Positions 1 to 64,000 of a stretch of DNA of 64,000 nucleotides are shown here, one piece after another. The stretch is taken from the NCBI GenBank assembly GCA_963826535.1, contig CAWGXL010000011.1, positions 809-64,808 on the forward strand, read 5' to 3'. The notes below the pieces were generated by a model that worked only from the letters and a program-made list of their open reading frames with translations, had not been told where the DNA came from and made no database searches. Positions within the stretch are counted from its first letter, which is position 1. Each line of letters starts with the position of its first letter. Source of the DNA: an uncultured bacterium. GTDB taxonomy: Bacteria > Patescibacteriota > Microgenomatia > Levybacterales > UBA12049. A program made the position numbers and the translations under genes.

Positions 1-1673
1 TAATCGCGTATTTACATGCGCTGAGTAATTTTGAAGATACTTCTTCATTATATCGAGTCATAACTTTGCCGATTTTTAATATAGAAGCCCGCGATGTTGC
101 AGCACTTTTGAATTTTGCCAAAAGAAAAAATTTATCTCTTTTTGAAGCAATGGAGCAGGTTTCCGACTCCGGCCTAACTGACGAGGGACGTGGAAAAGTA
201 ACGCGAATTACAGAAATGATGAAACGGCATTTGGCAAAAATCCCCCGCGAGACAGCAGGGCAGATTCTTTATTATTTTTTCGAAGACTGCGGTCTATTGG
301 GGCATTATCTTGATCCGGGAAGCAAGCGCACTGAAAGAGAAGCACAAAACATTGCCAAATTTTTTGATAAACTTCAGTCATATGCCGCAACACATACAGA
401 CGCTTCGGTATTTGCAGTGGTGGATTGGATAGACCTGTCAATGGAGCTGGGAGAAAGCCCGCTTTCTGCGGAAATAGATTGGACACGCAATAATGCCGTC
501 AATATTTTAACTATTCACTCAAGTAAAGGGCTTGAATTTCCTTTTGTTTTTGTTGTTAATTTGGTGACACAGCGATTTCCCAGTCGCGACAGAAAAGAAC
601 AAATTCCGGTTCCAACAGATATAATTCGCGAAATTCTTCCAACAGGCGACGAAAACCTTCAAGAAGAAAGGCGTCTCTTCTATGTTGCGATTACCCGGGC
701 AAAAGACAAACTAATTTTGACTGCTTCCCGTTATTATGGTGAGGCTAGACGAGAGAGAAAAATTTCTCCTTTTGTAATTGAAACATTGGGAGAAGAAAAG
801 GTTGCCGGCATTTTACAAAAGCAGACTATCGCACCTGCAGGCCAACAGCTCACTCTTCTTGATTTTTTCAATGCAAATATGCCCGCAACTAAAGAGGAAA
901 AAAAGGACAATAATGAGCCGGCAAAGTTAAATATATCCTATATCTCCTACTCACAATTGCAAACTTTTTTAATGTGCCCAATGCACTATAAACTACGTTA
1001 TATTCTCAATATGCCATCTGCACCATCACCGGCGCTAAGTTATGGGATAAGCGTACACAGTACGCTTCGTGATTTTTTCCAGGCGATTTTACAAAAACAA
1101 GAAGTTAAACCAGAGTTGATGAAGGAAATTTTGAAAAATAATTGGATCAGTTTGGGTTATGCTGGTAAAACTCACGAGGAAAAATCATATAAGCAAGCGG
1201 AAGCAATGCTTGTTGGATTTGCCAAAACAAGTCTTGTTGAAAAACCGGATACGCTTGCTGTTGAATTGCCGTTTAATTTCTGGTTGAATAAAATAAAAAT
1301 TGGCGGGAGAATTGACCGGATCGACAGAATGTCTGATGGTAGAATTGAAATAATTGATTATAAGACTGGTCCGAATGTCCCAAGTGAGAAAAAGGTCAAA
1401 GAAGATTTTCAATTATCTTTTTATGCCATAGCTGCTACTGAGGTCCGGGATAATATTCTTAATAAAACTCCTGAGCAAATAGTTTTGACGCTAAATTATT
1501 TGGAGGCTAACAAAAAGCTCTCCACGACCCGGACAAAAGAAGAATTGGAACTGGCAAAAGAAAAAATTCTTTCACTGGTTGATGAGATATCGAGGAGTGA
1601 TTTTCGTTGCAGCGGGGGGATGTTTTGTAAAAATTGTGAATACAAAATGGTGTGCAAGACTTTTGGGAATTAA
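1..1673 (+). CDS. C-terminal part of a UvrD-family helicase fused to a RecB-family (AddB/Cas4-like) PD-(D/E)XK nuclease domain with a Cys4 Fe-S motif. Partial: the reading frame is open from window position 3.
   Basis: Frame 3 is open from the window edge and the track ORF uses a TTG at position 66. Helicase motif VI-like IHSSKGLEFPFVFV. Nuclease motifs GRIDRIDR and IIDYKTG. C-terminal C-x6-C-x2-C-x5-C cluster (CSGGMFCKNCEYKMVC). Confidence 0.75.
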   Translation, partial: IAYLHALSNFEDTSSLYRVITLPIFNIEARDVAALLNFAKRKNLSLFEAMEQVSDSGLTDEGRGKVTRITEMMKRHLAKIPRETAGQILYYFFEDCGLLGHYLDPGSKRTEREAQNIAKFFDKLQSYAATHTDASVFAVVDWIDLSMELGESPLSAEIDWTRNNAVNILTIHSSKGLEFPFVFVVNLVTQRFPSRDRKEQIPVPTDIIREILPTGDENLQEERRLFYVAITRAKDKLILTASRYYGEARRERKISPFVIETLGEEKVAGILQKQTIAPAGQQLTLLDFFNANMPATKEEKKDNNEPAKLNISYISYSQLQTFLMCPMHYKLRYILNMPSAPSPALSYGISVHSTLRDFFQAILQKQEVKPELMKEILKNNWISLGYAGKTHEEKSYKQAEAMLVGFAKTSLVEKPDTLAVELPFNFWLNKIKIGGRIDRIDRMSDGRIEIIDYKTGPNVPSEKKVKEDFQLSFYAIAATEVRDNILNKTPEQIVLTLNYLEANKKLSTTRTKEELELAKEKILSLVDEISRSDFRCSGGMFCKNCEYKMVCKTFGN

Positions 1674-2134
1674 ACATGGCTCTTTGGGCGTACAAATACC
1701 ACTTGCTCTCTTGGCTGCCTTTCGCGTCTATGTCGTTCACGAGGTGCTCCTGCTTTTATAATCGCAATTTCTTCTTCGGTTGTAAATATACGTTTCCCGC
1801 GAAGTACTTCATATAATGGATATTGCCATTGAATTTCAGTAGGCAATTCTTTCCAAATATCTGATTTAACTCTTTCAATTATTTGCCTTACTCTTACATC
1901 CGTCACGCCTTCGTCTTGTTTTAATGAGTTAATGGGCTCACCATTAAGAGCAAAACGTTCAAATAACCGCATACCCCGCTTCCAACCTTGCGCAGCCGCC
2001 TTATTCGTACTTTTTTTCCTCTCAAGCACTTCTATTATCCCCCTGTCAATGGCTAATTGAGCAAATTCCTTATCAAGCGGCCGTGCTGTGTTTATAGGTT
2101 CGTCTGGAATTGACCTTGATCTTCGTTCACTCAT
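1670..2134 (-). CDS. Hypothetical protein with a sigma-70 region-4-like helix-turn-helix segment.
   Basis: 154 aa ORF. The segment GVTDVRVRQIIERV resembles the sigma region 4.2 HTH. No other recognisable domain. Confidence 0.35.
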   Translation of the reverse strand: MSERRSRSIPDEPINTARPLDKEFAQLAIDRGIIEVLERKKSTNKAAAQGWKRGMRLFERFALNGEPINSLKQDEGVTDVRVRQIIERVKSDIWKELPTEIQWQYPLYEVLRGKRIFTTEEEIAIIKAGAPRERHRRERQPREQVVFVRPKSHV

Positions 2135-2274
2135 ATTGTGTGTGAGTATAGCACATACTACGGGGTAAATATAAGAAATGCATCCAATAAAGGAGATAAT
2201 TTTGTAAGGATTTTAGGACTTATTAAAGTTGTATGACTGCTATTAATTTGCTTTCAAGCTAAATTTTGGCTACA

Positions 2275-2650
2275 ATTGCGGTGATCCTAGGAAGAAGTAC
2301 CGCTAGTATGTTCAGTTACATGAACGTACAGGAAAGTCCAGACAGGAGTCGTGTCAGAATTGGAGTGTAAGCTCTGACGTGTACCCCGATTTTATCGGGA
2401 GAAGCGCTGGTCCTTCTCTTTTTTATCCGCATGTGGAAGAGAAGGCAGGTCTTGAATTAACAAGACTTGCGAGCAACAGAGACGAGCGGGTGTGAAACGG
2501 GCAATCCCTTCTGCTGCAACTTCCGAGCGATGCGTTACTACTTTACACGAAAGGAGCATCTAGGTTTGAAGGCAGTCGCCTTAGGCGACCTGAATGAGTA
2601 ATCATTCTAGAGACAAATTGCGGTTAATCCCCCGCTCAGCGGGGGGGAAA
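2275..2650 (+). ncRNA. Candidate structured non-coding RNA, possibly a reduced RNase P RNA (rnpB-like).
   Basis: A ~550 nt stretch with no credible ORF. Contains ACAGGAAAGTCCAGAC (the universal P4 GGAAAGUCC motif) at ~2330. Contains GCAACAGAGACGAGCGGGTGTGAAACGGG (resembling the J11/12 ACAGARA motif plus GGGUGAAA) at ~2474. Several local hairpins, ending with the GC hairpin at 2631-2649. I could not trace a P4 3-prime strand, so the assignment is tentative. Confidence 0.3.
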
Positions 2651-2683
2651 CAGAATCTGGCTTATTACCTTCCTAGGATCAAT

Positions 2684-2956
2684 TTACCTTACCGCTTTTT
2701 TTAATGTTTTACCTGGTGTAAATCCAGGCGCTTTGCGAGCAGCAAGTGTAATTTTTTCACCTGTTTTGGGATTCCGTCCTACACGCTGTTGTCTACTTCT
2801 AATACTGAAAGTGCCGAATCCGGTTAAGACAACTTTTTCACCGCGTTTTAAAGAATCGCGAATGGTATTTAAGGTTGTTTGAACTGCATCACGCGCAGCT
2901 TTATTCGTGAGACTTGCCTTCTTTGCTACTATTTCAATGAGGTCTTTTTTGGTCAT
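2684..2956 (-). CDS. hup: DNA-binding protein HU (HU/IHF family).
   Basis: 90 aa. Typical HU sequence (MTKKDLIEIVAKK...GFGTFSIRSRQQRVGRNPKTGEKI). AGGAGGTG Shine-Dalgarno upstream. Confidence 0.9.
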   Translation of the reverse strand: MTKKDLIEIVAKKASLTNKAARDAVQTTLNTIRDSLKRGEKVVLTGFGTFSIRSRQQRVGRNPKTGEKITLAARKAPGFTPGKTLKKAVR

Positions 2957-3013
2957 ACATCACCTCCTTCCCACCAATAAATTTATAATAAGTTTATAAA
3001 GTAAGTTGGATTA

Positions 3014-3042
3014 ACAATACAATTAAAACTAATAGATGTCAA
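3014..3042 (-). promoter_or_regulatory. Sigma-70-like promoter for hup.
   Basis: Reverse strand reads TTGACA, a 17 nt spacer, then TATTGT, about 50 nt upstream of the hup ATG. Confidence 0.4.
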
Positions 3043-3085
3043 GAGGTTTTTTTAACGGGGTGGTTGTATTCATAAAAGCTGGGGA

Positions 3086-3113
3086 TTGACAGTAACAATA
3101 AAAGGTCTATAAT
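3086..3113 (+). promoter_or_regulatory. Strong sigma-70-like promoter, probably rrn P1, about 210 nt upstream of the 16S gene.
   Basis: TTGACA (3086-3091), a 16 nt spacer, then TATAAT (3108-3113). Confidence 0.5.
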
Positions 3114-3158
3114 CAAAACACTGATATGTAAAGTAGCGCCAAAGCTTGTATATTCATA

Positions 3159-3183
3159 CCTCGCTTTAGGCGGGGTTTTTTTA
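3159..3183 (+). terminator. Intrinsic-terminator-like hairpin with a T-run, lying between the P1 promoter and the 16S gene.
   Basis: CCTCGC-TTTA-GGCGGGG stem followed by eight T residues. Confidence 0.4.
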
Positions 3184-3321
3184 TCTTTATATGTCTTGCA
3201 CTTTGACAATCAAGATGTGGTAGGAATTTTTTTCGGATTATTCCTAAACCCCCGCTCAGCGGGGGCTAAAAAAGAAATCCGAAATCCGGGTTAATGATCC
3301 GTAGTAGACGGGTCATTAATT

Positions 3322-4927
<1,606 letters not shown>

Positions 4928-5159
4928 CTTTTTTTTCTGCTAAGTCCCGTACCATCCGGTACAGGATTACGCAAATGTTAAAAGGAAAGGGGAAGACAGG
5001 AAACTTGTTTAGATTCCGACGTTACGTCGGAAGGTAAACAGGGGGAATGTATACACCAAGCGGAGTGAATAGCGCTTGTTCTTATCCGTTATACTGAGGA
5101 TAAGAGAATTCTATTCTCGCCTTCCTACCACATCTAGATTGTCAAGCACAGCTTGATTT

Positions 5160-5216
5160 AACCCCGCTCACCCAGCTCAGCTGGGTTCAAGTTAGCTCAG
5201 CTTACTCAGCGGGGTT
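5160..5216 (+). terminator. Compound GC-rich hairpin followed by a T-rich tract, downstream of the 16S gene. Probable processing stem or terminator.
   Basis: CCCCGCTCA...CCCAGCTCAGCTGGG...TCAGCGGGG followed by TTGTTTAAAGTTT. No 23S gene or tRNA follows; galU comes next. Confidence 0.4.
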
Positions 5217-5322
5217 GTTTAAAGTTTGATATAATACAAAATAATATGGCTTTCTCCTGCACAAATAAGTTCATTCTTAATGGAGAGAGCTATTTTTTTA
5301 GAGTCATATAAAGAAATAAAAT

Positions 5323-6219
5323 ATGCACAAAAAAATACGTAAAGCTGTCATTCCCGCAGCGGGATTCGGGACCAGATTTTTACCTCAAACTAAGGCGATG
5401 CCAAAAGAGATGCTTCCTATTGTTGATAAACCGATTATCCAATATATTGTTGAGGAATTAGTGAATGCAGGCATTGAAGATATAGTTATTGTTACCGGGT
5501 ATCATAAAAGAACCATTGAGGATCATTTTGACAGGCCTAGCATGGAACTTATAGAAAACTTGCGTATGGGGGGGGAATCAAAATTGCCGCTTTTGGCTGA
5601 AATTGAGCGGATCTCGGAGATGGCAAATTTTTTCTATGTAAGACAGAAGGGCCCGTATGGAAATGGGTCCCCTCTTCTGAATGTGCGGAAAATTATTGGA
5701 GATGAGCCTTTTATTTATACATGGAGCGATGACTTTATTAAGGCAGCGCCGAAATCCCGCTTCCAGCAACTCTTAGAAGTTTACGGAGAGTTCGGCTGCT
5801 CGGTTCTTGCCAGTGTGAGAGCGCGATCCGCAGGAGATTATGACCGATATGGATTTGCCGGAGGAAATGAAATCAAACCCGGTCTTATTGAAGTAAAGAC
5901 ACTTATTGAGAAGCCTGGCAAGAAGAACGCACCATCTCAGCTTGCAACTGTTAGCGGATCTATTTTTACACCGGATATTTTTGAGTACCTTGATCAAACG
6001 ATTATTAACCTGGCTGAGGGGGCTGAGCTTTACTATAATGATGTCTTGAAATTAATGTTGAGTGACGGAAAGCGGATATTGGCGGCTGAAATAAAAGGCG
6101 GGAAATATTACGATACCGGTAATAAGCTTGAGTATTTGAAAACAGTGATTGAGTTTGCGCTGGAGCATGAAGAATTTAACGGAGAATTCCGTGAGTACCT
6201 CAGGAAGTTGAAGATTTGA
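5323..6219 (+). CDS. galU: UTP--glucose-1-phosphate uridylyltransferase.
   Basis: N-terminal KAVIPAAGFGTRFLPQTKAMPKEMLPIVDKP nucleotidyltransferase signature. 298 aa. Confidence 0.9.
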   Translation: MHKKIRKAVIPAAGFGTRFLPQTKAMPKEMLPIVDKPIIQYIVEELVNAGIEDIVIVTGYHKRTIEDHFDRPSMELIENLRMGGESKLPLLAEIERISEMANFFYVRQKGPYGNGSPLLNVRKIIGDEPFIYTWSDDFIKAAPKSRFQQLLEVYGEFGCSVLASVRARSAGDYDRYGFAGGNEIKPGLIEVKTLIEKPGKKNAPSQLATVSGSIFTPDIFEYLDQTIINLAEGAELYYNDVLKLMLSDGKRILAAEIKGGKYYDTGNKLEYLKTVIEFALEHEEFNGEFREYLRKLKI

Positions 6220-6280
6220 TAATAGATAGATGCGGGTTTAAAGCTTTTCTTTTGTAATTACTTCATGTATATCCCATACA

Positions 6281-7633
6281 TCATTTTTTTGATGATTCTG
6301 TCCATTCATTAAGTTCACGCTTTGACTTCTCTAAATAATAATTCGCTTCATCTTTTTTTCCATTACGTAACAACCAATGACCAAATGCATTTTCTAATAT
6401 AAAATTTTCCTCAACTTTCAAATCATGCGTATAAAGCGTATATGTATCTTTCCAGTCAGGTACTCTGGCCCTTGTCCTTAATGATAAAGGGATAACAATC
6501 ACTAACCATAATATAAATATAAATACTAAATATCTTTTTTTCGATATATTTAACAATGCAAAGGTAACTCCTATCAGGCCAAGCAGTCCAACAAAAGGGA
6601 AATAAAACCACCTATCAGCAACAATCTGATCCAAGCTTAAAAATATATTCAAATGGAATAACATACCACTAACTAACCAGATTGTAAAAAATATGAAAGG
6701 CACGAAAAGGCTTCTTTTTTTCCAACATGCGAATCCTAAAAACAATATAGCGGCTGTGACTAAAAGATCAACAATTAAAGGGATATAAAAGTTGCTAAAA
6801 GTAATATCATTGATAATCCATAAATGTGAAAATGATAAATCTTTGGGATAGAATAAGGTTTTAATATAGAAAAAAATGATCGATGGTAATGTGTTTAGAA
6901 TTTGACCTGCATTCGAAATCGCATGAATATTAAAATGAGTATTTGAAGTCAACGGAAAAATCATCCTAAGCGCGACGTATGTAACTATAATTGCAGTAAC
7001 TGAGATCGAAAATCGTATAAATTGAGATCCCCTATTTTTTTGTGGCTTGAATAATATGATTAAAAAAATAGGTACAAAAAAAAGGAATCCTGTTTCTTTT
7101 GAAAGTATTGATAGGAATAAAAGAACAGAGGAAAGTATAGTACCGGTTTTGTTATTTTTATAAATAGTAATGAATAGTGCCAACATGCCAAAAAAGAAAA
7201 ATAGCACTTCTTGTATATCCGCTATGGGTACTGCGATTTCTGCATTAATCGGATGGACAAGAAAGAGAACGGCCAGAAGCAATGCTAATAAATTATTAAA
7301 GAATATTCGCAACAGCAGGTAAACCAAATAGGCATTTATAAAATAAAATGTCAGATGAAATAGGTGCAGGAAAAAAGCCTTTAAACCGAAAGTTGAGATA
7401 ATAATTGTGTAAACAGTGAGCAAGATCGGTCTATAATATTGTCCTTCTAATTCGCGTGTTGAAGTATTGTAAAAAGAGCTACCTTGGAAAAAGAGGGGAA
7501 TGTTGGTTATCGAATGAACCAGGGGATTTTTTTCAATTATGTATTCATCGTCACCTGCAAATCCGTTAAAAACAACATTGAAGTAAATTATAATTCCCAG
7601 GGTAGCAATGATGATAAATGCGACTGTTTTCAA
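6281..7633 (-). CDS. GT-C superfamily membrane glycosyltransferase (PMT/ArnT-like) with a short C-terminal soluble tail.
   Basis: Polytopic membrane protein. GFAGDDEYII motif in the first loop. Confidence 0.5.
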   Translation of the reverse strand: MKTVAFIIIATLGIIIYFNVVFNGFAGDDEYIIEKNPLVHSITNIPLFFQGSSFYNTSTRELEGQYYRPILLTVYTIIISTFGLKAFFLHLFHLTFYFINAYLVYLLLRIFFNNLLALLLAVLFLVHPINAEIAVPIADIQEVLFFFFGMLALFITIYKNNKTGTILSSVLLFLSILSKETGFLFFVPIFLIILFKPQKNRGSQFIRFSISVTAIIVTYVALRMIFPLTSNTHFNIHAISNAGQILNTLPSIIFFYIKTLFYPKDLSFSHLWIINDITFSNFYIPLIVDLLVTAAILFLGFACWKKRSLFVPFIFFTIWLVSGMLFHLNIFLSLDQIVADRWFYFPFVGLLGLIGVTFALLNISKKRYLVFIFILWLVIVIPLSLRTRARVPDWKDTYTLYTHDLKVEENFILENAFGHWLLRNGKKDEANYYLEKSKRELNEWTESSKK

Positions 7634-7770
7634 CTTAAAAGAATTATACCAAAAAGAATTAGAATTATATTTGCATACAATATAGTCAATGCAAGTAGTT
7701 AGTGCTAAACAGTGTCAAATAATATGTAATTCCGGGTGATATAAGAAGCTGAAGATTGTATAATAGATAA

Positions 7771-8439
7771 ATGGCTAGAAAAATAAACCTGTTTTGGTTT
7801 GGGTTATTTATATTTACTCTTTTTGTTTTTTTCTCCTATATGGTTCATGAAAATCTATTTACTCAATTAGATTTTGATTTGACTGTCCGGCTACAGGACA
7901 ATATCAGTATAAGGGTAGATAATATTTTTTCGACTTTTAGCGATATCGGTAATTTTGAGATCATATTCATACTGCTCATAATACTTTTTGTATCGATACG
8001 AAAATTTATTGCCGGTTTTACCGCTTTAATCTTTTTTCTTGGATTCCATGTCATTGAGTTATTTGGGAAATTTTTTGTGGACCATCCTCCTCCACCTCAG
8101 TTTTTACTTCGTACACAGACTATTCTTGATTTTCCACAGTTTCATGTTCGGTCAGATAATTCATACCCGTCAGGTCATGCCGGACGGACAATGTTTATCT
8201 CAATAATTTTACTCATCTTGATTTGGAGATCTAAAATATTTAATTACCCTATGAAATTATTTTTGTCAGGGCTTATAGTGGGATTTGATTTAATAATGTT
8301 AATCTCCCGAGTTTACTTAGGTGAACATTGGGCAACCGATGTTATCGGCGGCGCGTTATTGGGGATTTCATTGGGCTTGATAAGTATGGCGCTGTTCGGA
8401 AAGCAAAGTAAAAAATTAAAAACTAAGTTGAATGTTTAA
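7771..8439 (+). CDS. PAP2-family phosphatase (undecaprenyl-diphosphatase-like).
   Basis: PAP2 motifs: PSGH (SYPSGHAGR) and SRxxxxxHxxxD (SRVYLGEHWATD). Multiple transmembrane segments. Confidence 0.8.
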   Translation: MARKINLFWFGLFIFTLFVFFSYMVHENLFTQLDFDLTVRLQDNISIRVDNIFSTFSDIGNFEIIFILLIILFVSIRKFIAGFTALIFFLGFHVIELFGKFFVDHPPPPQFLLRTQTILDFPQFHVRSDNSYPSGHAGRTMFISIILLILIWRSKIFNYPMKLFLSGLIVGFDLIMLISRVYLGEHWATDVIGGALLGISLGLISMALFGKQSKKLKTKLNV

Positions 8440-9292
8440 AGCTTGCAATCATATGGTCGAGGATTGACTTATTACTTTCTCCGGTTGAAATAATTAGAGT
8501 GCTTCCATCTATTTCTATGTAAGTTCCTATTTCTCCTTCTACAAAAGGATCCGGCGGATCGGAGGTTGTCCGGAATTCAAAAGCGCGAAGTTCATTTATT
8601 TTAAAATTCCTTATTTTAGTAAATTGCTGTGGAGAACTTGCATCACTTGTCATGCTTTGTGTGCTCGAAGCAGCAAGTGTATAATACTGGTCGAAGTCTT
8701 GACCGATTAGCTTACCGATGGCTTTGGGGTAGATAAGTATTTGGTAATCCGGGGTAACTTCCGGGTCGGGGCTAGTATTGCCGGTAAGTGAAATTTCTGT
8801 GACACCCAGTCCATGAGATTTCTCATTTATAATGAGCACGGATGGATAGCTCAAGGAAAAATTAAGAGAGGAATTGTTATAGGTATTCCAGTTTTGAGGA
8901 AGTGGAGGTACAGTGGGTGAGGGTTGAATTGGAGGCTGGCTGGATAAGATATTTGTTGGTGTCAGGGTAATTTGTACAAGAGTAATTTTTGGGATCGGTA
9001 ATTTTTCGGCAAGTTTTAAGACTAGAGGATTATCTAATGGAGAATCTTGTTTACTGATTTTTGTAAAGTTTTTCTGTTGAAAGAAAAGCAGTAATCCTCC
9101 ACCTACTGCAAAAATTAAAAATAGTGTGATTAAAATAATAATGAATTTAAGATAGCTATGTCTCTTGGCAGGATGTGATTCTTCAATTGGCCGGTCAACC
9201 GGCTTTGGTTTTGCTTCTATTTCTGAAATTGTTAATTTTTTATCAGGGGATTGCATATAAATCAGTATTCCATGGATGTACGATGGTGTCAA
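8423..9292 (-). CDS. Hypothetical membrane-anchored, Pro-rich protein.
   Basis: Single N-terminal TM segment. The SQPPIQPSPTVPPLPQ stretch is a Pro-rich linker. No recognisable domain. Confidence 0.35.
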   Translation of the reverse strand: MTPSYIHGILIYMQSPDKKLTISEIEAKPKPVDRPIEESHPAKRHSYLKFIIILITLFLIFAVGGGLLLFFQQKNFTKISKQDSPLDNPLVLKLAEKLPIPKITLVQITLTPTNILSSQPPIQPSPTVPPLPQNWNTYNNSSLNFSLSYPSVLIINEKSHGLGVTEISLTGNTSPDPEVTPDYQILIYPKAIGKLIGQDFDQYYTLAASSTQSMTSDASSPQQFTKIRNFKINELRAFEFRTTSDPPDPFVEGEIGTYIEIDGSTLIISTGESNKSILDHMIASFKHST

Positions 9293-9334
9293 GCAATTTT
9301 GATTTTATATCGCGAATTTGGTACTATCCAGCTT

Positions 9335-9928
9335 ATGGAACGAGAACAAGCTTCTAAGAGACATAATAAAACACTAATACCTGAAGGTCAAAGTAAACAG
9401 ACTCCAGAAGAAATAATTAGAGAGTTTAATAAAAATCGAATTGCGATGAAATACGTAGTTAAGGGGAGGGATTTTGTTAGAAAATATGAATTAGGTCCTA
9501 AATTAGAACTTATGACAGATGAAGTTGAGTATGTTAGTTGTCTTGTTGGCCATATATACATTAAAGATCAGCTTATGAAAATGCAGAATCTTAAGAGAGA
9601 GAATCACTGGCTCTTTGGAACGCCTTTTTCTAAATTGACAGAAAAAACGCTTAAGAATATACAAGATGCAGCAGATGTTTATGAAAAATTTATGGAGCTA
9701 GCACGGGAGGAGCGTAAAAGCAGTGGGAAAGAACTTATCCTTGAGATTGATCCTGACATTCATGATATAGTAACACATGGGCTGAGTAAAGCCAGACAAG
9801 AGTTGCTTAAAAAAGGATTAAACCCCAACTTAACAAGAACAACTATTTATATTCTCCCCAATCTGCTTGATTGGCGATTAAAATCGTGTGTTAGTAAACT
9901 TCAAAGAAAAGAAACAACGGATTCCTGA
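9335..9928 (+). CDS. Hypothetical protein.
   Basis: ORF 9251..9928. The start was moved to the internal Met (MEREQASK) to avoid overlap with the upstream minus-strand gene. No recognisable domain. Confidence 0.3.
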   Translation: MEREQASKRHNKTLIPEGQSKQTPEEIIREFNKNRIAMKYVVKGRDFVRKYELGPKLELMTDEVEYVSCLVGHIYIKDQLMKMQNLKRENHWLFGTPFSKLTEKTLKNIQDAADVYEKFMELAREERKSSGKELILEIDPDIHDIVTHGLSKARQELLKKGLNPNLTRTTIYILPNLLDWRLKSCVSKLQRKETTDS

Positions 9929-9995
9929 AAAAAACCCTTTACACTTAGAGGAACCTACAGAGACATTCACAGCATAGAGTGAATGATTATGAGTA

Positions 9996-10376
9996 TTAAT
10001 CTCTTTTTAAATTCTTTGACTTCTTGTCATAATTTCGCGTAAAGAGAAATTCCACAGTCAAAAAAAGGGCAATTAGCAGGAAAAGGAAGAGCGGGTCGGT
10101 TAGATTATTCAGACGAAATATGAGATAGGAAATTGCAAAAAAGGCGATAAAAAATCCGTGCTTTTTGCTTTTTAAGATGAATGCTCCTGTGAAGTAAAGA
10201 AAGAAAAAGAGAGAGATGAAGAATAGATAGAGAATTGATATATGATATTTATAGATTAGTAACTGATATGTGGGTGGGAAATAAAAAATCAAGAAACAGG
10301 TGGTAAAAAACAATATTAAAACAAAGAGGATGTGTTTTAAAGAAAGACTTCTTCTGTATAAGTGTTTTAGCTTCAT
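9996..10376 (-). CDS. Hypothetical small integral membrane protein.
   Basis: 126 aa with three hydrophobic segments. Confidence 0.3.
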   Translation of the reverse strand: MKLKHLYRRSLSLKHILFVLILFFTTCFLIFYFPPTYQLLIYKYHISILYLFFISLFFFLYFTGAFILKSKKHGFFIAFFAISYLIFRLNNLTDPLFLFLLIALFLTVEFLFTRNYDKKSKNLKRD

Positions 10377-10493
10377 ACAATGTACATTTCATCTTATTAT
10401 ACTATTTATTTTTTAGGGATGCGGTTAACAGGTTACAGCTTGTTATGAGCCAACCACCTGCTCATAATTTATATTATAACCCCATTTTCCCAT

Positions 10494-10531
10494 CTTGACA
10501 CTTTTTGGCACTCGTGTTATATTATTGCTAA
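10494..10531 (+). promoter_or_regulatory. Sigma-70-like promoter overlapped by a CIRCE-like inverted repeat (HrcA operator) upstream of hrcA.
   Basis: TTGACA (10494-10499), a 17 nt spacer, then TATATT. The inverted repeat TTGGCACTC-N9-TATTGCTAA at 10505-10531 should be compared with CIRCE (TTAGCACTC-N9-GAGTGCTAA). Confidence 0.45.
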
Positions 10532-10604
10532 CCACGTAACAACACTTACTTGCTCGCATGGTCTACGTCCATGCCTTCCAAGAGCGTGTGTACATGGTAA
10601 ACAT

Positions 10605-11339
10605 ATGCATAATTTGACACAAAGGCAAATTGAAATACTTAAGAGTGTTATTGAAGAATATATTGAAACAGCTGAGCCTGTCGGGTCGGAAACGATTGAG
10701 AAAAAACGCAATATCAGTGCTTCTCCTGCAACCATTCGCAACGAAATGGTTCGGTTATCAAAAGACGGATATTTGAAAAAGCCTCATTCATCAGCGGGCC
10801 GCGTACCAACAGCGATGGGAATGAAATTCTATGTGCGGGAACTCATGAAGGAAAAAGAGCTTTCAACTGTTGAAGAAGTTGCTTTGAAAGAGCGGGTTTG
10901 GGACTATAGAGGTAAAATGCAGAAATTTTTGAAAGAGGTCACAAAATCGCTGGCTGAGAAAACAAACGCACTGGCAATTGTCGCAACTGACGAGGAAAAT
11001 CTGTATTGTTCAGGCTATGCCAATATACTCGATATGCCGGAATTTTTCGATATTGACGTTACTAAAACTCTACTGGAGGCACTTGATGAATATGACTTAT
11101 TTAAAAGTATTTTTGAAAGTTCAACTGCGGGGCAAGAGGATATCCATGTGTTGATAGCAGATGAATTGGGTTCGCGGTTGCATGGACCTTATGGATTTAT
11201 TTTTACCAATTTTAAGACACCGATGAATATATGCGGGAGGATCGGAGTTTTGGGACCTGCCAGGTTACGCTATACATCCATAATCCCGACTGTCCGTTAT
11301 TTTGGAGACTTAATTGAAACCAGCGCATCAGGTTGGTGA
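10605..11339 (+). CDS. hrcA: Heat-inducible transcription repressor HrcA (short form).
   Basis: N-terminal LTQRQIEILKSVIEEYIETAEPVGS winged helix. C-terminal GVLGPARLRYTSIIP matches the conserved HrcA C-terminus. Heads an hrcA-grpE-dnaK operon. Confidence 0.85.
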   Translation: MHNLTQRQIEILKSVIEEYIETAEPVGSETIEKKRNISASPATIRNEMVRLSKDGYLKKPHSSAGRVPTAMGMKFYVRELMKEKELSTVEEVALKERVWDYRGKMQKFLKEVTKSLAEKTNALAIVATDEENLYCSGYANILDMPEFFDIDVTKTLLEALDEYDLFKSIFESSTAGQEDIHVLIADELGSRLHGPYGFIFTNFKTPMNICGRIGVLGPARLRYTSIIPTVRYFGDLIETSASGW

Positions 11340-11907
11340 TAGAGATATCAAAAATAAAATATCAAAGATGAAAAATGATGAGAAAGATAAGAAAGACGAA
11401 AAAAATGAGCCTGACCTGGAAGAGATAAAAAAAGGTAAACATAAACATGAGGCAGAAGAAGAATGTGAATGTGATCATGAAAAAGAAGAGTTAAGGCAAA
11501 AAGTTGAGGACTTTGAAAATAGTTATAAACGGGCGCTTGCGGATTATCAGAATTTACAAAAGAGAGTAGCTGAAGAGCGGGTAAATTGGTTAAAAATAGC
11601 GAACAAAGATTTACTTTTACGATTATTGCCTGTGCTAGATACTCTAATTATGGCTCATAAACATTCCGGCTCTGAAGAATTGAATGTTGGAATCAATCAA
11701 TTTATTGATGCTTTGAAAACTGAAGGGGTAACGAGAATTGAAGTTGTTGGAAGTATGTTTGACCCACAGATTATGGAAGCGCTGAAGGTAGAAAAGGGTG
11801 ATGAGGGAAAGGTGTTGGAAGAGTTGCGAGCGGGATTTATGATTCATGATAAACTTTTGCGTCCGGCTCAAGTAACAGTTGGTAAAGAAGAAAGTAAAAA
11901 GACGTAG
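11314..11907 (+). CDS. grpE: Nucleotide exchange factor GrpE.
   Basis: YKRALADYQNLQKRVAEE and the LLPVLDTL GrpE core. The true start is probably downstream of 11314; the Lys/Glu-rich N-terminus is low complexity. Confidence 0.85.
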   Translation: MKPAHQVGDRDIKNKISKMKNDEKDKKDEKNEPDLEEIKKGKHKHEAEEECECDHEKEELRQKVEDFENSYKRALADYQNLQKRVAEERVNWLKIANKDLLLRLLPVLDTLIMAHKHSGSEELNVGINQFIDALKTEGVTRIEVVGSMFDPQIMEALKVEKGDEGKVLEELRAGFMIHDKLLRPAQVTVGKEESKKT

Positions 11908-11948
11908 GTATACAAAGGAAAAAAAATTTATTATAATTAAAAAATATT

Positions 11949-13913
11949 ATGGGAAAAATAATTGGAATTGATTTAGGTACAACAAATTCATGTGTGGCAG
12001 TAATGGAGGGTGGATCACCCAAGGTTATTCATTCGGCCGAAGGCCGCAATGTTATTCCGTCAGTGGTTGACCCAATCTCCCATGTCGTTGGGGATGTTGC
12101 CAAGCGGCAAATGGTGTTGAAACCAAAACGCACAATATATTCTATTAAGAGATTAATGGGGAAGAAATTCAAAGATAAATCTGTCCAGTATGACATGAAG
12201 TGGCTCCCCTATGGCGTAAAAGCAGGCCGTGATGATATGGCGATTATAGAGGTTGAGGGCAAGACTTTCACGCCTCAGGAGATCTCAGCCATGATTCTAC
12301 AGAAGATCAAGTCAGATGCCGAGGCGTATATCGGTAGTAAAGTCACACAAGCGGTTATTACCGTTCCAGCGTATTTTGATGACAGTCAAAGACAAGCTAC
12401 CAAACAAGCCGGGGAAATTGCAGGACTTGACGTGTTACGCATTATTAATGAGCCAACAGCGGCGGCTCTTGCTTATGGATTGGATAAGAAGAATGCGCAC
12501 ACTATTGCTGTTTATGATTTGGGAGGGGGCACATTTGATATTTCAATTCTTGAACTTGGGGAGGGAGTTTATCAGGTCAAATCAACTAATGGGGACACTC
12601 ATCTAGGGGGAGATGATTTTGATCAAAAAATTATTGAGTACATTGCGGGTGAATTTAAGAAGGAAAATAATATTGATCTTATGAAAGATCCTCAAGCGCT
12701 GCAACGACTCAAAGAGTCAGCTGAAAAAGCGAAGATCGAACTTTCCAGCGCTCAAGAAGCTCAAATTAATCAACCTTTCATTACTCAAGGTAAAGAAGGA
12801 CCTCTCCATCTCACAATGACATTGACACGGCCAAAGCTTGAGCAGGTTGTCGGAGATTTAATTGAAAAAACTTTGGAACCGGTTAAAAAGGCGTTAACCG
12901 ATGCAGGCGTTAGCGCGAAAGATATTAATGAAGTAATTATGGTGGGCGGTATGACCCGTATGCCGAAAGTTGTTGATACGGTTACAAAGTTTTTTGGCAA
13001 AGAGACTAATCGCACTGTTAATCCGGATGAAGTTGTAGCTGTTGGCGCTGCGGTTCAGGCAGGCGTACTGGGTGGTGAAGTAAAAGATGTACTCCTTTTA
13101 GATGTAACACCACTGACGCTTGGTATAGAGACGATGGGTTCTGTCGCGACTCCGCTCATTCAAAGAAACACTACTATACCCACTTCCAAGTCTCAAGTAT
13201 TCTCGACCGCCGCAGATAATCAGACACAAGTTGAAATTAATATCCTGCAAGGAGAGCGTCCAATGGCTGCTGATAACAAATCACTTGGCCGCTTTATTCT
13301 GGATGGAATTCCTCCGGCACCTCGCGGAGTCCCGCAAGTTGAAGTGACTTTTGATATTGACTCCAACGGTATACTAAATGTCACAGCAAAAGATAAAGCA
13401 ACAGGTAAAGCCCAAAGCATTAAGATCACAGGCTCAACAGGTCTATCTAAAGAGGAAGTTGAGAAAATGACAAAGGAGGCTGAGATACATGCTCAGGAAG
13501 ATACCGAAAAGAAAGAAAAAATTGAGGCACGCAATCATGCCGACTCGCTTATTTTTACATCTGAAAAAGCGCTTAAAGATGGCGGGGATAAAGTTCCTGC
13601 TGAAGTAAAGACAGAGGTAGAAGACAAAATAAAAAAACTGAAAGAAATTTTGGATACGGGCAGTAAGGAAGATCTTGAAACAAGAACAAAAGACCTTTCG
13701 GAGACGCTTTCTAAGATCGGTCAAGCGGCATATCAACAGGGTCAGCAAGCGCAAACACAAGAAGAGATTGAGAAAGAAGAAAAAGAAGGCAAGCCTGCGG
13801 ATGAGGCAAATCCTTCGACGAGCTCAGGACAAGGCGCGGCTGGCGCTGATGAAGATGTAAAAAATAAGAAAAAAAATAAAGACGCGCCGGTTGAGGGCGA
13901 AGTGGTGGAGTAA
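11949..13913 (+). CDS. dnaK: Molecular chaperone DnaK (Hsp70).
   Basis: [21 protein letters not shown] and the full Hsp70 architecture. 654 aa. Confidence 0.97.
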
Positions 13914-13920
13914 TTAAGTT

Positions 13921-14705
13921 ATGGATAAACTTAAATGGATGGTGTTTGCCGCTTTATTCGCCGCTCTCACAGCAGCACTCGCTTGGTTTAAAATACCCTT
14001 AGGTTTCACCCCGGTACCTATAAATTTACAAACTCTCATGGTCCTCCTTAGCGGTACAATGCTTGGACCCGTTACGGAGCATTAGCAATGATTATCTTCC
14101 TTCTACTCGGCGCAATTGGTCTACCAGTTTTTGCGGGAGGGGCTTCCGGAATTGGTCATTTTTTTGGCCCGACCGGAGGATATTTACTTAGTTATCCTGT
14201 TGCCGCATTTGTAATAGGCATGATGCTTCGCACAAAGAAGCTCTCAGCAGGGTTGAAGTATTTTTCATTTGTTATTATTTTGTTATCTATTTTTACAGTA
14301 TTTATAGACGCAACCTTCAAGCTAGGGATCATGAAGTTATGGAGCGCGACAGCAAAAAGTTATGTTCCAATAGTTTCGCTGCTTACAGATACACAAAGAA
14401 TGATATTGATAGTTGTTACTCTTGTAGTTCTGGCATTATTAGTGTTCCTAATTTACTATGCGAAAAAGTCTAAAAATTTTTCATTGGATACAATATTTGC
14501 CATGTTTACAGGTACCCTGATTATTTACTTAATGGGTGGAATACAAGGTATGATTGTTACAGGCTTGGGGGTAAGCGCTATTTTTGTAGGCTGGGTACTC
14601 CCCTTCATTATTGGCGACACAATTAAATTGCTGCTTGCTGCTTGGATTGCAAAAAGCGTTGATATCAAAAAGTATTTATACCCCTCTTCGTTCAAAATGA
14701 AATAA
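13921..14705 (+). CDS. bioY: Biotin transporter S-component BioY, split by a -1 frameshift at a CCC run (14068-14070).
   Basis: Frame A (13921-14085) encodes MDKLKWMVFAALFAALTAALAWFKIPLGFTPVPINLQTLMVLLSGTMLGP, the BioY N-terminus. Frame B continues RYGALAMIIFLLLGAIGLPVFAGG...GPTGGYLLSYP. Adding one C at 14068-14070 restores LGPRYGALAM, which matches the BioY consensus (LGSRLGAL). Confidence 0.7.
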
Positions 14706-14722
14706 GTATAATACCTAACGAA

Positions 14723-14739
14723 GCCCCGCTAAGCGGGGC
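14723..14739 (+). terminator. GC hairpin (GCCCCGCTAAGCGGGGC) downstream of bioY. Member of the CCCCGCT-AGCGGGG hairpin family.
   Basis: Perfect 7 bp stem. Related hairpins at 2631-2649, 3249-3265 and 5160-5216. Confidence 0.4.
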
Positions 14740-14762
14740 GGAGTGGTATAAAATGAAGAATC

Positions 14763-15677
14763 ATGACCTTTCTTGAAAAATACAAGCTCCTGAAAAAATC
14801 CGTCCCAGTTTCCGCAGTGACTATTGGTCCATATACAGTTGATTGTGAATATGTGGATTATCTTTTTAAAAGCAAAAATTGCTATTATAGTATTGAGGGA
14901 TTCTTCTTAGAAAACTGCATTTATATAGACTTTGCAACATTAAGTAATAAACTCGCAGATTGTACTCATTTAGTAGAATCAGAAAAGTGTTATGAATGCG
15001 TTGATTGCGGCAAGTGTCATAGTTGCACCTACCTTTTTGATTGTTATAACTGTACGGATTGTCATTTTTCCGCACTTTTAAATTCCTGTTCCGATTGCTT
15101 CGGCTGCGTTGGCTTAATTCATAAAAAGTATTGTATTTTTAATCAACAATATAGCAAAGACGAATACTTTAAAAAAGTTGAAGAATTAAAAAAAGAGAAT
15201 CCTGAATCAATTTTTAGGCAAATGATTGAATTAAAAAAACGGATGCCGCATCCGGCCAGTCAACAGTTCGATAGCGACAATTGTCCTTATGGAAATTATA
15301 TCTATAATTCTAAAAACTGCTATTGGTCTTTTAATACTTTATACAGTCAAAATTCCGGCTATACTTATTATTGCACTCTTGCAAAGAACTGCTGGGACAT
15401 GTTTCGCTCAGGCGGAAGCAAAGCTGAAAACGCTGTGTCGGAGAGATGTTATGAGATGGTTTATTCAAGGCCAAGTAACTACGGTTGCGCATTTCTTACT
15501 ACAAGCCAAAATTGTACTAATAGTTACTATAGCACGGATCTTAGAAACAGCTCCGATTGCTTCGGCTGTGTGGGATTAACTAATAAGAAATACTGCATTT
15601 TGAATAATCAGCTAACCAAAGGAGAATATGAAAAAGCCGTAAAAGAAATCAGAAAAGATCTTGGATGGAATTTTTAG
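14763..15677 (+). CDS. Cys-rich tandem-repeat protein of unknown family (paralog A), with an internal two-half duplication.
   Basis: 304 aa. Periodic C-x2-C ladder (CYECVDCGKCHSCTYLFDCYNCTDCHF...SCSDCFGCVGLIHKKYCIFNQQYSKDEY). The second half ends with the same DCFGCVGLTNKKYCILNNQLTKGEYEKAV motif. About 60% identical to the ORF at 43549..44457. Confidence 0.6.
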   Translation: MTFLEKYKLLKKSVPVSAVTIGPYTVDCEYVDYLFKSKNCYYSIEGFFLENCIYIDFATLSNKLADCTHLVESEKCYECVDCGKCHSCTYLFDCYNCTDCHFSALLNSCSDCFGCVGLIHKKYCIFNQQYSKDEYFKKVEELKKENPESIFRQMIELKKRMPHPASQQFDSDNCPYGNYIYNSKNCYWSFNTLYSQNSGYTYYCTLAKNCWDMFRSGGSKAENAVSERCYEMVYSRPSNYGCAFLTTSQNCTNSYYSTDLRNSSDCFGCVGLTNKKYCILNNQLTKGEYEKAVKEIRKDLGWNF

Positions 15678-15721
15678 TCTTGAATTTAAATTTATTCCTT
15701 GTCGTTTTTCGTGATCTGAAA

Positions 15722-17212
15722 TCATAACTCATCCGGCAATATATACTTGTCTTTCTTTTCAACCAAAAAGTCAATCATTTCGCCTAGGAGTTTATAAGTT
15801 TTAACCCTGATTGATTCTTGAGTTTTCCAGCCAGCGCGATAAGCTAGAACATTATTTGAAAGTTCGTTGTGGATTTTCCAATCAGTTTTATCTTTCATGG
15901 GCATGCCAAGAACATCTTTTCTTGGAAGTCCAGGATATACATCTAGATACGCGAAGACTTCCCCATCCAACATCCTTTTAGTTAGCGCCGGCTGGTCAGT
16001 TGCGTTGCCATCTGCGGTATTAATAAAAATTGATCCATTTTTTAATTTCGCAATCAACTTTTCGTCTAATAAATTTTCTGCCTTGTGCGCTGGAAGATGG
16101 ACTGAAACAATATCACTTATTTCTGTTAATTTTTCTAAATCTATATATTTTATATCAAGTTTTTCTTCTAAGTCGGTTTTTCGTGTCTTAGAATAATAAA
16201 CCACCTCAAACCCTAACTTCTTCGCAATAGTGGCTACTTTTGTTCCTATTCTTCCAAGACCAATTACACCGAAAATTTTATTTCCAAATGAATAATCTGC
16301 TGATGGTAATTTCTCGATGTCTACCAATTTATCGCCAAACATAGCCTCAATCTTTTTAATCTCCGACTGATCAATGGATTTTCCGTCGTAAAAGATAATA
16401 TCGTTTTCTGCTAGGAATTTATAATAAGTGGCAAGCGAAGTATCAATAGCGTCATATTCTTCACAACCAACTCCGAACGCGCGAAGTGCGTCAACGGTTT
16501 TGCCAGATTTTTTAATATTTAACAAGCCTATCCGTTTATGTTCAATAAGTCGTTCCGGTATAAGCTCGTCAATATTCTTTTGAGTGAAATCAAACTTCAC
16601 CAAACCAATTTTATGAAAATGATGGGTAAACTTTCCAGAGCGAGTATATTTTTCATTGTCTTGAAGTTGTCTAAAATAGCTAAAGACAAAATCAACAATC
16701 GCGTGTGAGATTTTATCGTCAGTTTCCGTCAAGTTGTCCGTTCCAAAATTTCTCAATAACAACTGCCATAAACCCGCAAAAACTACCTCAGACACGGCAT
16801 CTGTTCCATAATCAGGAATATTCGCAACAGTGATTTCTAATTCTTCTGCAAGCTTAAGGTTGATTCGATGTTCTCTTTCGTGCGTCCAAAATACAATGAG
16901 TTTAAGTTGCGGATTTAATCGCAAGATTTGATCAGGAATATCAGTCCAACAACTTACAATTACATCAGCGCCATCAATACGATTCATTAACAATTGCAAT
17001 GGAATATCATCTGCCGTTAAATATATATAGCATCTTTTGTTCAGAAAAAGATCAGGGGTGTCTTCATACTGTTTTTCTAGTCCTTTCGGCAAGCTTGTCG
17101 GATATTCCAAAACCTCCTCGGCAATAGAATTAAGTAGTCGACGGTGTTCAGGATAAAAAATAACCGTATCCAAAACAACGACCTTTTTAAATTTTCTGTC
17201 TAAATTTGTCAT
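15722..17212 (-). CDS. D-isomer-specific 2-hydroxyacid dehydrogenase family protein, atypically long (496 aa).
   Basis: Rossmann GxGxxG (KIFGVIGLGRIGTKVA) and DVVSVHLP...FINTADG motifs in the C-terminal half. N-terminal catalytic-domain-like region. About 150 extra residues lie between them. Confidence 0.6.
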   Translation of the reverse strand: MTNLDRKFKKVVVLDTVIFYPEHRRLLNSIAEEVLEYPTSLPKGLEKQYEDTPDLFLNKRCYIYLTADDIPLQLLMNRIDGADVIVSCWTDIPDQILRLNPQLKLIVFWTHEREHRINLKLAEELEITVANIPDYGTDAVSEVVFAGLWQLLLRNFGTDNLTETDDKISHAIVDFVFSYFRQLQDNEKYTRSGKFTHHFHKIGLVKFDFTQKNIDELIPERLIEHKRIGLLNIKKSGKTVDALRAFGVGCEEYDAIDTSLATYYKFLAENDIIFYDGKSIDQSEIKKIEAMFGDKLVDIEKLPSADYSFGNKIFGVIGLGRIGTKVATIAKKLGFEVVYYSKTRKTDLEEKLDIKYIDLEKLTEISDIVSVHLPAHKAENLLDEKLIAKLKNGSIFINTADGNATDQPALTKRMLDGEVFAYLDVYPGLPRKDVLGMPMKDKTDWKIHNELSNNVLAYRAGWKTQESIRVKTYKLLGEMIDFLVEKKDKYILPDEL

Positions 17213-17313
17213 ACTTACTGTTTAAACAACCTAAAATTATTATATCAAAATAACCACGAAATGGAAAATACTATACTTTTTTGCCGATTCACTCTAGTAT
17301 ACTAAGATGAGAT

Positions 17314-17796
17314 ATGAAAGAGAAAAGGAAACTTCAAATTGATCAGTCAGGAAAAATCGAGCAGACGAACATGGATACAGTTGTTGCACTTGCCAACAGC
17401 GAATACTTCGCAGTCGTATTAAAGAAAAAAGATAAACGTCTTCTTGAAAAAATATTTAAAAAAATGGGTAAAATAAAAAGTTACCCGTATGTAGTATTTG
17501 CAAGTCTGGTAGCAATAATACTAAAAGTAGCTTCAGTTAAACAAAAAGTTGTTGTTGACCGTGAGTATATCGGTCATGAAAACCTAATTCGAGAAAGAGT
17601 ACTTCATTTTCTTCAATTACAAGGAGTTGGTCATGAACTCATGATTACATTTGGCCACGTTGGTAAACTTTCAAATGCACATGATGTAGCTGCCAAAGTT
17701 GGTACTAAAAAAATCAAACCGGATAAAATAGTAAGTCTTGAGGAAGTTTTAGAACTTGTGCTTGAAGCCAAAGCACAAAAAAGACCGAGGTCGTAA
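17314..17796 (+). CDS. Hypothetical protein.
   Basis: 160 aa ORF. No recognisable motif. Confidence 0.3.
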   Translation: MKEKRKLQIDQSGKIEQTNMDTVVALANSEYFAVVLKKKDKRLLEKIFKKMGKIKSYPYVVFASLVAIILKVASVKQKVVVDREYIGHENLIRERVLHFLQLQGVGHELMITFGHVGKLSNAHDVAAKVGTKKIKPDKIVSLEEVLELVLEAKAQKRPRS

Positions 17797-17946
17797 AAGA
17801 CTGAAGAATACTTAACTCAGGACTGATTACCTGGAGGTCGGTATCCGCTCGGTCAAGCCTATACTACTACAAGTTTTCAAATATATCAATACCCTATAAT
17901 TACAAAGGTGGACTTATACAGATTTTGATATAATTAGCTTGTTTAT

Positions 17947-18768
17947 TTGTCTAATTCATTTATAACGAATTATACAAAAGATAATATGAAGGACTTGATC
18001 TTGTATGACATTTTCTCTTATAGTTGCATGAACTGTCTTCGGTCTGCTGGGTATATTAAAAAGATTGATTCTAGATACAAAACTTATGGATTGCAAACAA
18101 TTATTATACATCCACCTGAATGGGATTTTGAGAAGAAAAGTGAAAATATTTCCGCGGGGTTAAGACTAAATAGTATAAAGTTTCCATTCATAGCGGATAA
18201 GGAAAGAAAGCTCATTAAGGAATTTGGGATAAATTTTTGGCCAACACAGGTTTTGGTGAGCCAGGACAAGGTTGTATATAAACATATTGGGGAAGGAAAT
18301 TATAAAGAGTTGGAAAATCAGATAATTGATATTTTGAGAATAAAAGATTTGAACTTTAAAAAGTTATTTAAGGTCGAGCCGAAATTTAGTAAATATCCTA
18401 CAGTTTATTGCGGAAAGAAAAAAAGGGGTAAAGTTATATTATCAAAAAATATTGACGAAATAGTATTGAGTTTTGGAAGTATTTATATTAAAGATAAGTG
18501 GGATCAGCAACAGGAATATTTGCGATCCACTGCAGATAATCAGTCCTTAACTATTGATACAAAAGGTAAAATAATTAATTTTGTTGCAGAGTCCATCACA
18601 AAAAATCCTATTAAGCTTGCTTTACTTTTAAACAATAAATTTATAAAAAAGTTAGAAATAAATAAACCGCAATTATATAACCTTTTACATTTAAAAACAT
18701 TAAAGCCACAAAAATTAACTCTTGTGACTGAAAAAAATCTGGCAGTTTATTCTTTCTCATTTCAATGA
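17947..18768 (+). CDS. Thioredoxin-fold (redoxin/TlpA-like) protein with a CMNC motif.
   Basis: FSYSCMNCL (CxxC) followed by a thioredoxin-like beta-alpha pattern (GLQTIIIHPPEW...FPFIADKERKL...WPTQVLV). Stop overlaps the start of ecfA. Confidence 0.5.
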   Translation: MSNSFITNYTKDNMKDLILYDIFSYSCMNCLRSAGYIKKIDSRYKTYGLQTIIIHPPEWDFEKKSENISAGLRLNSIKFPFIADKERKLIKEFGINFWPTQVLVSQDKVVYKHIGEGNYKELENQIIDILRIKDLNFKKLFKVEPKFSKYPTVYCGKKKRGKVILSKNIDEIVLSFGSIYIKDKWDQQQEYLRSTADNQSLTIDTKGKIINFVAESITKNPIKLALLLNNKFIKKLEINKPQLYNLLHLKTLKPQKLTLVTEKNLAVYSFSFQ

Positions 18769-19466
18769 TACAAGTAAAAAATCTTTCTTTTAAATATGAA
18801 GAACATTTTGTACTGAGCGGTATAAATCTTGAAATAAAAGAGGGCAGCTTTACTGCTATTATTGGGGCAAATGGTTCCGGAAAAAGCACGCTGACGAAGC
18901 ATTTCAATGCATTGCTTTTGCCTACAGACGGTAGTGTTCTTGTAGATGGTGTAAATACCAAAAAAAATCAGTTCGAAGTTAGAAAAAAGGTTGGTTTTGT
19001 TTTTCAGAATTTTGAAGATCAAATAGTTTATCCTATTGTTGAAGAGGATATAGCTTTTGGACTTGAAAATCTTGGTTTAAAGAGCGAGGAAATAAAAAAA
19101 ATTGTGAATGAAACGCTTGAGAAATTAAGAATAAAAAAACTCGCTAATTTGAATGTCAATGCTCTTTCAATAGGCCAGAAGCAACTACTCGCTCTTGCCG
19201 GAGTTCTCGCTATGCAGCCAAAGTATATTGTTTTTGACGAACCAACAACAATGCTTGATGTAGCAAATAAAAAACATATCATTTCGGTTATCAAAGAGCT
19301 TAATGAAAAAGATAAATTAACAGTTATCATGATTACAAATGCTCTTGAGGATTTAAGACATGCAGAAAATGTCGTGGTATTAAAAACAGGCAGAATTATT
19401 TTTAATGATAAAAATGAATTGTTAAATAAAGAGACTTTGTTAAAGGCAAATTTATCCTCCGCTTGA
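18765..19466 (+). CDS. ecfA: ECF-transporter ATPase component (EcfA/CbiO-like ABC ATPase).
   Basis: Walker A GANGSGKST, ABC signature LSIGQKQLLALAG, Walker B IVFDEPT. 233 aa. Confidence 0.85.
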   Translation: MIQVKNLSFKYEEHFVLSGINLEIKEGSFTAIIGANGSGKSTLTKHFNALLLPTDGSVLVDGVNTKKNQFEVRKKVGFVFQNFEDQIVYPIVEEDIAFGLENLGLKSEEIKKIVNETLEKLRIKKLANLNVNALSIGQKQLLALAGVLAMQPKYIVFDEPTTMLDVANKKHIISVIKELNEKDKLTVIMITNALEDLRHAENVVVLKTGRIIFNDKNELLNKETLLKANLSSA

Positions 19467-19507
19467 GCTTCGGAGGTTTTCGCTTTCGTCTTTGAGGATA
19501 GTTTCAT

Positions 19508-20239
19508 ATGTCTAATATATATTTTGGCAATTTTGTGAAAAGAAAATCATTAATACATTTTCTTGATGCAAGAATAAAAATATTTTATGTGATTGCCTTA
19601 AGCTGCTTACTTGTCACTATAAATAAATTCCCTGATATCCTAATTTTTTCATCCGTAATGGTATTCATCATTTTTATAGCCAAATTAGAAGTGAGGTATA
19701 TATTTATAAATTTGAGAAAATTTTATTATGTTTTTTTATTCTTAGCTCTTATGTATATCGTATTTGCGAATGATAAAATTATCGTAGGATTAATTGTTCT
19801 GTGGAGATTTTTGATGCTTATATTGCTTTCTTTGACTCTAACCTATACAACTCCTATTTCAGATCTCACCCTGGCAATTGAAAAGATATCTATGCCTTTG
19901 AAAACCTTTGGTATTAAGCCGAGAAATATTGCCGTTATGCTTTCTATCGCGATACGGTTTATACCAGTTATGTTTTTACGTTTTGAGAAACTCAGAGAAG
20001 GTATGCTCTCAAGACTTGCAGATTTTAGGAAACTTAAAATCATAAAAATCCTTTTAATCTCTTTACTTGAAAAATTGTTTGTGTCAGCATCTAACTTGAG
20101 TGACGCAATGAACGCACGGCTCTATAACGAGGACGCTGAAAGCAGTAAAATTATGCGTATTTATAGAAATGATTATGTCTCTCTTATTTTATTTTTTATA
20201 TTTATGGTTATAATGCTGAGCAGGCAATATGTTAATTAG
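19508..20239 (+). CDS. ecfT: ECF-transporter transmembrane component (EcfT/CbiQ).
   Basis: 243 aa polytopic membrane protein immediately after ecfA. EcfT-like C-terminal region. Confidence 0.7.
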   Translation: MSNIYFGNFVKRKSLIHFLDARIKIFYVIALSCLLVTINKFPDILIFSSVMVFIIFIAKLEVRYIFINLRKFYYVFLFLALMYIVFANDKIIVGLIVLWRFLMLILLSLTLTYTTPISDLTLAIEKISMPLKTFGIKPRNIAVMLSIAIRFIPVMFLRFEKLREGMLSRLADFRKLKIIKILLISLLEKLFVSASNLSDAMNARLYNEDAESSKIMRIYRNDYVSLILFFIFMVIMLSRQYVN

Positions 20240-20303
20240 AAGGAAACAAAAATTGATAGATTATTACGAAAGTTGATTTGTTGCTTTGCATTATTTTTAG
20301 GAA

Positions 20304-21203
20304 TTAGGGCAATTTAAACTGCATACAAGCCATTCCTACATCACTTGGTGCCCCACCATCATGGAGAACGATTTGCACACGGTATTTATGTCCCGGTTGA
20401 AGGGAAACAAATTGGCCAGCGGTTGGATCACGTGCCGTAAGGCTAGCTGTTTTCCAAACAATCTCGCTTGTAAAATCAGATTCATGTATACCCTGAGGTC
20501 CATTGGCAGGCGGCCAGGGAGCGGCGCCTTGTCCCCGCTCCTGTCCATTTGCTTCAGGGTCAGCTGTGCCGGTTGCTTTCCATGTTCCTTTGAGTTCACT
20601 GGGTTGTTTTGCTTGTCCTCCGGCTTGTGAGTCTCCTGATACGTCCTGGGGAAGATTGGTAATGTCTGTTATGAATACTGCAGGAAAGAGTGGGAAATTA
20701 TCGCTGTCGCGTGCAGCGCTGTTGCCTATGGCAGGATTTACTACTGAACTTGCAGGGTGAGTGATCATCTGTGAGACAGCTCCCGCGCCGAGTACAAGAG
20801 CATTTTTATTGGTATAAAACACTCTTAAGCTGGAAGTGACCGGGTCAAAGGTAAATCCCCAGATCATCTGTGGTTCTGCGTTTCCCGTTATCTCCCGGCG
20901 GCAATCAATTAGCTGTGGATCGCTGTCTAACTCGGCTGGCAGAGGTGGACGTGTGGGATGGGGAGTGTTAGTCACTCCGTAAAAAGTATAGAGCTGCAGT
21001 CCGGCTTTTGTGGGATCCGGAGGTGATATATTCAGTTGAACCAGTTCCGAGCTGGCTTTAGGTAGTTTGGTGGGAAGAGTTCCTCCCACAAAGATAAAAC
21101 CTCCGAAAATGAGTATTGTTAAGATTACCACAACATAAATAGCTCCTTTATCAATAACCGAGCCGCGGGGGGTGAATATACTTTTTCTTTTTTTACTGTG
21201 CAC
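20304..21203 (-). CDS. Hypothetical secreted or membrane-anchored Pro/Gly-rich protein, encoded in a locally GC-rich segment.
   Basis: N-terminal signal anchor (AIYVVVILTILIFGGFIFVGG). No recognisable domain. Dense overlapping antisense ORFs reflect higher GC than the flanks. Confidence 0.45.
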   Translation of the reverse strand: MHSKKRKSIFTPRGSVIDKGAIYVVVILTILIFGGFIFVGGTLPTKLPKASSELVQLNISPPDPTKAGLQLYTFYGVTNTPHPTRPPLPAELDSDPQLIDCRREITGNAEPQMIWGFTFDPVTSSLRVFYTNKNALVLGAGAVSQMITHPASSVVNPAIGNSAARDSDNFPLFPAVFITDITNLPQDVSGDSQAGGQAKQPSELKGTWKATGTADPEANGQERGQGAAPWPPANGPQGIHESDFTSEIVWKTASLTARDPTAGQFVSLQPGHKYRVQIVLHDGGAPSDVGMACMQFKLP

Positions 21204-21266
21204 TATTAATTAAGGTTATTAAAATATGTCAACCCTGTCAAGTAAAGGCTGTAGTATAATTAACAA

Positions 21267-21803
21267 ATGATTAAACTCGGGGCAAGAGAATTGCGGGTAA
21301 CCAAATCAACCCAAGAACAAAAAGCACAAATCAGAAAAAACCCACTCTATTTCATTTTAGACAATGTTCTTGATACTTATAATGTCGGGGCAATATTTCG
21401 TTTAGCTGATGCTGTAACCGCGTCGAGTATATATTTATGTGGAAATACAGAAGTTCCACCTAATTCAAGGATTAAAAAAGCTTCAATAAATACGACCGAA
21501 TGGGTTGAGTGGCGCTATTGTAAAACTGCGGCTGAGGCAATTGAGTTACTTCGATCAAAAGTTCCTGATATTACAATTTATGCAATTGAACAAAGAAGCG
21601 AAAGTACATTATATAATTCCGTTTCATATAATTTTCCTTTAGCTTTGATTGTCGGGCATGAGACGAACGGTATCACACAGGAAGCACTCGCGCTTTCAGA
21701 TAAAATAATTGAGATCCCTATGTGGGGTGTGAATAAATCTTTAAATGTGATGGTGTCGCTGGGAATTGTTCTTTATAAAGCATTGGACAAAATTGACATT
21801 TAA
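21267..21803 (+). CDS. SpoU/TrmH-family RNA 2-prime-O-methyltransferase.
   Basis: YNVGAIFRLADA, LIVGHETNGI and NVMVSLGIVLY SPOUT motifs. 178 aa. Confidence 0.75.
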   Translation: MIKLGARELRVTKSTQEQKAQIRKNPLYFILDNVLDTYNVGAIFRLADAVTASSIYLCGNTEVPPNSRIKKASINTTEWVEWRYCKTAAEAIELLRSKVPDITIYAIEQRSESTLYNSVSYNFPLALIVGHETNGITQEALALSDKIIEIPMWGVNKSLNVMVSLGIVLYKALDKIDI

Positions 21804-21916
21804 CATTATAGGTTACTTGACAGTTGAGTTAGCGGGTGCTATATAACAATTAATGTCCAAATAATGTTAGTTTAAAATCCATTTATTGTTCGGTATAGGT
21901 ATTATCTAATTAGATT

Positions 21917-22354
21917 ATGAAAGCAGAGTTATTTAATAGAGTATCCCAACATCAACTTGGTGCGCATCACGAAGTGTTTAAGATTATAATTGAGCAAAGA
22001 GCGTTAGACAGACAAATAAAAGAGAAAGGTATAGAGTATAACATTCCTGCTCAAATAGATTTGATCGAAGGAGAAGGAGAACCTTTAGAGAAAATGACAA
22101 GAGATAAACCATTCTTTGTGGCAGAGTATGCAAAAGGATCAATAACTAGTAACGAATTTGAAGCGAAACTGAAAAGTACGCGAGAATCTTTGAAAATACT
22201 GGCCGAGAGGGAGGAAAGAATTAAAAAAATTAAAGATGAGCCTTTATATCGACTAACTCTAAGCTGGTGGGATTTATATAGACAATCACTGGATTTATAT
22301 ATTAGTCTTTGGCCTCAATCTCACAAAAAACCCGCACAAATTGCGGGTAAATAA
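21917..22354 (+). CDS. Hypothetical protein.
   Basis: 145 aa. Promoter-like TTGACA-17-TATATA at ~21830-21860. Terminator hairpin CCCGCACAAATTGCGGG at the 3-prime end. Confidence 0.3.
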   Translation: MKAELFNRVSQHQLGAHHEVFKIIIEQRALDRQIKEKGIEYNIPAQIDLIEGEGEPLEKMTRDKPFFVAEYAKGSITSNEFEAKLKSTRESLKILAEREERIKKIKDEPLYRLTLSWWDLYRQSLDLYISLWPQSHKKPAQIAGK

Positions 22355-22374
22355 ATAAAGTAAACTATTCCTCT

Positions 22375-24036
<1,662 letters not shown>

Positions 24037-24136
24037 TTAAAAATTAAAAATGCAAAGTTCAAAATTATATTAAGTATTTTTTTTAACTTTAAATTTTATC
24101 GCTAGGATCCCCTTTGGGGATACTTTGAACTTTTAA

Positions 24137-24436
24137 CTAATTTACAATCGCCAGTATATCAGTTTGTTTGACTAATTTCCATTCTTCATTTCCGATTTTA
24201 ACTTCATTGCCGCCCCATTTGGTGAACATAACTTTTTGTCCGACTTTCACAACCATAGGAATTAACTTCCCATTTTCATCACGAGCACCTTCGCCTATAG
24301 CCATTGCTTCTCCAATTTGTGGTTTTTCTTTTGCTGATTCCGGAAGATAAATTCCTGTACTTGTTTTCTCTTCAGCTTTTAGAGGTTTTACTAATATATT
24401 ATCGAATAGTGGTTTAATATTTATTTTGGTCGCCAT
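24137..24436 (-). CDS. groS: Co-chaperonin GroES.
   Basis: 99 aa. IKPLFDNILVKP...GGNEVKI GroES signature. Confidence 0.95.
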   Translation of the reverse strand: MATKINIKPLFDNILVKPLKAEEKTSTGIYLPESAKEKPQIGEAMAIGEGARDENGKLIPMVVKVGQKVMFTKWGGNEVKIGNEEWKLVKQTDILAIVN

Positions 24437-24575
24437 ATCAGTATATTTATTAGTGAGTTATCAGTTACTCAATTGGTATGCTAATTTATACAATAAAAAT
24501 ATAACCTTTGTCAATATCCTATAGGAAATTGAAGAGGTGCTTGACACAACTATTAGTATTAATATACGATAAAAA

Positions 24576-25823
24576 TTGAGGCTTTACTGCTGTCTCAGAT
24601 TTGTTATGAACTTAAATGGGAAAAAGCTTTTTTTAATTGGATTTATAGTTGTATTGCTCATTGGTATACCGGTTACTGTCTATTTTTTACAACAACAACA
24701 AGAAACTAGAACTAGGGCACAGAAGTCAACAACTCTAACGTTTGCCCCTGATTCTTCGCAAACCAACCCTATTGTGAAAAAAGTCGGTGACACAATCCCG
24801 CTTGACGTTACAGTCAATCCAAGTACAAACCTTGTGTCGTTTCTAAAACTGCAAATTCAATACGATACAGATAAACTCGCTACGGCGAGCGCAAATGCGT
24901 TTGTGCCAAACACCGTTATTTTTCCGACAGTCCTCGAAGGACCTATTTATACACCCGGTAAAATCGAAATTACTTTGTCCGTGGGCCCCGACCCCACTAA
25001 GGCAATTCAAAGTTTAGCAAAAGCGGGAACAGTTACTTTTATGGCACTGGCAAATACTCCTGATGGACAACCAACACTCGTTACATATGGCCCAACTACT
25101 CAAGTTCTGTCAATTGGATCATCTGATCAGGCAAGCGAAAATGTTCTTTCTTCCTCTACTCCTGCAACTATTGCTATAGGCGGTGAAGCCATTAGTCCTA
25201 CAACGGTTCCTATACCATCAGGCACCGAGACGCCTACGCCTGAAATTACAGATACACCTACCCCCACTACTTCTCTTATTGATACTCCAACACCGGAGGT
25301 GACTTTAACCCTAACCCCAACTTTTACTCCCACACCAACAGGCACAGGTTCGGCAACTCCAAATCAAGTGCCTGTTTGTAATAGTCTCGCAGTTGACCGG
25401 GAAACTACCGGAGTTGCACCGTTTGCAATAACATTTACAGTCAATGGGAGTGATTCTGACGGAACTATCAGTAAAGTAAACTTTAATTTTGGAGATGGGG
25501 CTGTAAGTGGAGATATAACTACATCAGGAGGAATAGGGACAAATTCAGTAAACGTAGCTACTTCTCATGAATTTAGTAATGCCGGAACTTATACTGCTTC
25601 GGCAGTTCTGACAGATAGTAGCGGCGATGTAAGCAGCGCAACTTCATGCCAACAGACTATAATAGCCCAGGGAGGAACAGGCGGCGGCACAACACCGGGA
25701 GAAGCAACTTCAACCCCAACCCCGACATTAGCAGCGACAGGTTCTGTCAGCACAGCGATCGGTATAGGGATGGCTATTTTAATCTTCATCATCGGCGGCG
25801 GATTATTGTTCTTCGTATTCTAG
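24576..25823 (+). CDS. Cell-surface protein with a signal peptide, a Thr/Pro-rich linker, a PKD-like domain and a C-terminal LAATG-plus-hydrophobic anchor.
   Basis: N-terminal TM or signal. (TP)n linker. PKD-like NFNFGDGAVSGD...HEFSNAGTYTASAVLTDSSGD. C-terminal PTLAATGS followed by a hydrophobic tail. Confidence 0.55.
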   Translation: MRLYCCLRFVMNLNGKKLFLIGFIVVLLIGIPVTVYFLQQQQETRTRAQKSTTLTFAPDSSQTNPIVKKVGDTIPLDVTVNPSTNLVSFLKLQIQYDTDKLATASANAFVPNTVIFPTVLEGPIYTPGKIEITLSVGPDPTKAIQSLAKAGTVTFMALANTPDGQPTLVTYGPTTQVLSIGSSDQASENVLSSSTPATIAIGGEAISPTTVPIPSGTETPTPEITDTPTPTTSLIDTPTPEVTLTLTPTFTPTPTGTGSATPNQVPVCNSLAVDRETTGVAPFAITFTVNGSDSDGTISKVNFNFGDGAVSGDITTSGGIGTNSVNVATSHEFSNAGTYTASAVLTDSSGDVSSATSCQQTIIAQGGTGGGTTPGEATSTPTPTLAATGSVSTAIGIGMAILIFIIGGGLLFFVF

Positions 25824-25867
25824 AAGTTCTTGACAGGGAATGAAAATGTATTTACAATGTAATTACC

Positions 25868-26116
25868 ATGATAACTACTATTATATCCATTGGTAATTCC
25901 CGAGGCATACGGATTCCTAAGTTGTTGCTTGAGGAAAGCGGAGTGAGTGGTGAGGTAGAGTTGAAAGCAAAAAAAGGAGAAATAAAAATTGTTCCACTTA
26001 AAAGGCAAAAAAAGGCTAATAACCCGCTGGCTGCAGCATCAGAGAATTCATTTGCTAAAGATTGGTTGCGTCCGGAAGAGGAGGAGGCATGGGCAGTCTA
26101 TCAATCGGACAAGTAG
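25868..26116 (+). CDS. mazE: MazE/AbrB-family antitoxin.
   Basis: SIGNSRGIRIPK SpoVT/AbrB swapped-hairpin motif. 82 aa. Overlaps the downstream toxin gene. Confidence 0.7.
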   Translation: MITTIISIGNSRGIRIPKLLLEESGVSGEVELKAKKGEIKIVPLKRQKKANNPLAAASENSFAKDWLRPEEEEAWAVYQSDK

Positions 26117-26424
26117 TGTTAGCCCGTTTTCCCTTCTCTGATTTAACAAGTAAAAAACTTAGGCCCTGTTTAGTAATAGGATTAGCAGAATTTGAAGATA
26201 TAATATTGTGTCAAATTACCTCCAAGCCCTACGGCAGTAAGCGTGCAATTGCACTTACCAAAAAAGATTTTAGCAGCGGCTCTATTGTTGTTGATAGTTT
26301 TATCCGGCCGGATAAGATCGCAACGCTGGATTTAGGTATGATTACGAAAAAACTCGGCGATATAAAAAAGTCAAAGCTTTCTGAGGTTAAGGTTGCTTTG
26401 AAAAAAGTGCTCGAGATAAGTTAG
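26089..26424 (+). CDS. mazF: MazF/PemK-family endoribonuclease toxin.
   Basis: GQVVLARFPFSDLTSKKLRPCLVI...ILCQITSK matches the PemK/MazF core. Start moved to the internal Met (MGSLSIGQ). Confidence 0.7.
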   Translation: MGSLSIGQVVLARFPFSDLTSKKLRPCLVIGLAEFEDIILCQITSKPYGSKRAIALTKKDFSSGSIVVDSFIRPDKIATLDLGMITKKLGDIKKSKLSEVKVALKKVLEIS

Positions 26425-26438
26425 GTTTTTTTAGTTCT

Positions 26439-27095
26439 ATGAATCCAGAAGTAGACGAAACATTAAAAAATAGAAAAGAATACAAAGAAGTTGTTGAGAA
26501 AATCAGAAATCTTAATTGGAAGAATCTAAATGGCGTAGAATTGCAACAGTTAATGCGTCTCTCTTATGTGTCTGCACGCGAATTTGCAGAGGCGCTGCGC
26601 ATTGCTGTCCAGCTTTATCCCGATAATCAAAATCTTAAAGCGCTGGCAGAAGATGAGTTGCAAGCTACAAATTTGTCATTTGATGGTTACAATAAACCTG
26701 GAGACCATGCAGATTTTCTAGGCCACTTTTTGGAGAAAAATGATTTGAAGGGCGACGATAATCTGACGAGATACGGAGATGCATATCGTCAAGCTTGTCG
26801 TCCTCTTGAGGATAGAATTCGTGCTATGACGGTTTTTAGCCGCGAAGAGGAACTGCCTGGAATTTTCGAAAGAATTTTAGAAGCAAGGGATTGGTCAGCT
26901 AAAGGATTGCCGGCTTTCAGATATTATCTCACCAGCCACATTGCTCTCGATAGAGGAAAGAGTGGCCATGCGAAATTGACGAGAGAATTTCCAGTTGACG
27001 ATAGTATTAGGCCGTTTTACAAGGCGAGATTAGAAATGTACCGCGCAATACCTAAATTATTTGTACCTACTGGATTCCCGCGTTCGCGGGAATGA
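26439..27095 (+). CDS. Hypothetical helical protein. The last ~13 codons lie inside a REP-like repeat.
   Basis: 218 aa. The C-terminal ...VPTGFPRSRE with its stop codon is encoded within repeat copy 27056-27098. Confidence 0.35.
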   Translation: MNPEVDETLKNRKEYKEVVEKIRNLNWKNLNGVELQQLMRLSYVSAREFAEALRIAVQLYPDNQNLKALAEDELQATNLSFDGYNKPGDHADFLGHFLEKNDLKGDDNLTRYGDAYRQACRPLEDRIRAMTVFSREEELPGIFERILEARDWSAKGLPAFRYYLTSHIALDRGKSGHAKLTREFPVDDSIRPFYKARLEMYRAIPKLFVPTGFPRSRE

Positions 27096-27098
27096 CAA
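27056..27098. repeat. REP/MITE-like palindromic repeat, copy 1 (TTATTTGTACCT-CTGGATTCCCGCGTTCGCGGGAATGACAA).
   Basis: Identical 25-mer GGATTCCCGCGTTCGCGGGAATGAC at 27072-27096, 32126-32150 and 51042-51066 (inverted). A 2-mismatch copy lies at 55846-55870. Confidence 0.8.
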
Positions 27099-27113
27099 CT
27101 GAGTAAGTCGCAG

Positions 27114-28844
27114 TTATTTTTCCGTAATCATTGAGAAGAGGGCTTCTTGGGAGAGGGCAACTTTTCCGGTTTGAATCATTTTCTTTTTTCCTTTTTTTTG
27201 AGCTTCAAGGAGTTTGTCTTTTCTAGTCCTGTCGCCGCCGCTCATTTTAGCTAAAACGTCTTTTCTGAAAGGGGGAATTTCTTCGCGGGCCATTATATTA
27301 TTATTGATAGTTGCTTGAATTATTTGCCTGAATTGCTGACGTTCTAGTGAATCCTTTAACTTTTGCGCTTTTGTACGGGCGACATATATGGCTTCATCTT
27401 TATAGACCAGTTCTGAGAGAACGTCGATTGGATTAGTATTGATCAATATATCCAGCTTTACCAAATCTGCCTGTTTGTAATCAGTCAGCTTGTAATCTAT
27501 GCTTCCGAACCCTGATGTAACTGATTTAATTTCACCGGCCAGACCCCGGATAAACATAGAATATGGCATTTCATAAGAAAGTACGGCGTAAGCTTCATGA
27601 TATTTCATGTCAAGAAGTTTCCCTTTTTTCTTTTGGCAAACTGTCATAACATTCCCCACATATTCTGCAGGAGCATAGACATTCAGAAGCATATACGGTT
27701 CGTAAATTTCGTCCTCGGAACGCTTTTCGTAAAGAACTTGGGGCATAGTAAGTAATAGGTCTAAATTAAATTCCTGCTTCAAACGTTCTTTTACGATATC
27801 AGCATGTAAAAGTCCCAAAAATCCAACTCTAAATCCACTCCCCAGATAGGCTGAATATTCTTCAGTATATGTAAGCGCGGTATCATTGAGTGTCAATTTC
27901 CCCAGTGAGTCACGGAGGTGGGCAAAATCGTGCGCGTTTTTGGGATAGACTCCGAAGAAAACCATTGATTGGGGGGTGGTGTAACCGGGAAGAGGTAGAA
28001 CTTGCGAACCTTCGGCGATAATCGTGTCTCCTACACGACATTGCCTGATGTCCTTTATAGCTCCAACGAGGTAACCAATTTCGCCGGTCTCAAGTGTTAC
28101 TGTCTCTTTAAGAAATGGTGTAAACATGCCAACTTCTGTAACCTCAGCCCTAACTCCATTTTGGTAAAATTGGATTTTATCTCCTTTTTTAACATGTCCG
28201 TCTTTGATGCGAACGTAGGCAATGACACCTCTATATTCATCATATACAGCATCAAAGATCAAAGCGCGAAGAGTGGTATCAGTTGAAGTACTTGGGGGTG
28301 GAATTTTGTCAATTATTTTTTTGAGTAAAATATCTACATTCTCGCCTGTCTTGGCGGAGATAGTTAAAATATCTGACTCTGCGAAGCCTAAAGTTACGAG
28401 TTCTTTTTTTACTAAATCTGTCTGGGCGTTTGGTAAATCAATTTTGTTAAGAACAGGTATTAATGTTAGATTCAACTTTTTTGCTACCTGATAATGTGCG
28501 ACTGTTTGTGCTTGAATTCCCTGAGTCGCGTCTACTAAAAGTACGGCTCCTTCGCAGGCAGCAAGAGTACGGGAGACTTCATAGGAGAAATCAACATGTC
28601 CCGGAGTATCAATTAAGTTTAGCTGATATTGGTTTGCTTCAACTGTATATTTCATTCTAACCGGAGCAAGTTTAATTGTTATGCCGCGTTTGCGACTTAT
28701 GACGTTCTGGTCAAGAAATTGTTCCTGTAATTTGTCTTTGGCAATTGTGTTGGTCAACTCTAATAGCCTATCTGATAGGGTTGATTTGCCGTGATCTACG
28801 TGCGCGATGATTGCAAAGTTTCGGATTAGATTCAGGTCATTCAT
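27114..28844 (-). CDS. lepA: Elongation factor 4 (LepA).
   Basis: IRNFAIIAHVDHGKSTLSDRLL G-domain and the LepA-specific C-terminal domain. 576 aa. Confidence 0.95.
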   Translation of the reverse strand: MNDLNLIRNFAIIAHVDHGKSTLSDRLLELTNTIAKDKLQEQFLDQNVISRKRGITIKLAPVRMKYTVEANQYQLNLIDTPGHVDFSYEVSRTLAACEGAVLLVDATQGIQAQTVAHYQVAKKLNLTLIPVLNKIDLPNAQTDLVKKELVTLGFAESDILTISAKTGENVDILLKKIIDKIPPPSTSTDTTLRALIFDAVYDEYRGVIAYVRIKDGHVKKGDKIQFYQNGVRAEVTEVGMFTPFLKETVTLETGEIGYLVGAIKDIRQCRVGDTIIAEGSQVLPLPGYTTPQSMVFFGVYPKNAHDFAHLRDSLGKLTLNDTALTYTEEYSAYLGSGFRVGFLGLLHADIVKERLKQEFNLDLLLTMPQVLYEKRSEDEIYEPYMLLNVYAPAEYVGNVMTVCQKKKGKLLDMKYHEAYAVLSYEMPYSMFIRGLAGEIKSVTSGFGSIDYKLTDYKQADLVKLDILINTNPIDVLSELVYKDEAIYVARTKAQKLKDSLERQQFRQIIQATINNNIMAREEIPPFRKDVLAKMSGGDRTRKDKLLEAQKKGKKKMIQTGKVALSQEALFSMITEK

Positions 28845-28923
28845 GTTCCCTATTGTAGCTGATTAAGATCGTGGTGACAAATAACTTAGGTTAAATTTTT
28901 TTGAGACTATTTGTTATAATACG

Positions 28924-29595
28924 TTGGTGAATAAGTTTTATGTATTCCTATTTATTGTTCTTATTGGCATATTTATTGGTATTTTTTATATTACACAGAA
29001 AGATTCGCTGCTTAAAGGTTTTACTGTACAGTCCCCAACCCCGATCTTCCCACTAGATTCAAATACGCTGCGGGTTATTTCTCCTTCCCCACAAAAAGGA
29101 CAGGAAGTTGTAAATGAAACACAGACGGTACAAAATGTACAGCCTACATTTGGAGTTGAAGCAGGTATGAAGGCGTCTTATTCGGCGGTTATTAAAACGG
29201 GTAAGGGAGATATTGAAATTACACTTTTCGGTACAAGTGCTCCCCGAACTGTGAAAAATTTTATGGAAAAAGCAAAAAAAGGAGTTTATAAAAATTTAAC
29301 ATTTCATCGAGTTGAGGATTGGGTGATTCAAGGCGGTGATCCTAAAGGAGATAGTTTGGGCGGTGGACTGATGCAGACAGAACTTAATAGTCATCCATTT
29401 GTTATTGGCTCACTAGGCGCAGCACGGGGTGGAGATATCAGAGTATCTAATGATTCGCAGTTTTTTATTACCAAAACTGAGGCTACATGGCTTAATGAAC
29501 AATATACAAATTTTGGAGTGGTGACGAAAGGGATGGATGTTGTGGGTAAAATAGAGATTGGAGATAAAATATTGGGAGTAGAAGTTAAGGAATAA
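28924..29595 (+). CDS. Cyclophilin-type peptidyl-prolyl cis-trans isomerase with an N-terminal membrane anchor.
   Basis: FHRVEDWVIQGGDP...GSLGAARGGDI...SQFFIT cyclophilin motifs. N-terminal TM segment. Confidence 0.8.
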   Translation: MVNKFYVFLFIVLIGIFIGIFYITQKDSLLKGFTVQSPTPIFPLDSNTLRVISPSPQKGQEVVNETQTVQNVQPTFGVEAGMKASYSAVIKTGKGDIEITLFGTSAPRTVKNFMEKAKKGVYKNLTFHRVEDWVIQGGDPKGDSLGGGLMQTELNSHPFVIGSLGAARGGDIRVSNDSQFFITKTEATWLNEQYTNFGVVTKGMDVVGKIEIGDKILGVEVKE

Positions 29596-29761
29596 CCTCA
29601 AAGCGGCTTCTAAGAGTAATTCATAGTCAACAATTCTTTACAAATATAGTATAATATATAGGAAATTATCTGGTTTCTCTTATTGGGTTTATATATAATT
29701 GGGTCTGATATGATAACCTAAAATATACATAGAGAATATCGGGAGTTCTATATATATAGAT

Positions 29762-31099
29762 ATGTGGGAACAATTTGGTTTAAGGAAAAATCCATATGAT
29801 ATTCTTCCGCTTCTTGAAGGCGGAGATATTCCTATTGCCGAAGCGTTTGTCGGGCGGGAGAAGGAAAGAAAATATATTAATGATTTATTCTCCCAGGAAG
29901 ACAGGGTATGTCTGACTATCTGCGGCGCTGTTGGGGTGGGTAAAACAAGCATCGCTAATTTTGTAAAGTATATCTGGAAGTATGGCAAGAAAGAAAAACC
30001 TTTGTTCTCTTTCAGACGCGAGATTGAAGCGAATGAATCAATTCTTAATAAAAAAAGTTTCCTTCTGGAAATTATCGGTTCTATCCTACGTGAGATCGAG
30101 CTTATAGATCCGCGTTTACTTACAAAGCATAATCTTCTATTAAAACTAAACCAAATGGTTGATATAACACAAACTCTTGGTTTGTCGGGAAGCGTTTCGG
30201 CGGGAATGTTTGGAGTTAATTTTCAATCAAATATAACGGAAAAGCAGATGGTTCAACCGTTTCAGTTGACAGCAACAACGCTGGAAAAACAGTTTATGGA
30301 ACTTCTTAAATTTATAATGACGCATAAAATTGCGGGGAAACAATACCTGGGGTTAATTATCCATGTGAATAATTTCGAGATTGCATTGAATTCCAATAAA
30401 AAAAAGGTTTTAGAGTTTTTCGCGGAGATTCGTGATTTTCTACAGACTCCAAATCTCTATTTTATTTTCCTGGGGCCGAATAATTTTTATAAGGAAATGA
30501 TCTCAAGTAATATGAGGGTCAGGAGTGTTTTTTCTCAGACACCTATCATTCTAGCGCCATTGACTAAGGAAGAGTTAGTGAAGGCTTTGAACAAGCGGCT
30601 GGAGCTATTAAAGTCACCGACTGCGAAAAAGATTATTAAGCCTTTTGAGGATGAGGTTATTTTTGAACTTTACAATATGTTCGGAGGTGATGTGCGGATG
30701 ATTATGTCCTCATTGAAAGACATAGTGACCCATTTATCGGATCGCTTGGAGCGCTTGCCGAAAACGTTAACAATCGATGAAGCAATATTCCTTTTGGGGA
30801 ATGAGCGATTGTCTCATATCGAAGACAGGCTTACGGAGGAGCAAATGAAGGTGCTTGCATATATTGCTTCTTCGGACGTTGCGGTCACACAAGATGAAAT
30901 TGCTAAAGTATTAAATAAAGCGCCAACAAATATTTCAAATTATTATTTTAAGCCGCTTTTGGAGCACGATATTGTTGAGGTAAAAAGGGAGACGGGGACG
31001 TTTAAATATTGGGGATTAACGAAAAAATATTTGCCGCTGAAAAAAGTGGTTCAATTACAGAAAGGGATAACAAAGCAAGCTGCTTTGATTTCAAAATAA
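29762..31099 (+). CDS. AAA+ P-loop ATPase (archaeal-ATPase PF01637-like) with a C-terminal winged-helix domain.
   Basis: FVGREKERKYINDLF...LTICGAVGVGKTSIANF (Walker A). C-terminal LAYIASSDVAVTQDEIAKVL HTH. Confidence 0.55.
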   Translation: MWEQFGLRKNPYDILPLLEGGDIPIAEAFVGREKERKYINDLFSQEDRVCLTICGAVGVGKTSIANFVKYIWKYGKKEKPLFSFRREIEANESILNKKSFLLEIIGSILREIELIDPRLLTKHNLLLKLNQMVDITQTLGLSGSVSAGMFGVNFQSNITEKQMVQPFQLTATTLEKQFMELLKFIMTHKIAGKQYLGLIIHVNNFEIALNSNKKKVLEFFAEIRDFLQTPNLYFIFLGPNNFYKEMISSNMRVRSVFSQTPIILAPLTKEELVKALNKRLELLKSPTAKKIIKPFEDEVIFELYNMFGGDVRMIMSSLKDIVTHLSDRLERLPKTLTIDEAIFLLGNERLSHIEDRLTEEQMKVLAYIASSDVAVTQDEIAKVLNKAPTNISNYYFKPLLEHDIVEVKRETGTFKYWGLTKKYLPLKKVVQLQKGITKQAALISK

Positions 31100-31168
31100 C
31101 TGGAACTGTTCAACTAAAATTTGAGTTTAATTAGGATTTAGTCTTAGCACGTCAAAACTAAAGTTACT

Positions 31169-32020
31169 TCAAGAAAGCTTATAAATAGCTCCGGGGAAAT
31201 TATAAACTAAACTTCCGTTTTCTTCTCTACGTAATTTAATCGTATTTTTCATTTCCTGAGGTAATTTTTCCATATGTTCAACCCAAATTGATTGCCCTAA
31301 TTCTGTCATTTCCTTGTTTTGTAAATACCTCATAACACCTTCGAAATCTTGTATTCGACTAAACTGGAAACCAGATTCGGCAAACCATTTTTCTAATTCC
31401 TTGTCTGTTGCAAAATATCTTGGGAATTCTTTGCCCATATCTTGATACTGACCAGAAGCAAGATCCTTAATATTCACAATATTATTCAGGACATCTTTGG
31501 TTTCTAGAGTGGTGTGATATGTTTGTAACATGAATACTCCATTCTCTTTCAAAGTTCGTTTTACTTCTTGCAATGCTTTTATTTGAGCTCGGCGTGGTAA
31601 GTCATAAATTGCTGATCTTAAAAAAATTCTGTCAAAACTTTTATCTGGGAATGGTGTTAAAAGAATTGATGATTGTACTTTATGAATTTTGTTTTCAACG
31701 GAATTAAGCATTCCTCTGCTAAAGTCTAATGCATACACTTTTGATTTTGGAAATCTTTTTTTAATTTCCGCTGACAATAATCCCGTCCCACACATTGCTT
31801 CAAGAGCAATCATACCATCTTTAATTTCAGATGAATCACTTAAAACAGGAATTAAATCATCGCGCCGTGTACCTTCATATATTTCTGTATTCCATTGTGA
31901 AGCAATTCGATCATACCGCTGTTGTAAAGGTAAATTAACAATAGGATACACATCAGTCTCGCTAATTTCTTTTTCCTGCTTTTCGGGATTATTTATTGGA
32001 TTTTCAACGTTCGTGTCCAT
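31169..32020 (-). CDS. Class I SAM-dependent methyltransferase.
   Basis: Motif I ALEAMCGTGLLS. Post-I acidic residue (YALDFS). Methyltransf_11-like spacing. Confidence 0.7.
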   Translation of the reverse strand: MDTNVENPINNPEKQEKEISETDVYPIVNLPLQQRYDRIASQWNTEIYEGTRRDDLIPVLSDSSEIKDGMIALEAMCGTGLLSAEIKKRFPKSKVYALDFSRGMLNSVENKIHKVQSSILLTPFPDKSFDRIFLRSAIYDLPRRAQIKALQEVKRTLKENGVFMLQTYHTTLETKDVLNNIVNIKDLASGQYQDMGKEFPRYFATDKELEKWFAESGFQFSRIQDFEGVMRYLQNKEMTELGQSIWVEHMEKLPQEMKNTIKLRREENGSLVYNFPGAIYKLS

Positions 32021-32109
32021 ATTTTTTATTTAGTAAATCTTAAATTGAAATTTAATGCTTTTGTCCTAATATATCAAATCTTATTTCTTAATACAATAAT
32101 AAGGTAGGA

Positions 32110-32152
32110 ATTATTTGTACCTCCTGGATTCCCGCGTTCGCGGGAATGACAA
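32110..32152. repeat. REP/MITE-like palindromic repeat, copy 2.
   Basis: ATTATTTGTACCTCCTGGATTCCCGCGTTCGCGGGAATGACAA. Lies between the methyltransferase gene and rpsG. Confidence 0.8.
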
Positions 32153-32231
32153 TAAAGAAAGAGGGACTATAAAGAGTTAGATAAAACTAATAAACAGTTG
32201 CTATTTAATGTCTAAATGAAGACTTAGAATT

Positions 32232-32705
32232 TTACCACCGGAAGTGGGCGAAGGCTCGGTTGGATTCGGCTTGTTTTAGGGTTACGTCGCGTTTGCGGAT
32301 GGCTTCTCCGAGATTTTGGGAAGCGGCTGTGAGCTCGGCAGCTAATTTTGCACCATAGCTATGGTATTCTTTATTGGGTCTTTTTCGGCTTGCTTCGATT
32401 ATCCAGCGGAAAGCAAGCGCATTGCGGCGGTCGTGTCTGACCTCGACGGGGACCTGGTAGTTGGCGCCTCCGACGCGGCGAGCTCTGACTTCGACTTTCG
32501 GGGCTACATTTTGTACTGCTTTCTCCAGAACTTTAAGGGGGTCCTCGCCTTTATCTTTAATAATATTCATTGCACCATAAACCTGATGCTGCGCTGTAGT
32601 CTTTTTCCCATCGCGCATAATATAGTTAATAAGCTTGGCAATTAATGCGCTCTTATAAATTGTATCCGGTTCTATTTTTCTTTTTTCAGCCTTTTTATGT
32701 CTCAT
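32232..32705 (-). CDS. rpsG: 30S ribosomal protein S7.
   Basis: 157 aa. Canonical S7 sequence (…VEVRARRVGGANYQVPVEV…). Confidence 0.95.
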   Translation of the reverse strand: MRHKKAEKRKIEPDTIYKSALIAKLINYIMRDGKKTTAQHQVYGAMNIIKDKGEDPLKVLEKAVQNVAPKVEVRARRVGGANYQVPVEVRHDRRNALAFRWIIEASRKRPNKEYHSYGAKLAAELTAASQNLGEAIRKRDVTLKQAESNRAFAHFRW

Positions 32706-32841
32706 ATTAAGAAACTCGAATATCGAATATCGAAATCCGAAACAATTTCAAAATTCGAATTACCGAATGTTCAAAAAGTTTTAGATTTTATTATTTCGAT
32801 CATTTGTATTTGTTTCGAATTTCGGATTTTGGTATTCGAAT
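32706..32841 (-). promoter_or_regulatory. Structured rpsL-rpsG intercistronic spacer made of TCGAAT-type repeats. Candidate S7 autoregulatory site.
   Basis: Imperfect inverted repeats CGAAATCCGAAA / TTTCGGATTTTG and TCGAATATCGAATA / TATTCGAATT within the 136 nt spacer. Confidence 0.3.
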
Positions 32842-33273
32842 TTATTTGGCCGCTGTTCCAGCAGCTTTGGACATCTTCGTACCGTATATACTTCTTGAGC
32901 TTTTTCTTCCCTCAACGCCGAGTAAGTCATACTTGCCTCGAACTAAATGATATTTTACTCCCGGCAAGTCCCGGACACGTCCGCCTCTTACTAAAACAAT
33001 GCCGTGTTCCGAAAGAGTATGACCGACCCCCTGAATATAAGCTGTTACTTCGACTTTGTTGGATAATTTAATGCGAGCGACTTTACGCAGCGCTGAATTT
33101 GGTTTTTTCGGAGTCATTGTTTTCACCAAAGTAACAACTCCACGTTTTTGTGGAGAATCTGATGCTTTATATATCCTATCCTTGGCATTAAAAAGAGTTT
33201 TAAGAGCGGTTGACCGTGTCTTTTTAATTCTTTTACTTCTTCCTTTTTTAGCTAATTGCGATAGAGTAGGCAT
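32842..33273 (-). CDS. rpsL: 30S ribosomal protein S12.
   Basis: 143 aa. Canonical S12 ([11 protein letters not shown]…[18 protein letters not shown]). Confidence 0.95.
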
Positions 33274-33283
33274 AGTTTTGCTA

Positions 33284-34567
33284 TTATAGCATATTTTCTC
33301 TTGTTTGAGTATTTAGAAGTTCTAGCCATTGCAAATCAGATGCTAGATTTTGTAAGTTTGCCTGACCTAGCCAACTCTTCTGGAGATCTTGGTATATTAA
33401 CACTTGAGTTCTTAATTCAAATGCACTTCCCACAATAAGTGCTGCACGGACAAAATCGTATGTTTTTTGAGCAACTCCAAAAGGATTTATTTTAGTGAGG
33501 GTTTGTAGGTATTCCCGGCGAAATGCGCTCGGATTATGATGCATCCTTTGCGGGTCCTTCAAAGAGACTTGTCTTCCAACTAATGCACTAACATCAGTAA
33601 GTAAGGCCAATGTACGATTATTCGTTATACCGCCAAACTCTTGATCGATATATACTACAGGGTCCTCCGCTCCTGCAAAGATAATTTGTGTTGTCTTTGT
33701 TTGTGCCTCTTTCTGTTCAATATCTGCCATAACCATTCTATCGAAGAAGTAATTATCTTGCCGCATGTCGTCCATACAATATGTTGGATGACCTTCACCA
33801 TCAGCAAATAATGGCTCCAGAAGTCGTCCTGCTTCAATAAATCGTTCTCCTAACCATTCCAGAGCATTTTGTTTTTTTGTATATCGATTAATAGTTTCAC
33901 TGTGAGGTCCTAAACAGTCAGTGATTTCTCCAGCAAAAACCTTGAAAAATTCTTCAGCAGAACGGGAACATGGTTCAGCTTGTGGAAGGTGAGAAGTATC
34001 AGTATTAGCATCTATTCCATGCCAAACTTTAGGAATATGACTTGCAGCGATAAATCTGGCATATTTTGGATCAATAGCCGCGACTGCTTCTTGTGTATAA
34101 GGAAAGTGTATAAAAGATTCATCTGGTAAGAATGCATACTCTACCACCAATCTGCCTTCTGCCGTTGGTTGTAATGGAGTAATAATGCTAGGTGTGCGAA
34201 AACCTAATGGATTTGCTATTGTATTAGTATATTCTCTTATTAATTGGGCTTTTGCATGTTCACTCCCCGCAATTTTCCCAAGGCCTTCTCTTATGCCTCT
34301 ATTTGATTTGAAAATAAGAAATTTACGAGGATAATAAATTAGGGAAGGATTTTCTTTTTGTAATTCAAAAGAAAGTGACCTCACTTGAGGGTCAGGTGAT
34401 AAAGCAGGAGTTATATCTTCAGTAATTCGACCAAACGCTTCATATATTCGTTCTTTTGTAATTTGTTCAGATGAAGCTTCAGTAAGAAAAAGTGCCTTTC
34501 TTACATGTGGACTCATCGCCTGTAAAGGAATTTCGCTTATTGTGAAAGGGATATGTACTGGTGTCAT
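33284..34567 (-). CDS. Hypothetical protein (427 aa) immediately upstream of rpsL, the position usually occupied by rpoC.
   Basis: Long ORF with no recognisable motif. Confidence 0.35.
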
Positions 34568-34624
34568 ACAATAAAAATTTTCTTATATTATAACAGGGTT
34601 TTTTGAAAAGGTGGACGGTCACAT

Positions 34625-35182
34625 CTAATTATCATCAGGAACGAACTTCAAAGCTATCGAATTCATGCAGTAACGCTTACCCGTAGGCGGCGGGCCATCA
34701 TCAAAAACATGACCGAGATGCCCTCCGCATGTATCAAGTACTTCAATCCGATTATCTCCAAGAGTGCTTTCTTTGCGCAGAACTAGCGCGTCTTCTGTAA
34801 TGGGCTCCCAGAAACTTGGCCAACCGGTTCCTGAATCATATTTTTGTTCTGATCTAAAGAGAGGCTTATCGCAACCGACACTATAGTATGTTCCTTTCCG
34901 TTTCTCGTGATTTAATGCACCGGTAAATGGAATCTCAGTCCCCGCTTCACGCAAAATATGATATTGTTCAGGATTTAGAATTTTTCTCCACTGGTCATCT
35001 GTTTTGAAACTACTTTTGTTAAATTTCCCGGAGATAATCTGACCACTTGACTCGGTTGGTGTGGTGGTTTGTATTGCTTGAGGTTTTTGCGTTTGATAGA
35101 AAACTATTGCAATCAGTACGATTACTCCTACGAGAATTGTTAGGGTTAACTTATTGGATTTATTGGGGCGGTTTTTTATCAT
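34625..35182 (-). CDS. msrB: Peptide-methionine (R)-S-oxide reductase MsrB, membrane-anchored.
   Basis: GTGWPSF...CGGHLGHVFDDGP...RYCMNS SelR motifs. N-terminal TM. Confidence 0.85.
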   Translation of the reverse strand: MIKNRPNKSNKLTLTILVGVIVLIAIVFYQTQKPQAIQTTTPTESSGQIISGKFNKSSFKTDDQWRKILNPEQYHILREAGTEIPFTGALNHEKRKGTYYSVGCDKPLFRSEQKYDSGTGWPSFWEPITEDALVLRKESTLGDNRIEVLDTCGGHLGHVFDDGPPPTGKRYCMNSIALKFVPDDN

Positions 35183-35194
35183 AAAATTTTTTAA

Positions 35195-36943
35195 TTATCC
35201 AAAAGTAAAAGCAAATACTTGGACGTTTTCATCAACAAACTCTAAACGCAATATATGGCGCCCCGGAGTTGGGAGATTGATCAGCTTATAAAGCCTGTCT
35301 TTATTTACAGTTACTATTCCATTTTTATTGTCTTCTCCGAAATCTTGAAGTTTGTCATCAAGGTAGACCTTTACTTTTGCCCCGATTGAATCGGGGTTTG
35401 CCGGGTTTCCGTTTGTACGCATAACAAGAAATACTTCTTTGGATTCGAAATTGAGAAGCAGTTTTGCGCCTTTTTGCGGATTGGCATATTCATGCATAAC
35501 ATTCCATTTGCCCACAAACGCTACCTGATTATTCCCTAACTTGCTTTGTGCTGTATACATTGAAGCTTTGTCATAGGCTATTTTTTCGGGGGATGCAAGA
35601 TTTTCTATTCGTCCCCAACCCAAATATATTTCAGGAGTTTGGGAGTTGATTTGGTATGTAGGATTATTGACATTAGCAGGCAAATTTTTTGCACCGGATT
35701 CTTTCAATAACTCTTGAATGACGCGTTCGGTTTCATCATAGGCTCCTTCGCCAAAGTGTGTGTAGCGAATATAACCTTCTTTATCTATAAGATACTTAGC
35801 CGGCCAAAAACGGTTGTTGTAAGCTCTCCAGGTAGCAAAATCATTGTCTTGAACTACGGGGTACTTTAGTTTAAAGTCGGCTATAGCCTCTGCAACATTT
35901 TTCTCACTCTTTTCAAATTCAAACTCCGGCGAATGTACACCGATAATTACTAAACCTTTATCATTATATTTTTCATGCCAGGACCTTAAATACGGCATTG
36001 TTCTCTGACAGTTAATGCAAGAGTAAGTCCAGAAATCAACAAGCACCACTTTGCCTTTCAATTGTTCAAGTGTTAAAGGGTTCGTGTTTAACCAAACGCC
36101 TCCAGGAATTATTTCGGGAGCTTTTGGGCCTTTTGGAGCTGACACATCAAACATCGGCTTTCCCATACCTTCTTCTTTCACTTCGTTCCCCATTTTCTTA
36201 TCAAGCGCATTTCTTACAGCATCATTATCTTCAAATTTTATGAGTCCTGAACCGTATTGGGGAAATTTATCAAGAATAAAAGTTTGAAATTTTCTGTCAA
36301 CGTTAAAAAATATTCCGATGGCGGTGAGAATCATTAACACTCCGAATAGTTTTTGGATGTTATTCAGATTTGCAAGTAACCATGGGACTCGGCGGAGTGC
36401 GTTTTGCCCGCCAAGCATTATAAGAAACATCGGAATTGCAGTACCAAGAGAATATGCTAGTGTTATAAGAAATGCGTCAAAGGTGACAGTACCGGTGATG
36501 GCCAAGGATATGACGGACGCGAGAATTGGACCAACGCATGGGGTCCAGAGAAGGCCCACGGAAAACCCTATTAATAGTCCACCGCCAAAACCTGTTTTAT
36601 TTTGACTGCTTGGCATGAACCCAGCTAGTTTTGAAAATAACCTCTCAACGAGTAATTGAAACTGTGGAATAAGCAGTGACGCGCCAAAACCGGCTATGAC
36701 CAATACTGAGACAAGCCTGAGAGTATCTGCTGAAATCCCGCTCAGTCGGACAATAGTCGAAAGAAAAAGTGTAAAGAAAGTAAAACTTAAAACAAATCCA
36801 ATAACAACGCCCATTGGACGAGATTTTCCAGTATTTTTACCCCCGATACTTGAGGATAAAATAATTGGCAATATAGGTAATATACAGGGTGAGAGTACGG
36901 TTATAACTCCGGCTAAAAACGCGAATGCGATAAGTAGAATCAT
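35195..36943 (-). CDS. CcdA/DsbD-type thiol:disulfide transporter fused to a periplasmic thioredoxin (TlpA-like) domain and a C-terminal domain.
   Basis: N-terminal SPCILPILP CcdA motif with multiple TM segments. Thioredoxin VVLVDFWTYSCINCQRT. 582 aa. Confidence 0.8.
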   Translation of the reverse strand: MILLIAFAFLAGVITVLSPCILPILPIILSSSIGGKNTGKSRPMGVVIGFVLSFTFFTLFLSTIVRLSGISADTLRLVSVLVIAGFGASLLIPQFQLLVERLFSKLAGFMPSSQNKTGFGGGLLIGFSVGLLWTPCVGPILASVISLAITGTVTFDAFLITLAYSLGTAIPMFLIMLGGQNALRRVPWLLANLNNIQKLFGVLMILTAIGIFFNVDRKFQTFILDKFPQYGSGLIKFEDNDAVRNALDKKMGNEVKEEGMGKPMFDVSAPKGPKAPEIIPGGVWLNTNPLTLEQLKGKVVLVDFWTYSCINCQRTMPYLRSWHEKYNDKGLVIIGVHSPEFEFEKSEKNVAEAIADFKLKYPVVQDNDFATWRAYNNRFWPAKYLIDKEGYIRYTHFGEGAYDETERVIQELLKESGAKNLPANVNNPTYQINSQTPEIYLGWGRIENLASPEKIAYDKASMYTAQSKLGNNQVAFVGKWNVMHEYANPQKGAKLLLNFESKEVFLVMRTNGNPANPDSIGAKVKVYLDDKLQDFGEDNKNGIVTVNKDRLYKLINLPTPGRHILRLEFVDENVQVFAFTFG

Positions 36944-37003
36944 ATATATTACTAATTAGTTTTTGATACTGGTTCCTGTAAAAACAAAAGCCGGCACTAC
37001 AAA

Positions 37004-37633
37004 CTACTTAATGTTAACAAGTAGCTCATTAGTTTGTCCACCGTTCCACTTGGTAACTTCTTTACCTTGTGAATCAATTTGGACAAATGTGTGTTGATAT
37101 GTAATGCCGTACTTTTTGGCGAGATCTTTTTCTTCCTGATCGGTATTTGGATCGTTGTAATTGGTCCTTATCACAACTACGTCCTCGGGTATTTTACCGG
37201 GATTTTTTGTAAAATCTTCATTGGCGACTTTACATGTCGGACACCAGGTTGCGTAAAAATAGAGTACCCTGCGCTTGTCCGAAGACTCATCAAGAGCAGC
37301 TTTTGAGTACTCAACATAACGGGGTGAGTTTGACTTTATCGCTTTGTTCCCTTCATTTGCCAACAACGCCTCGCCTTCTTTTTTCTCAATCGCTTTTTGT
37401 TCTGGGGTTTCAGCTCCTTCACCTTCTTCACTTTCTTCTTTTTCCTTAGCTACAGGCTCTTTTTGCATCAAGGCGCCATACTCTTGTGGTGCTTTTGCAA
37501 GGTCAGTTTGTTTTGAGTTTTGATTTGCAACAAATAAGCCACCTGCAACAAGGACTAAAACGACAATGACGGTAATTATTAATTTATTATTCATTTTCTC
37601 GCCTCCCCTCTTTTTAATGCTTGATATGACCAT
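37004..37633 (-). CDS. Membrane-anchored thioredoxin.
   Basis: N-terminal TM. Acidic linker. YFYATWCPTCKV (WCPTC active site). Confidence 0.75.
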   Translation of the reverse strand: MVISSIKKRGGEKMNNKLIITVIVVLVLVAGGLFVANQNSKQTDLAKAPQEYGALMQKEPVAKEKEESEEGEGAETPEQKAIEKKEGEALLANEGNKAIKSNSPRYVEYSKAALDESSDKRRVLYFYATWCPTCKVANEDFTKNPGKIPEDVVVIRTNYNDPNTDQEEKDLAKKYGITYQHTFVQIDSQGKEVTKWNGGQTNELLVNIK

Positions 37634-38027
37634 AGATTAGTCCGAATATTTTGGCAAGTAATGCGATACATACAGCAACAATAAGCCAGGGGTCTATCTT
37701 GTCTGTAAAATATTGCACAATGACACCAATAATAAGCGTCGTGATGACTGCAAAATAAGCAAAGCGTGAGGCAATAAATTTGTGAAGCTGCTCCCGTTCA
37801 TCCCCTGGTTTTTCTTTCCATAGAAAACCGGAAAATACTATAAAAAGTATTCCTAGAAGCGGGACCATCATCGGGTGCAAAATGGCGGGAATAAGCGGTT
37901 CTATTGGTTTTATGAAGCAAATCAGGAGCCAGATTAATAATATAGAAAGTACGATTTCGCCAATAAAGTTATTTTTCATATTTGTATGTAAATACTTCCT
38001 CAACAGGTTTTTTGAAAAACCTGGCAA
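37614..38027 (-). CDS. Small integral membrane protein cotranscribed with an XRE regulator.
   Basis: 137 aa with four hydrophobic segments. Overlaps the upstream HTH gene. Confidence 0.35.
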   Translation of the reverse strand: MPGFSKNLLRKYLHTNMKNNFIGEIVLSILLIWLLICFIKPIEPLIPAILHPMMVPLLGILFIVFSGFLWKEKPGDEREQLHKFIASRFAYFAVITTLIIGVIVQYFTDKIDPWLIVAVCIALLAKIFGLIYGHIKH

Positions 38028-38178
38028 TTTTTAGTCCAAGTAATAACGAAGGTATATAATTTCCCTTTTCGATCGCAATTATGGTTTGGCGTGATACCTT
38101 AACTGCTTTTGCGAGATCTTCTTGGGTTACATTCATTTCTTTACGCAATTCAAAAACTCTGTTAGTTATATGATCCAT
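37969..38178 (-). CDS. XRE-family helix-turn-helix transcriptional regulator.
   Basis: VTQEDLAKAVKVSRQTIIAIEKG is a classic Cro/C1-type HTH. 69 aa. Confidence 0.7.
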   Translation of the reverse strand: MDHITNRVFELRKEMNVTQEDLAKAVKVSRQTIIAIEKGNYIPSLLLGLKIARFFKKPVEEVFTYKYEK

Positions 38179-38234
38179 GATAATTTTTTAAATGTCAAGT
38201 GGATTTGACATTAGTTTAAGAGTTTTGAGGGGGT

Positions 38235-38952
38235 TTGTCAAGTAGGTTTTACATTTGTGCTATACTTATTTTTATGAAGAAATATGTAATGTTTGGAATT
38301 GCATGCCTACTCGTTCTCGGGGTTGTATATACATTTACGCGGGAGCATATACAAAAATTTAACAGCGGGTCTGTAAAAAAAATTACAGAGGACAAAAACT
38401 CGAGGAGGATTATATAGAACTGCATTATTTGCCGGAGGTTGTTTTTGGAGTCTTGAGTCCTATTTCGAAAAAATTCCTGATGGTATTGTTGATGTCGTAT
38501 CCGGCTATTCGGGTGGTACGAGCGAGAACCCAACATATGAAAACTATACAGAGGGGAATCATAGAGAAGTTGTCCAAGTGACTTATGATCCAGCGAAGAT
38601 CTCGTACGGAGCACTCACGGAATATTTCATTCGCCATATAGATCCAACAGATGCAGGCGGCTCTTTCTACGATCGTGGAATGAATTACACATCTGCTATA
38701 TATTATGAAAATCAGGAGGAAAAAAAAGCAGCAGAGGATGTTATTGCAACAATTGATGGGGCAAAAATATTTGAAAAACCTATTGTGACAGATGTTTTGC
38801 CCAAATTAAACTTCTGGCCAGCCGAGGGGTATCACCAGAACTATGCAAAGAACAATTCATTGAGATATGCGGCGTATCGCGTTGGCTCAGGGCGCGACGG
38901 GTTTCTAAAAAAGTTCTGGGAAGGAAAAGAAAGTATTCTTTATAAGGAATAA
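38235..38952 (+). CDS. msrA: Peptide-methionine (S)-S-oxide reductase MsrA with an N-terminal membrane anchor. The reading frame is broken by a +1 shift at an A8 homopolymer (38375-38382).
   Basis: Frame 0 encodes MKKYVMFGIACLLVLGVVYTF...SVKK. Frame +1 encodes LQRTKTRGGLYRTALFAGGCFWSLESYF...GYHQNYAKNN (MsrA GCFW active site) with no in-frame start. Removing one A fuses the two in frame. Confidence 0.7.
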
Positions 38953-38991
38953 GATACTCCTACAGCAGTAAAGTTTAAGGCGACAAAATTT

Positions 38992-39516
38992 ATGTCTAGC
39001 GATTTGATTGAACAATCAAAATTATCAGGGTATCACAAAAATCTGAGCCAATTAGTTGGAGAGTGGGAAGGTGCGACGAAAGTGTGGTTTGACGAAGGGA
39101 GCCAGGCACAAGAATCGCCTATCATGGGAACCATGCGGCTTATACTAGATGGTCGTTTTATTTTGCATGAATATCAAGGCAGCTTTGACGGCAAACCGCT
39201 ACAAGGCGCAGCCATCTATGGTTACAGTAGCGGGAAAAAACAATTCGAGTGCGCCTGGGTAGACAGTTTTCATAATGGGGATAGCATAATGTTTTCAGTT
39301 GGAAAAGATACAGGTAAAGTTTTTTCTGTACTTGGTAACTATTTAACCGATTGCGGAGATGGCCGTGGTGAAGAGCGATGGGGTTGGCAGACAGAGATTA
39401 GGATTATCAACAAATTCAAAATCGTGATCCGGATGGATAACATTTCTCCTGATGGGAAAAAAGAGGGAGGAGTTGAGACAATCTATCATCGTAAAAAAAT
39501 TTTAAGTAGACCGTAG
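38992..39516 (+). CDS. DUF1579-like hypothetical protein.
   Basis: 174 aa. LVGEWEGATKVWFDEG...GKPLQGAAIYGY resembles the DUF1579 family. Assignment tentative. Confidence 0.35.
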   Translation: MSSDLIEQSKLSGYHKNLSQLVGEWEGATKVWFDEGSQAQESPIMGTMRLILDGRFILHEYQGSFDGKPLQGAAIYGYSSGKKQFECAWVDSFHNGDSIMFSVGKDTGKVFSVLGNYLTDCGDGRGEERWGWQTEIRIINKFKIVIRMDNISPDGKKEGGVETIYHRKKILSRP

Positions 39517-39625
39517 CCAACTTTCGTTTATAATTCGAGGATGCTACTGCCCGATAATTGTATTGATAATTTCTTCATTTGTGGTTCATTATTGAAAATT
39601 TCCATCTAACTAATTTTTTGCGTTC

Positions 39626-40438
39626 TTGACAGCAAGTTACCTGAGACTTTATGCTGAAAGCATGCCAGATATTTCCTTCCCTATATCGCAAGAAATGACA
39701 AAGATGCTGCTTTTTATTGCACTGACTCTGCTTATTGCGATTATTGTTGATAATGTTTTGCGTTCATTTGTCAAAGTCCCGAAAAATTTTGATAACAGAC
39801 GCAGCAGGGCATATGTAACAATACTCCGCAAAACCATAACAATCATTACTTATTTTATAGCTATTTATTTTATCTCAATTGAGATAGGAATTAATGTTAC
39901 TCCCCTCTTGGCCTCAGCCGGCATTATAGGTATAGCAATAGGAATCGGAGCCAAAACATTAGTCGAAGATCTTATAAACGGTGTCTTTTTGCTCACGCAG
40001 GATTCAATTGCAATTGGAGATTATGTAAAGCTCGATGATGCTGAGGGAAAAATTGAAAAACTAGGATTCAGAACAATATACGTCCGTGGAGATAGCGGAG
40101 AATTATATATCATTCCGAACGGACAGGTTAAAAAAATAATTAATTTCTCCCACCATAGGTCATATATGAACGTGGATTTCCCTATAAAAGCTGACCAAGA
40201 TATTGATTTGGCGATTAAAGCATTGGAAGAGGCATTGGATGAGTTAAAGAAAGACCGCGAGTTATCAGATTCGGTCTTCTCCGGTTCGGGCATTTTGGGT
40301 ATTGAAGAAATTAAAGATGGACGGATGATTCTACGGGGGAAAATTATTACACTGCCCGCATTACGGGAGCGTGTCGCACGAAAATACCGTTATCTTGGGA
40401 AGAAGAACTTCGAGAAATTCAAAATTGCGCTCTCCTAA
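39626..40438 (+). CDS. Small-conductance mechanosensitive channel (MscS family).
   Basis: Pore helix with GIIGIAIGIGAKTLVEDLINGVFLL. Beta domain IGDYVKLDDAEGKIEKLGFRTIYVR. The start may be an internal Met. Confidence 0.8.
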   Translation: MTASYLRLYAESMPDISFPISQEMTKMLLFIALTLLIAIIVDNVLRSFVKVPKNFDNRRSRAYVTILRKTITIITYFIAIYFISIEIGINVTPLLASAGIIGIAIGIGAKTLVEDLINGVFLLTQDSIAIGDYVKLDDAEGKIEKLGFRTIYVRGDSGELYIIPNGQVKKIINFSHHRSYMNVDFPIKADQDIDLAIKALEEALDELKKDRELSDSVFSGSGILGIEEIKDGRMILRGKIITLPALRERVARKYRYLGKKNFEKFKIALS

Positions 40439-40444
40439 TAAATT

Positions 40445-42946
40445 ATGCCCGCAAAAATTAATCTTCGTGATAGTTACAGTAATATTGAAGCCGAGGAAGT
40501 ACTTCAAGAACTACAAACAAATAGTGTCTCTGGACTGAATAATATTCAAATTAGTGAAAGACTAAAACAATTTGGTTTTAATCAATTACGTACAAACAAG
40601 CTCACACCTTTTACATTAATATATCGTCAACTTACCGGCAATCCGCTTTTACTTATTCTTGCTGCGGCAACACTTATCTCTTTTCTTCTTGGAGACCGGA
40701 CAACTTCTTATTATATTTTTGGAATAATATTAATAAGTATTTTTCTTGGTTTCTGGAATGAATATTCTGCGGAAAAAACAGTTGAAGGACTCTTGAAAAA
40801 AATTGCTCCATTGGCTCTTGTTATTCGAAATGCGGAAAAACAGGAAGTTCCAGCTTCCCACTTAACAATCGGCGATATTGTTTTTTTATCCCAAGGGAGT
40901 ATTATACCGGCCGATGTGCGTTTTCTTGAAACTAACAGTCTTGAGGTAAATGAATCTACTTTGACAGGTGAATCTAAAACAGTATTTAAAGAAAGCGGCG
41001 ACCATATGAAGAACATTGGTTATATGGGAACCAGCGTTGACAGCGGATCAGGAAAAGGAGTCGTCATCCAAATCGGTAAAGAGACTCAATTTGGCAAGAT
41101 CGCAAAAAGTGCAACGTTTATTAGGCCTGTCACTGAGTTTCAAAAAGGCTTATCCCGTTTGGGAACGCTGATAATAAAATTTGTACTCATATTAACTATA
41201 TTAATTTTTCTTATCAATGCACTCTTACAACACGATATTCTCGATTCAATTCTTTTTTCGCTGGCAATTGCCGTGGGTATAACGCCTGAGCTTTTGCCTG
41301 TTATTGTGACAGTCAGTTTGTCGCATGGAGCCGGAAAACTGGCTAAAAAACATGTCGTTGTAAAGCGGCTACTTTCTTTAGAAAGTTTGGGAAATATAGA
41401 TGTTTTATGTACCGATAAAACCGGGACTTTGACTGAGGGCAAAATTGATGTGGTTGATTATATTAATTTAGAAAATAAAAAGGATATTCAAGTACTTACC
41501 GCATCACTCTATTGCAACATGGGCATTGTGCATAAGAAAATAACAGGCAACGCAATTGACGTGGCGCTTTGGACACATGCACTTAAGGAGAAATTATATA
41601 TCAACGCTGAGCTGAAAAAAGTTTATGAAGAAGAATTTGATTATAACCGCAAGTTGAATTTTGCTGTTGTAAAAAATAATAAAGAAACCGTACTTTTCGC
41701 AAAAGGCGCACCAGAAGCAATAATACCGCAATGCACAAATATTAAGAACAATGTAACGCTTGAAAAAAAGCTTGATGCACTCCGTCTGACGGGTTTGAGA
41801 ATTATTGCTGTAGCAAAAAAACACATAGAAGCAAAAAAAACCTACTCCTTCGATGATGCGGATAAATTAGAATATCTAGGGTATATTACGTTTCTGGATA
41901 TTCCGAAAAAATCCGCGCAGGTTGCATTGACACAGCTTAAAAATCTGAATGTAATGGTAAAAGTAATTACAGGAGACAATGAAATTGTAACCAAAAAAAT
42001 TTGCCAGGAAGTAGGTATGGATGTAAAACGCGTACTGACCGGTCCTCAAATTGAGAAATTGTCTGATCCTGAGCTAAAACACATTGTTAATACCGTTGAT
42101 ATTTTCGCCAGGGTGTTGCCGCTGCAAAAGCTGAAAATAATAAAAGCTTTGCAGGAAGCAGGCCATACTGTGGGATATCTGGGAGATGGGATAAACGATC
42201 TGCCGGCATTACATAATGCGGATGTCGGTATATCTGTGAATACTGCTGTTGATGTGGCGAAAGAAGCTGCTTCAGTCGTACTGCTTCGCAAAGGTATTGA
42301 CGTAATTGATGATGGGATTCGGGAGGGTAGACGCACCTTTAGTAATACTATTAAATATATTATAATTACCGCCAGCTCAAACTTTGGTAATATGTTCTCT
42401 GCCGCCGGGGCTTCTTTTTTCTTACCTTTTCTGCCAATGACACCTGTTCAGATACTTTTAACAAACGCGCTTTATGATGTAGCGCAACTGTCAATTCCAA
42501 CAGATAATGTTGACCATGCATCGCTGGTAAAACCCAGACATTGGAATATTGATTTCATTAAAAATTATATGCTATTTTTCGGTCCCTTAAGCTCTGTTTT
42601 TGATTTTTTGACATTTAGTATTTTAATTCTTGTTTTTCATGCAGAGGGACCACTTTTCCAAGCAGGCTGGTTTATTGAATCCTTGGCTACACAAGTACTT
42701 ATAGTCTTTGTGATAAGAACATCTAAAAGGCCTTTTTATAAAAGCCGGCCTAGCATTTGGCTAGTAATTGCATCGCTGGGAATTGTACTAACTGCCATAT
42801 TAATTCCATTTACTCCGCTTGCCGGTCCGCTGCAATTTTTGGCGCCTCCACCATTATATTTTGTATTCCTTATTATTATAATTGTTTCATATCTCTTTTT
42901 AATCGAATACATGAAGGGAGTATTTTTGAAGAAGTTCAATTTATAA
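40445..42946 (+). CDS. P2-type cation-transporting P-type ATPase (Ca2+/Mg2+-type).
   Basis: TGES, DKTGTLT, ITGDN and GDGINDLPAL motifs. About 10 TM segments. 833 aa. Confidence 0.9.
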   Translation: MPAKINLRDSYSNIEAEEVLQELQTNSVSGLNNIQISERLKQFGFNQLRTNKLTPFTLIYRQLTGNPLLLILAAATLISFLLGDRTTSYYIFGIILISIFLGFWNEYSAEKTVEGLLKKIAPLALVIRNAEKQEVPASHLTIGDIVFLSQGSIIPADVRFLETNSLEVNESTLTGESKTVFKESGDHMKNIGYMGTSVDSGSGKGVVIQIGKETQFGKIAKSATFIRPVTEFQKGLSRLGTLIIKFVLILTILIFLINALLQHDILDSILFSLAIAVGITPELLPVIVTVSLSHGAGKLAKKHVVVKRLLSLESLGNIDVLCTDKTGTLTEGKIDVVDYINLENKKDIQVLTASLYCNMGIVHKKITGNAIDVALWTHALKEKLYINAELKKVYEEEFDYNRKLNFAVVKNNKETVLFAKGAPEAIIPQCTNIKNNVTLEKKLDALRLTGLRIIAVAKKHIEAKKTYSFDDADKLEYLGYITFLDIPKKSAQVALTQLKNLNVMVKVITGDNEIVTKKICQEVGMDVKRVLTGPQIEKLSDPELKHIVNTVDIFARVLPLQKLKIIKALQEAGHTVGYLGDGINDLPALHNADVGISVNTAVDVAKEAASVVLLRKGIDVIDDGIREGRRTFSNTIKYIIITASSNFGNMFSAAGASFFLPFLPMTPVQILLTNALYDVAQLSIPTDNVDHASLVKPRHWNIDFIKNYMLFFGPLSSVFDFLTFSILILVFHAEGPLFQAGWFIESLATQVLIVFVIRTSKRPFYKSRPSIWLVIASLGIVLTAILIPFTPLAGPLQFLAPPPLYFVFLIIIIVSYLFLIEYMKGVFLKKFNL

Positions 42947-42973
42947 AATTTTCATATTGCAAATAGATAGTAA

Positions 42974-43252
42974 GTGCTATATACTGCGACTATGGAAACA
43001 AAGATTTTAAATTATCGGATTATTCTTAAGAAAGAAAAGGAAACAAGGAAGACCATATTTCTTGCAGAATGTCCCACATTGGGAATATATGACTGGGGAG
43101 ATACTCTTGATCTGGCTCTCTCACATATCAAAGAAGCAATAGAATGTCATGTTGCATCCTTACTAAAAGATGGTGAGGAAATACCGGTTGATTATCCTGA
43201 TAAAGAATTTGTGACAGAAACAAAAATTATTGTACCAACTCTTCTTCCCTAA
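42974..43252 (+). CDS. hicB: HicB-family (UPF0150) antitoxin.
   Basis: 92 aa with RNase-H-like fold signature (YRIILKKEKE...FLAECPTLG...GDTLDLALSHIKEAIE). Confidence 0.65.
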   Translation: MLYTATMETKILNYRIILKKEKETRKTIFLAECPTLGIYDWGDTLDLALSHIKEAIECHVASLLKDGEEIPVDYPDKEFVTETKIIVPTLLP

Positions 43253-43263
43253 GCTCTTAATTC

Positions 43264-43488
43264 ATGAGCGTTCTTGCAAATATCAAAGTAAAAGATATGG
43301 AGCGTATATTGCTAAGCAAAGGGTTTCAGCCTCATGCATCAAAAGGGAGTCATAAAACATTCAAGCACCTAGATGGTAGAAGAACGACACTTGCCTATCA
43401 TCCGGGAAATATCCCCAAACCAATTGTTGCAAAGATACTTAAACAATCCGGTATAACAAGAGATGAACTTCAAAAATATCGTAGATAA
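43264..43488 (+). CDS. hicA: HicA-family mRNA interferase toxin.
   Basis: 74 aa. ...GFQPHASKGSHKTFKH...PKPIVAKILKQSGI HicA/YcfA motif. Confidence 0.7.
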   Translation: MSVLANIKVKDMERILLSKGFQPHASKGSHKTFKHLDGRRTTLAYHPGNIPKPIVAKILKQSGITRDELQKYRR

Positions 43489-43548
43489 ATAAAATTCCGA
43501 GATTAATTTGTATGTGCCCTTTGAAGACAGTAGATTTAACAAAATAAT

Positions 43549-44457
43549 ATGACATTTCTTGAAAAATATGAACTGCTGAAAAAATCTATACCTGTTCCGG
43601 CTGTGACGATTCCAGGTACAGTTGAAAGTGAATATGTGGAATATTGCTATAGATGCAAAAATTGTTTTTACTGCATTGATGGATTCACGCCACTTATAGA
43701 TAGTATATATTCAAACTTTGCACGGGGTAATAAGCTTGTGGATTGTACTAATGTGACAGAATCGGAAAAGTGTTATCTATGCTTTGATTGTACAAAGTGC
43801 TATAGCTCTACTTATCTAATGGATTGTAATAACTCTACCGATTGTCATTTCTCAGCATTTTTAAATTCTTGTAATGATTGTTTTGGTTGTGTGGGTTTAA
43901 CTCAAAAAAAATATTGTATTTTTAATAAACAATATACAAAAGAAGAATACCTAAAAAAAGTAGAAGAATTAAAAAAAGGAAAGCCTGAAATGATCCTCGA
44001 GCAAATGATTGAATTAAAAAAACAGATACCGCATCCCGCAAGTCAACAATTTAATAATGAGAATTGTCCGTTTGGTGATTATATATATAATTCCAAGAAC
44101 TCCTACTGGTGCTTTATTGCAACATATAGTGAGAATTCAGGTTATTGTTATCAAGTTAGTCGAGTAAGGAACAGTTGGGATGCATTTTACTCCGGCGGTA
44201 ATGCAGAAAAAAAAACTACTACCGAGCGATGTTATGAAATTGTAAATTTAACGGGCTGTTACGAATGTGCTTTTGTATATAATTGTGAAGACTGTACAAA
44301 TTGTTACTACGGGGCAGATCTTTTAAACTGTTCCGATTGTTTTGGCTGCGTTGGAATATTAAAGAAGAAATATTGTATATTAAATAATCAATTTACAAAA
44401 GAGCAATATGAAAAAGCCGTTAAGAGCATCAAAAAAGAGCTTGGGTGGAAAATTTAG
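43549..44457 (+). CDS. Cys-rich tandem-repeat protein of unknown family (paralog B).
   Basis: 302 aa. N-terminus MTFLEKYELLKKSIPVPAVTI is near-identical to paralog A. Same CxxC ladder and C-terminal DCFGCVG..KKYCILNNQFTKEQYEKAVK motif. Confidence 0.6.
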   Translation: MTFLEKYELLKKSIPVPAVTIPGTVESEYVEYCYRCKNCFYCIDGFTPLIDSIYSNFARGNKLVDCTNVTESEKCYLCFDCTKCYSSTYLMDCNNSTDCHFSAFLNSCNDCFGCVGLTQKKYCIFNKQYTKEEYLKKVEELKKGKPEMILEQMIELKKQIPHPASQQFNNENCPFGDYIYNSKNSYWCFIATYSENSGYCYQVSRVRNSWDAFYSGGNAEKKTTTERCYEIVNLTGCYECAFVYNCEDCTNCYYGADLLNCSDCFGCVGILKKKYCILNNQFTKEQYEKAVKSIKKELGWKI

Positions 44458-44494
44458 GTAGAGCAGGATTTGATAAATGAAAAAATGAAACCCA

Positions 44495-44812
44495 TTACCT
44501 ATTCCGCAATGCTATTAAAAAACTGCCAAGTAGATATAGAAGCAAAGCTTGCCAGAAAAGGATTGATAAAAGAGTTGTGCTTAGAAAAATCACGACAATT
44601 TCCCGCTTAAAGCCTTGAGGAGAAACAAACAAGGCAGCAATTCTTCCGACAATAAATAAAATGGCAAGACCCATGACCGGAGAAAATACAACTGGTAATA
44701 AAATAGGACGGCGTACCATACCTTTTACATATTTAGAGGGATAGAATGTCAAGCCAATTAATGTTTTTGTCCAGATATAGGCAACAAAAATAAAAAAAGT
44801 GTGCTTCTTCAT
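44495..44812 (-). CDS. Small membrane protein, possibly part of an anti-sigma module.
   Basis: 105 aa with three hydrophobic segments. Start overlaps the upstream gene by 4 nt. Confidence 0.3.
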   Translation of the reverse strand: MKKHTFFIFVAYIWTKTLIGLTFYPSKYVKGMVRRPILLPVVFSPVMGLAILFIVGRIAALFVSPQGFKREIVVIFLSTTLLSILFWQALLLYLLGSFLIALRNR

Positions 44813-45039
44813 TTTGGTCCGCCGAAAATTCTTAATATTAAATTATCATAAGGCGTACCGATAAATCCGTGAAAGATAAATGAAAATATGAAAGCCAGCG
44901 GGATAAGTATTCTCCACGGATGATTACCAAGCCAAATAGTTACAGTTTTGAATACGCGGGGGAAAACCATATCATTCAAAACCTTTTCTTGATCTTTGGC
45001 TCTTTTCTGAAGCTGCAATAAAAATTCACGCTCGTTCAT
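44809..45039 (-). CDS. Small single-pass membrane protein. Candidate anti-sigma factor.
   Basis: 76 aa with one TM. Overlaps the stop of the ECF sigma gene. Confidence 0.35.
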   Translation of the reverse strand: MNEREFLLQLQKRAKDQEKVLNDMVFPRVFKTVTIWLGNHPWRILIPLAFIFSFIFHGFIGTPYDNLILRIFGGPK

Positions 45040-45559
45040 AAGCTATTTGAAAACGCCGGCGGGCTCGGAAAAGTAGAGATTCGGTTGCTTTAAAAGACAG
45101 GTTGAATATAGGTGCCAATTCCTTTACGGGTATTTTGTCTTCGTAATGAAGGTGTAGAATTTTTTGATACTGAAGCGAAATTTCCAGAAATGCTTTTTCA
45201 ATTTTATCACGGATTTTGTCTTTCTCAAATTGAAACTCCGGCTGTTGAATTTCAGCGGCGATAATTTCCAAAAACGGCGCCTGAGATAAAAGAACGGATT
45301 TTATTTTTCTCTTTCTGTAAAAGTCAGCGACTTTATTGTGGGCAATTTTAAAAAGCCAAGTAGTTACACTACTTTTTTCCTGAAATAGATGCAACTCGTC
45401 AATAGCTGCGAAAAATATATCATTTAAGACTTCTTCAGCGTCTTCTTTGCATGGAAGTTTTCTACGTAAAAACGAAAGTAATTTCGGAGAATTAATTTTA
45501 TAAAACGCGACCACCGCATCACTATCTCCCTGCAATATCCTGTCTAATATACTAGTCAT
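45026..45559 (-). CDS. ECF-type RNA polymerase sigma factor (sigma-70 family).
   Basis: Region 2 (EEVLNDIFFAAIDELHLFQEKSSVTTWLFKIAHNKVADFYRKRK) and region 4 (IPVKELAPIFNLSFKATESLLFRARRRF). Confidence 0.75.
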   Translation of the reverse strand: MTSILDRILQGDSDAVVAFYKINSPKLLSFLRRKLPCKEDAEEVLNDIFFAAIDELHLFQEKSSVTTWLFKIAHNKVADFYRKRKIKSVLLSQAPFLEIIAAEIQQPEFQFEKDKIRDKIEKAFLEISLQYQKILHLHYEDKIPVKELAPIFNLSFKATESLLFRARRRFQIAYERA

Positions 45560-45630
45560 GATTGTATTGTAGCATATATTACTAAACGAATGATTTTGCA
45601 GAGTTTAACGACTATATATTATATAAGCGT

Positions 45631-46788
45631 ATGAATTTACGTAATTTTGTTGATGTTAGTTCAAGACGAGCCGCACTGGAAGAAAATTTGGGCATAGAAC
45701 TTTCCAATATTGGTAAATATACATTAGACGCGCAACAAGCTTCCACAAAAAATTGCGAAAATATGATTGGCATAGCACAGGTTCCGCTTGGTATTGCCGG
45801 GCCACTACAATTAACAAGTAATTTGCAAAAAAGAGAATATTTTCTCCCTTTGGCCACGACAGAAGGAGCTTTAATTGCATCTGTTAATCGGGGATGCAGT
45901 GCTATTGCTCAGGCTGGGGGGGTAAATGTGATAAGCGAGAAAATTGGCATGACCCGGGCGCCTGTTTTTGTGGTTGAAACTATTACTCAAGGCAAGGCGT
46001 TTATTCACTGGATTGAAAATAATTTTGCCAAGATTAAAGAAATTACAGAGTCTACTTCAGATCACTTGGAGCTTCTCAAAATTACCCCTCACTTGATGGG
46101 CAGAAATGTTTATTTGCGTTTTCATTTTGATACTCAGGATGCAATGGGTATGAATATGGCAACAATCGCAGTTGCTAAAGCAGTCCCATTTATAGAAGAG
46201 CAAACTTCTGCGCGTTGTGTGGCTATATCCGGAAATATGTGTGTTGATAAAAAGCCAAATTATCTTAATTTCATTGAAGGCAGGGGGTATAAAGTATGGG
46301 CCGAGACGGTATTGCCGGACGATATAGTGGCAACTGTTTTAAAAACTAAAATAGAAAAAATTATTGAAGTGGCTCAAAGAAAATTACTGTATGGATCTAT
46401 AATGGCAGGTAGTATTGGAGCAAACGCTCATTTTGCCAATATACTTGCAGCTCTTTTTATAGCGACCGGTCAGGATGTGGCACATGTAAGCGAGTGCTCG
46501 ATGGGAGTGACAACTTTTGAAAAAGTGGAAAATGGATTATATATGTCAGTGTATCTGCCGGATTTAGTTGTCGGGACTGTGGGAGGAGGAACACAGCTTG
46601 CTACTCAAAAAGAAGCGTTGAGTATAATGGGATTGAATCCTAAAAAAGAAAAAAATACAGGACGGAAACTTGCCGAGTTAACTGCAGGAGCTGTGATGGC
46701 TGGAGAATTATCGCTCATGGCATCTTTGGCTGCAAATACAGTAGCCCGCGCACACCTGAAATATGCAAGAGGAGTTCAAGAGGCTTAA
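45631..46788 (+). CDS. hmgA: Class I-type HMG-CoA reductase, soluble short form.
   Basis: ATTEGALIASVNRGCSAI and FDTQDAMGMNM class I signatures. 385 aa. Confidence 0.9.
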   Translation: MNLRNFVDVSSRRAALEENLGIELSNIGKYTLDAQQASTKNCENMIGIAQVPLGIAGPLQLTSNLQKREYFLPLATTEGALIASVNRGCSAIAQAGGVNVISEKIGMTRAPVFVVETITQGKAFIHWIENNFAKIKEITESTSDHLELLKITPHLMGRNVYLRFHFDTQDAMGMNMATIAVAKAVPFIEEQTSARCVAISGNMCVDKKPNYLNFIEGRGYKVWAETVLPDDIVATVLKTKIEKIIEVAQRKLLYGSIMAGSIGANAHFANILAALFIATGQDVAHVSECSMGVTTFEKVENGLYMSVYLPDLVVGTVGGGTQLATQKEALSIMGLNPKKEKNTGRKLAELTAGAVMAGELSLMASLAANTVARAHLKYARGVQEA

Positions 46789-46791
46789 ATT

Positions 46792-47829
46792 ATGAGTGGA
46801 ATTGTTGGATACGGCGTATACATACCAATTTATAGGATTAAAGTATCAGAAATTGCTGATGTCTGGAAAAAGAATCCGGCTGAGGTAACTGAGGGTTTAC
46901 GGGTTAGTGAAAAAGCTGTGCCGGCATTTGATGAGGATGCAGTATCTATGGGAGTTGAAGCTGGAAAAGCTGCATTACATATGGCTGGCATATCGGAAAA
47001 AGAGATTGGTAGTGTATACGTTGGCTCAGAGAGTCATCCCTACGCAGTAAATCCAACATCAACAACAGTTGCAGAATACTTGGGAGTTGGCAATGACTAT
47101 TTTGCAGCTGATCTGGAATTTGCGTGCAAAGCTGCAACTGCGGGAATGCAAATTACGCTTGGACTTTTGGACAGCAATAAAATTCCTTACGGGCTAGTAA
47201 TCGGCAGCGATACTGCACAGAGTAAACCCAGAGACGCGTTGGAATATACAGCCGCAAGTGCTTCTGTTGCCTATATTTTAGGAAATAAAAATGCGGATTT
47301 AATTGCGGAAGTTCTGGCAACATCTTCTTTCTCTTCAGATACTGCGGACTTTTGGAGACGCGACGGACAGAAGTATCCGTCACATTTTGGTAGATTTTCC
47401 GGTGAGCCGGCATATTTCAATCATGTGATCAGTGAGGGCAGAAAATTGCTGGAGAAAAGCGGAATGAAACCCAATGATTTTGCGTATTGCGTATTCCACA
47501 TGCCGAACGGTAAATTCCCAAGAATAGCAGCTAAGAAATTAGGATTTACGTCCGAACAACTAGAGCCTTCGCTTATGGTGGACACAATCGGTAATCCCTA
47601 CACTGCATCCTCGCTTTTAGGACTGGCTGCAGTTCTTGATCAAGCCCGTGCAGGACAAAAAATATTTTTTGTTTCGTATGGTTCAGGTGCAGGCTCAGAC
47701 GGGTTTATTTTTCAAACAACTAAAAAATTAAGCGAAAAACAAAAAATTACTACGCCTGTCAGACAGCGAAATGAAAAGAAAATTTATATTTCGTATCCCG
47801 AATATTTAAAACATATGCACATTATATGA
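46792..47829 (+). CDS. HMG-CoA synthase (archaeal/bacterial type).
   Basis: MSGIVGYGVYIPIYRI...DEDAVSMGVEA.... 345 aa thiolase-fold condensing enzyme. Adjacent to thiolase and DUF35. Confidence 0.85.
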   Translation: MSGIVGYGVYIPIYRIKVSEIADVWKKNPAEVTEGLRVSEKAVPAFDEDAVSMGVEAGKAALHMAGISEKEIGSVYVGSESHPYAVNPTSTTVAEYLGVGNDYFAADLEFACKAATAGMQITLGLLDSNKIPYGLVIGSDTAQSKPRDALEYTAASASVAYILGNKNADLIAEVLATSSFSSDTADFWRRDGQKYPSHFGRFSGEPAYFNHVISEGRKLLEKSGMKPNDFAYCVFHMPNGKFPRIAAKKLGFTSEQLEPSLMVDTIGNPYTASSLLGLAAVLDQARAGQKIFFVSYGSGAGSDGFIFQTTKKLSEKQKITTPVRQRNEKKIYISYPEYLKHMHII

Positions 47830-48980
47830 AAATTTCTGTACTTGGCGCGTCGACAACAAAATTTGGTGAACTGTGGAATACTTCACCGCGAGCACTTGCC
47901 CGGGAGGTTTTTTCTCAAGCACTAGCAGCATCAAATTTGAAACCAACAAACATTGATGCATTATTTGTGGGCAATATGCTCTCGTGTGTTTTAGGAAACC
48001 AGGCAAATTTAGGATCGTTGTTTGCTGAAGAATTGGGGGTTTTTGTACCCGCATTCAGACTTGAGGGAGCCTGCGCATCCGGAGGACTAGCCCTGCATAA
48101 TGCTATAAATAGTGTACTCGCAGGACAATATAGGACAGTTCTTGTATTGGGAATCGAAAAAATGACTGACCATACACAGGACGAGATAACAAGTGCGTTA
48201 ATGGCTGCCGGTTCTGATGAAGAAAGGGTGGCAGGAGTTACATTCCCAGGTCTCTATGCGCTGATGGCAAGAGCATATATGCAGGAATATCATATTGGCG
48301 AAGAGCTATTGGCTTCTGTATCGGTAAAAAATCATTATCACGGGAGCCTTAATCCAAAAGCACAATTTCCATCTCCAATTACTATTGAGGCTGTAATGAA
48401 GAGCGGGAAAATTGCCGATCCCATAAAACTTCTTGACTGCTCCCCTATCTCAGACGGGGCGTCGGCAATTATCATTACCGGAGATGAAAGTTTAAAAAAA
48501 CGTCAAACAAAACCCATACATATTACTGCAAGTGAAGTTGCAACTGATAGTCTGAGTATAACTGACCGCAAGTCATTTACCAGTTTAGCAAGCGTAGTTA
48601 ATGCCGCGAGCAAAGCATATAAAAAAACCGGTTTAAAACCTGTTGATATAGACGTTGCAGAAATACATGATTGCTTCTCAATAGCGGAAGTTATTGCCAC
48701 CGAAGATCTTGGGTTTTCGGATAGGGGAAAAGGCGCGGCTGATATTGCTGCCGGAAAGCATACATTAAATTTAGGAAAAGTTATCACCAATTCTTCCGGA
48801 GGGCTGAAAGCTTGCGGTCATCCGGTCGGAGCAACCGGTATAAAGCAAATCGTTGAGATAGTTGAACAGTTACGCGGAGAAGCAGGCAAAAGACAAGTAA
48901 AAAACGCGAGGATTGGTCTTACGCATAATGTCGGAGGTAGCGGAGCAATTGCTGTAATTCATATTTTACAATCATTATGA
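47826..48980 (+). CDS. Acetoacetyl-CoA thiolase (archaeal-type thiolase).
   Basis: ...EGACASGGLALHNA... active-site Cys region. C-terminal GHPVGATG. 384 aa. Confidence 0.85.
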   Translation: MKISVLGASTTKFGELWNTSPRALAREVFSQALAASNLKPTNIDALFVGNMLSCVLGNQANLGSLFAEELGVFVPAFRLEGACASGGLALHNAINSVLAGQYRTVLVLGIEKMTDHTQDEITSALMAAGSDEERVAGVTFPGLYALMARAYMQEYHIGEELLASVSVKNHYHGSLNPKAQFPSPITIEAVMKSGKIADPIKLLDCSPISDGASAIIITGDESLKKRQTKPIHITASEVATDSLSITDRKSFTSLASVVNAASKAYKKTGLKPVDIDVAEIHDCFSIAEVIATEDLGFSDRGKGAADIAAGKHTLNLGKVITNSSGGLKACGHPVGATGIKQIVEIVEQLRGEAGKRQVKNARIGLTHNVGGSGAIAVIHILQSL

Positions 48981-49276
48981 CAACACCAGTAAAGATACAC
49001 AGACGCCAAAAGGAAATAGCTGCAGCGATTGGCAGAAAGGGGAAAATCGTTGTCTGGACGATGATCAGAGTCGCGGCCAAAGCATTTAACGCACAGGCTC
49101 CGTACCCGGTGGTTATTGTAAAACTTGAAAATGGGGGGCAAGTTATTGGTCAATTGGTTGATTGGAAACAAGAAGAATTACAATCAGGACAAGATGTTAT
49201 TTCCGTACTAAGACGGTCCTGTATAGAAGATAATGAAAGCGTCATTAGCTATACTATTAAATTTAAACCAATATGA
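48977..49276 (+). CDS. DUF35 OB-fold protein (thiolase/HMGCS scaffold partner). Short form lacking the Zn ribbon.
   Basis: KIVVWTMIRVAAKAFNAQAPYPVVIVKLENGGQVIGQLVD matches the DUF35 OB-fold core. Position immediately after the thiolase gene. Confidence 0.55.
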   Translation: MTTPVKIHRRQKEIAAAIGRKGKIVVWTMIRVAAKAFNAQAPYPVVIVKLENGGQVIGQLVDWKQEELQSGQDVISVLRRSCIEDNESVISYTIKFKPI

Positions 49277-50343
49277 AAAAGATTCGTGTTTCTGCGCCTG
49301 GCAAGATAATTCTTTTGGGTGAACATGCAGTTGTTTATGGTAAACCTGCAATAATTGCCTCGGTTGCGAAGCGCTGTTTTATTACACTTACACCACGACA
49401 GGATAAAAAAATTGAAATTATTTCGGAAAATCTTAATGTTTCGGAAAAATTGGATGAGAAAAAAATAATTAAAAATATAGAAACAGCAAACAAAAATTGG
49501 CAGAGATATATAAAGACTAATGACGTTAATTTGTTAAAATCAATAACTGAAAAGCCACTGGCTTACGCAGAAATTGTTATCGGAGAAACGCTTAAATATT
49601 TTAATAAAAAATTATCATCTGGTTTTAAGCTATCTATAAATTCAGAGATTCCAATAGGGTCAGGAATGGGGTCATCGGCTGCTTTAGCTGTTTCAATCTC
49701 GGGATCTATATTGCTTTTTTTGGGCGAAAAATTTGATAAAGAGAAAATTAATGACATCGCATTTTTATCAGAACAAAAAAAACATGGGCTTCCTTCAGGC
49801 GGAGACAATAGCACATGTTGTTACGGAGGATTTGTTTGGTTCCGTAAAGAAACTCCCAATTTAAAAATTATCCAGCCCATTGCATTTAAGATAAGTCATA
49901 AGATTCAGAAAAGTTTTTTTACTGTTTTTACCGGAATACCAAATGAATCAACCGGGGAGATGGTCAGTATCCTTCGAACAATGTATCAGAAAAAACCAAA
50001 GATGTTTAATGCTATTTTTACTGACCAAGAATCACTAACCAGACAACTTCTTGATGCGTTAAAAAGTGATGACGAGGGGAAAATACTGAGCAGTATTAAG
50101 AATGGCCAAAAGAATTTGGAAAAGGTAGGCGCTGTCTCACCTATGGTAAAATCGCTTATAAATGAAATTGAGAAAAGAGAAGGGGTAGCAAAGATTTGCG
50201 GCGCTGGTGGAAGAACTAAAGGGACAGGAGTACTGCTTGTTTATCTTAAAAAAAGGAAAGAGGTAGAAACGTTGCTGCAGTCACGTAAATTTAATTTATT
50301 ACCAATTTCATTGGGGGCAGAAGGAGTGAGGGAAGAGCTATAA
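49273..50343 (+). CDS. mvk: Mevalonate kinase (GHMP kinase).
   Basis: N-terminal VSAPGKIILLGEHAVVYG. GHMP motif PIGSGMGSSAALAV. 356 aa. Confidence 0.8.
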   Translation: MKKIRVSAPGKIILLGEHAVVYGKPAIIASVAKRCFITLTPRQDKKIEIISENLNVSEKLDEKKIIKNIETANKNWQRYIKTNDVNLLKSITEKPLAYAEIVIGETLKYFNKKLSSGFKLSINSEIPIGSGMGSSAALAVSISGSILLFLGEKFDKEKINDIAFLSEQKKHGLPSGGDNSTCCYGGFVWFRKETPNLKIIQPIAFKISHKIQKSFFTVFTGIPNESTGEMVSILRTMYQKKPKMFNAIFTDQESLTRQLLDALKSDDEGKILSSIKNGQKNLEKVGAVSPMVKSLINEIEKREGVAKICGAGGRTKGTGVLLVYLKKRKEVETLLQSRKFNLLPISLGAEGVREEL

Positions 50344-51332
50344 AAAAATTAACTGTCTCAGCCCCTGGGAAATTGATGCTTCTTGGAGAACATGCTGTGG
50401 TTTATAATCACCCATGTTTAGTTACAGCAGTTGATCAACGGATGAAGGTTATTGTTGAATTACTGGATACGCGGGAATTTCAATTAGAAGCAGGAGATGT
50501 AAATGTTGTTGGTTATAAAAAACCTTTATCAGAACTCGGCCGAGGAGACATGCCAAAGGGCGCCAAGTTTGTCGAAATCGCGGTAAAAAATATTTATGAA
50601 GAGTTTAGTCTGGAAAAAGGAATAAGAGTTACAACTATATCTGAGTTTTCATCCCAGTTTGGATTTGGGTCATCGTCGGCATCAACTGTTTGTATATTAA
50701 AGGCTCTGTCGGAATTGTTTGAATTGAAACTTAGTCAAAAAGAAATTTTTGATTTTTCATTTAAAACAGTATTGGATATTCAGGGCAAAGGATCGGGATT
50801 TGACGTAGCTTCCGCAGTTTACGGTGGAACACTTTATTTTGTAACCGGTGGCAAAATCATTGAACCACTATCAATTGACAATTTGCCATTGACCATCGGC
50901 TATAGCGGCGTAAAAGCAGATACTGTTACACTTATAAATAATGTTAAAAAGTCTTTTACAAATAAGCAAGACCGGCTTACCGAGATTTATAACGGCATCG
51001 AACTTTTGGTAAATGCGGCGAAAGATAGTTTACTCTCCACCGTCATTCCCGCGAACGCGGGAATCCAGTGGAAAAAATTTGGGGAATTAATGAATAAAAA
51101 CCAAGAGTATTTACGCGAACTCGGGGTAAGTATTGAGAAATTAGATAATATGATTCAGGCAGCACTGGATGCGGGAGCCTACGGAGCAAAATTATCCGGC
51201 GCCGGCGGAGGAGACTGTATGATCGCTATAGCGCCGGAAGAAAAAAGAAAGATGGTTGAGACGGCAATTGCTAAAGTCGGGGGGGAAATTATTCATGTAA
51301 GTGCAAATGCTGAAGGAGTTAGAACTGAATGA
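50340..51332 (+). CDS. Second GHMP kinase (probable phosphomevalonate kinase). Apparently initiates at a non-canonical ATA. Carries an in-frame copy of the REP-like repeat.
   Basis: Open frame reads IKKLTVSAPGKLMLLGEHAVV before the first TTG/ATG (50373/50376). GFGSSSAS GHMP motif. The 25-mer GTCATTCCCGCGAACGCGGGAATCC at 51042-51066 encodes VIPANAGIQ. Confidence 0.65.
   Translation: MKKLTVSAPGKLMLLGEHAVVYNHPCLVTAVDQRMKVIVELLDTREFQLEAGDVNVVGYKKPLSELGRGDMPKGAKFVEIAVKNIYEEFSLEKGIRVTTISEFSSQFGFGSSSASTVCILKALSELFELKLSQKEIFDFSFKTVLDIQGKGSGFDVASAVYGGTLYFVTGGKIIEPLSIDNLPLTIGYSGVKADTVTLINNVKKSFTNKQDRLTEIYNGIELLVNAAKDSLLSTVIPANAGIQWKKFGELMNKNQEYLRELGVSIEKLDNMIQAALDAGAYGAKLSGAGGGDCMIAIAPEEKRKMVETAIAKVGGEIIHVSANAEGVRTE
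51042..51066. repeat. REP/MITE-like palindromic repeat, copy 3 (inverted), lying inside the GHMP kinase coding sequence.
   Basis: Exact reverse complement of the 25-mer at 27072-27096 and 32126-32150. Confidence 0.8.
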
Positions 51333-51343
51333 GATTTTAATAT

Positions 51344-51772
51344 ATGAAGAAATATAATACGCCCTTTTTTACATTGTATGAGAATACGTTTCTTGTTTTA
51401 ATAGAAGATCTTGGAAAAGAAAAAGCATTGAAATTATTAAATAAGATATTCGCATTAGGTTTAAAAAAAGCTTATGATGCAGCAGGATTTAAAAAAGGAG
51501 ATCCTAATAATTTTGTAAAAGTAGTTAGCACGCGAGATAAAAATGTCGGCTTAAAAGTTAAATTTCCACAAGTAACAGATGATAAGATTATTTATCAGTT
51601 TCACACAGATCCATTTCCTAGTTTAAAAGGGAAAGTTAATCCTAGCGATTTAGATGCAAGTTATATGAATTTTAAAGTTAACTATTTATTAGGAAATAAG
51701 TGGGCATATAAAACGACAAAACATATATGGAAAGGCGATAAATATACAGAGCATGTGATCGCCAAAAAATAA
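51344..51772 (+). CDS. Hypothetical protein inserted in the mevalonate operon.
   Basis: 142 aa. No recognisable motif. Confidence 0.3.
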   Translation: MKKYNTPFFTLYENTFLVLIEDLGKEKALKLLNKIFALGLKKAYDAAGFKKGDPNNFVKVVSTRDKNVGLKVKFPQVTDDKIIYQFHTDPFPSLKGKVNPSDLDASYMNFKVNYLLGNKWAYKTTKHIWKGDKYTEHVIAKK

Positions 51773-51816
51773 AAATAATTGCATAATCTTAAATTCTTTG
51801 TTATCATGTTTTTGTT

Positions 51817-52080
51817 ATGAGCAAAAAGCTTTCTCAGAAAATTTTGGAATATACTGCTATTTTTGAACCCGCAGAGGAAGGCGGTTATGTAGTAAGCGTC
51901 CCGGCTCTTCCGGGTTGCATAACTCAAGGCGAAACTTTTGAAGAAGCTGTGGCTATGATTAAAGACGCTATGCAGGGATATTTAGCAGTTTTAAAAGAAG
52001 AAGGGGAAGAAATCCCGCAAGAAAAATCAGACGTTGTTATCACCAAAGTGTCTGTCGCTAATCCTGCAGCGAATTTATAA
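51817..52080 (+). CDS. hicB: HicB-family (UPF0150) antitoxin, second copy.
   Basis: YTAIFEPAEEGGYVVSVPALPGCITQGETFEEAVAMIKDAMQ is a textbook HicB/UPF0150 sequence. Confidence 0.75.
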   Translation: MSKKLSQKILEYTAIFEPAEEGGYVVSVPALPGCITQGETFEEAVAMIKDAMQGYLAVLKEEGEEIPQEKSDVVITKVSVANPAANL

Positions 52081-52295
52081 TGGCATCCTTTAAAGCACGA
52101 GAAATCGTTAAAATTCTTCAAAAATTAGGATATATTAAAAAGCGTCAAACGGGTAGCCACATTATCATGTATAACCAACAACAAAAACAAACAATTCCGG
52201 TTCCAATGCATGCCAAAGAACTTAAAAAGGGCTTGTTAAAGGCAATAATAAAAAAAGCGGACTCAAGCGAAGAGGAGTTTATTAGACTGAAATAA
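52080..52295 (+). CDS. hicA: HicA-family toxin, second copy.
   Basis: 71 aa. REIVKILQKLGYIKKRQTGSHIIM. Start overlaps the hicB stop. Confidence 0.7.
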   Translation: MASFKAREIVKILQKLGYIKKRQTGSHIIMYNQQQKQTIPVPMHAKELKKGLLKAIIKKADSSEEEFIRLK

Positions 52296-52298
52296 ATC

Positions 52299-53279
52299 AT
52301 GATGAAAGCAACTGCAATTGCACCATCAAATATTGCATTTATAAAATATTGGGGTGTTAAAGATGAAGAGCTTCGCCTTCCGAAAAATGGCAGTATTTCC
52401 ATGAATCTTAGTAATCTCCTGACAACAACCACCGTTGAATTTAGTTCGAATTATAAAACAGACAGTATTCAGATCAACGATACACATGAAGCAAACGAAG
52501 AAACTCGTGTAATGCAATACCTTGATCGCATTAGAAATCTCGCAAAGATACAGCACAAAGCAAAAGTTGTAACAAAGAATAATTTTCCAACAGCAACCGG
52601 TCTTTCATCTTCGGCATCAGGATTTGCAGCGCTTTCCGTTGCAGGAGCAAAAGCCGCAGCACTAAATCTTTCCGAAAAAGAACAATCAATTCTCGCACGT
52701 CTTGGATCAGGATCTGCGTGTAGATCAATTCCTGATGGGTTTACTGAATGGTTGGATGGGGATACGAGTGATACATCATACGCAGTTTCATTACATCCTC
52801 CGGAATATTGGAAAATCGTAGATGTTGTAGCAGTTGTCAGTATAAATAAAAAAGAAGTAAGCTCAACAGAAGGACACAGACTAGCAACAACAAGTCCATT
52901 TTTTGACAAAAGACTAGAGCTGAACAAAGAAAAAATACGGCGAATGAAACAATATATAAAAGATAGAAACTTTACTGCATTTGGAGAACTAACAGAGGCA
53001 GAAGCACTTGAGCTTCATGCAATTTATATCACGTCTCAACCCTCATTAATTTATTTACTTCCCGGTACCCTGCGCATCATGCATGAAGTAAAGCGCTGGA
53101 GAAATGAAGGACTTGAAGTATACTTTACGCTAAATACCGGACAGGATATTCATATTATTTGCCAGAATAAAGACAGCGGGAAAGTCCAACAGCTACTTTC
53201 TCAGATTCCAGAAGTAAAACAAATTATCCCAAACTATCCAGCAATTGGTGTTCGATTAACTGACAAGCACCTTTTTTAA
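52299..53279 (+). CDS. mvd: Diphosphomevalonate decarboxylase (MVD family).
   Basis: APSNIAFIKYWG...PTATGLSSSASGFAAL MVD motifs. 326 aa. Confidence 0.85.
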   Translation: MMKATAIAPSNIAFIKYWGVKDEELRLPKNGSISMNLSNLLTTTTVEFSSNYKTDSIQINDTHEANEETRVMQYLDRIRNLAKIQHKAKVVTKNNFPTATGLSSSASGFAALSVAGAKAAALNLSEKEQSILARLGSGSACRSIPDGFTEWLDGDTSDTSYAVSLHPPEYWKIVDVVAVVSINKKEVSSTEGHRLATTSPFFDKRLELNKEKIRRMKQYIKDRNFTAFGELTEAEALELHAIYITSQPSLIYLLPGTLRIMHEVKRWRNEGLEVYFTLNTGQDIHIICQNKDSGKVQQLLSQIPEVKQIIPNYPAIGVRLTDKHLF

Positions 53280-54415
53280 TGCAAATCAAAGCCGCTACAA
53301 ATTTACCCGCAATTATAAAAAAACTTGAAGAATTAGTTTTGGCATCAACGGGCGCAGAACCATTTGAAGAAATTTTGAAACTTATTTATGCAAAATTGTA
53401 TGCTGAGAAAATTGCAAAAAAGACACTTCCGGTTCAAATTCTTTTTGAAGGGGCCAAAAAAGAATGGCCCGGAATGTTTGACAAAAAAGACACTATTGAA
53501 ATCTCACCTAGTAATCTTACATTGTGTACAGAGCTTCTATCGAAAGTTACATTGTATAAATCTGATTTAGCAATTATTGACACAGCATTTGAATATTTAT
53601 TACCCAAAGCTGCCAAAGGAAGCCGGGGGCAATATTTTACTCCGCGTCATATTGTTGTTGAAGTTGTTAAAATTTTAAATCCTAAAAAGAATGACTATAT
53701 TCTGGATCCGGCTTGCGGATCGGGAGGATTTTTACTTCATGCTGCTAAATATGTTAATAATGCAAAAAGGGTTTATGGTATTGATTTTGATAAGCGCATG
53801 GTAAAAATTGCTCAAGCAATGATGCTTATCGCAGGATTTGGACAAGCGAATATTTATAAAGCGGATTCACTCTCCTCTACTGTTGTATTGGGTAAACAAT
53901 TATTTGAGGTTATCTGTACGAATCCCCCATTTGGCGGAGAAATTAAAGATGGAGAAGTTTTGCAGAGGTATGAACTTGCAAAAGACAATCGCGGGAAATT
54001 GCGTAGCATAGTTCAACGGCATGTTCTCTTTATAGAAAAGATTATAAATTTACTCAATCCCGGGGGACGGGCGGCAATTGTTGTGCCCCAAGGGATATTA
54101 AATAATACTAACTTTGCTTACATACGAGAATGGATATTTAAGAAAGCGAGAATATTAGGAGTGATTGGTTTAGATGCATTCACATTTAAGCCGCATACAA
54201 ATGTAAAAACAAGTTTATTATTTCTGCAGAAATGGTCCGGTAAAGAACTTTCAGATTACAAAATATTTATGGCAGTATCTAAGAAAGGCGGCAAGAATCT
54301 CTCAGGAGGATATGTTTATAAAACCCAAAACGGAAGGCAGATAATAGACCATGATTTACCGGAAATTGCAGAGAAGTTTATAAAATTCATAAAAAATGAG
54401 AAGCTTAATTTCTAA
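53279..54415 (+). CDS. hsdM: Type I restriction-modification N6-adenine DNA methyltransferase subunit (HsdM-like, short form).
   Basis: GQYFTPRHIV, LDPACGSGGFLL (motif I) and NPPFGG (motif IV). Start overlaps the mvd stop (TAATG). Confidence 0.8.
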   Translation: MQIKAATNLPAIIKKLEELVLASTGAEPFEEILKLIYAKLYAEKIAKKTLPVQILFEGAKKEWPGMFDKKDTIEISPSNLTLCTELLSKVTLYKSDLAIIDTAFEYLLPKAAKGSRGQYFTPRHIVVEVVKILNPKKNDYILDPACGSGGFLLHAAKYVNNAKRVYGIDFDKRMVKIAQAMMLIAGFGQANIYKADSLSSTVVLGKQLFEVICTNPPFGGEIKDGEVLQRYELAKDNRGKLRSIVQRHVLFIEKIINLLNPGGRAAIVVPQGILNNTNFAYIREWIFKKARILGVIGLDAFTFKPHTNVKTSLLFLQKWSGKELSDYKIFMAVSKKGGKNLSGGYVYKTQNGRQIIDHDLPEIAEKFIKFIKNEKLNF

Positions 54416-54417
54416 GT

Positions 54418-55758
54418 ATGCTTGATTCATTTGTTAACCATTCCGATATCATAGCCGCAAACCGACTGGATGCGGAGTATTTCCAACCAAAGTTTCTAGA
54501 TTTACGGGAAAAATTAAAGAGCGGGAAGTATAGAAAACTGCACGAGTTATGCGAATTTATCCGGACAGGACCTGCGGGCTCAGTTCTGCCAGCGTCTAAA
54601 TATACATCATCCGGTATAAAAGTTTATAGACCGTCAAATTTAAACGGCTGGACTTGCGATAACTCTAATATTGTTTATGTATCTGAAGAGTATTGTAGTA
54701 AACAAAATTTAAAACTGTATAGCAACGGTGATATTTTAGTGACAAGAATTGGAGATATAAAATTTGCAATTATTCAGGAAACTAAACTCTTTGCAATTAG
54801 CCCAAATTTATTTGTAATTAGAACAAAGAAAGATTTACTTGATCCGTATTTTCTATTAGTATTTCTCAATACATGGTTTGGAGCTGATCAAATTCTACGC
54901 GGACAAAAAATTGTTTCTTTAGCGTCTGTGGATATTGGACAGGTTGCTAATATGCTAGTGCCGTTAATACCTGTTGATGCGCAAATAAAAATAGGCAAAT
55001 TAGTAAAAAATGGGTTAAAAAAATTGCGGCAAGCAAAGGAGATACATTCTCAAACAGAAAGTGCTCTTGTGCAAATTATTGGTCACCAAAAAAGTAGCAA
55101 GGATCAATCGTCAAACATAATAAACTTTTCCGAATTACTAAAAGTACGCCGGGCAGATGCTGAATATTTCTTGGCGCAAAAATTCATAGGTCAAGAGTCA
55201 ATAAAATGGATGCAAATTGGTGAAATTTCACGTGTTATGCGTGGAATTGAGCCCGGAAGAAAAGCTTACCAAAAAAACGGAAAATTATTTATGAGGGTCA
55301 GCAATATAGATAAATACGGATTATTGGAAAAAAGCCAAAAATATATTAGTGAAGTTTTATATAAAAAACTTTACAAAAAATATCAACCACAAATTAGTGA
55401 GATACTGCTCGTAAAAGATGGAAAACCTGGTGTTGCTTTTGTTGTTAAAAAATCTATAAAGGGAATAATCTCAGATGGAATTGTGCGGCTACAGCTTAAT
55501 ACTCTATTTGCCCCAGAATATGTGAGTCTTTGTATAAATTCTCCTATTTGTCAGCAACAGATCCTAGCTGATATAGATGGATCACTTGTGCCGCATTGGA
55601 AGGTTGAGCAAATAAAGAATTTAAAAATTCCAATTGTTTCTGCAAATATCCAAGCAGGGCTTGTTAGAGTCATGAAAAAATCCGGTATACTTTTTCAAAA
55701 AGCGGAGGAAAATTTATTACTTGCAAAATACCAAATAATTCTCTTTATGCCAAAATAA
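54418..55758 (+). CDS. hsdS: Type I restriction-modification specificity subunit HsdS with two target-recognition domains.
   Basis: Duplicated NRLDAEYF / RRADAEYF N-terminal-of-TRD motifs. Conserved PLIPVDAQIKIGKLV and IPIVSANIQAGLV spacer regions. Confidence 0.8.
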   Translation: MLDSFVNHSDIIAANRLDAEYFQPKFLDLREKLKSGKYRKLHELCEFIRTGPAGSVLPASKYTSSGIKVYRPSNLNGWTCDNSNIVYVSEEYCSKQNLKLYSNGDILVTRIGDIKFAIIQETKLFAISPNLFVIRTKKDLLDPYFLLVFLNTWFGADQILRGQKIVSLASVDIGQVANMLVPLIPVDAQIKIGKLVKNGLKKLRQAKEIHSQTESALVQIIGHQKSSKDQSSNIINFSELLKVRRADAEYFLAQKFIGQESIKWMQIGEISRVMRGIEPGRKAYQKNGKLFMRVSNIDKYGLLEKSQKYISEVLYKKLYKKYQPQISEILLVKDGKPGVAFVVKKSIKGIISDGIVRLQLNTLFAPEYVSLCINSPICQQQILADIDGSLVPHWKVEQIKNLKIPIVSANIQAGLVRVMKKSGILFQKAEENLLLAKYQIILFMPK

Positions 55759-55761
55759 TTT

Positions 55762-55787
55762 GTCATTCCCCTGGACAGGGGGAATCC
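55762..55787. repeat. Variant REP-like hairpin (GTCATTCCCCTGGACAGGGGGAATCC).
   Basis: Same GTCATTCCC/GGGAATCC arms with a different loop. Lies 45 nt upstream of copy 4. Confidence 0.6.
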
Positions 55788-55831
55788 AGAAGATATAATA
55801 ACTATTCCTTATTAAGGATTAATTAAGAAAT

Positions 55832-55872
55832 TTATTTTACCTCCTAGATTCCCGCGTTTGCGGGAATGACAA
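55832..55872. repeat. REP/MITE-like palindromic repeat, copy 4 (2 mismatches).
   Basis: TTTATTTTACCTCCTAGATTCCCGCGTTTGCGGGAATGACAA. Lies between the convergent hsdS and the 55919..56440 gene. Confidence 0.75.
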
Positions 55873-55918
55873 CAATCAGCGTAATATGAGTTATTAAATG
55901 ACTTAATTGAATCTAAGC

Positions 55919-56440
55919 TTAGAAGCCCAAATTCTTGAGGATATTTTTTAATTCATCGATTAATTTCTCAAGGGCATTGCGCTCTTCAGCTATTTTTTCT
56001 TTGATTTCCTTGATTTGTTTTTTCTTTTCTGCAGTTTTGCTTGCTTTATCATTTGAAGTATTCGTATCAACGTTTACAGTAGTATTAATATTGTTATTGT
56101 TTTTGTTTGGCTCATTTGTAGGACCGGAATTGTTATTGGAATTATTAATATTCACCTTTGTATTGCCGTCTTCTGACTGCACATTCAAATTACCGTTCTC
56201 GCTTGTAGTGCATTTTCCATTTACACAGACTGTGCTTTTTCCATTGTTGGAATTAGTTGTTGTGCATGTTCCATTTTGGCAAATCGTGTTATTACCGGTA
56301 TTGGTTTCAACATTTACATTGGTCTTGGAGTTGCCCTCATTATTTGAGACATCAATAGTCGTATTAGCAGTTGCAACTTGCGGTATTAAAGTTACTGTAA
56401 TTAAACAAATTATCATGCATATAGAAGTGCGATATTTCAT
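55919..56440 (-). CDS. Secreted Asn/Thr-rich repetitive protein with a C-terminal coiled coil.
   Basis: Signal peptide. NxT/NGxC repeats. KKKQIKEIKEKIAEERNALEKLIDELKNILKNL coiled coil. Confidence 0.4.
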   Translation of the reverse strand: MKYRTSICMIICLITVTLIPQVATANTTIDVSNNEGNSKTNVNVETNTGNNTICQNGTCTTTNSNNGKSTVCVNGKCTTSENGNLNVQSEDGNTKVNINNSNNNSGPTNEPNKNNNNINTTVNVDTNTSNDKASKTAEKKKQIKEIKEKIAEERNALEKLIDELKNILKNLGF

Positions 56441-56503
56441 AGAAGATAAAGAGTCCTAATAATATAACACAAAATAAAAATATTGCAACTTGATAAGTAG
56501 ATT

Positions 56504-57523
56504 TTAAAGCTCACCTTTGCTTGCCTGGTAGATTTTTTCAGCACGGGATAAGAATGCTTTTTGCGCGGTATCAATATTTTTTGAATCTCCTTTCCATATT
56601 TCAAGCGCTTCGTCTTGTAGAGCGCGTCCATATGAGGCAGTTAATCTAGAAAATTTATTTTGCTCCTGATTATTTCTTTTATTAATCTCATTTAAATGTT
56701 GCGTAGCAAGTTCGGCGCTTTGTCCGCCAGACAGAAATGCGATAACGGGAATATCAGGTATTACCGCACTTTTAAGTATCTCGATCGTTGATTGAGCGAC
56801 CGTCTGTACATCTGCCTGAATATCAGCATTACTACCTGAAGTTATCATGTTTGGTTTTAGAATTATTCCAGATAGTAATACGTGATAGTCGGCAAGTCTG
56901 CTAAAGACAACAAATAATACTGACTTCGTAACCCTAATGCAGTCTTCCAAAGTGTGTGTGCCTTCCATCAAAACTTCGGGTTCAACAATTGGTACCAGAT
57001 CGTTTTCCTGGCAAAGGGCTGCATAAAGGGCAAGATCTGAGGCATTTCTTTCAATAGCTGTTGTGCTTGGATGTGTTCCGTTATCATTTGAAATAGTATA
57101 TACAGCCCTCCACTTTGCAAATCTTGCTCCCAACTTTCTGTATTCTGCAAGCCGGTTACCCAAATCATCGAAACCTTGTGTAAACGTGTCCGGTTCAAGT
57201 CCTGGCAGTAATACTGTTCCCCTATCAACTTTTATTCCGGGTAAAATACCTAGATTCTCAAGAAATTGCGGAAAAGGCGTACCGTCGTCTGCTGACTGTC
57301 TGAATGTTTCATCGTATAAGATAACACCGCTTATAAATTGTTCAATTCCGGGAGTAGTAAACAAAAGTTGACGATAAATGCAATTCATTTCCGGTGTTGA
57401 CTCGAGTCCAATTTTTGCAAATTTTTTTTTGATACTACCAGTGCTCTCGTCTGCGGCCAGGATAGTCTTTGAAACTACATTTCTTGCAGTTGTAGTAAGC
57501 TGTTGTGCGTTCATGAGGTTCAT
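56504..57523 (-). CDS. fba: Class I fructose-bisphosphate aldolase.
   Basis: ILAADESTGS, GILPGIKVDRG, IVEPEVL and FLSGGQS motifs. Start moved to MNLMNAQQ. Confidence 0.85.
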   Translation of the reverse strand: MNLMNAQQLTTTARNVVSKTILAADESTGSIKKKFAKIGLESTPEMNCIYRQLLFTTPGIEQFISGVILYDETFRQSADDGTPFPQFLENLGILPGIKVDRGTVLLPGLEPDTFTQGFDDLGNRLAEYRKLGARFAKWRAVYTISNDNGTHPSTTAIERNASDLALYAALCQENDLVPIVEPEVLMEGTHTLEDCIRVTKSVLFVVFSRLADYHVLLSGIILKPNMITSGSNADIQADVQTVAQSTIEILKSAVIPDIPVIAFLSGGQSAELATQHLNEINKRNNQEQNKFSRLTASYGRALQDEALEIWKGDSKNIDTAQKAFLSRAEKIYQASKGEL

Positions 57524-57591
57524 TAGATGATAGCAGTTAAAATAGTAAAAATGCAAGAAGAAGCTTGTAGAAATGTAGTATAATATCAAAT

Positions 57592-58152
57592 GTGAAAAAA
57601 ACTATCAACCAAGATGCAACAGGACTTGAAGAGCAAGCTATGCTTATTGCAAGTGAAATATTCAATCTTATTAATCAATATACGCATGACAGCAATATTT
57701 CAAAGTTCTTTTTGACTGACGCTGTTGCCCGCGCGTGTTATGGATTGGCAGGAGGTTTTGCCTCAGTTATCTATAACCCTCCACTATTGCCAAAAGAAAT
57801 CAAAAATACGACTATTCTGTCGTTTGTATATGCTTTGATGACCTATGGTTTCAACATTTATTTAAAAGAACGTTCGTTGTCAACTAATGCAGCACCATAC
57901 ACTCTGCCGCGTGATCCAACTGAGATTCGCAAAATTCAGAAAAAAACACTTTCATATACCTCGCATGGCAAACTAGTATCAACGCCGCTGGCGGATAAAA
58001 TTATCAAAATTTTAACAACTAATATTAAAAACCAAATTAAAATGAACGAATTATCTTTGAAAGGTCACAGATTGAATAAGAAAAAATTTTTTGATTATAG
58101 TAAGCTTTCGATGTATTGGGGTTATAACTTTGCCAGAGAATTATTAAACTGA
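57592..58152 (+). CDS. Hypothetical protein.
   Basis: 186 aa. No recognisable motif. Confidence 0.3.
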   Translation: MKKTINQDATGLEEQAMLIASEIFNLINQYTHDSNISKFFLTDAVARACYGLAGGFASVIYNPPLLPKEIKNTTILSFVYALMTYGFNIYLKERSLSTNAAPYTLPRDPTEIRKIQKKTLSYTSHGKLVSTPLADKIIKILTTNIKNQIKMNELSLKGHRLNKKKFFDYSKLSMYWGYNFARELLN

Positions 58153-58285
58153 AAATTTTAAAAGAAATTATTGAAAAATTAACCAGAGAGTAATTTTGTT
58201 TGGTATAATGGAAAATGTGAAGATATATCACACAATCAACAATAAGACTATAAGGATTAAGCTTTACCTACTCTAAAATAATCTT

Positions 58286-59197
58286 ATGGGAAGTGAAGAA
58301 CCACAAAAATTTAATCATGAAAAAAACTCACTTATTCCCGAAGCTCAATCGGATAAAGGAAAATTTCATATAGAACGAAACGGACGTGTTACTACCATTG
58401 AAGCTCCTACTGCTTCATATATGATTTTGTATGGAAATCATTTCACCCCAGAAAATCCTGATTCTATACCGGTTCATGCTAAAGCTGTATTTCTTGAAGC
58501 CATAGGTAATTGGACCCAAGAGTCAGATGCTTATGAATCCTATGAAGAGCACACTCAATACAGGCCAATGATGAAGACATTGAAAGAAAATGGAACTCCG
58601 ATTTATTTTGGCGATCCGGATATAAACATGGCGGCTGGAAATCTCGACCTAGGGGTTCTTATAGGGGAAACTGCATTGGGCATAGCCTTGCTGGCGAAAC
58701 TTAAAGAAAAAAATTCAGGAGAGAAGGGAATGAATCGAAGAGACTTTCTGAAAAAGTCTAGCTTGGCTATGGCGGGAGCTTATTTCTCCACGCCTCTTCT
58801 ATCAAGACTCGGTCGTGCAGTTAGTCATGAGACTGATTTAGGACATAGTGCGTCTGCTGAGATCGCTAAAAAAATTAATGAGGGGCATCCCGAATCTATG
58901 ATAATTTTAGAATCATTCAGGAATGCAGTCATTGCTTATAAGGAACAGCGGGTTGCAGAGGCTATGAATAATAAGCCACTTATTGCCACAGTAATGGGCG
59001 CAATGCATGTAGGTATAGAAGATGCGTTACAAAGCTCTCAAGCAGACAAGCTGGAGTACCTACGAAAATTTAAGCCGGTTCTGCATTCGCTGGTAAACAC
59101 ACCAGAAACCTTTTTTACAATACGAATAAATAATCCAAATAGCGAGCCGGAGACACTATTTATCAAGGAGTTGCAAGATCTCTGGAAAGATATTTAA
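58286..59197 (+). CDS. Hypothetical protein with an internal twin-arginine-like MNRRDFLKK motif.
   Basis: 303 aa. The motif plus a hydrophobic stretch lies at residue ~150. Possible internal start or mis-joined ORF. Confidence 0.35.
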   Translation: MGSEEPQKFNHEKNSLIPEAQSDKGKFHIERNGRVTTIEAPTASYMILYGNHFTPENPDSIPVHAKAVFLEAIGNWTQESDAYESYEEHTQYRPMMKTLKENGTPIYFGDPDINMAAGNLDLGVLIGETALGIALLAKLKEKNSGEKGMNRRDFLKKSSLAMAGAYFSTPLLSRLGRAVSHETDLGHSASAEIAKKINEGHPESMIILESFRNAVIAYKEQRVAEAMNNKPLIATVMGAMHVGIEDALQSSQADKLEYLRKFKPVLHSLVNTPETFFTIRINNPNSEPETLFIKELQDLWKDI

Positions 59198-59309
59198 TAA
59201 ACTCCTCTTTTGGTCTTTTAACACAATTAGGAATTTGCTGCCAAATAAAGGCTGGAGTAGTTTAATCTATCTTTTAAGGCTTAATTCCTAGTTGCTTGCA
59301 GCGAAAAGA

Positions 59310-59414
59310 GTTGTCATCCCGACCGGAGCGATAGCGAAGTGGAGGGATCTCATACCATTGAGATGATCTGTGGTGTGAGATCCCTCGACTCCCGTTGGTC
59401 GCTCGGAATGACAA
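59310..59414. repeat. Long imperfect inverted repeat (~42 nt arms) with GTTGTCATCCCGACC ... GGTCGCTCGGAATGACAA termini, lying between convergent genes.
   Basis: The arms share the TTGTCAT(C/T)CCGA and GAGGGATCTCA blocks. The ends resemble the GTCATTCCC/GGGAATGACAA repeat family. Confidence 0.6.
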
Positions 59415-59441
59415 TACCCCGTCAGCTTGCTGCAGGGTAGT

Positions 59442-60548
59442 TTATTCCACAATTTTCTCCCAGGGGAATGCGTCCCGTCCGAAGTGGCCGTAGGCTGCGG
59501 TTGAAAGATAAATAGGGCGCCGTAGATTAAGACCATCCAAAATCCCTTCCACTGAAGTATCCAGAAGTTTTAGTGTAAAGTCTTTTATTGCTTTGCTTGT
59601 TGTCTTGGCAGTGCCGAAAGTTTCAACCTCTTGCATAATTGGTTTGCGTGCGCCGATAAAATAGGCAAGTCTAACTTCTGCCCTATCCGCTAGCCGTTGT
59701 GCTACAATATTTTTTGCGAGATAACGAGCAGCATATGCGCCGCTTCGGTCGACTTTAGTTGGGTCTTTCCCGCTAAAAGCACCTCCTCCCACTCGAGCAT
59801 ATCCGCCGTATGTATCAACAATAATTTTGCGTCCTGTCACACCGGAGTCAGAGGCAGGTCCACCAATATGCCAAACTCCTGTGCCATTTACAATAAGGTC
59901 TTTGGGCGAGATTGAAAAACCGGAGGCAGCAAGAATAGGCTTGACCACGGTTTTGAAGATATCTTTTTTTACCTGTTCAAGTTTAGTTTTTTCATCATGG
60001 GGCACTGCAATAACAACAGTTGCTATTTTATATGGTTTTCCATTTTTGTATTCTACAGTCACCTGAGTCTTGCCATCCGGACGAAGAAAGGCAAGAATTT
60101 TTTCCTCACGTACCCTATCTATCTCTTTTGCTAATTTATGCGCAAGTAAGATAGGAAGCGGCATAAGTTCCGGAGTCTCATTACAGGCAAATCCAAACAT
60201 CATGCCCTGGTCTCCGGCACCTCTTTTCTTGTTGACGCCGACCGCAATTTCCGGTGATTGTTCATGTACATAAACATTGATTGTAGAATTGTATGAGAAA
60301 TTAAATTTACCGTTTAGGTATCCTAGTCTGCGGATTTGCTCACGCGCTATCTTTTCAAAATCAACTTTTGCCGCTGCACTAACCTCACCTGCAATCATTA
60401 CGCGATTGAATGTAACAATAGTTTCAACAGCAACGTGCCCGTTGGGATCTTGAGCGAGAACCGTATCAACAATAGCGTCGCTTATCTGGTCGCATATTTT
60501 ATCAGGATGACCCGCACAAACTGATTCGGACGTAAACCTATTTTTCAT
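59442..60548 (-). CDS. metK: S-adenosylmethionine synthetase.
   Basis: ESVCAGHPDKICDQISDAIVD and GGGAFSGKDPTKVDRSGAY motifs. 368 aa. Confidence 0.95.
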   Translation of the reverse strand: MKNRFTSESVCAGHPDKICDQISDAIVDTVLAQDPNGHVAVETIVTFNRVMIAGEVSAAAKVDFEKIAREQIRRLGYLNGKFNFSYNSTINVYVHEQSPEIAVGVNKKRGAGDQGMMFGFACNETPELMPLPILLAHKLAKEIDRVREEKILAFLRPDGKTQVTVEYKNGKPYKIATVVIAVPHDEKTKLEQVKKDIFKTVVKPILAASGFSISPKDLIVNGTGVWHIGGPASDSGVTGRKIIVDTYGGYARVGGGAFSGKDPTKVDRSGAYAARYLAKNIVAQRLADRAEVRLAYFIGARKPIMQEVETFGTAKTTSKAIKDFTLKLLDTSVEGILDGLNLRRPIYLSTAAYGHFGRDAFPWEKIVE

Positions 60549-61819
60549 TATATTTTTGTATCGGGGAAAACAGAACGGAATTCGCGAATGGCTGTAACTT
60601 TGACTTCTCCAGGAACAGCGAGGGAGCGGCTGACTTCTTCCTGAATTTTGCGGGAAATTATGGTCGTTTGGGCATCATCCATTTTGCCGGGATTAACAAT
60701 TACCCTGAGTTCACGTCCTGCCTGAAATGCGAAGGCGTCTTCAACCCCCTCGTATTTTTTGGCGATTTTTTCCATATCCTGCAAGCGGGTGGAATATTTT
60801 TCTAATTCTTCATATCTGGCACCCGGACGCATAGCGGAAATTGCATCGGCAATATGTACAATAATTGATTCTATTGAAGAAAATGGCTTGTCTTCATGAT
60901 GTTCGGCAACACAATTAATAATCGGTTCGGGTAAGTTGTATTTCTTGAGCAGTTCAACGCCTAGTTTAACATGGCTTCCCTCACCTTCCAATACCTTACC
61001 TATGTCATGAAACAAACAACCGAGGCGGACAATGTCAGCATTCGCGCCTAATTCGGCTGCGATGTGAATTCCAATTTTTGTTTCTTCCAGTGTATGAACT
61101 AGCAGGTTTTGTCCATAGGATGTCCTAAATTTCATTCTTCCTAAAATGGGGTACAAGTCTGTTGGTAAATTGTAGACATCAGCTTCTGCGGCAAGTTTTT
61201 CACCCTCTTCAAACATGATTTTTTCGACTTCTACCCGGGTTTCTCTAATAACTTCTTCTATCCGGAATGGCTGGACGCGGGTATCTTTGAGTAATTTTTC
61301 AAGTGAGCGCCGTGCTACTTCACGGCGAATTTGATCGAAGGAAGAAAGTCTGATAATTCCTTCTTCATCCAGGTCAACGTCTACACCGGTTGCTTGTTCA
61401 AAAGCGCGGATATTCCGTCCCTCCTTCCCGATAATTCTTCCCTTCATTTCCTCATCGGGTACTTTAACCACAGAAACAGTATATTCGGGAATAAAATTCA
61501 GGGCCCCATGTTTCATGGAATCCAGAACAATTTCCTGTGCTTTTTTATCAGCAGTGCGGCGGGCTTCTTCTTCACCTTCTTTGATTATCCGTGCAACCAT
61601 CTGAGCGGATGATTTTTCAGTCTCTTCTAGGATCTGTTTCTTTGCTTCTTCGCGTGTTAATCCTGAAACTTTTTCTAGCTTCATAATATATTCTTCGCGC
61701 TTTTTTTCAACTTGCTCAAGCTGGTTTGCAATATCTTCTTGTTTTTGTTCGAGTTTTTCTTGCCGTTCGAGTAGTTTGCGCTCTAAGACAATTAGGTCTT
61801 GTTGGGATGTATTTGTCAT
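60548..61819 (-). CDS. rny: Ribonuclease Y (KH + HD domains), apparently lacking the N-terminal transmembrane helix.
   Basis: KH GKEGRNIRAFEQATGVDV. HD HTLEETKIGIHIAAELGANADIVRLGCLFHDIGK. N-terminal coiled coil. Confidence 0.85.
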   Translation of the reverse strand: MTNTSQQDLIVLERKLLERQEKLEQKQEDIANQLEQVEKKREEYIMKLEKVSGLTREEAKKQILEETEKSSAQMVARIIKEGEEEARRTADKKAQEIVLDSMKHGALNFIPEYTVSVVKVPDEEMKGRIIGKEGRNIRAFEQATGVDVDLDEEGIIRLSSFDQIRREVARRSLEKLLKDTRVQPFRIEEVIRETRVEVEKIMFEEGEKLAAEADVYNLPTDLYPILGRMKFRTSYGQNLLVHTLEETKIGIHIAAELGANADIVRLGCLFHDIGKVLEGEGSHVKLGVELLKKYNLPEPIINCVAEHHEDKPFSSIESIIVHIADAISAMRPGARYEELEKYSTRLQDMEKIAKKYEGVEDAFAFQAGRELRVIVNPGKMDDAQTTIISRKIQEEVSRSLAVPGEVKVTAIREFRSVFPDTKI

Positions 61820-61820
61820 G

Positions 61821-62312
61821 TCAATCAGTGGCGTTTTTATTATACTCTAACCTTAGGGCAGCGTCAATCGTATTTTTGCTAGTTTCCCAGTCAAATCCGC
61901 GTCTGGCTAAAAATCCGGCTAGTTTTTGAAAGATTACTTCGCGGGGTAAGTCTTTATATCGGGGTAAGCGTTTTTCAACCAACTTCTTTGCCTGCTCCTG
62001 ATCATTCGGTTCTATTTCTGATCCCCGCTTTAGAACTTCTTCAATAATGTCCGGGTCAATACCTTTTTTTATCAATTCAATTTTAATAATTCTTTTACTT
62101 TTAAGACGATAAGTTGAACGGGAATGGATCCAGTCCTGCGCGAATTTTTCGTCATTAATAAAGCCATAATTTTTACAGTGGGCTATTATTTTCAGGATAA
62201 TTTCTATTGGGGCTTTGTGTTTTTGTAGATAATCTTGAATTTCTTTTTCAGAGCGTCCTCTGAAGGACAGAAAATGAAGTGTTTTATTTAGGTATTTATC
62301 GTAGAGGTCCAT
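61821..62312 (-). CDS. recX: Recombination regulator RecX.
   Basis: 163 aa. RecX-like three-helix repeats. Immediately downstream of recA. Confidence 0.7.
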   Translation of the reverse strand: MDLYDKYLNKTLHFLSFRGRSEKEIQDYLQKHKAPIEIILKIIAHCKNYGFINDEKFAQDWIHSRSTYRLKSKRIIKIELIKKGIDPDIIEEVLKRGSEIEPNDQEQAKKLVEKRLPRYKDLPREVIFQKLAGFLARRGFDWETSKNTIDAALRLEYNKNATD

Positions 62313-63404
62313 TTATTTCTCTTCGGAGCCATCTTTTTCTTTTTCACTGCCAACGACCAGCGGTGCACGGCCGTCTTTATTTTGGGCCATGATTTTCTGG
62401 ACTATTTCTTTTTCAATATCCATATTTTCTTTCAACTTTTCCATTGTTGCCGCTTTGCCTTGTCCGAGCAATTGGTCATTATAACGGTAAAATGCTCCTG
62501 ACTTTTGAATTATGCCCATCTCGACTCCTACATCAACGATTCCGCCTTCGCGGGATATGCCACTTTCTGTCACATCAAACTCAGCAATACGGAACGGTGC
62601 GGCAACTTTGTTCTTGACAACTTTTACCCTGTGGCGGCTGCCAATGGCGCGATCGCCGTCTTTGAGTGTCTCGATTTTGCGAATATCCATGCGCATAGAT
62701 GAGTAGAATTTCAACGCTAAGCCGCCGGTCGTAGTCTCAGGATTGCCAAACATCACTCCGATTTTCTGGCGGAGTTGGTTGGTAAAGATAGCAACAGTTT
62801 TGGATTTGGAGATGACGCCAGTTAATTTCCTGAGCGCTTGAGACATGAGCCGTGCTTGTAAGCCAATGATCGATTCGCCCATTTCTCCTTCGATTTCAGC
62901 TCGCGGTACTAACGCTGCGACTGAATCAATGACCAGTACATCAATACCTCCTGAGCGGATAAGGCTTTCGGCGATTTCGAGCGCTTGTTCTCCGGTGTCG
63001 GGCTGGGAAATCAGTAGTTCATCAAGTTTTACTCCGAGTTTCTGCGCCCAAAGCGGATCAAGTGCATGCTCCGCGTCGATAAAGGCTGCAATGCCGCCAT
63101 GTTTTTGGGCTTGGGCGATAATCGATAGACAGACAGTAGTTTTCCCTGAAGCTTCCGGACCGAATATTTCAATGATTCTTCCCCGAGGGACACCTCCAAC
63201 ACCTAATGCTAAATCTAAAGGCAGACAACCTGTTGAGATGACTGAAATATCAAATTTTTGGGCTGCCTCGCCAAAGCGCATAATGGCTCCGCGTCCGTAT
63301 TGCTTTTCAATTTGATCCATTGCCAAACGGATCGATTCCATTTTCTGAGCACTATCAGAAGGATGAGACGCTGTCTTTTGACTATTTGAAGAAGTTCGTG
63401 CCAT
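62313..63404 (-). CDS. recA: Recombinase RecA.
   Basis: Walker [10 protein letters not shown], ...[12 protein letters not shown]..., L2 loop. 363 aa. Confidence 0.97.
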
Positions 63405-63488
63405 AATTTATTCAAAGTAATCATAGCAATTTTATGTTAAAATACAATGTATCAAACTAGGCCAATTTTCGTATATTTTAATAATTAA

Positions 63489-63562
63489 CGGGGGGTAGCT
63501 CAGATAGACAGAGCACTCGTATGGGGTACGAGAGGTCGCTGGGGCGGAACCAGTCCTCCCGA
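63489..63562 (+). tRNA. tRNA-Pro (anticodon GGG) with an atypical T-loop.
   Basis: Manual fold: acceptor CGGGGGG/CCTCCCG with the bacterial tRNA-Pro C1:G72 pair and A73; D-arm GCTC-AGATAGACA-GAGC; anticodon loop AT-GGG-GT; T-stem GCTGG/CCAGT. The T-loop GGCGGAA lacks TTC, and CCA is not encoded. Confidence 0.55.
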
Positions 63563-63635
63563 CAAATAAAGTATAATAAAGTTTCCCCTTAACTCTATTG
63601 ACAATATATATTAATAAGCTCTAACATACGTCGTA

Positions 63636-63998
63636 GTGGATCAAATTTCTATTTCTTGCTCATTTTGTAATAAAAGGTTCATACGCGCTTCCGGGCATGT
63701 ACATGAAAGTCTAAAGTTGGGTTATAAATTGTATTGCTCTGACACATGCCATGGGAACAGTAAAAAGAGGAGAATAAAATTAGCTTGCGAAAACCCTATA
63801 TGCGCTAAGAAATTTGAAAGGTTAATCTCTGGAATCTCTTCTCATAACTTTTGTTCAAGTTCATGTGCGGCAATAGTCAATAATAAAAAATTTCCCAAGC
63901 ATCTTGGTAAGAGAAAGATTTGCGTTACTTGTCACAAAGAATTTATCAGTAGAGAAAAATTCTGTTCAGTTTCTTGTAAGATTCAAGGTCAAATAATT
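63636..63998 (+). CDS. Partial CDS (runs off the window) encoding three tandem TRASH/zf-FCS-like zinc-ribbon repeats (C-x2-4-C...F/Y-C-S-x2-C).
   Basis: Open frame from a GTG at 63636. Reads ...CSFCNKRF...YCSDTC...CENPICAKKF...FCSSSC...CVTCHKEF...FCSVSC.... Preceded by an AGGAG-like site. Confidence 0.4.
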   Translation, partial: MDQISISCSFCNKRFIRASGHVHESLKLGYKLYCSDTCHGNSKKRRIKLACENPICAKKFERLISGISSHNFCSSSCAAIVNNKKFPKHLGKRKICVTCHKEFISREKFCSVSCKIQGQII

Positions 63999-64000
63999 AC

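Follow-up and report, generated by a model that had tools for sequence, protein, structure and literature searches.

Paralogous cysteine-ladder proteins of a Patescibacteria genome belong to a large family of probable twin beta-solenoids

Introduction

What does a regular ladder of cysteines do in proteins that a small genome keeps in more than one copy? The question is raised by two genes in the window, by which is meant the whole 64,000-nucleotide stretch of DNA that was analysed, from an uncultured member of the Patescibacteria, the least annotated bacterial phylum. The initial annotation described their products as a 'metal-binding or disulfide-stapled beta-solenoid' of unrecognised family, possibly with a role at the surface, in defence or in metal storage.

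Results

Both open reading frames, paralogue A and paralogue B, were present on the forward strand where the initial annotation had placed them (Table 1), and were 64% identical, compared with the ~60% first reported. The figure of about 30 cysteines was too high (26 in A, or 8.6%; 28 in B, or 9.3%), but the description as cysteine-rich was correct, since the background in other open reading frames of the window was about 0.5-1%. The strict periodicity was confirmed as far above chance by a shuffle test (20,000 shuffles). All 16 Cys residues between positions 28 and 124 of A shared one mod-3 register; A contained 9 CxxC pairs (shuffle mean of 2.1), a number reached by 1 of the 20,000 shuffles, and 12 i/i+12 Cys pairs, a number reached by none. 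For B, neither the 13 CxxC pairs nor the 11 i/i+12 pairs were reached in any shuffle (0/20,000 for each). The two halves were homologous, as had been proposed (38% identity over 144 aa, E=4e-29); judged by sequence, each of A and B is an internal tandem duplication of a ~150-aa module.

Table 1. Positions of the features of paralogue A (aa numbers refer to this protein), of paralogue B and of the neighbouring toxin-antitoxin genes in the window.
Feature	Coordinates	Strand	Remarks
Paralogue A (= P0001)	14763..15677	+	304 aa, 26 Cys, two ~150-aa modules; ORF, same sequence as database protein P0001
Constant N-terminal helix, aa 3-13 (MTFLEKYELLKKS...)	14769..14801	+	AF2 secondary structure; near-identical in all 24 full-length paralogues; low entropy; dN/dS 0.04
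Variable patch 1, aa 20-72	14820..14978	+	Most divergent part among the genome's paralogues; mean entropy 1.72 bits; local dN/dS 0.35
Predicted solenoid 1, aa ~24-127	14832..15143	+	12-residue coils; inward = every third residue (28, 31 ... 124)
Cap motif 1, aa 109-129: C-S-D-C-F-G-C-V-G-L-I-H-K-K-Y-C-I-F-N-Q-Q	15087..15149	+	Family hallmark
Central helical hairpin linking both modules, aa 132-158	15156..15236	+	AF2 helices H132-143 and H147-158; A/B nucleotide identity 81-83%, the highest
Predicted solenoid 2, aa ~170-281	15270..15605	+	12-residue coils, pLDDT about 90 (AF2); covarying pairs 170-182, 199-211, 243-255, 264-276
Variable patch 2, aa ~200-260	15360..15542	+	Entropy 1.9 bits in aa 216-240; A/B pN 0.34, highest of any segment
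Cap motif 2, aa 263-283: S-S-D-C-F-G-C-V-G-L-T-N-K-K-Y-C-I-L-N-N-Q	15549..15611	+	
Constant Lys-rich C-terminal helix, aa 286-300 (...EYEKAVKEIRKDLGW)	15618..15662	+	AF2 helix H286-300; conserved in all paralogues; covariation with residue 6 of the N-helix
Toxin-antitoxin genes hicB and hicA, immediately upstream of B	42974..43488	+	HicB 42974..43252, HicA 43264..43488; Pfam HicB_lk_antitox 4e-6, HicA_toxin 7e-13
Paralogue B (= P0019)	43549..44457	+	302 aa, 28 Cys, architecture as in A

The fold was assessed from models and covariation. AF2 models of A (pLDDT 80, pTM 0.78) and B (pLDDT 77, pTM 0.77) had the same topology, with a confidence of only 57-75 in the coils richest in Cys. Covariation analysis, which is independent of AF2, gave a separation of 12 residues in 24 of the top 150 pairs, with both halves represented. 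From these data, each protein probably consists of two beta-solenoids, both very narrow and with Cys-lined cores, in agreement with the solenoid part of the earlier description. Each module would run from a helix through a narrow solenoid of 12-residue coils and a conserved cap (CxDCFGCVGLxxKxYCIxNxQ) to a second helix, with four core-facing positions per coil, one at every third residue. The Cys ladder that is visible in solenoid 1 of A covers aa 76-115.

Over 405 homologous modules, the inward columns were composed of C 39, S 17, L 11, V 6, N 5, G 5, I 4 and A 4%, with L, V and I together making up 21%. The Cys-rich columns all lay on a single every-third register, the number of Cys per module ranged from 11 to 40, and any single ladder Cys was present in 18-82% of the modules and so was individually dispensable. 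Co-occurrence of Cys was negative at separation 6 (mean phi -0.13; 29 of 34 pairs negative) and positive at separation 12 (mean phi +0.16; 30 of 35 pairs positive); in this test positive coupling was confined to stacked positions and did not appear at separation 3, 6 or 9. One viral relative had the same cap and the same solenoid built from a Ser/Val ladder, and another viral homologue, the (CSD)n protein encoded at 4962..5717 of L086, carried Cys at every inward position over about 190 residues.

Since Cys was exchanged for Ser and for Leu, Val or Ile, and since Cys residues at i and i+6 were anti-correlated, the ladder was interpreted as core packing. Cys would act as a small, fairly hydrophobic core filler that swaps with Ser, Leu and Val and is self-stacked from coil to coil. 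A chain of metal sites or a set of disulfides in the style of the Tenebrio molitor antifreeze protein (TmAFP) was not supported for the ladder, in view of the Cys exchange, the negative i/i+6 phi value and the Ser/Val-cored viral relative, and this part of the earlier description was not retained. It is possible, though unlikely, that where Cys lines the whole core, as in the viral (CSD)n protein, an unbroken metal-thiolate or disulfide column runs inside the 12-residue solenoid.

The cap, which also occurred in the viral relatives, was the only near-invariant element of the module and showed some Cys/His exchange. Near-invariant columns were C109, C112, F113, G114, C115, V116, L118, K121, C124, N127 and Q129 in cap 1 and G268, C269, L272, K275, Y277, C278, N281 and Q283 in cap 2. 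Among the 405 modules, positions 109/112/115/124 of cap 1 read CCCC in 235, CCCH in 48 and CCCY in 34, while positions 263/266/269/278 of cap 2 read CCCC in 186 and SLCC in 65; the state of position 124 was coupled to that of position 129 (C-Q versus H/Y-P). The last coil and the cap would keep three to four nearly invariant Cys residues (sometimes His), a pattern consistent with one structural zinc that each module may hold in its cap, but tolerance of Tyr at 124 and of Ser-Leu at 263/266 is unusual for a zinc site.

The genes had been reported to have near-identical termini at the nucleotide level. The 30 codons at the start were 80% identical and the 30 at the end 73%, compared to 72% for the A/B DNA overall, and this claim was not upheld. 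At the N-terminal helix dS between A and B was about 1.8 and dN/dS was 0.04; conservation of the termini therefore lies in the protein sequence and not in the DNA. Gene conversion at the termini was rejected on the basis of the same dS value. Similarity between A and B extended from the ATG to the stop codon and the flanking DNA was unrelated, as a result of which a mobile element or repeat with shared ends was also rejected.

The TG-extended -10 that had been noted upstream of A (TGGTATAAA, 11-16 nt before the ATG) was present but was not above chance, with 5 promoter-like sites found in both regions compared to shuffle expectations of 5.1 and 5.7, and an equivalent site was absent from the upstream region of B. 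Since the promoter scans matched the shuffle expectation, the proposal of a promoter with a leaderless start was not supported. A promoter-like site inside both open reading frames (15281..15308 and 44064..44091) was explained by the conserved NCPYGxYIYNS codons. The hicBA module said to lie beside B was confirmed to be directly upstream of it. A second HicBA pair was located in the window at 51817..52295, and such pairs are frequent in this genome. In another locus, L001, a family gene is likewise preceded by a HicBA-like pair; this pair and the window pair were not detectably similar, which indicates that the adjacency is not inherited synteny.

A tblastn search detected no further copy in the window, and the count of two paralogues was correct on that scale. 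It was not correct for the contig, since the same 894,453 bp carried at least 28 distinct paralogues that were 53-80% identical and took up about 3% of the coding capacity of the 0.9-Mb genome. In these paralogues the termini were constant and variation was concentrated in two patches (aa ~20-72 and ~200-260), which are presumably exposed. Entropy in the constant parts was 0.59-0.97 bits, compared to 1.72 in patch 1, and dN/dS between A and B was 0.13 overall, 0.04 in the N-terminal helix and 0.35 in patch 1. The retention of at least 28 diverged copies in a 0.9-Mb genome points to strong selection for diversity, and on this ground a function in host interaction or conflict is a concrete candidate for the family. 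The first reading missed both the extent of this expansion and the zinc-finger and VirD4-like ATPase link described below.

A homologue search, which had been suggested as a check on the initial annotation, defined a CPR-wide family of 3,455 representatives (clusters at 50% identity) with conserved zinc-finger and ATPase neighbours. A and B are members of this large, undescribed family, which is found across the ultra-small bacteria of the CPR/Patescibacteria. Consistent with the earlier failure to recognise it, neither A and B nor 59 homologues had a Pfam match at E<=1, NCBIfam and PADLOC gave zero matches to A and B, as did PADLOC to a long form, and PDB sequence and profile searches returned only noise (ZZ fingers, E 0.15; maltose acetyltransferase, E 0.06). 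The only match in PHROGs was phrog_15341, of unknown function, and Foldseek against viral structures gave nothing at E<=0.001. No earlier description came to light in literature searches that covered the family, solenoid cysteine ladders and the zinc-finger Pfam accessions. The view that the proteins are not ferredoxins, pentapeptide repeats or zinc ribbons was also borne out, there being no Fer4, pentapeptide or zinc-ribbon/treble-clef Pfam match in A or B. The usual form of the family was a tandem array of ~560-aa proteins fused to treble-clef zinc fingers; 80 CPR loci contained 208 family genes, mostly of this length with fingers at both ends. Single modules were carried by 19 viral contigs.

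In Microgenomates the gene order was a VirD4/TrwB-like ATPase, a 92-aa zinc finger and then one or more short forms. The ATPase adjoined family genes in 11 of the 80 unbiased loci and in 5/5 Microgenomates look-ups (4 distinct assemblies), and the order in the look-ups was also that of L002, one of the 80 loci, which belongs to a related MAG. The LIM-like/treble-clef double zinc finger was fused in most CPR lineages and was a separate 92-aa protein in Microgenomates, this genome included, where it is encoded on the source contig (P0387). Within the window there was no ATPase or zinc-finger gene near A or B, both of which are solitary. No source-contig ATPase was present among the best 120 ATPase matches and the ATPase of the related MAG had an in-frame stop; the very lineage in which the family expanded may therefore have lost or relaxed this partnership.

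The ATPase had a DUF8128 N-domain and was of the soluble P-loop VirD4/TrwB/HerA type, with no membrane anchor found. Its closest solved relatives were TrwB and DotL, and it matched the PADLOC mad8 (5e-16) and HerA models. In one locus, L085, the operon lay among PrgI, TraC-like and VirB4/TraG-like genes near dnaA, together with yidC and rnpA, and in 18 of the 80 loci divergent TrmB-type regulators accompanied arrays of diverged paralogues. VirD4-like ATPases of this class are abundant in CPR, at about two per Patescibacteria genome, have no known role, are mostly unlinked to virB4 and have possibly been exapted (PMC12102498). Only 148 of 5,713 CPR T4CP homologues are near virB4, T4CP is non-essential where other T4SS genes are essential, and the CPR T4SS has no relaxases and no known substrates (PMC12102498).

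Discussion

Beyond the fold, the functional interpretation is based on gene neighbourhood and domain fusion. Our best explanation, which is tentative and falls slightly short of an even chance, is that A and B, as two of at least 28 paralogues of a CPR family, use their twin solenoids as interchangeable cytoplasmic recognition or adaptor subunits that work with the zinc finger and the ATPase. No signal peptide or TM segment was found and no hydrophobic 19-mer exceeded 1.4 in any paralogue; on these sequence grounds a cytoplasmic location is predicted, and the surface location put forward in the initial annotation was not supported. In the cytoplasm the family proteins would cooperate with the zinc-finger protein and the VirD4/TrwB/HerA-type P-loop ATPase. 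The constant N- and C-terminal helices and the caps would dock constant partners, the two variable patches would give each paralogue its own binding specificity, and the family would constitute a repertoire of exchangeable recognition or adaptor subunits for the ATPase machine. It is a further and unlikely suggestion that the family and the zinc finger supply the missing clients or adaptors of the orphan VirD4-like ATPase that is so abundant in Patescibacteria. If this is true, the 28 copies, whether delivered as effectors or serving an import/export motor as its specificity subunits, would form a repertoire that sets the range of host molecules or cells open to the epibiont.

The paralogues may instead be cargo, with the ATPase reading the constant, Lys-rich C-terminal helix and feeding them into the type IV secretion system of CPR, to be delivered to the surface or interior of the host cell; the 28 variants would then be an effector repertoire, and their free thiols could oxidise into staples outside. 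This reading is possible, if on balance unlikely. It is consistent with the T4CP-like ATPase next to family genes, whose nearest solved relatives are TrwB and DotL, with the L085 operon among PrgI, TraC-like and VirB4/TraG-like genes near dnaA, with constant termini around a variable interior and with a CPR T4SS that lacks relaxases and known substrates (PMC12102498), but the ATPase has no membrane anchor, few T4CP homologues (148/5,713) are near virB4 and T4CP is non-essential where other T4SS genes are essential (PMC12102498). Furthermore, the four zinc-finger units fused in most lineages would make a poor substrate for unfolded translocation. An unlikely alternative on much the same genes is a conflict or defence system, in which the solenoids would sense proteins of phages or competitors, or act as decoys for them, and would signal via the HerA-type ATPase. 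The mad8 (5e-16) and HerA matches argue for it, as do the diverged arrays with TrmB-type regulators in 18/80 loci, the mutually dissimilar HicBA pairs beside family genes in two genomes, and the modules on the 19 viral contigs and PHROG match, which could represent phage counter-measures. However, neither solenoid nor zinc-finger proteins matched a PADLOC model, the conserved operon contained no effector domain such as a nuclease, Sir2 or TIR, L085 occupies a core-genome position beside dnaA, yidC and rnpA, unlike a typical defence island, and HicBA pairs are common in this genome anyway (the second at 51817..52295).

That the chemistry of the periodic Cys residues is itself the function, whether by binding metal (for storage, for buffering or as an Fe-S/Zn chain) or by forming TmAFP-like disulfide staples, is quite improbable. 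A Cys content of 8.6-9.3% in strict CxxC register, the 12-residue coil shared with disulfide-cored TmAFP, the viral homologue with Cys at every inward position over about 190 residues and the C/H exchange at the cap would all be expected of such a protein. The ladder Cys residues are nevertheless dispensable (18-82% of modules) and swap with Leu, Val, Ile and Ser, the positive coupling needed for 4-Cys sites or i/i+6 disulfides was absent at separations 3, 6 and 9 and negative at 6, a Ser/Val-cored homologue exists, the predicted location is cytoplasmic and no ferredoxin, metallothionein or zinc-ribbon family was matched. It is highly improbable that the twin solenoids polymerise end to end via caps and helices, forming a filament or scaffold in the cytoplasm like bactofilin or curli, with the paralogues as structural isoforms. 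Solenoids tend to stack where their ends are exposed, and the N- and C-terminal helices covary; here, however, conserved motifs and helices cap both solenoid ends, which normally blocks stacking, there is no Pfam bactofilin or curlin match, and 28 isoforms with patch-specific variability fit a homopolymer poorly.

A large domain family that no curated library covers has been defined, and an orphan VirD4-like ATPase gains two putative partners that are conserved and had so far escaped notice. A conspicuous CxxC ladder can serve to pack a core instead of binding a series of metals. A host-interaction or conflict role is open to test in the few cultivable CPR systems. To our knowledge, the 12-residue Cys/Ser-cored beta-helix has been known only from the beetle antifreeze protein, and the models would extend it to bacteria and phages.

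In that antifreeze protein, TmAFP, the coil attributed to Liou et al. 2000 is reportedly TCTxSxxCxxAx, with C2, S5, C8 and A11 inward. The proteins described here resemble TmAFP (PDB 1EZG) in the 12-residue coil, established here by covariation, and in the very narrow Cys/Ser-rich core lined by every third residue. They differ in that 1EZG was not found at E<=10 by sequence or profile, A and B have no TxT ice-binding face or signal peptide, the core also accepts Leu, Val and Ile, and Cys residues at i and i+6, which are obligatorily paired in TmAFP, are anti-correlated as a sequence statistic. In addition, each chain has two predicted solenoids with a conserved cap and flanking helices, and the family is bacterial or phage-borne and predicted to be cytoplasmic, whereas TmAFP is a secreted insect protein.

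Similarity to curli CsgA (PDB 8C50, 8ENQ) is confined to the fold, with no curlin (PF07012) match or signal peptide here; curli repeats are about 19-23 residues long with Gln/Asn ladders, secreted and amyloid-forming, in contrast to a 12-residue coil with capped ends. The hexapeptide repeat and 18-residue triangular coils of the left-handed beta-helix (PF00132) were not found. The 4Fe-4S ferredoxin motif (CxxCxxCxxxCP) differs from the cap, C-x2-C-x2-C-x8-C, which has no Pro and has C, H or Y at its fourth position, and Fer4 was not matched. The treble clefs zf_Tbcl and zf_Tbcl_2 (PF13451, PF23477; TIGR04272 CxxC-x17-CxxC) are present in the fused long forms and in the 92-aa partner and absent from A and B; PF13451 and PF23477 are themselves families of unknown function. 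Pentapeptide-repeat proteins (PF00805/PF13599; A(D/N)LXX, 20-residue coils) differ in period, which is 3/12 here, and were not matched in Pfam. They are comparable as cytoplasmic beta-solenoids with small inward residues that include Cys, often with many paralogues per genome (Qnr, MfpA and cyanobacterial expansions), and their roles are mostly unknown, with some acting by surface mimicry or binding.

For the adaptor reading, the nearest comparison is DotL with its IcmS/IcmW/LvgA adaptors. The CPR ATPase differs from DotL-type systems in having DUF8128, in having no anchor and in usually being far from virB4, and its putative zinc-finger and solenoid partners are dissimilar to known adaptors. 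In both cases, an ATPase of the VirD4/DotL class is encoded with small partners that could select clients; the numerous variable paralogues of CPR would then correspond to adaptors or effectors.

Two constrained paralogues without a curated family

The two cysteine-ladder ORFs described in the initial annotation, A and B, were both present in the window (table), and a search of its 64 kb revealed no further family copies. Their products were 64% identical. Cysteine content was roughly 0.5-1% in the remaining window ORFs, compared to 8.6% and 9.3% in A and B, and its periodicity exceeded chance expectation, as measured with 20,000 shuffles. In A, one mod-3 register held all 16 cysteines of residues 28-124; its nine CxxC pairs were attained in one shuffle and its 12 i/i+12 pairs in none. 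For B, neither the 13 CxxC pairs nor the 11 i/i+12 pairs were reached (0/20,000 each). The proposed division of A into two homologous halves was also confirmed (38% identity over 144 aa, E=4e-29).

Differences between A and B were most frequent at third codon positions, followed by first and then second positions, and the overall dN/dS was 0.13, which indicated that both are constrained coding genes. Similarity was limited to the ORF; a repeat element was therefore rejected and A and B were assigned to a gene family. Near-identity of their termini at the DNA level was not observed: the genes were 72% identical over their whole length, with 80% identity across the 30 N-terminal codons and 73% across the 30 C-terminal ones. 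For the N-terminal helix, dS was ~1.8 and dN/dS 0.04. The promoter proposed for A was discounted, since promoter-like sites were as frequent in shuffled sequence. In A and in B, equivalent codons also contained the same strong promoter-like match; these codons specify the conserved peptide NCPYGxYIYNS, and the simplest reading of the match is a coding by-product.

In agreement with their description as unrecognised, A and B had no Pfam, NCBIfam or PADLOC match. Comparison of 59 homologues with Pfam yielded noise only, PDB sequence and profile searches gave insignificant matches only, and B matched one PHROG of unassigned function (3.6e-9). No description of the family was found in the literature.

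Positions and properties of the features discussed
Sequence	Position (nt)	Strand	Feature
Window	3322..4927		Complete 16S rRNA gene, 1,606 nt
Window	14763..15677	+	ORF A, 304 aa, 26 Cys (8.6%)
Window	15281..15308		TTGTCC-16-TATAAT (10/12) in A
Window	29762..31099		445-aa ORF, weak nSTAND1 match (novel STAND NTPase N-domain), 3.6e-5, below Pfam cut-off
Window	43549..44457	+	ORF B, 302 aa, 28 Cys (9.3%)
Window	44064..44091		TTGTCC-16-TATAAT (10/12) in B
Window	45631		HMG-CoA reductase (mevalonate cluster)
Window	46792		HMG-CoA synthase-like gene (mevalonate cluster)
Window	49273		GHMP kinase (mevalonate cluster)
Window	51817..52295		Second HicB/HicA pair (Pfam 8e-13, 9e-21)
Window	52299		Diphosphomevalonate decarboxylase (mevalonate cluster)
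Window	53279..55758		N6 DNA methylase (N6_Mtase, 2e-40), then type I specificity subunit (Methylase_S)
Window	62313..63404		recA-like gene (by sequence reading)
Window	63636..64000		Cys-rich ORF, 9.9% Cys, continues past window end
L001, related MAG	3481..3992		HicB-like and HicA-like ORFs (by sequence reading)
L001, related MAG	4001..4909		Family gene
L002, related MAG	1265..3556		VirD4-like ATPase gene, split by in-frame stop (631 + 131 aa)
L086, viral contig IMGVR_UViG_3300044798_000139	4962..5717		251-aa family protein
L088, viral contig IMGVR_UViG_3300045988_179000	5518..6453		Single-module relative

Predicted twin solenoids with a 12-residue coil

A was modelled by AlphaFold2 from a 59-sequence alignment (pLDDT 80, pTM 0.78). 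The model began with an N-terminal helix; very short strands followed over aa ~24-127, and another run of them, at pLDDT about 90, over aa 170-281, with a helical hairpin (132-158) between the two runs and a helix at the C-terminus. The B model, from 109 sequences, had the same topology (pLDDT 77). Fold comparison gave paired values of 9.7 and 8.1 for curli CsgA, 9.2 and 5.7 for phi29 gp12, 8.1 and 5.4 for the ryegrass ice-binding protein, and 6.8 and 6.0 for the Tenebrio antifreeze protein, of whose 82 residues 79 and 75 were aligned.

The geometry was tested apart from the models using APC-corrected mutual information in an alignment of 405 modules. Separation 12 accounted for 24 of the top 150 covarying pairs, spread over both halves, and every other separation for at most eight. 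This result indicates coils of 12 residues, which, with Cys-rich columns at each third residue, gives four inward positions per coil. The predicted architecture, two beta-solenoids of 12-residue coils per protein, with conserved caps and a core of Cys, Ser and aliphatic residues, is well supported.

Role of the cysteines

In the 405 modules inward positions held C (39%), S (17%), L (11%), V (6%), N and G (5% each), and I and A (4% each); at outward positions Y, N, D and F were frequent. Each ladder cysteine was found in only 18-82% of modules, and the total per module ranged from 11 to 40. Cysteines at stacked positions (separation 12) were positively correlated (mean phi +0.16, 30/35 positive), those across the core (separation 6) negatively (mean phi -0.13, 29/34 negative), and correlation at separations 3 and 9 was about zero. 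Viral relatives spanned both extremes, from a 251-aa, almost pure (CSD/CSR/CFG)n protein to a 311-aa Ser/Val ladder, and both terminated in the family cap. From the composition, these correlations and the viral extremes we conclude that the ladder serves to pack a very tight core. If the cysteines formed four-Cys metal sites or i/i+6 disulfides of the TmAFP type, the correlation at separation 6 should have been positive; because it was negative and the ladder cysteines were individually replaceable, the metal-binding or disulfide-stapled ladder originally suggested is not supported.

The cap closing each module was near-invariant (C-x-D-C-F-G-C-V-G-L-x2-K-x-Y-C-I-x-N-x-Q). Its four Cys positions read CCCC, CCCH and CCCY in 235, 48 and 34 of the 405 modules for cap 1, and CCCC and SLCC in 186 and 65 for cap 2; positions 124 and 129 switched jointly between C-Q and H/Y-P. 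The cap may contain a structural zinc.

The strongest candidate for a 12-residue solenoid filled entirely with cysteine is the viral L086 protein, which had a cysteine at each third residue over about 190 residues and ended in the cap CSDCFGC...YLICNVQVTKEEY. In the L088 relative, and in similar single-module relatives on about 10 further large, phage-like viral contigs of ~100 kb, a Ser/Val ladder replaced cysteine and the cap read CSYCFFCSGLKNKKFCLFNQ.

Distribution and expansion

A word-indexed search returned 878 close matches, and an exhaustive profile search 3,455 representatives at E<=0.001 (1,139 at E<=1e-30). Species-representative genomes contained at least 522 family loci, nearly all of them carrying CPR (Patescibacteria) lineage labels; that the family is CPR-wide and unannotated is well supported. 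The 80 loci analysed contained 208 family genes, most encoding 540-600 aa and arranged in same-strand tandem arrays of two to five.

The count of two paralogues was correct for the window but not for the 894,453-bp source contig, where at least 28 copies, A and B included, were present among the best 120 matches. This density, about one per 32 kb, agreed with the 29-kb A-B spacing. Twenty-four were full length, pairwise identity was 53-80% (median 61%), and nearest neighbours sometimes lay in related genomes, which indicated an old and maintained expansion. That the source genome maintains a repertoire of 28 or more copies is well supported. All copies shared the start MTFLEKYELLKKSIPVPAV and the end KKYCILNNQLTKEQYEKAVKEIKKELGW, and variability was greatest in the opening coils of the two solenoids (aa ~20-72 and ~200-260). 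Signal peptides and TM segments were absent from all source-contig paralogues examined, contrary to the surface location previously suggested.

Probable zinc-finger and ATPase partners

The long forms carried treble-clef zinc fingers (PF13451, PF23477) on either side of the twin-solenoid module. A P-loop ATPase (TrwB_AAD_bind, T4SS-DNA_transf, DUF87) adjoined the family in 11 of 80 loci (clustering and tblastn) and in all five Microgenomates look-ups (four distinct assemblies), or 16/85 loci altogether. VirD4-like ATPases number about two genes per CPR genome (5,713 in 2,918 genomes; PMC12102498), so a random 9-kb window would contain one ~2% of the time and the observed adjacency represents a several-fold enrichment. 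TrmB-type regulators recurred beside family genes in 18/80 loci.

The Microgenomates order was an ATPase of about 750 aa (DUF8128, DUF87, TrwB_AAD_bind), a 92-94-aa double zinc finger weakly similar to LIM-type double fingers, and one to three ~300-aa short forms; L002 had the same order. Since zinc finger and solenoid are fused in most lineages and split in Microgenomates, we argue from domain fusion that they probably act together. Judged from gene order and fusion, linkage of the family to treble-clef zinc fingers and a soluble VirD4/HerA-type ATPase is well supported.

The window held neither partner gene. The source contig encoded a zinc finger, P0387, 87% identical to a relative's copy; the best 120 ATPase matches included none from this contig and one from a related 494-kb contig. 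In L002, the closest outside relative, the split ATPase gene lay 5' of those for the zinc finger and the family protein; its in-frame stop is either a sequencing error or ATPase decay in the lineage that expanded short forms.

Neighbouring genes

As annotated, HicB and HicA lay directly 5' of B. The same arrangement was seen in L001; BLASTP at E<=1e-3 detected no similarity between the two HicBA pairs, and their outer flanks differed. This proximity may be a recurrent association or coincidence. The second window pair was inserted inside the mevalonate-pathway cluster. Another Cys-rich ORF, beside the recA-like gene, had C-x2-C-x(10-21)-[FY]-C-S-x2-C repeats and no Pfam match, and is unrelated to the twin-solenoid family. 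The 16S rRNA gene exceeded its 1,533-position model, which suggests an insertion of about 70 nt; no 23S, 5S or tRNA gene was detected across the 64-kb window, so the rRNA genes appear unlinked.

Possible function

The constant ends of the paralogues may serve as docking sites for constant partners, and different binding specificities could come from the variable patches; the paralogues would then be interchangeable recognition or adaptor subunits of an ATPase machine.

Alternatively, they may be cargo or effectors of a T4SS. In L085 the ATPase-zinc finger-short form set adjoined dnaA/dnaN/yidC and T4SS-like genes, and the closest solved relatives of the ATPase were TrwB and DotL, with the match confined to the P-loop surroundings; no hydrophobic anchor was found in the ATPase, and this role is considered unlikely. 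The ATPase also matched the PADLOC mad8 and HerA models; that the family, itself lacking PADLOC matches in A and B, is a defence sensor system seems distinctly unlikely. A metal or redox role for the cysteines, set against their negative correlation across the core, is very unlikely, and filament formation by the twin solenoids is highly improbable. The adaptor reading is given here as a proposal.

Comparison with known systems

As the initial annotation had held, A and B are not ferredoxins, pentapeptide repeats or zinc ribbons; membership of each of these families failed, as did that of the hexapeptide and curlin families. TmAFP, the Tenebrio molitor antifreeze protein, has the repeat TCTxSxxCxxAx, with 12 residues per coil and C2, S5, C8 and A11 facing inward. 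The family solenoids share this design of a 12-residue coil with an inward residue at each third position, but A and B differ from TmAFP in sequence, disulfide pattern, ice-binding face and secretion, and do not belong to its family. The system context of the family has not been described before; the fold class, a beta-solenoid repeat scaffold, is already known, and the coil geometry is that of TmAFP.

Follow-up and report, generated by a model that had tools for sequence, protein, structure and literature searches.

Probable CGTC-1-type hairpin repeats, one of them in frame within a mevalonate kinase gene, in a Levybacteria-like genome

A 64 kb stretch of DNA (hereafter the window) from a tiny, Levybacteria-like genome of the candidate phyla radiation, with 38% GC, contains five short hairpins that are probably CGTC-tagged REPs of the CGTC-1 type and gene-less derivatives of Ssn cassettes that spread by insertion; we give this joint explanation a probability of about 0.8. 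The family is not new, having already been described as one that crosses phyla, and the sequence and architecture of the hairpins show that they belong to it. Copies in the source genome were counted within the window alone.

Searching the window with the 25-mer GGATTCCCGCGTTCGCGGGAATGAC returned three exact matches and one with 2 mismatches (Table 1); shuffled sequence gave 0 matches and no copy is expected by chance. Palindromes of the form ATTCCC-N-GGGAAT number five, against 0.13 expected. Three copies have an extended consensus of about 43 nt in common. An earlier interpretation based on the letters of the DNA (the sequence-only reading) had reported four 25-nt cores, three of them exact (27072, 32126 and, inverted, 51042), together with the extended consensus and a variant hairpin at 55762-55787; the first two are confirmed, and the third is a true relative of slightly greater span, with tag, stem and tail. 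The tagged strand reads (C/T)GTC-ATTCCCGC-GAAC-GCGGGAAT-CCAG. In four copies ATTCCCGC and GCGGGAAT enclose GAAC or AAAC and are followed by CCAG (CTAG in one), and the variant joins its TGTC tag and CCAG tail to an AT-first ATTCCCC/GGGGAAT stem of 7 bp, with a longer loop than the other four. A match to GTCATTCC at 5347 is not a copy, and encodes the nucleotidyltransferase motif KAVIPAAGxGTRFLP.

Table 1. Hairpins and associated features of the window (NTS and SRM, see text).
Feature	Position	Strand	25-mer core	Extended consensus	Tag	Remarks
DUF3050-family gene	26439-27095	+				Last 10 codons and stop (27063-27095) from copy 1
Hairpin copy 1, TGTCATTCCCGCGAACGCGGGAATCCAG	27070-27097	-	27072-27096 (+), exact	27054-27098	TGTC at 27097 (minus strand)	27/28 to NTS consensus; fits SRM pattern; lineage-specific tail 27063-27069, GTACCTA on + strand
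Hairpin copy 2, sequence as copy 1	32124-32151	-	32126-32150 (+), exact	32109-32152	TGTC at 32151 (minus strand)	27/28 to NTS consensus; fits SRM pattern; tail 32117-32123
Mevalonate kinase gene hosting copy 3	50340-51332	+				Listed ORF starts at TTG 50373
Hairpin copy 3, CGTCATTCCCGCGAACGCGGGAATCCAG	51041-51068	+	51042-51066 (-), exact		CGTC at 51041	28/28 to NTS consensus; encodes VIPANAGIQ in mevalonate kinase; without tail extension
Variant hairpin, TGTCATTCCCCTGGACAGGGGGAATCCAG	55761-55789	+			TGTC at 55761	Left partner of inverted dimer 55761-55871; 3 nt past hsdS stop
Hairpin copy 4, TGTCATTCCCGCAAACGCGGGAATCTAG	55844-55871	-	55846-55870 (+), 2 mismatches	55830-55873	TGTC at 55871 (minus strand)	26/28 to NTS consensus; fits SRM pattern; right partner of inverted dimer; tail 55838-55843
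Near-perfect palindrome, 104 nt	59311-59414	.				Ends TTGTCAT...ATGACAA; between a hypothetical gene and convergent metK

The five hairpins occupy four loci, two convergent, one same-direction and one intragenic, and include one inverted dimer, whose partners are separated by a 54-nt spacer and carry both tags outward. Counted over five loci, 4/5 lie at gene 3' ends (three convergent, one same-direction), in agreement with the published distribution of CGTC-1. Copy 1 shares sequence with the DUF3050 gene at its 3' end, and the convergent lepA stops 17 nt away from the hairpin; copy 2 has rpsG (S7) 81 nt upstream and a same-strand methyltransferase gene 104 nt further downstream.

These features recall a family that bears several names, among them dRS3/NTS in Neisseria and, in wider use, Ssn-related motifs. 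CGTC-1 elements are defined by an unpaired CGTC or TGTC tag, an 8-bp AT-first stem, a 4-nt loop and a CCA tail (PMC3733652), and are the same as dRS3 of Neisseria and RPE-6 of Rickettsia conorii (Di Nocera, De Gregorio and Rocco 2013, PMC3733652); the 28-nt NTS consensus and the degenerate Ssn-related motif (SRM) pattern come from Chenal et al. 2025 (PMC11893778). Identity to the NTS consensus, CGTCATTCCCGCGMAVGCGGGAATCYRG, runs from 26/28 to 28/28 in copies 1 to 4, and the SRM pattern has 4 matches in the window against 0.15 expected (200 resamples), the variant failing to fit on account of its loop and the top of its stem. Kept in 5/5 hairpins are the GTC that precedes the stem and the C that follows it, both reported to be critical for SsnA cleavage and binding (PMC11893778). 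The likeness to CGTC-1 covers tag, stem, loop, CCA tail, inverted dimers, 3'-end placement and occasional in-frame intragenic copies, although that family was reported from five phyla, Patescibacteria not among them (PMC3733652). There are other differences. Three window copies bear a 15-nt 3' tail, KAGGTAMAAATAAWT, which lies outside the CGTC-1 definition and the published motif and was found elsewhere at two other metagenome loci only. NTS copies are clustered and number hundreds in Neisseria but are few and scattered here, and 2% are intragenic in N. meningitidis whereas 2/5 touch coding sequence in the window; the transformation-modulating role was shown for Neisseria only (PMC11893778). 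The hairpins also resemble RPEs in being palindromic repeats placed in frame in genes for ordinary enzymes, where they add short peptide loops, the identity with RPE-6 following from its equation with CGTC-1 (PMC3733652) and not from direct comparison with Rickettsia. As in RPEs, the ORF that received an in-frame insertion, here that of the kinase, stays open. RPE-1, at 100-150 bp, is unrelated in sequence, and the RPE family also includes RPE-4.

Copy 3 lies in frame inside the second mevalonate-pathway kinase, as the sequence-only reading had stated, but with a net gain of 8 residues (+24 nt) and not the 9 that it proposed. The conserved KKLTVSAPGK stretch of the kinase can be read in frame from position 50340, an ATA in the window and an ATG in orthologs. 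At the insertion site the window has S-T-V-I-P-A-N-A-G-I-Q against K-M-D in orthologs; the reading frame stays open, and the insertion is absent from 119/119 other orthologs. Judged from this alignment, copy 3 is a lineage-specific, tolerated in-frame insertion, which favours the first of two options offered earlier, a tolerated element insertion into coding sequence. Checked at the DNA level, the orthologous Levybacteria-like kinases P0119, P0112 and P0054 contain in-frame hairpin insertions in a different loop of the protein, and these are independent of copy 3. A structural model of the kinase was poor (pLDDT 58).

Copy 1 altered a second protein. Orthologs of the DUF3050-family protein end in PKLFEKKN, and the window protein in PKLF followed by VPTGFPRSRE, a tail absent from 11 orthologs; by this comparison copy 1 has replaced the end of the gene. 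Its contribution had been put at the last 13 codons, which is too many, since the preceding AAA TTA TTT (K-L-F) belongs to the host: orthologs conserve it, and L245 encodes it with identical codons. Neither the kinase nor the DUF3050 junctions show a target-site duplication; the nearest empty-site orthologs reach only about 75% identity, and for that reason the junctions are not fixed to the base. Of the traits of MITEs, inverted ends are present in the dimer, and the junction orthologs are too diverged for base-level comparison.

The published partner of the motif is SsnA, a GIY-YIG nuclease of about 95 aa that is specific for single-stranded DNA; the tagged strand folds as a single-stranded hairpin, which SsnA binds and cuts just upstream, and ssnA usually lies between two hairpins, resembling a small insertion sequence (PMC11893778). 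Beyond the window, more than 117 genome stretches, a lower bound, contain the 27-mer without mismatch; they come from Proteobacteria, Desulfobacterota, Planctomycetota, Chloroflexota, Bacteroidota, Nitrospirota, Gemmatimonadota, Cyanobacteria and Patescibacteria, and conservation ends at ...GGGAATCCAG. This overturns the refuting condition set in the sequence-only reading, that only the window copies exist. An SsnA-like ORF is present in 10 of the 117 listed loci with the 27-mer, and all four that were scanned encode GIY-YIG (PF01541, E about 1e-16). In 8/8 mapped loci the ORF lies no more than 500 nt from a hairpin, and in four of the eight (L124, L152, L171 and L127) hairpins stand on both sides with tags outward, the geometry of the copy-4 dimer. 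The linkage of hairpins to SsnA-like genes includes other Patescibacteria, where L143 has hairpins on one side of the ORF only and L127 has a hairpin pair on one side. Dimers in loci from other phyla point their tags outward in 52 cases and inward in 3. The Patescibacteria SsnA is 70-76% identical to proteins named from Methylomonas, Sedimentisphaerales, Syntrophales and WOR-3, and this identity points to horizontal spread. In the described systems a cd10448-type single-domain GIY-YIG gene (ssnA) shares the genome with the motifs and is typically flanked by them; the window has no ssnA, and in L127 and L143 such a gene adjoins identical hairpins.

The 2013 study found no dedicated transposase for CGTC REPs (PMC3733652), and an IS-like origin of the Ssn system is a hypothesis only (PMC11893778). 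We infer that an Ssn nuclease is, or once was, encoded in the source genome, and that the hairpins would be moved by Ssn or by some other enzyme. In the history that we propose, the copies, whether single hairpins or the inverted dimer, would be gene-less derivatives of Ssn cassettes; they would have spread by insertion and would persist where they do little harm, mainly no more than a few tens of bases from gene 3' ends; the exceptions would be one new C-terminal tail and one 8-residue loop between two mevalonate kinase helices. The insertion polymorphisms, the spread of identical sequence across phyla and its linkage to SsnA-like genes are directly observed.

It is possible, though we consider it unlikely, that the copies are instead inert relics in a genome without Ssn, brought in with horizontally acquired DNA or left by an old burst, and that their present effect is limited to small hairpins and peptide tails. 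No SsnA homologue was found in the 64-kb window by tblastn and HMM (best E 0.3), none of the best 120 of about 8000 SsnA-like proteins was placed on the 894,453-bp source contig, and about five copies in 64 kb are few; moreover, of genomes that hold over 200 SRMs, 81% have ssnA, so that a minority do without it (PMC11893778). Against this, a GC-rich palindrome that is free of selection should decay in a genome of 38% GC, yet copies 1-3 are identical over 27-28 nt and copy 4 differs from copies 1 and 2 at 3/28 positions, 2 of them within the 25-mer. The kinase insertion is also younger than the split from all 119 orthologs.

A bolder version of the CGTC-1 and Ssn explanation, which we think rather doubtful, would make the hairpins of reduced Patescibacteria currently active single-stranded DNA transposons, moved by GIY-YIG Ssn, preferably into A-rich sites that resemble ...AAAWAATTT, repeatedly remodelling the surface loops of housekeeping enzymes and perhaps policing DNA uptake. 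It appeals to at least four independent in-frame insertions in Levybacteria-like mevalonate kinases. Were it true, Ssn would be a new transposase class and the hairpins would generate novel protein sequence outside Rickettsia, and the policing of DNA uptake would concern organisms dependent on scavenged DNA.

That the hairpins are mainly RNA elements, acting as terminators, by stabilising mRNA 3' ends or through regulation from within the mevalonate operon, is improbable. The hairpin is stable, 4/5 loci are at gene 3' ends, and Di Nocera 2013 (PMC3733652) argues for transcription of many REPs and a possible action as RNA, but T-tracts follow none of the copies, one orientation cannot serve both convergent transcripts equally, identity of the 27-mer across phyla is unexpected for terminators, and SsnA is inactive on RNA (PMC11893778). 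Intrinsic Rho-independent terminators were rejected as candidates, the flanks being without T-runs and no hairpin falling among the terminator-like sites. The earlier comparison with REP elements or terminators between gene ends holds for 3'-end placement but not for terminator likeness, and the suggested operon-level regulatory RNA hairpin is not supported, given the missing T-tract, the same DNA in other phyla and the absence of the kinase copy from all orthologous operons examined.

It is very improbable that the main function of the hairpins is to provide attachment sites for phage or insertion-sequence recombinases of the IS110/Piv type. The dRS3 element is a phage-recombinase target for Neisseria filamentous prophages (PMC11893778; see also PMC2212043), and more than 120 viral contigs contain the degenerate hairpin; against this, no IS110-family gene or prophage adjoins any window copy, all copies are uninterrupted, and such use would be secondary, leaving the multiplication of hairpins unexplained. 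Pfam searches of about 60 of the larger window ORFs, from roughly 90 aa upwards, detected neither a Y1 transposase nor TnpB, IS110 or any other transposase.

RAYT is the partner of GTAG-tagged REPs. Mobilisation of the present hairpins as GTAG-type REP/REPIN elements by RAYT (an IS200/IS605-like tyrosine transposase), or by TnpB-type elements, can be dismissed as scarcely credible, because, although they look like REPs in being short GC-rich palindromes that lie between genes and form inverted dimers, their tag is CGTC/TGTC and not GTAG and the gene between the hairpins in other genomes encodes GIY-YIG. The likeness to the REP/REPIN-RAYT systems of gamma-proteobacteria is one of organisation, in short palindromes, inverted doublets, a non-autonomous habit and a single-copy enzyme gene flanked by repeats, but there a GTAG tag accompanies a tyrosine (HUH) transposase. 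The REP/MITE-like family of the sequence-only reading survives as a set of REP-like palindromic repeats, with SsnA as published partner in place of RAYT or TnpB.

A last palindrome stands somewhat apart. The sequence at 59310-59414, previously listed as a variant hairpin, is a genuine palindrome (DNA fold -30.2 kcal/mol, z = -6.9), but its place in the hairpin family is at best tentative, since it shares only its terminal sequences with the family and has no SRM match. No second copy was found in the window or the fetched loci; the palindrome could represent two longer hairpin units that were joined as a dimer and have since diverged.

The hairpins in this window are, by their sequence, members of a repeat family that has already been described and has recently been explained. 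Di Nocera et al. (2013) defined 'CGTC-tagged REPs', among which family CGTC-1 combines a tag (CGTC or TGTC) with an AT-initial 8-bp stem, a loop of 4 nt and the tail CCA, and is the element called dRS3 in Neisseria and RPE-6 in Rickettsia conorii; it makes inverted dimers, lies at most ~20 bp from the 3' ends of ORFs that converge or run in the same direction, sometimes occurs in frame within genes, and has no known transposase (PMC3733652). Chenal et al. (2025) showed that a 28-nt 'NTS', CGTCATTCCCGCGMAVGCGGGAATCYRG, has dRS3 at its core, and broadened it to the 'Ssn-related motif' (SRM), the partner of which is SsnA, a 94-aa single-domain GIY-YIG protein (cd10448) that binds one strand of the hairpin, solely when this is single-stranded DNA, and cuts upstream of it (PMC11893778). 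GTC before the stem and C after it are critical for cutting and binding by SsnA; the motifs usually flank the ssnA gene in the manner of an insertion sequence; the pair of SsnA and motif modulates transformation in N. meningitidis, where 2% of NTS copies are intragenic (PMC11893778). The element in the window is exactly that of these two accounts. What is new here is its presence in a Levybacteria-like genome, which extends the recently explained dRS3/NTS and SsnA repeat/nuclease system to the candidate phyla radiation, together with recurrent in-frame insertions in mevalonate kinase. We found no mention of the repeat-encodable peptides VIPAKAGIQ, IPAFAGMT and PAKAGIQ in the literature searched.

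The sequence-only reading had proposed a REP-like family with an extended consensus in three copies, and both proposals hold: the 25-mer GGATTCCCGCGTTCGCGGGAATGAC occurs exactly three times in the window and once with two mismatches, compared with no match in 100 shuffles, and three hairpin copies have ~15–17 further bases in common on one side. Read on the tag strand, the copies are (C/T)GTC-ATTCCCGC-GAAC-GCGGGAAT-CCAG. Four fit the SRM pattern where 0.15 are expected, and five ATTCCC-N-GGGAAT palindromes were observed against 0.13 expected, the palindrome search having added the variant hairpin. GTC before the stem and C after it are kept in all five window hairpins. Two variant hairpins had been counted with the family, of which the first, with its GTC and post-stem C, belongs there, forming with copy 4 a dimer that has the geometry of ssnA-like cassettes but lacks the gene. 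The second is a separate 104-nt palindrome with a strong fold (-30.2 kcal/mol, z = -6.9), which has only its TTGTCAT/ATGACAA ends in common with the family and no second copy within the window or ~2 Mb of retrieved loci. A match to GTCATTCC was rejected as a hairpin copy, since what it encodes is a nucleotidyltransferase motif, KAVIPAAGxGTRF.

Other identities were considered. Terminators, as had been suggested for most copies, are dismissed, there being no T-run after any of the five hairpins and no terminator-like flag. A RAYT-type REP shares the palindromic, repeated form; here the tag is not GTAG, and neither the RAYT or TnpB partner that had been envisaged nor a transposase of any other kind was present among the ~60 larger window ORFs (roughly 90 aa and up) scanned against Pfam. 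No IS110-type gene or prophage adjoins any hairpin copy in the window, and no Rfam family was matched at the hairpins at gathering thresholds.

Coordinates of the hairpins and associated features (window positions unless a locus is named)
Feature	Position	Strand	Details
Copy 1	27070-27097	-	25-mer 27072(+); NTS identity 27/28; tail 27054-27069
Copy 2	32124-32151	-	25-mer 32126(+); NTS identity 27/28; tail 32109-32123
Copy 3 (in kinase)	51041-51068	+	25-mer 51042(-); NTS identity 28/28
Copy 4	55844-55871	-	25-mer 55846(+), two mismatches; NTS identity 26/28; tail 55830-55843
Variant hairpin	55761-55789	+	palindrome 55765-55785
Hairpin dimer	55761-55871		starts 3 nt past specificity gene
Separate palindrome	59311-59414		104 nt
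AAAWAATTT-like sequence	27054-27062; 51072-51080
GTCATTCC match	5347		no hairpin copy
DUF3050 gene	26439-27095	+	3' end from copy 1
Mevalonate operon	45631-53279		archaeal-style
Mevalonate kinase gene	50340-51332	+	hosts copy 3
Kinase start region	50340-50376		ATA start position; TTG 50373; ATG 50376
Kinase-decarboxylase interval	51344-52298		142-aa ORF
Type I methylase and specificity subunit	53279-55758		one-base overlap with decarboxylase gene
16S rRNA gene	3322-4927		1606 nt
Second hairpin family	2625-2650; 3245-3270; 14719-14744		third copy looser
Paralogous genes	14763-15677; 43549-44457		28.8 kb apart
Kinases with inserted TGTC-tagged hairpins, Levybacteria-like contigs	L238 10001-11092; L247 1001-1990; L248 1001-1999

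Far from being confined to these copies, as the sequence-only reading had allowed, the exact 27-mer was found in more than 117 stretches of species-representative genomes, belonging, among the matches listed, to Alpha-, Beta- and Gammaproteobacteria, Desulfobacterota, Planctomycetota, Chloroflexota, Ignavibacteriae, Bacteroidota, Nitrospirota, Gemmatimonadota, Cyanobacteria, Bdellovibrionales and Patescibacteria. Binning and homology searches can both go astray on a 27-mer that is identical across many phyla. In 126 copies the conserved part stops at ...GGGAATCCAG, and the flanking sequences show no relation to one another; inverted pairs in the loci from other phyla have their tags outward in 52 cases and inward in 3. 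Over 120 viral contigs contain a looser form of the hairpin, GGATTCCCGC-N4-GCGGGAATGAC, several of them 2–5 times, and three of the viral loci L001–L120 (L003, L036, L087) have an SsnA-like ORF too.

SsnA-like ORFs were present in 10 of 117 loci, and the four scanned are all GIY-YIG proteins (PF01541, E ~1e-16). Each of the eight mapped lies less than 500 nt from a hairpin, and four (L124, L152, L171 and L127, the last from Patescibacteria) have hairpins on both sides with tags outward; in the Patescibacteria locus L143 they stand on one side only. The L143 protein shares 70–76% identity with proteins assigned by name to Methylomonas, Sedimentisphaerales, Syntrophales and WOR-3, which for a protein of 95 residues in different phyla points to horizontal spread of the cassette and accounts for the hairpin they have in common. 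No SsnA homolog was detected in the window by a GIY-YIG regular expression, tblastn or an HMM built from the 8 SsnA-like ORFs, and none of the best 120 of about 8000 homologs lies on the source contig. The partner is thus demonstrated at the level of the family and of the phylum, and would be putative for this genome.

Three window copies continue after CCAG into a tail, KAGGTAMAAATAAWT, which turned up outside the window in just two low-GC metagenome loci (three stretches, L242–L244), too few to define target sites. At copy 1 the AAATAATTT part of the tail is host coding sequence (K-L-F), and the kinase hairpin is likewise followed by TGGAAAAAATTT; AAAWAATTT-like sequence lies beside both. 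This overlap with host codons hints that insertion favours certain target sites or involves microhomology, and there may be a preference for A-rich ...ATTT sites, in a sample too small to claim it. DUF3050 orthologs (n = 11) end in ...PKLFEKKN* or similar, and the window protein in ...PKLF-VPTGFPRSRE*. Copy 1 had been credited with the last 13 codons and the stop; the stop stands, and by ortholog comparison the contribution is 10 codons and TGA, because the codons AAA TTA TTT also occur in an ortholog without the hairpin. Of the hairpin's six reading frames, only the one in use contains a stop.

Copy 3 had been read as an in-frame insertion adding VIPANAGIQ to the kinase, a reading that ortholog comparison upholds in all but its size. 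VIPANAGI is found in the window kinase only, among 120 orthologs. The window DNA reads ...TCC ACC GTC ATT CCC GCG AAC GCG GGA ATC CAG TGG AAA AAA TTT, and one ortholog has ...AAA ATG GAT TGG AAA AAA TTT at the same site, a net gain of 24 nt, thus 8 residues and not 9, with no visible sign of the target-site duplication that had been sought. Solved mevalonate kinases align with a gap at this point. In an AlphaFold model, weak (pLDDT 58) and used for secondary-structure placement only, inserted residues 224–232 lie at the end of helix 199–224 and in a short link to helix 233–249. The invariant GHMP motifs are retained elsewhere in the protein. The simplest reading is a tolerated loop insertion. 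At its 5' end the gene has ATA where orthologs have an ATG start, although the conserved N-terminal KKLTVSAPGK remains in frame; this ATA, which is preceded by a GGAG-rich stretch, overlaps the stop codon of the kinase gene before it. This may represent a rare start codon or translational coupling; initiation instead at TTG or ATG downstream may yield a protein without the conserved lysine motif.

Elsewhere in this kinase group, hairpins have been inserted in frame independently, in another loop that immediately precedes G-[IL]-R-[IV]-T-T: three hairpins (+45 residues) in P0119, a tags-outward dimer in P0112, and one solo hairpin common to P0054, P0063 and P0066, with solo, dimer and triple insertions confirmed at the DNA level. 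The loop before the G-I-R-V-T-T strand looks like an insertion hot spot. At the protein level, P0046 has a further short insertion, EFISGSRS, in the same loop. Hairpins can enter enzymes without breaking the reading frame, as in Rickettsia, and several independent insertions fall in one essential kinase of the isoprenoid pathway. In genomes of this kind, annotated peptides like VIPANAGIQ or GFPRSRE derive from the repeat, and the insertion polymorphisms are usable material on how hairpins multiply.

The host window has 38% GC. Its mevalonate operon encodes HMG-CoA reductase, HMG-CoA synthase, thiolase, an OB-fold protein, two GHMP kinases and a decarboxylase, and among named proteins the second kinase is closest to mevalonate kinases from Candidatus Levybacteria and the Patescibacteria group. 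Between kinase and decarboxylase, orthologs have a HAD hydrolase gene of ~288 aa or nothing; the window has the 142-aa ORF (no Pfam match), then ~500 nt without a long ORF, and no counterpart of the HAD gene was detectable by similarity in this interval or elsewhere in the window. Window ORFs matched by Pfam include housekeeping genes, a MazF toxin, a HicB antitoxin and a type I methylase/specificity pair, which directly follows the mevalonate decarboxylase and near which no restriction subunit was found among the scanned ORFs. The two paralogous genes, of ~300 codons and 72–79% DNA identity, have no Pfam match. The 16S rRNA, which is bacterial, is the only Rfam match in the window at gathering thresholds; it stands alone, with no 23S, 5S or tRNA found in the 64 kb, and exceeds the 1533-position model by ~70 bases. 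A second family of small GC-rich hairpins, (T)AA-CCCCCGCTCAGCGGGGG, is represented by two copies closely upstream of the 16S rRNA gene, 620 nt from each other, and by a third upstream of ORF 14763.

Follow-up and report, generated by a model that had tools for sequence, protein, structure and literature searches.

A predicted extracytoplasmic thiol-reducing locus with linked methionine sulfoxide reductases in a Patescibacteria genome

Does the gene cluster at positions 34625 to 38952 of a 64-kb stretch of DNA from an uncultured Patescibacteria bacterium (the 64,000 nucleotides analysed, hereafter the window) encode a complete system for the repair of oxidised methionines outside the cytoplasm? 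The locus shows a tight five-gene row on the minus strand (34625-38178), containing the genes for an XRE-family protein, a 4-TM protein, an anchored WCPTC thioredoxin, DipZ and an anchored MsrB, in this order, and a divergent msrA on the plus strand. It is probable, at roughly three chances in four, that the row is an XRE-headed operon under a repressor and that, together with msrA, it provides a thiol-reducing pathway outside the cytoplasm, with the Msr enzymes as its linked clients here. The kind of cluster is ordinary and well known, transferring reductant across the membrane for the repair of oxidised methionines in surface proteins, and the locus corresponds, in Patescibacteria, to the CcdA-Etrx-MsrAB2 and PilB/DsbD pathways. 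Its most novel component is an unstudied XRE/DUF2178-like regulator pair with a conserved operator.

Gene organisation of the locus

All the genes of the original prediction were located: MsrB, a CcdA-redoxin fusion, the WCPTC thioredoxin, the 4-TM protein, XRE and a msrA-homologous region. The genes of the five-gene row are intact and show intergenic spacings of -11, 19, 60 and 12 nt, all on one strand, and no terminator-like site was found in the gaps between them. The XRE gene and its membrane partner are adjacent to the divergent msrA, as proposed, but they are the operon head and not a separate unit or an appendage of msrA. The functional reading, with a CcdA/DsbD-type transmembrane conduit for reductant, thioredoxin folds outside the cytoplasm and exported Msr enzymes, is supported by family membership, catalytic motifs, hydropathy, the positive-inside rule, operon structure, synteny and characterised analogues, but the intactness of msrA, the completeness of the path and the placing of the XRE pair had to be corrected. 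MsrB, MsrA and the DipZ domains all score over the curated cutoffs of their families.

The msrB gene (34625..35182, minus strand) encodes a 185-aa methionine-R-sulfoxide reductase (Pfam SelR, 8.7e-45; TIGR00357, 165.6 bits with a cutoff of 113) with an N-terminal signal-anchor, which by hydropathy has a TM at about residues 12-30 preceded by four K/R; the anchor is kept in 19 of the 21 DipZ-linked MsrB of relatives. The catalytic residue is Cys172, in RYCMNS. Alignment with PDB structures shows no Zn site, with S-V-G-C and D-T-C replacing both CxxC motifs, and no resolving Cys, with Thr at that site.

Upstream, dipZ (35195..36943, minus strand) encodes a 582-aa three-domain fusion (Pfam DsbD_TM, Redoxin/AhpC-TSA and Thioredoxin_10): a CcdA/DsbD-type domain of 6 TM with Cys20 (SPCILP) and Cys136 (TPCVGP), a TlpA/ResA-like redoxin domain with C309-I-N-C312, and a C-terminal Thioredoxin_10 domain. 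This gene had been described as a CcdA-TlpA fusion; the CcdA and redoxin domains are present, but the third domain was missed, and its presence identifies the fusion as DipZ. Its PDB matches are M. tuberculosis DipZ (2hyx/5cyy, 4e-57 across residues 275-512) and CcdA (5vkv, 5e-13), and its homologues carry the NCBI name DipZ ('cytochrome c biogenesis protein DipZ').

The membrane-anchored thioredoxin gene (37004..37594, minus strand; Pfam Thioredoxin, 1.7e-08) was listed as an ORF at 37004-37633. The upstream ATG at 37633 is a less likely start than the ATG at 37594, which has a Shine-Dalgarno sequence, GGGGAGG, 7 nt on its 5' side and gives 196 aa; the relatives have 170-189 aa. The protein shows one N-terminal TM, an acidic linker and a W-C118-P-T-C121 active site. 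The anchor is kept in 38/39 relatives and the gene is upstream of DipZ in 39/50 loci. All redox cysteines are present.

The interrupted msrA gene

The translations of msrA (38274..38952, plus strand; Pfam PMSR, 3.9e-52) show that it is interrupted. The single membrane-anchored MsrA that had been predicted is not one ORF: the anchor and the PMSR domain are in different frames, a frameshift previously overlooked. The frame-1 ORF extends from ATG 38274 to a TAG at 38415-38417 and encodes an anchor peptide of 47 aa. The +1 frame, which ends at TAA 38952, carries the PMSR domain with the catalytic Cys56 codon at 38440-38442 (GCFWS) and shows no start codon before GTG 38578, itself 3' of the catalytic Cys. 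The frameshift site (38394..38398, plus strand) has an A5 run, compared to A4 in intact relatives (GAC AAA ACT CGA); it is the single gap column when the DNA of the window is aligned with that of L068 and L026, and in the protein alignment with P0121 the frame switches exactly after ...ITEDK. P0121, of locus L068, is the closest intact homologue (87% amino acid identity); intact homologues have 225 aa. In silico deletion of one A gives a 225-aa anchored single-Cys MsrA which scores 146.3 against TIGR00401 (cutoff 108), has Ala199 at the position of the PilB resolving Cys and finds its best solved-structure match in the PilB MsrA domain (3bqe/3bqg, 4e-33).

As sequenced, either the R-specific arm (MsrB) alone is functional or the extra base is an assembly error. 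There is somewhat less than an even chance that msrA is a genuine pseudogene, in a lineage that is losing part of the system and in which the MsrB (R-sulfoxide) arm alone still works. The deposited assembly contains the frameshift and calls as a gene only a 124-aa C-terminal piece without the catalytic Cys (P0147), and the insertion is in a short A4 run, not in a long error-prone homopolymer. Moreover, in the closest species-level relative (L057) DipZ is cut to the CcdA domain and MsrB is absent, which shows that the system decays in the clade. However, apart from one base, the gene retains the 87% protein identity to its intact homologue and shows no more stops or indels, the promoter, the operators and the five other genes are intact, and no assembly error is commoner than a single-base indel in a homopolymer.

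Conservation of the locus in relatives

The synteny survey included 63 species-representative loci, and counts are given per 50 loci. Trx-DipZ is the conserved core (39/50), and XRE plus the membrane protein is found in 24/50; DipZ has Msr genes beside it in 19/50 and MsrB directly downstream in 18/50. The exact divergent msrA layout of the window is also found in L026 and L068, and four look-ups from the 4-TM protein all gave XRE-Memb-Trx/Redoxin-DipZ. Since the clustering recurs in dozens of species-representative genomes, it is not due to chance; nor is it notable for a minimal genome, as had been suggested, the cluster being common in Microgenomates-type Patescibacteria.

Since Msr genes are beside DipZ in only 19/50 loci, the core pathway is not Msr-specific. 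It is possible, if on balance doubtful, that Trx-DipZ is a general envelope disulfide-reducing or thiol-protecting system (isomerisation, sulfenic-acid rescue, peroxiredoxin-like clients), that Msr is one optional client set, and that 'methionine-repair cluster' mislabels the main role. This would agree with the 39/50 relatives with Trx-DipZ, with the operons of other relatives that hold extra Redoxin/AhpC-TSA proteins instead of Msr, and with L057, the closest GTDB relative, which keeps XRE-Memb-Trx-CcdA without Msr. However, MsrB and MsrA are the sole recognisable linked, and apparently co-regulated, clients in the window, and both are, from their aligned residues, single-cysteine types, which would need an external thiol reductant. 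A general role is also compatible with Msr enzymes as clients and does not exclude it.

Predicted topology of the exported proteins

N-terminal anchors had been claimed for all catalytic proteins. Hydrophobic segments are present in MsrB, the thioredoxin and the 5' ORF of msrA, and DipZ has 6 TM, but a single anchored-MsrA ORF does not exist. By hydropathy, MsrB and the thioredoxin show single N-terminal anchors with positive N-flanks, and loops 1-2, 3-4 and 5-6 of DipZ are K/R-rich, which would give an N-out/C-out protein with the redoxin domains outside. The predicted outward topology of MsrB, thioredoxin and DipZ is well supported; the outward orientation of MsrA, judged by flank charges, is ambiguous, N-in/C-out not being clearly favoured. 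The MsrA anchor of the window's subgroup has +2 on the N side (2 K/R) versus 4 K/R against 1 D/E in the next 15 residues, and among 99 anchored homologues the N flank is more positive in 53, the C flank in 18, and 28 are tied. The window's own charges and the C-positive and tied homologues would fit Msr domains, at least that of MsrA, which face the cytoplasm, tethered to the membrane and fed by cytoplasmic thioredoxin independently of DipZ. This arrangement is improbable, given the N-positive majority of homologues, the clear 4 K/R N-flank of MsrB, the linkage of the genes, by shared operator too, to a reductant-export system, and the exported PilB as source of the best structural relative of MsrA. 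Furthermore, many Patescibacterial homologues are anchor-MsrA-MsrB fusions, which places both domains in one compartment.

The putative regulatory pair and its operators

The first operon gene (37969..38178, minus strand) encodes a 69-aa XRE-family HTH protein (Pfam HTH_3, 5.2e-14), presumed to be the autorepressor of the operon. Its stop is overlapped by 11 nt by the start of the gene for the uncharacterised, DUF2178-like 4-TM protein (37614..37979, minus strand; 121 aa, TM from hydropathy). This protein shows a conserved cytoplasmic loop, W-K-E-x-P-G-D-E-R-E-Q-L-H-K-F-I-A-S-R, and its AF2 model has four helices (pLDDT 84.8). The window's copy has no match in Pfam or NCBIfam, and its homologues show weak PF09946 matches; in related loci it is always beside XRE and upstream of Trx/DipZ.

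Two copies of a putative operator, with consensus TGTCAA-N6-TTGACA, overlap both divergent promoters and are kept in relatives. The proximal operator O1 (38191..38212), detected by repeat search, is a perfect palindrome, AATGTCAA-N6-TTGACATT, and a zero-mismatch pattern match (chance expectation 0.54 per window at <=2 mismatches). The distal operator O2 (38236..38258; TGTCAAGTAGGTTTTACATTTGT), 43 bp from O1 and 83% identical to it, matches with 2 mismatches. The predicted sigma-70-type promoter of the operon, XRE to msrB (38213..38241, minus strand; 10/12 in the promoter scan), shows TTGACA at 38241-38236, 17 nt and TAAACT at 38218-38213; sequences of seven relatives, read directly, keep the layout TTGACA/TTGATA, 17-18 nt, TAnAnT. 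O1 is directly 3' of the operon -10 and so would cover the predicted transcription start, and O2 overlaps the operon -35, just upstream of the msrA -10. For msrA, a predicted extended -10 (TGcTATACT, 38258..38266, plus strand), read directly from the sequence, is identical in L068 and is TGtTATACT in L026. A canonical -35 is absent, because TTGTCA is 20 nt away, and the ATG is 8 nt after the -10, which would leave the mRNA with little or no leader. In L001, L057, L041, L026, L018 and L015 the O1 site occupies -29 to -32 relative to the XRE ATG; L047, L054, L016 and L049 have variants of it, and a second site is at about -75 in L001, L057, L026 and L015. At least 10 loci thus have the palindrome at a constant spacing from the XRE start, with the promoter hexamers kept.

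It is very improbable that an unrelated mobile or toxin-antitoxin-like pair, formed by XRE and the small membrane protein, came to lie by chance between msrA and the redox genes. XRE has sub-threshold matches to models of antitoxins and phage repressors (Y4mF/HipB-type, 6.7e-09; RstR, 7.5e-08). However, the two overlapping genes stand at the same place, ahead of Trx-DipZ, in 24/50 species, and each of the four independent look-ups gave this arrangement; the operator also overlaps the promoter of the operon, and integrase or phage genes are absent alongside the pair.

Proposed electron path

The cluster had been considered a complete electron path. TrxA/TrxB homologues were found neither in the cluster nor elsewhere in the 64-kb window, which leaves the path incomplete here; in L069, TrxB and TrxA follow in the same operon and supply the cytoplasmic end there. 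The cytoplasmic donors, thioredoxin and its reductase, would be encoded elsewhere in the genome. Electrons would pass from NADPH-thioredoxin reductase to cytoplasmic thioredoxin, to the Cys20/Cys136 pair in the CcdA-type domain of DipZ, and from this membrane domain to its own external CINC redoxin domain and/or the anchored WCPTC thioredoxin, which would reduce the sulfenic acid on MsrB Cys172 and MsrA Cys56 at each turnover on envelope Met-SO. XRE would bind both palindromic operators, repressing the operon and msrA, and the co-translated 4-TM partner would probably modulate XRE from the membrane. The domain identities, catalytic residues, order of the genes, hydropathy and conservation of operators and promoter are observed, and the direction in which electrons flow, the outward topology, the repression, its signal and the part played by the 4-TM protein are inferred. 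Host-derived oxidative stress at the cell surface, also proposed, is pure speculation. A role of DipZ and the thioredoxin in cytochrome c maturation, with Msr genes as accidental neighbours, is scarcely credible: CcdA and ResA/TlpA-type proteins have this role in Bacillus and other bacteria, the NCBI name of the homologues suggests it and the redoxin domain matches ResA at 7e-21, below that model's cutoff, but haem-handling and apocytochrome genes are absent from the locus and every related locus examined, Patescibacteria reportedly (by the title of one study) lacked electron transport chains ancestrally, and MsrB directly after DipZ in 18/50 species is not accidental.

Comparison with characterised systems

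The predicted likeness to streptococcal and Neisseria PilB systems proved a precise analogy to characterised systems (PMC3914529, PMC9239216) which share the same logic (also PMC7034828). In S. pneumoniae CcdA1-Etrx1-MsrAB2/CcdA2-Etrx2 (PMC3914529; S. gordonii equivalent, PMC7034828), a CcdA-type protein moves electrons of cytoplasmic thioredoxin to a surface thioredoxin-fold protein and on to a surface-anchored Msr; operon clustering and the monoderm-type envelope are also alike, and the window redoxin domain matches the Etrx structures 2yp6, 4hqz, 4hqs and 4evm. In contrast, the window's CcdA is fused to its own redoxin and Thioredoxin_10 domains, and its extra thioredoxin has a TM anchor instead of being a lipoprotein. 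In place of an MsrAB fusion that has resolving cysteines, the window has MsrA and MsrB as separate enzymes, each with its own anchor and of predicted single-Cys type; its regulator is the XRE/4-TM pair, and msrA is frameshifted. Neisseria PilB, a Trx-MsrA-MsrB fusion fed by DsbD, likewise has exported MsrA and MsrB; a dedicated thioredoxin fold reduces them and is itself recharged via a DsbD/CcdA-family membrane protein. However, PilB is one polypeptide of a diderm periplasm or outer membrane and the window has four separate genes, the MsrA resolving Cys of PilB is Ala199 in the window, and DsbD has alpha and gamma domains where DipZ has redoxin and Thioredoxin_10.

The Fusobacterium nucleatum trx-ccdA-msrAB-modRS locus, which is oxidant-induced (PMC9239216), also groups a dedicated regulator with its Msr, Trx-like and CcdA-like genes. 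There the regulator is the ModRS two-component activator, whereas the window has a small XRE repressor-like protein and a 4-TM protein with palindromic operators. M. tuberculosis DipZ (Rv2874; C-terminal domain 2hyx, 5cyy) shares the three-domain architecture and an identical W-x-Y-S-C-I-N-C-Q. The window's DipZ differs in that its operon also encodes MsrB and an anchored thioredoxin. To our knowledge, the physiological clients of the mycobacterial protein are not established and it has no Msr gene linkage. E. coli MsrPQ performs the same task, Met-SO repair in envelope proteins, but its chemistry and parts differ altogether: it has a molybdoenzyme and a haem b membrane protein that takes electrons from quinols, and the window contains none of these. 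BcrR-type regulators (PMC10269533) are XRE HTH domains fused to four TM helices, and share with the window both elements and envelope-stress operon control. BcrR is an activator sensing bacitracin and the window pair is two polypeptides, the likeness being an analogy of architecture alone and not membership; with their genes overlapping by 11 nt, the XRE and 4-TM proteins resemble a split version of BcrR.

Organization of the locus

The genes of the repair system are arranged as a minus-strand operon, in the order XRE regulator, four-transmembrane (4-TM) protein, anchored thioredoxin, DipZ and anchored MsrB, with msrA divergent on the plus strand (38274-38952). The XRE gene (38178-37969) encodes an HTH_3 protein (Pfam PF01381, 5.2e-14), and the start of the gene encoding the 121-aa 4-TM membrane protein (37979-37614) overlaps its stop by 11 nt. 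They are followed by the thioredoxin gene (37594-37004, or 37633-37004 from an upstream ATG; Pfam Thioredoxin, 1.7e-08), a gene encoding a 582-aa DipZ fusion (36943-35195; DsbD_TM, Redoxin/AhpC-TSA and Thioredoxin_10) and msrB (35182-34625; SelR/MsrB). The gaps beyond the XRE/4-TM overlap are 19, 60 and 12 nt, and no terminator-like site was found inside any operon gap. The most likely thioredoxin start is ATG 37594, since it is preceded by GGGGAGG and gives a predicted length near that of its relatives (170-189 aa). The XRE and 4-TM genes, which the original prediction described as neighbours of msrA, head the operon behind a conserved operator.

Two flanking genes were considered as parts of the system and rejected, because neither is found near DipZ in the 64 related loci. 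One is a 427-aa ORF (33284-34567, minus strand), located 57 nt downstream of msrB, with no TM segment and no Pfam or NCBIfam match; it lies 10 nt upstream of rpsL (S12, 33273-32842), so it is possibly co-transcribed with rpsL-rpsG. The other encodes a DUF1579 protein (38992-39516, plus strand; 6.7e-29) and starts 39 nt past the msrA stop; it was not found near msrA in the related loci examined.

The source genome belongs to the Patescibacteria (CPR), Microgenomates type. The GC content of the window is about 38%, and DipZ shares 75-82% identity with proteins named from Levy-, Gottesman-, Woese-, Davies-, Shapiro- and Curtissbacteria. At 3322-4927 the window contains a full-length bacterial 16S rRNA gene (1606 nt versus a 1533-position model, hence about 70 nt longer). 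Neither a 23S nor a 5S rRNA gene adjoins it and no tRNA genes were found across the 64 kb; it looks like an unlinked rRNA gene.

Frameshift in msrA

The membrane-anchored MsrA of the original prediction is not encoded by a single ORF. The ORF containing the anchor runs from ATG 38274 to TAG 38415-38417 and encodes 47 aa. The PMSR domain and its GGCFWS motif are in the +1 frame, where the first start codon, GTG 38578, is beyond the catalytic cysteine, and no intact msrA ORF containing this cysteine is present in the window. The closest intact homologue, P0121 (225 aa, 87% identity), encoded in the related locus L068, reads ...KKITEDK-TRGGLYKTALFAGGCFW, and the window gene follows it in frame 1 up to ITEDK and in frame 2 from TRGGLY. 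DNA alignment of the window with L068 and L026 shows one extra A in the run at 38394-38398 (A5 versus A4), and the in silico removal of one A restores a 225-aa MsrA. The deposited genome annotates just a 124-aa C-terminal piece (P0147).

The extra A is either an assembly error or the mark of a real pseudogene. Decay of the system within the clade is real, because in L057, the closest species-level relative, the DipZ gene (7001-7765) encodes the CcdA membrane domain alone (254 aa, 89% identical) and the redoxin domain, Thioredoxin_10 and MsrB are absent; this locus keeps XRE, the 4-TM protein, the anchored thioredoxin and both operators. Programmed +1 frameshifting or phase variation is unlikely: the A4-to-A5 run is short, there is no prfB-like slippery/stop context, the frame-0 stop AUA-UAG allows no tRNA re-pairing, and the intact relatives have one A fewer. 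Two other shift sites were ruled out: an A8 run (38376-38383), which the intact L068 gene has unchanged, and TATATAG near 38411, by the P0121 alignment. The A8 homopolymer, in the linker part of msrA and 11 nt before the lesion, is a further slippage-prone tract.

Redox enzymes and active-site cysteines

MsrB scores 165.6 bits with TIGR00357 (cutoff 113.05) and 151.9 with PF01641 (cutoff 24.9), and its Cys172, in GKRYCMNSI, aligns to the catalytic cysteine of 2k8d, 6q9v and 6sym. It keeps one cysteine in each Zn-binding CxxC (S-V-G-C and D-T-C), and the resolving position (DSG-C-GWPSF) is occupied by Thr, as in 2k8d and MsrB3. MsrB is therefore of the Zn-less, 1-Cys subtype; the Zn site and the resolving cysteine are features of subtype, and membership of the MsrB family does not need them. 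MsrA matches PF01625 (3.9e-52, +1-frame translation) and, as the reconstruction, TIGR00401 (146.3 versus a cutoff of 108.1). Its GGCFWS motif holds Cys56, the sole cysteine of the domain, and Ala199 aligns to the resolving cysteine of the Neisseria PilB MsrA domain. By these alignments MsrA and MsrB are both single-cysteine enzymes. In single-cysteine Msr proteins the sulfenic acid intermediate is reduced directly by an external thiol partner, a chemistry consistent with a dedicated thioredoxin-fold donor encoded by a neighbouring gene.

The conduit, earlier described as a CcdA-TlpA fusion, is indeed fused, and because it shows three domains, including Thioredoxin_10, it is a DipZ: PF02683 (49.4, cutoff 27.1), PF08534 (55.1, cutoff 26.6) and PF17991 (107.3, cutoff 27.1). 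Its PDB matches are the C-terminal structures of M. tuberculosis DipZ, 2hyx and 5cyy (4e-57), and the NMR structure of CcdA, 5vkv (5e-13). Every expected redox cysteine was found in DipZ, thioredoxin and MsrB: the DipZ membrane cysteines of the P-C-x-x-P motifs in TM1 and TM4 are Cys20 in SPCILP and Cys136 in TPCVGP, its redoxin-domain CxxC is C309-I-N-C312, and the thioredoxin active site is W-C118-P-T-C121.

Membrane topology

Topology was assigned by Kyte-Doolittle hydropathy and K/R counting. DipZ shows six TM segments; loops 1-2, 3-4 and 5-6 carry three K/R apiece and no charged residues precede TM1, a pattern that predicts an N-out/C-out protein with the redoxin and Thioredoxin_10 domains outside. 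N-out/C-out is the accepted topology of CcdA/DsbD-beta. MsrB has four K/R within the 11 residues preceding its single TM segment (predicted N-in/C-out), and the thioredoxin has one N-terminal TM segment followed by an acidic linker. The N-terminal anchors are conserved in 19/21 MsrB and 38/39 thioredoxin relatives. Taken together, the hydropathy and charge patterns support a location outside the membrane for MsrB, the thioredoxin and the DipZ redoxin domains.

Of the predicted orientations, the outward one of MsrA is the least secure. An N-terminal hydrophobic segment is present in 99 of the 120 best MsrA homologues; in the subgroup of the window MsrA the flank on the C side is at least as positive as that on the N side (MKK versus TREHIQKFNSGSVKK). 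With flank charges this ambiguous, MsrA might instead face the cytoplasm, though this is unlikely. The 4-TM protein is predicted to be N-in/C-in, because of its K/R-rich central loop WKEKPGDEREQLHKFIASR, with external loops of just 6-7 residues.

Conservation in related genomes

For each GTDB species one genome was scanned, which gave 64 DipZ loci, in which the window proteins were mapped by phmmer; the counts refer to the 50 loci with enough flank. The anchored thioredoxin is directly upstream of DipZ in 39/50, XRE and the 4-TM protein are upstream of the thioredoxin in 24, MsrB is directly downstream of DipZ in 18, and any Msr gene is nearby in 19. L026 and L068 show the exact layout of the window, including an intact divergent msrA. 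Four look-ups starting from 4-TM homologues all gave XRE, 4-TM protein, Trx/Redoxin and DipZ. Trx-DipZ forms the conserved core, to which the Msr genes and the XRE pair are often but optionally added. The cluster, which had been regarded as notable in a minimal genome, is common in the clade and not exceptional.

Locus L069 (4822-11802) has two DipZ paralogues and an operon with the order XRE, 4-TM, Redoxin, Trx, DipZ, TrxB, TrxA and DUF3179. The two genes past DipZ encode a thioredoxin reductase (Pyr_redox_2) and a cytoplasmic thioredoxin, so the whole path from NADPH to the surface lies in one transcription unit. In L001 a gene encoding a cytoplasmic-type thioredoxin is between DipZ and MsrB. 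Near the loci in L068 and L070 there are again genes encoding DUF3179, MarR, a fasciclin-domain protein and a short-chain dehydrogenase.

In L005, L028 and L043 the region downstream of DipZ contains three stop-free segments that overlap in different frames and match MsrB (weak), MsrA and MsrB, and many database Msr homologues are 380-390-aa anchor-MsrA-MsrB fusions. The Msr part is therefore architecturally variable, being found both separate and fused. Near-identical DipZ operons of the Microgenomates type were also found in many MAGs titled 'uncultured Gammaproteobacteria', 'Pseudomonadales' and 'Methanosarcinales' (L004, L006, L008, L015, L020, L057 and others), taxon titles that look unreliable.

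Predicted operators and promoters

The 95-bp divergent intergenic region (38179-38273) contains two 23-nt direct copies of a putative operator, 43 bp apart. The proximal copy, TGTCAAGTGGATTTGACATTAGT (38193-38215), contains the perfect palindrome AATGTCAA-N6-TTGACATT, and the distal copy is TGTCAAGTAGGTTTTACATTTGT (38236-38258). In the whole window the operator pattern is found at these two sites and at one weak site, with a chance expectation of 0.54; the weak match, ATGCCAAAATAATTTGTCAT (55747-55766, two mismatches), overlaps the 3' end of an ORF (54418-55758) and is probably due to chance.

The predicted operon promoter is sigma-70-like, TTGACA-17-TAAACT (38241-38213, minus strand; 10/12 matches). 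Its -35 is inside the distal operator copy and the proximal palindrome starts directly past the -10, so that it would cover the likely transcription start. The same palindrome is 29-32 nt before the XRE ATG in L001, L057, L041, L026, L018 and L015, and variants are found in L047 (Saccharimonadales), L054, L016 and L049 (an Acidiferrales MAG). At least 10 loci retain the operator. The hexamers TTGACA-17/18-TAnAnT are kept too, and a second site is found at about -75 in most. A second XRE subgroup (L010, L045, L020, L024, L013, L021 and L004), about 50% identical to the window XRE, does not show TGTCAA-N6-TTGACA; some 20 nt before the XRE start it has a different conserved motif, AAATCATGTAAAATAC, which suggests a diverged operator or promoter.

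On the msrA side, a putative extended -10, TGcTATACT (38258-38266, plus strand), has the distal operator just upstream. The ATG is 8 nt past this -10, from which a leaderless msrA mRNA is predicted. No canonical -35 was found for msrA, the distance between TTGTCA and TATACT being 20 nt. From this arrangement we infer autorepression of the operon by XRE, and probably repression of msrA too.

The XRE and 4-TM pair

The 4-TM family has about 183 detectable homologues, nearly all of 121 aa and from Patescibacteria. The window protein shows no Pfam or NCBIfam family match, and none to PF09946 (DUF2178) at E<=1; PF09946 is precomputed in about 17 of 120 close homologues, and is weak where graded. 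The literature search on DUF2178 found nothing relevant. The AlphaFold (AF2) model (pLDDT 84.8) shows four long helices, and its Foldseek comparison with the PDB gave generic four-helix bundles alone, none at E<=0.001. In ten diverse copies from the related loci the invariant residues (E56, D60, E61, R62, H66 and R72) cluster in the predicted cytoplasmic loop, and no invariant cysteine is present in either alignment. A DsbB/VKOR-like thiol oxidoreductase was rejected on account of this lack of invariant cysteines and the tiny external loops.

Tentatively, XRE and the translationally coupled 4-TM protein could form a split, membrane-tethered sensor-regulator of envelope oxidative or thiol stress that derepresses the reductant-export operon. 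By architecture, and by analogy alone, the pair would be a two-protein analogue of the one-component regulator BcrR; BcrR-type transmembrane regulators appear in PMC10269533. Both the fixed position of the pair and the overlap of operator and promoter contradict the alternative of an unrelated toxin-antitoxin or phage module. If the sensor-regulator reading is true, it provides a first function for this membrane-protein family and defines a conserved regulon with the operator TGTCAA-N6-TTGACA across Microgenomates, with variants in one locus labelled Saccharimonadales and one labelled Acidiferrales. The real potential for novelty is confined to this DUF2178-like regulatory pair, for which the locus offers a testable regulatory hypothesis.

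Functional interpretation and comparison with known systems

A membrane conduit, an external thioredoxin fold and Msr are genetically linked in the window, and the association recurs in relatives. Domain identities, redox cysteines and synteny bear out a real cluster and support its functional reading, the repair of methionine sulfoxide outside the membrane, as probably right in essence. The claim of a complete electron path holds for the clade, as in L069, and goes beyond what the window itself shows, where no TrxA or TrxB homologue was found within the 64 kb. It is partly true that Trx-DipZ is a general supply of envelope reductant with the Msr proteins as optional clients, as the presence of Msr genes near just 19/50 loci suggests, and this is compatible with surface methionine repair as the main explanation. 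A role of DipZ in cytochrome c maturation, as its automatic name implies, is very unlikely, since no haem or cytochrome genes are beside any locus and Patescibacteria reportedly lack respiratory chains (title of PMC7507113).

If the repair reading holds, many ultra-small Patescibacteria devote scarce genome space to surface reducing power and methionine repair, as would suit a way of life that relies on exposed surface proteins. DipZ would also gain concrete, genetically linked clients, the anchored thioredoxin and the single-cysteine MsrA and MsrB; we know of no established clients of mycobacterial DipZ. The annotation gains the msrA frameshift and a revised thioredoxin start, and the predicted operator and promoter could be put to use in the few genetically tractable Patescibacteria. 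The literature search found no description of Msr, DipZ or such a cluster in Patescibacteria.

The locus does not overturn current understanding, and its logic is that of several known systems. In the pneumococcal CcdA1-Etrx1-MsrAB2 and CcdA2-Etrx2 systems, electrons from cytoplasmic TrxB/TrxA pass through CcdA to thioredoxin lipoproteins on the surface and then to surface MsrAB2, and the transfer from Etrx1/2 to MsrAB2 was shown biochemically (PMC3914529); the window locus would follow the same logic, here read from sequence. Similar arrangements are the S. gordonii pathway (PMC7034828), the trx-ccdA-msrAB-modRS locus of F. nucleatum (PMC9239216) and the Neisseria PilB fed by DsbD. Compared with these systems, the window locus shows a DipZ-type three-domain conduit, a thioredoxin that is TM-anchored and not a lipoprotein, separate, individually anchored, single-cysteine MsrA and MsrB, and an XRE/4-TM regulator.
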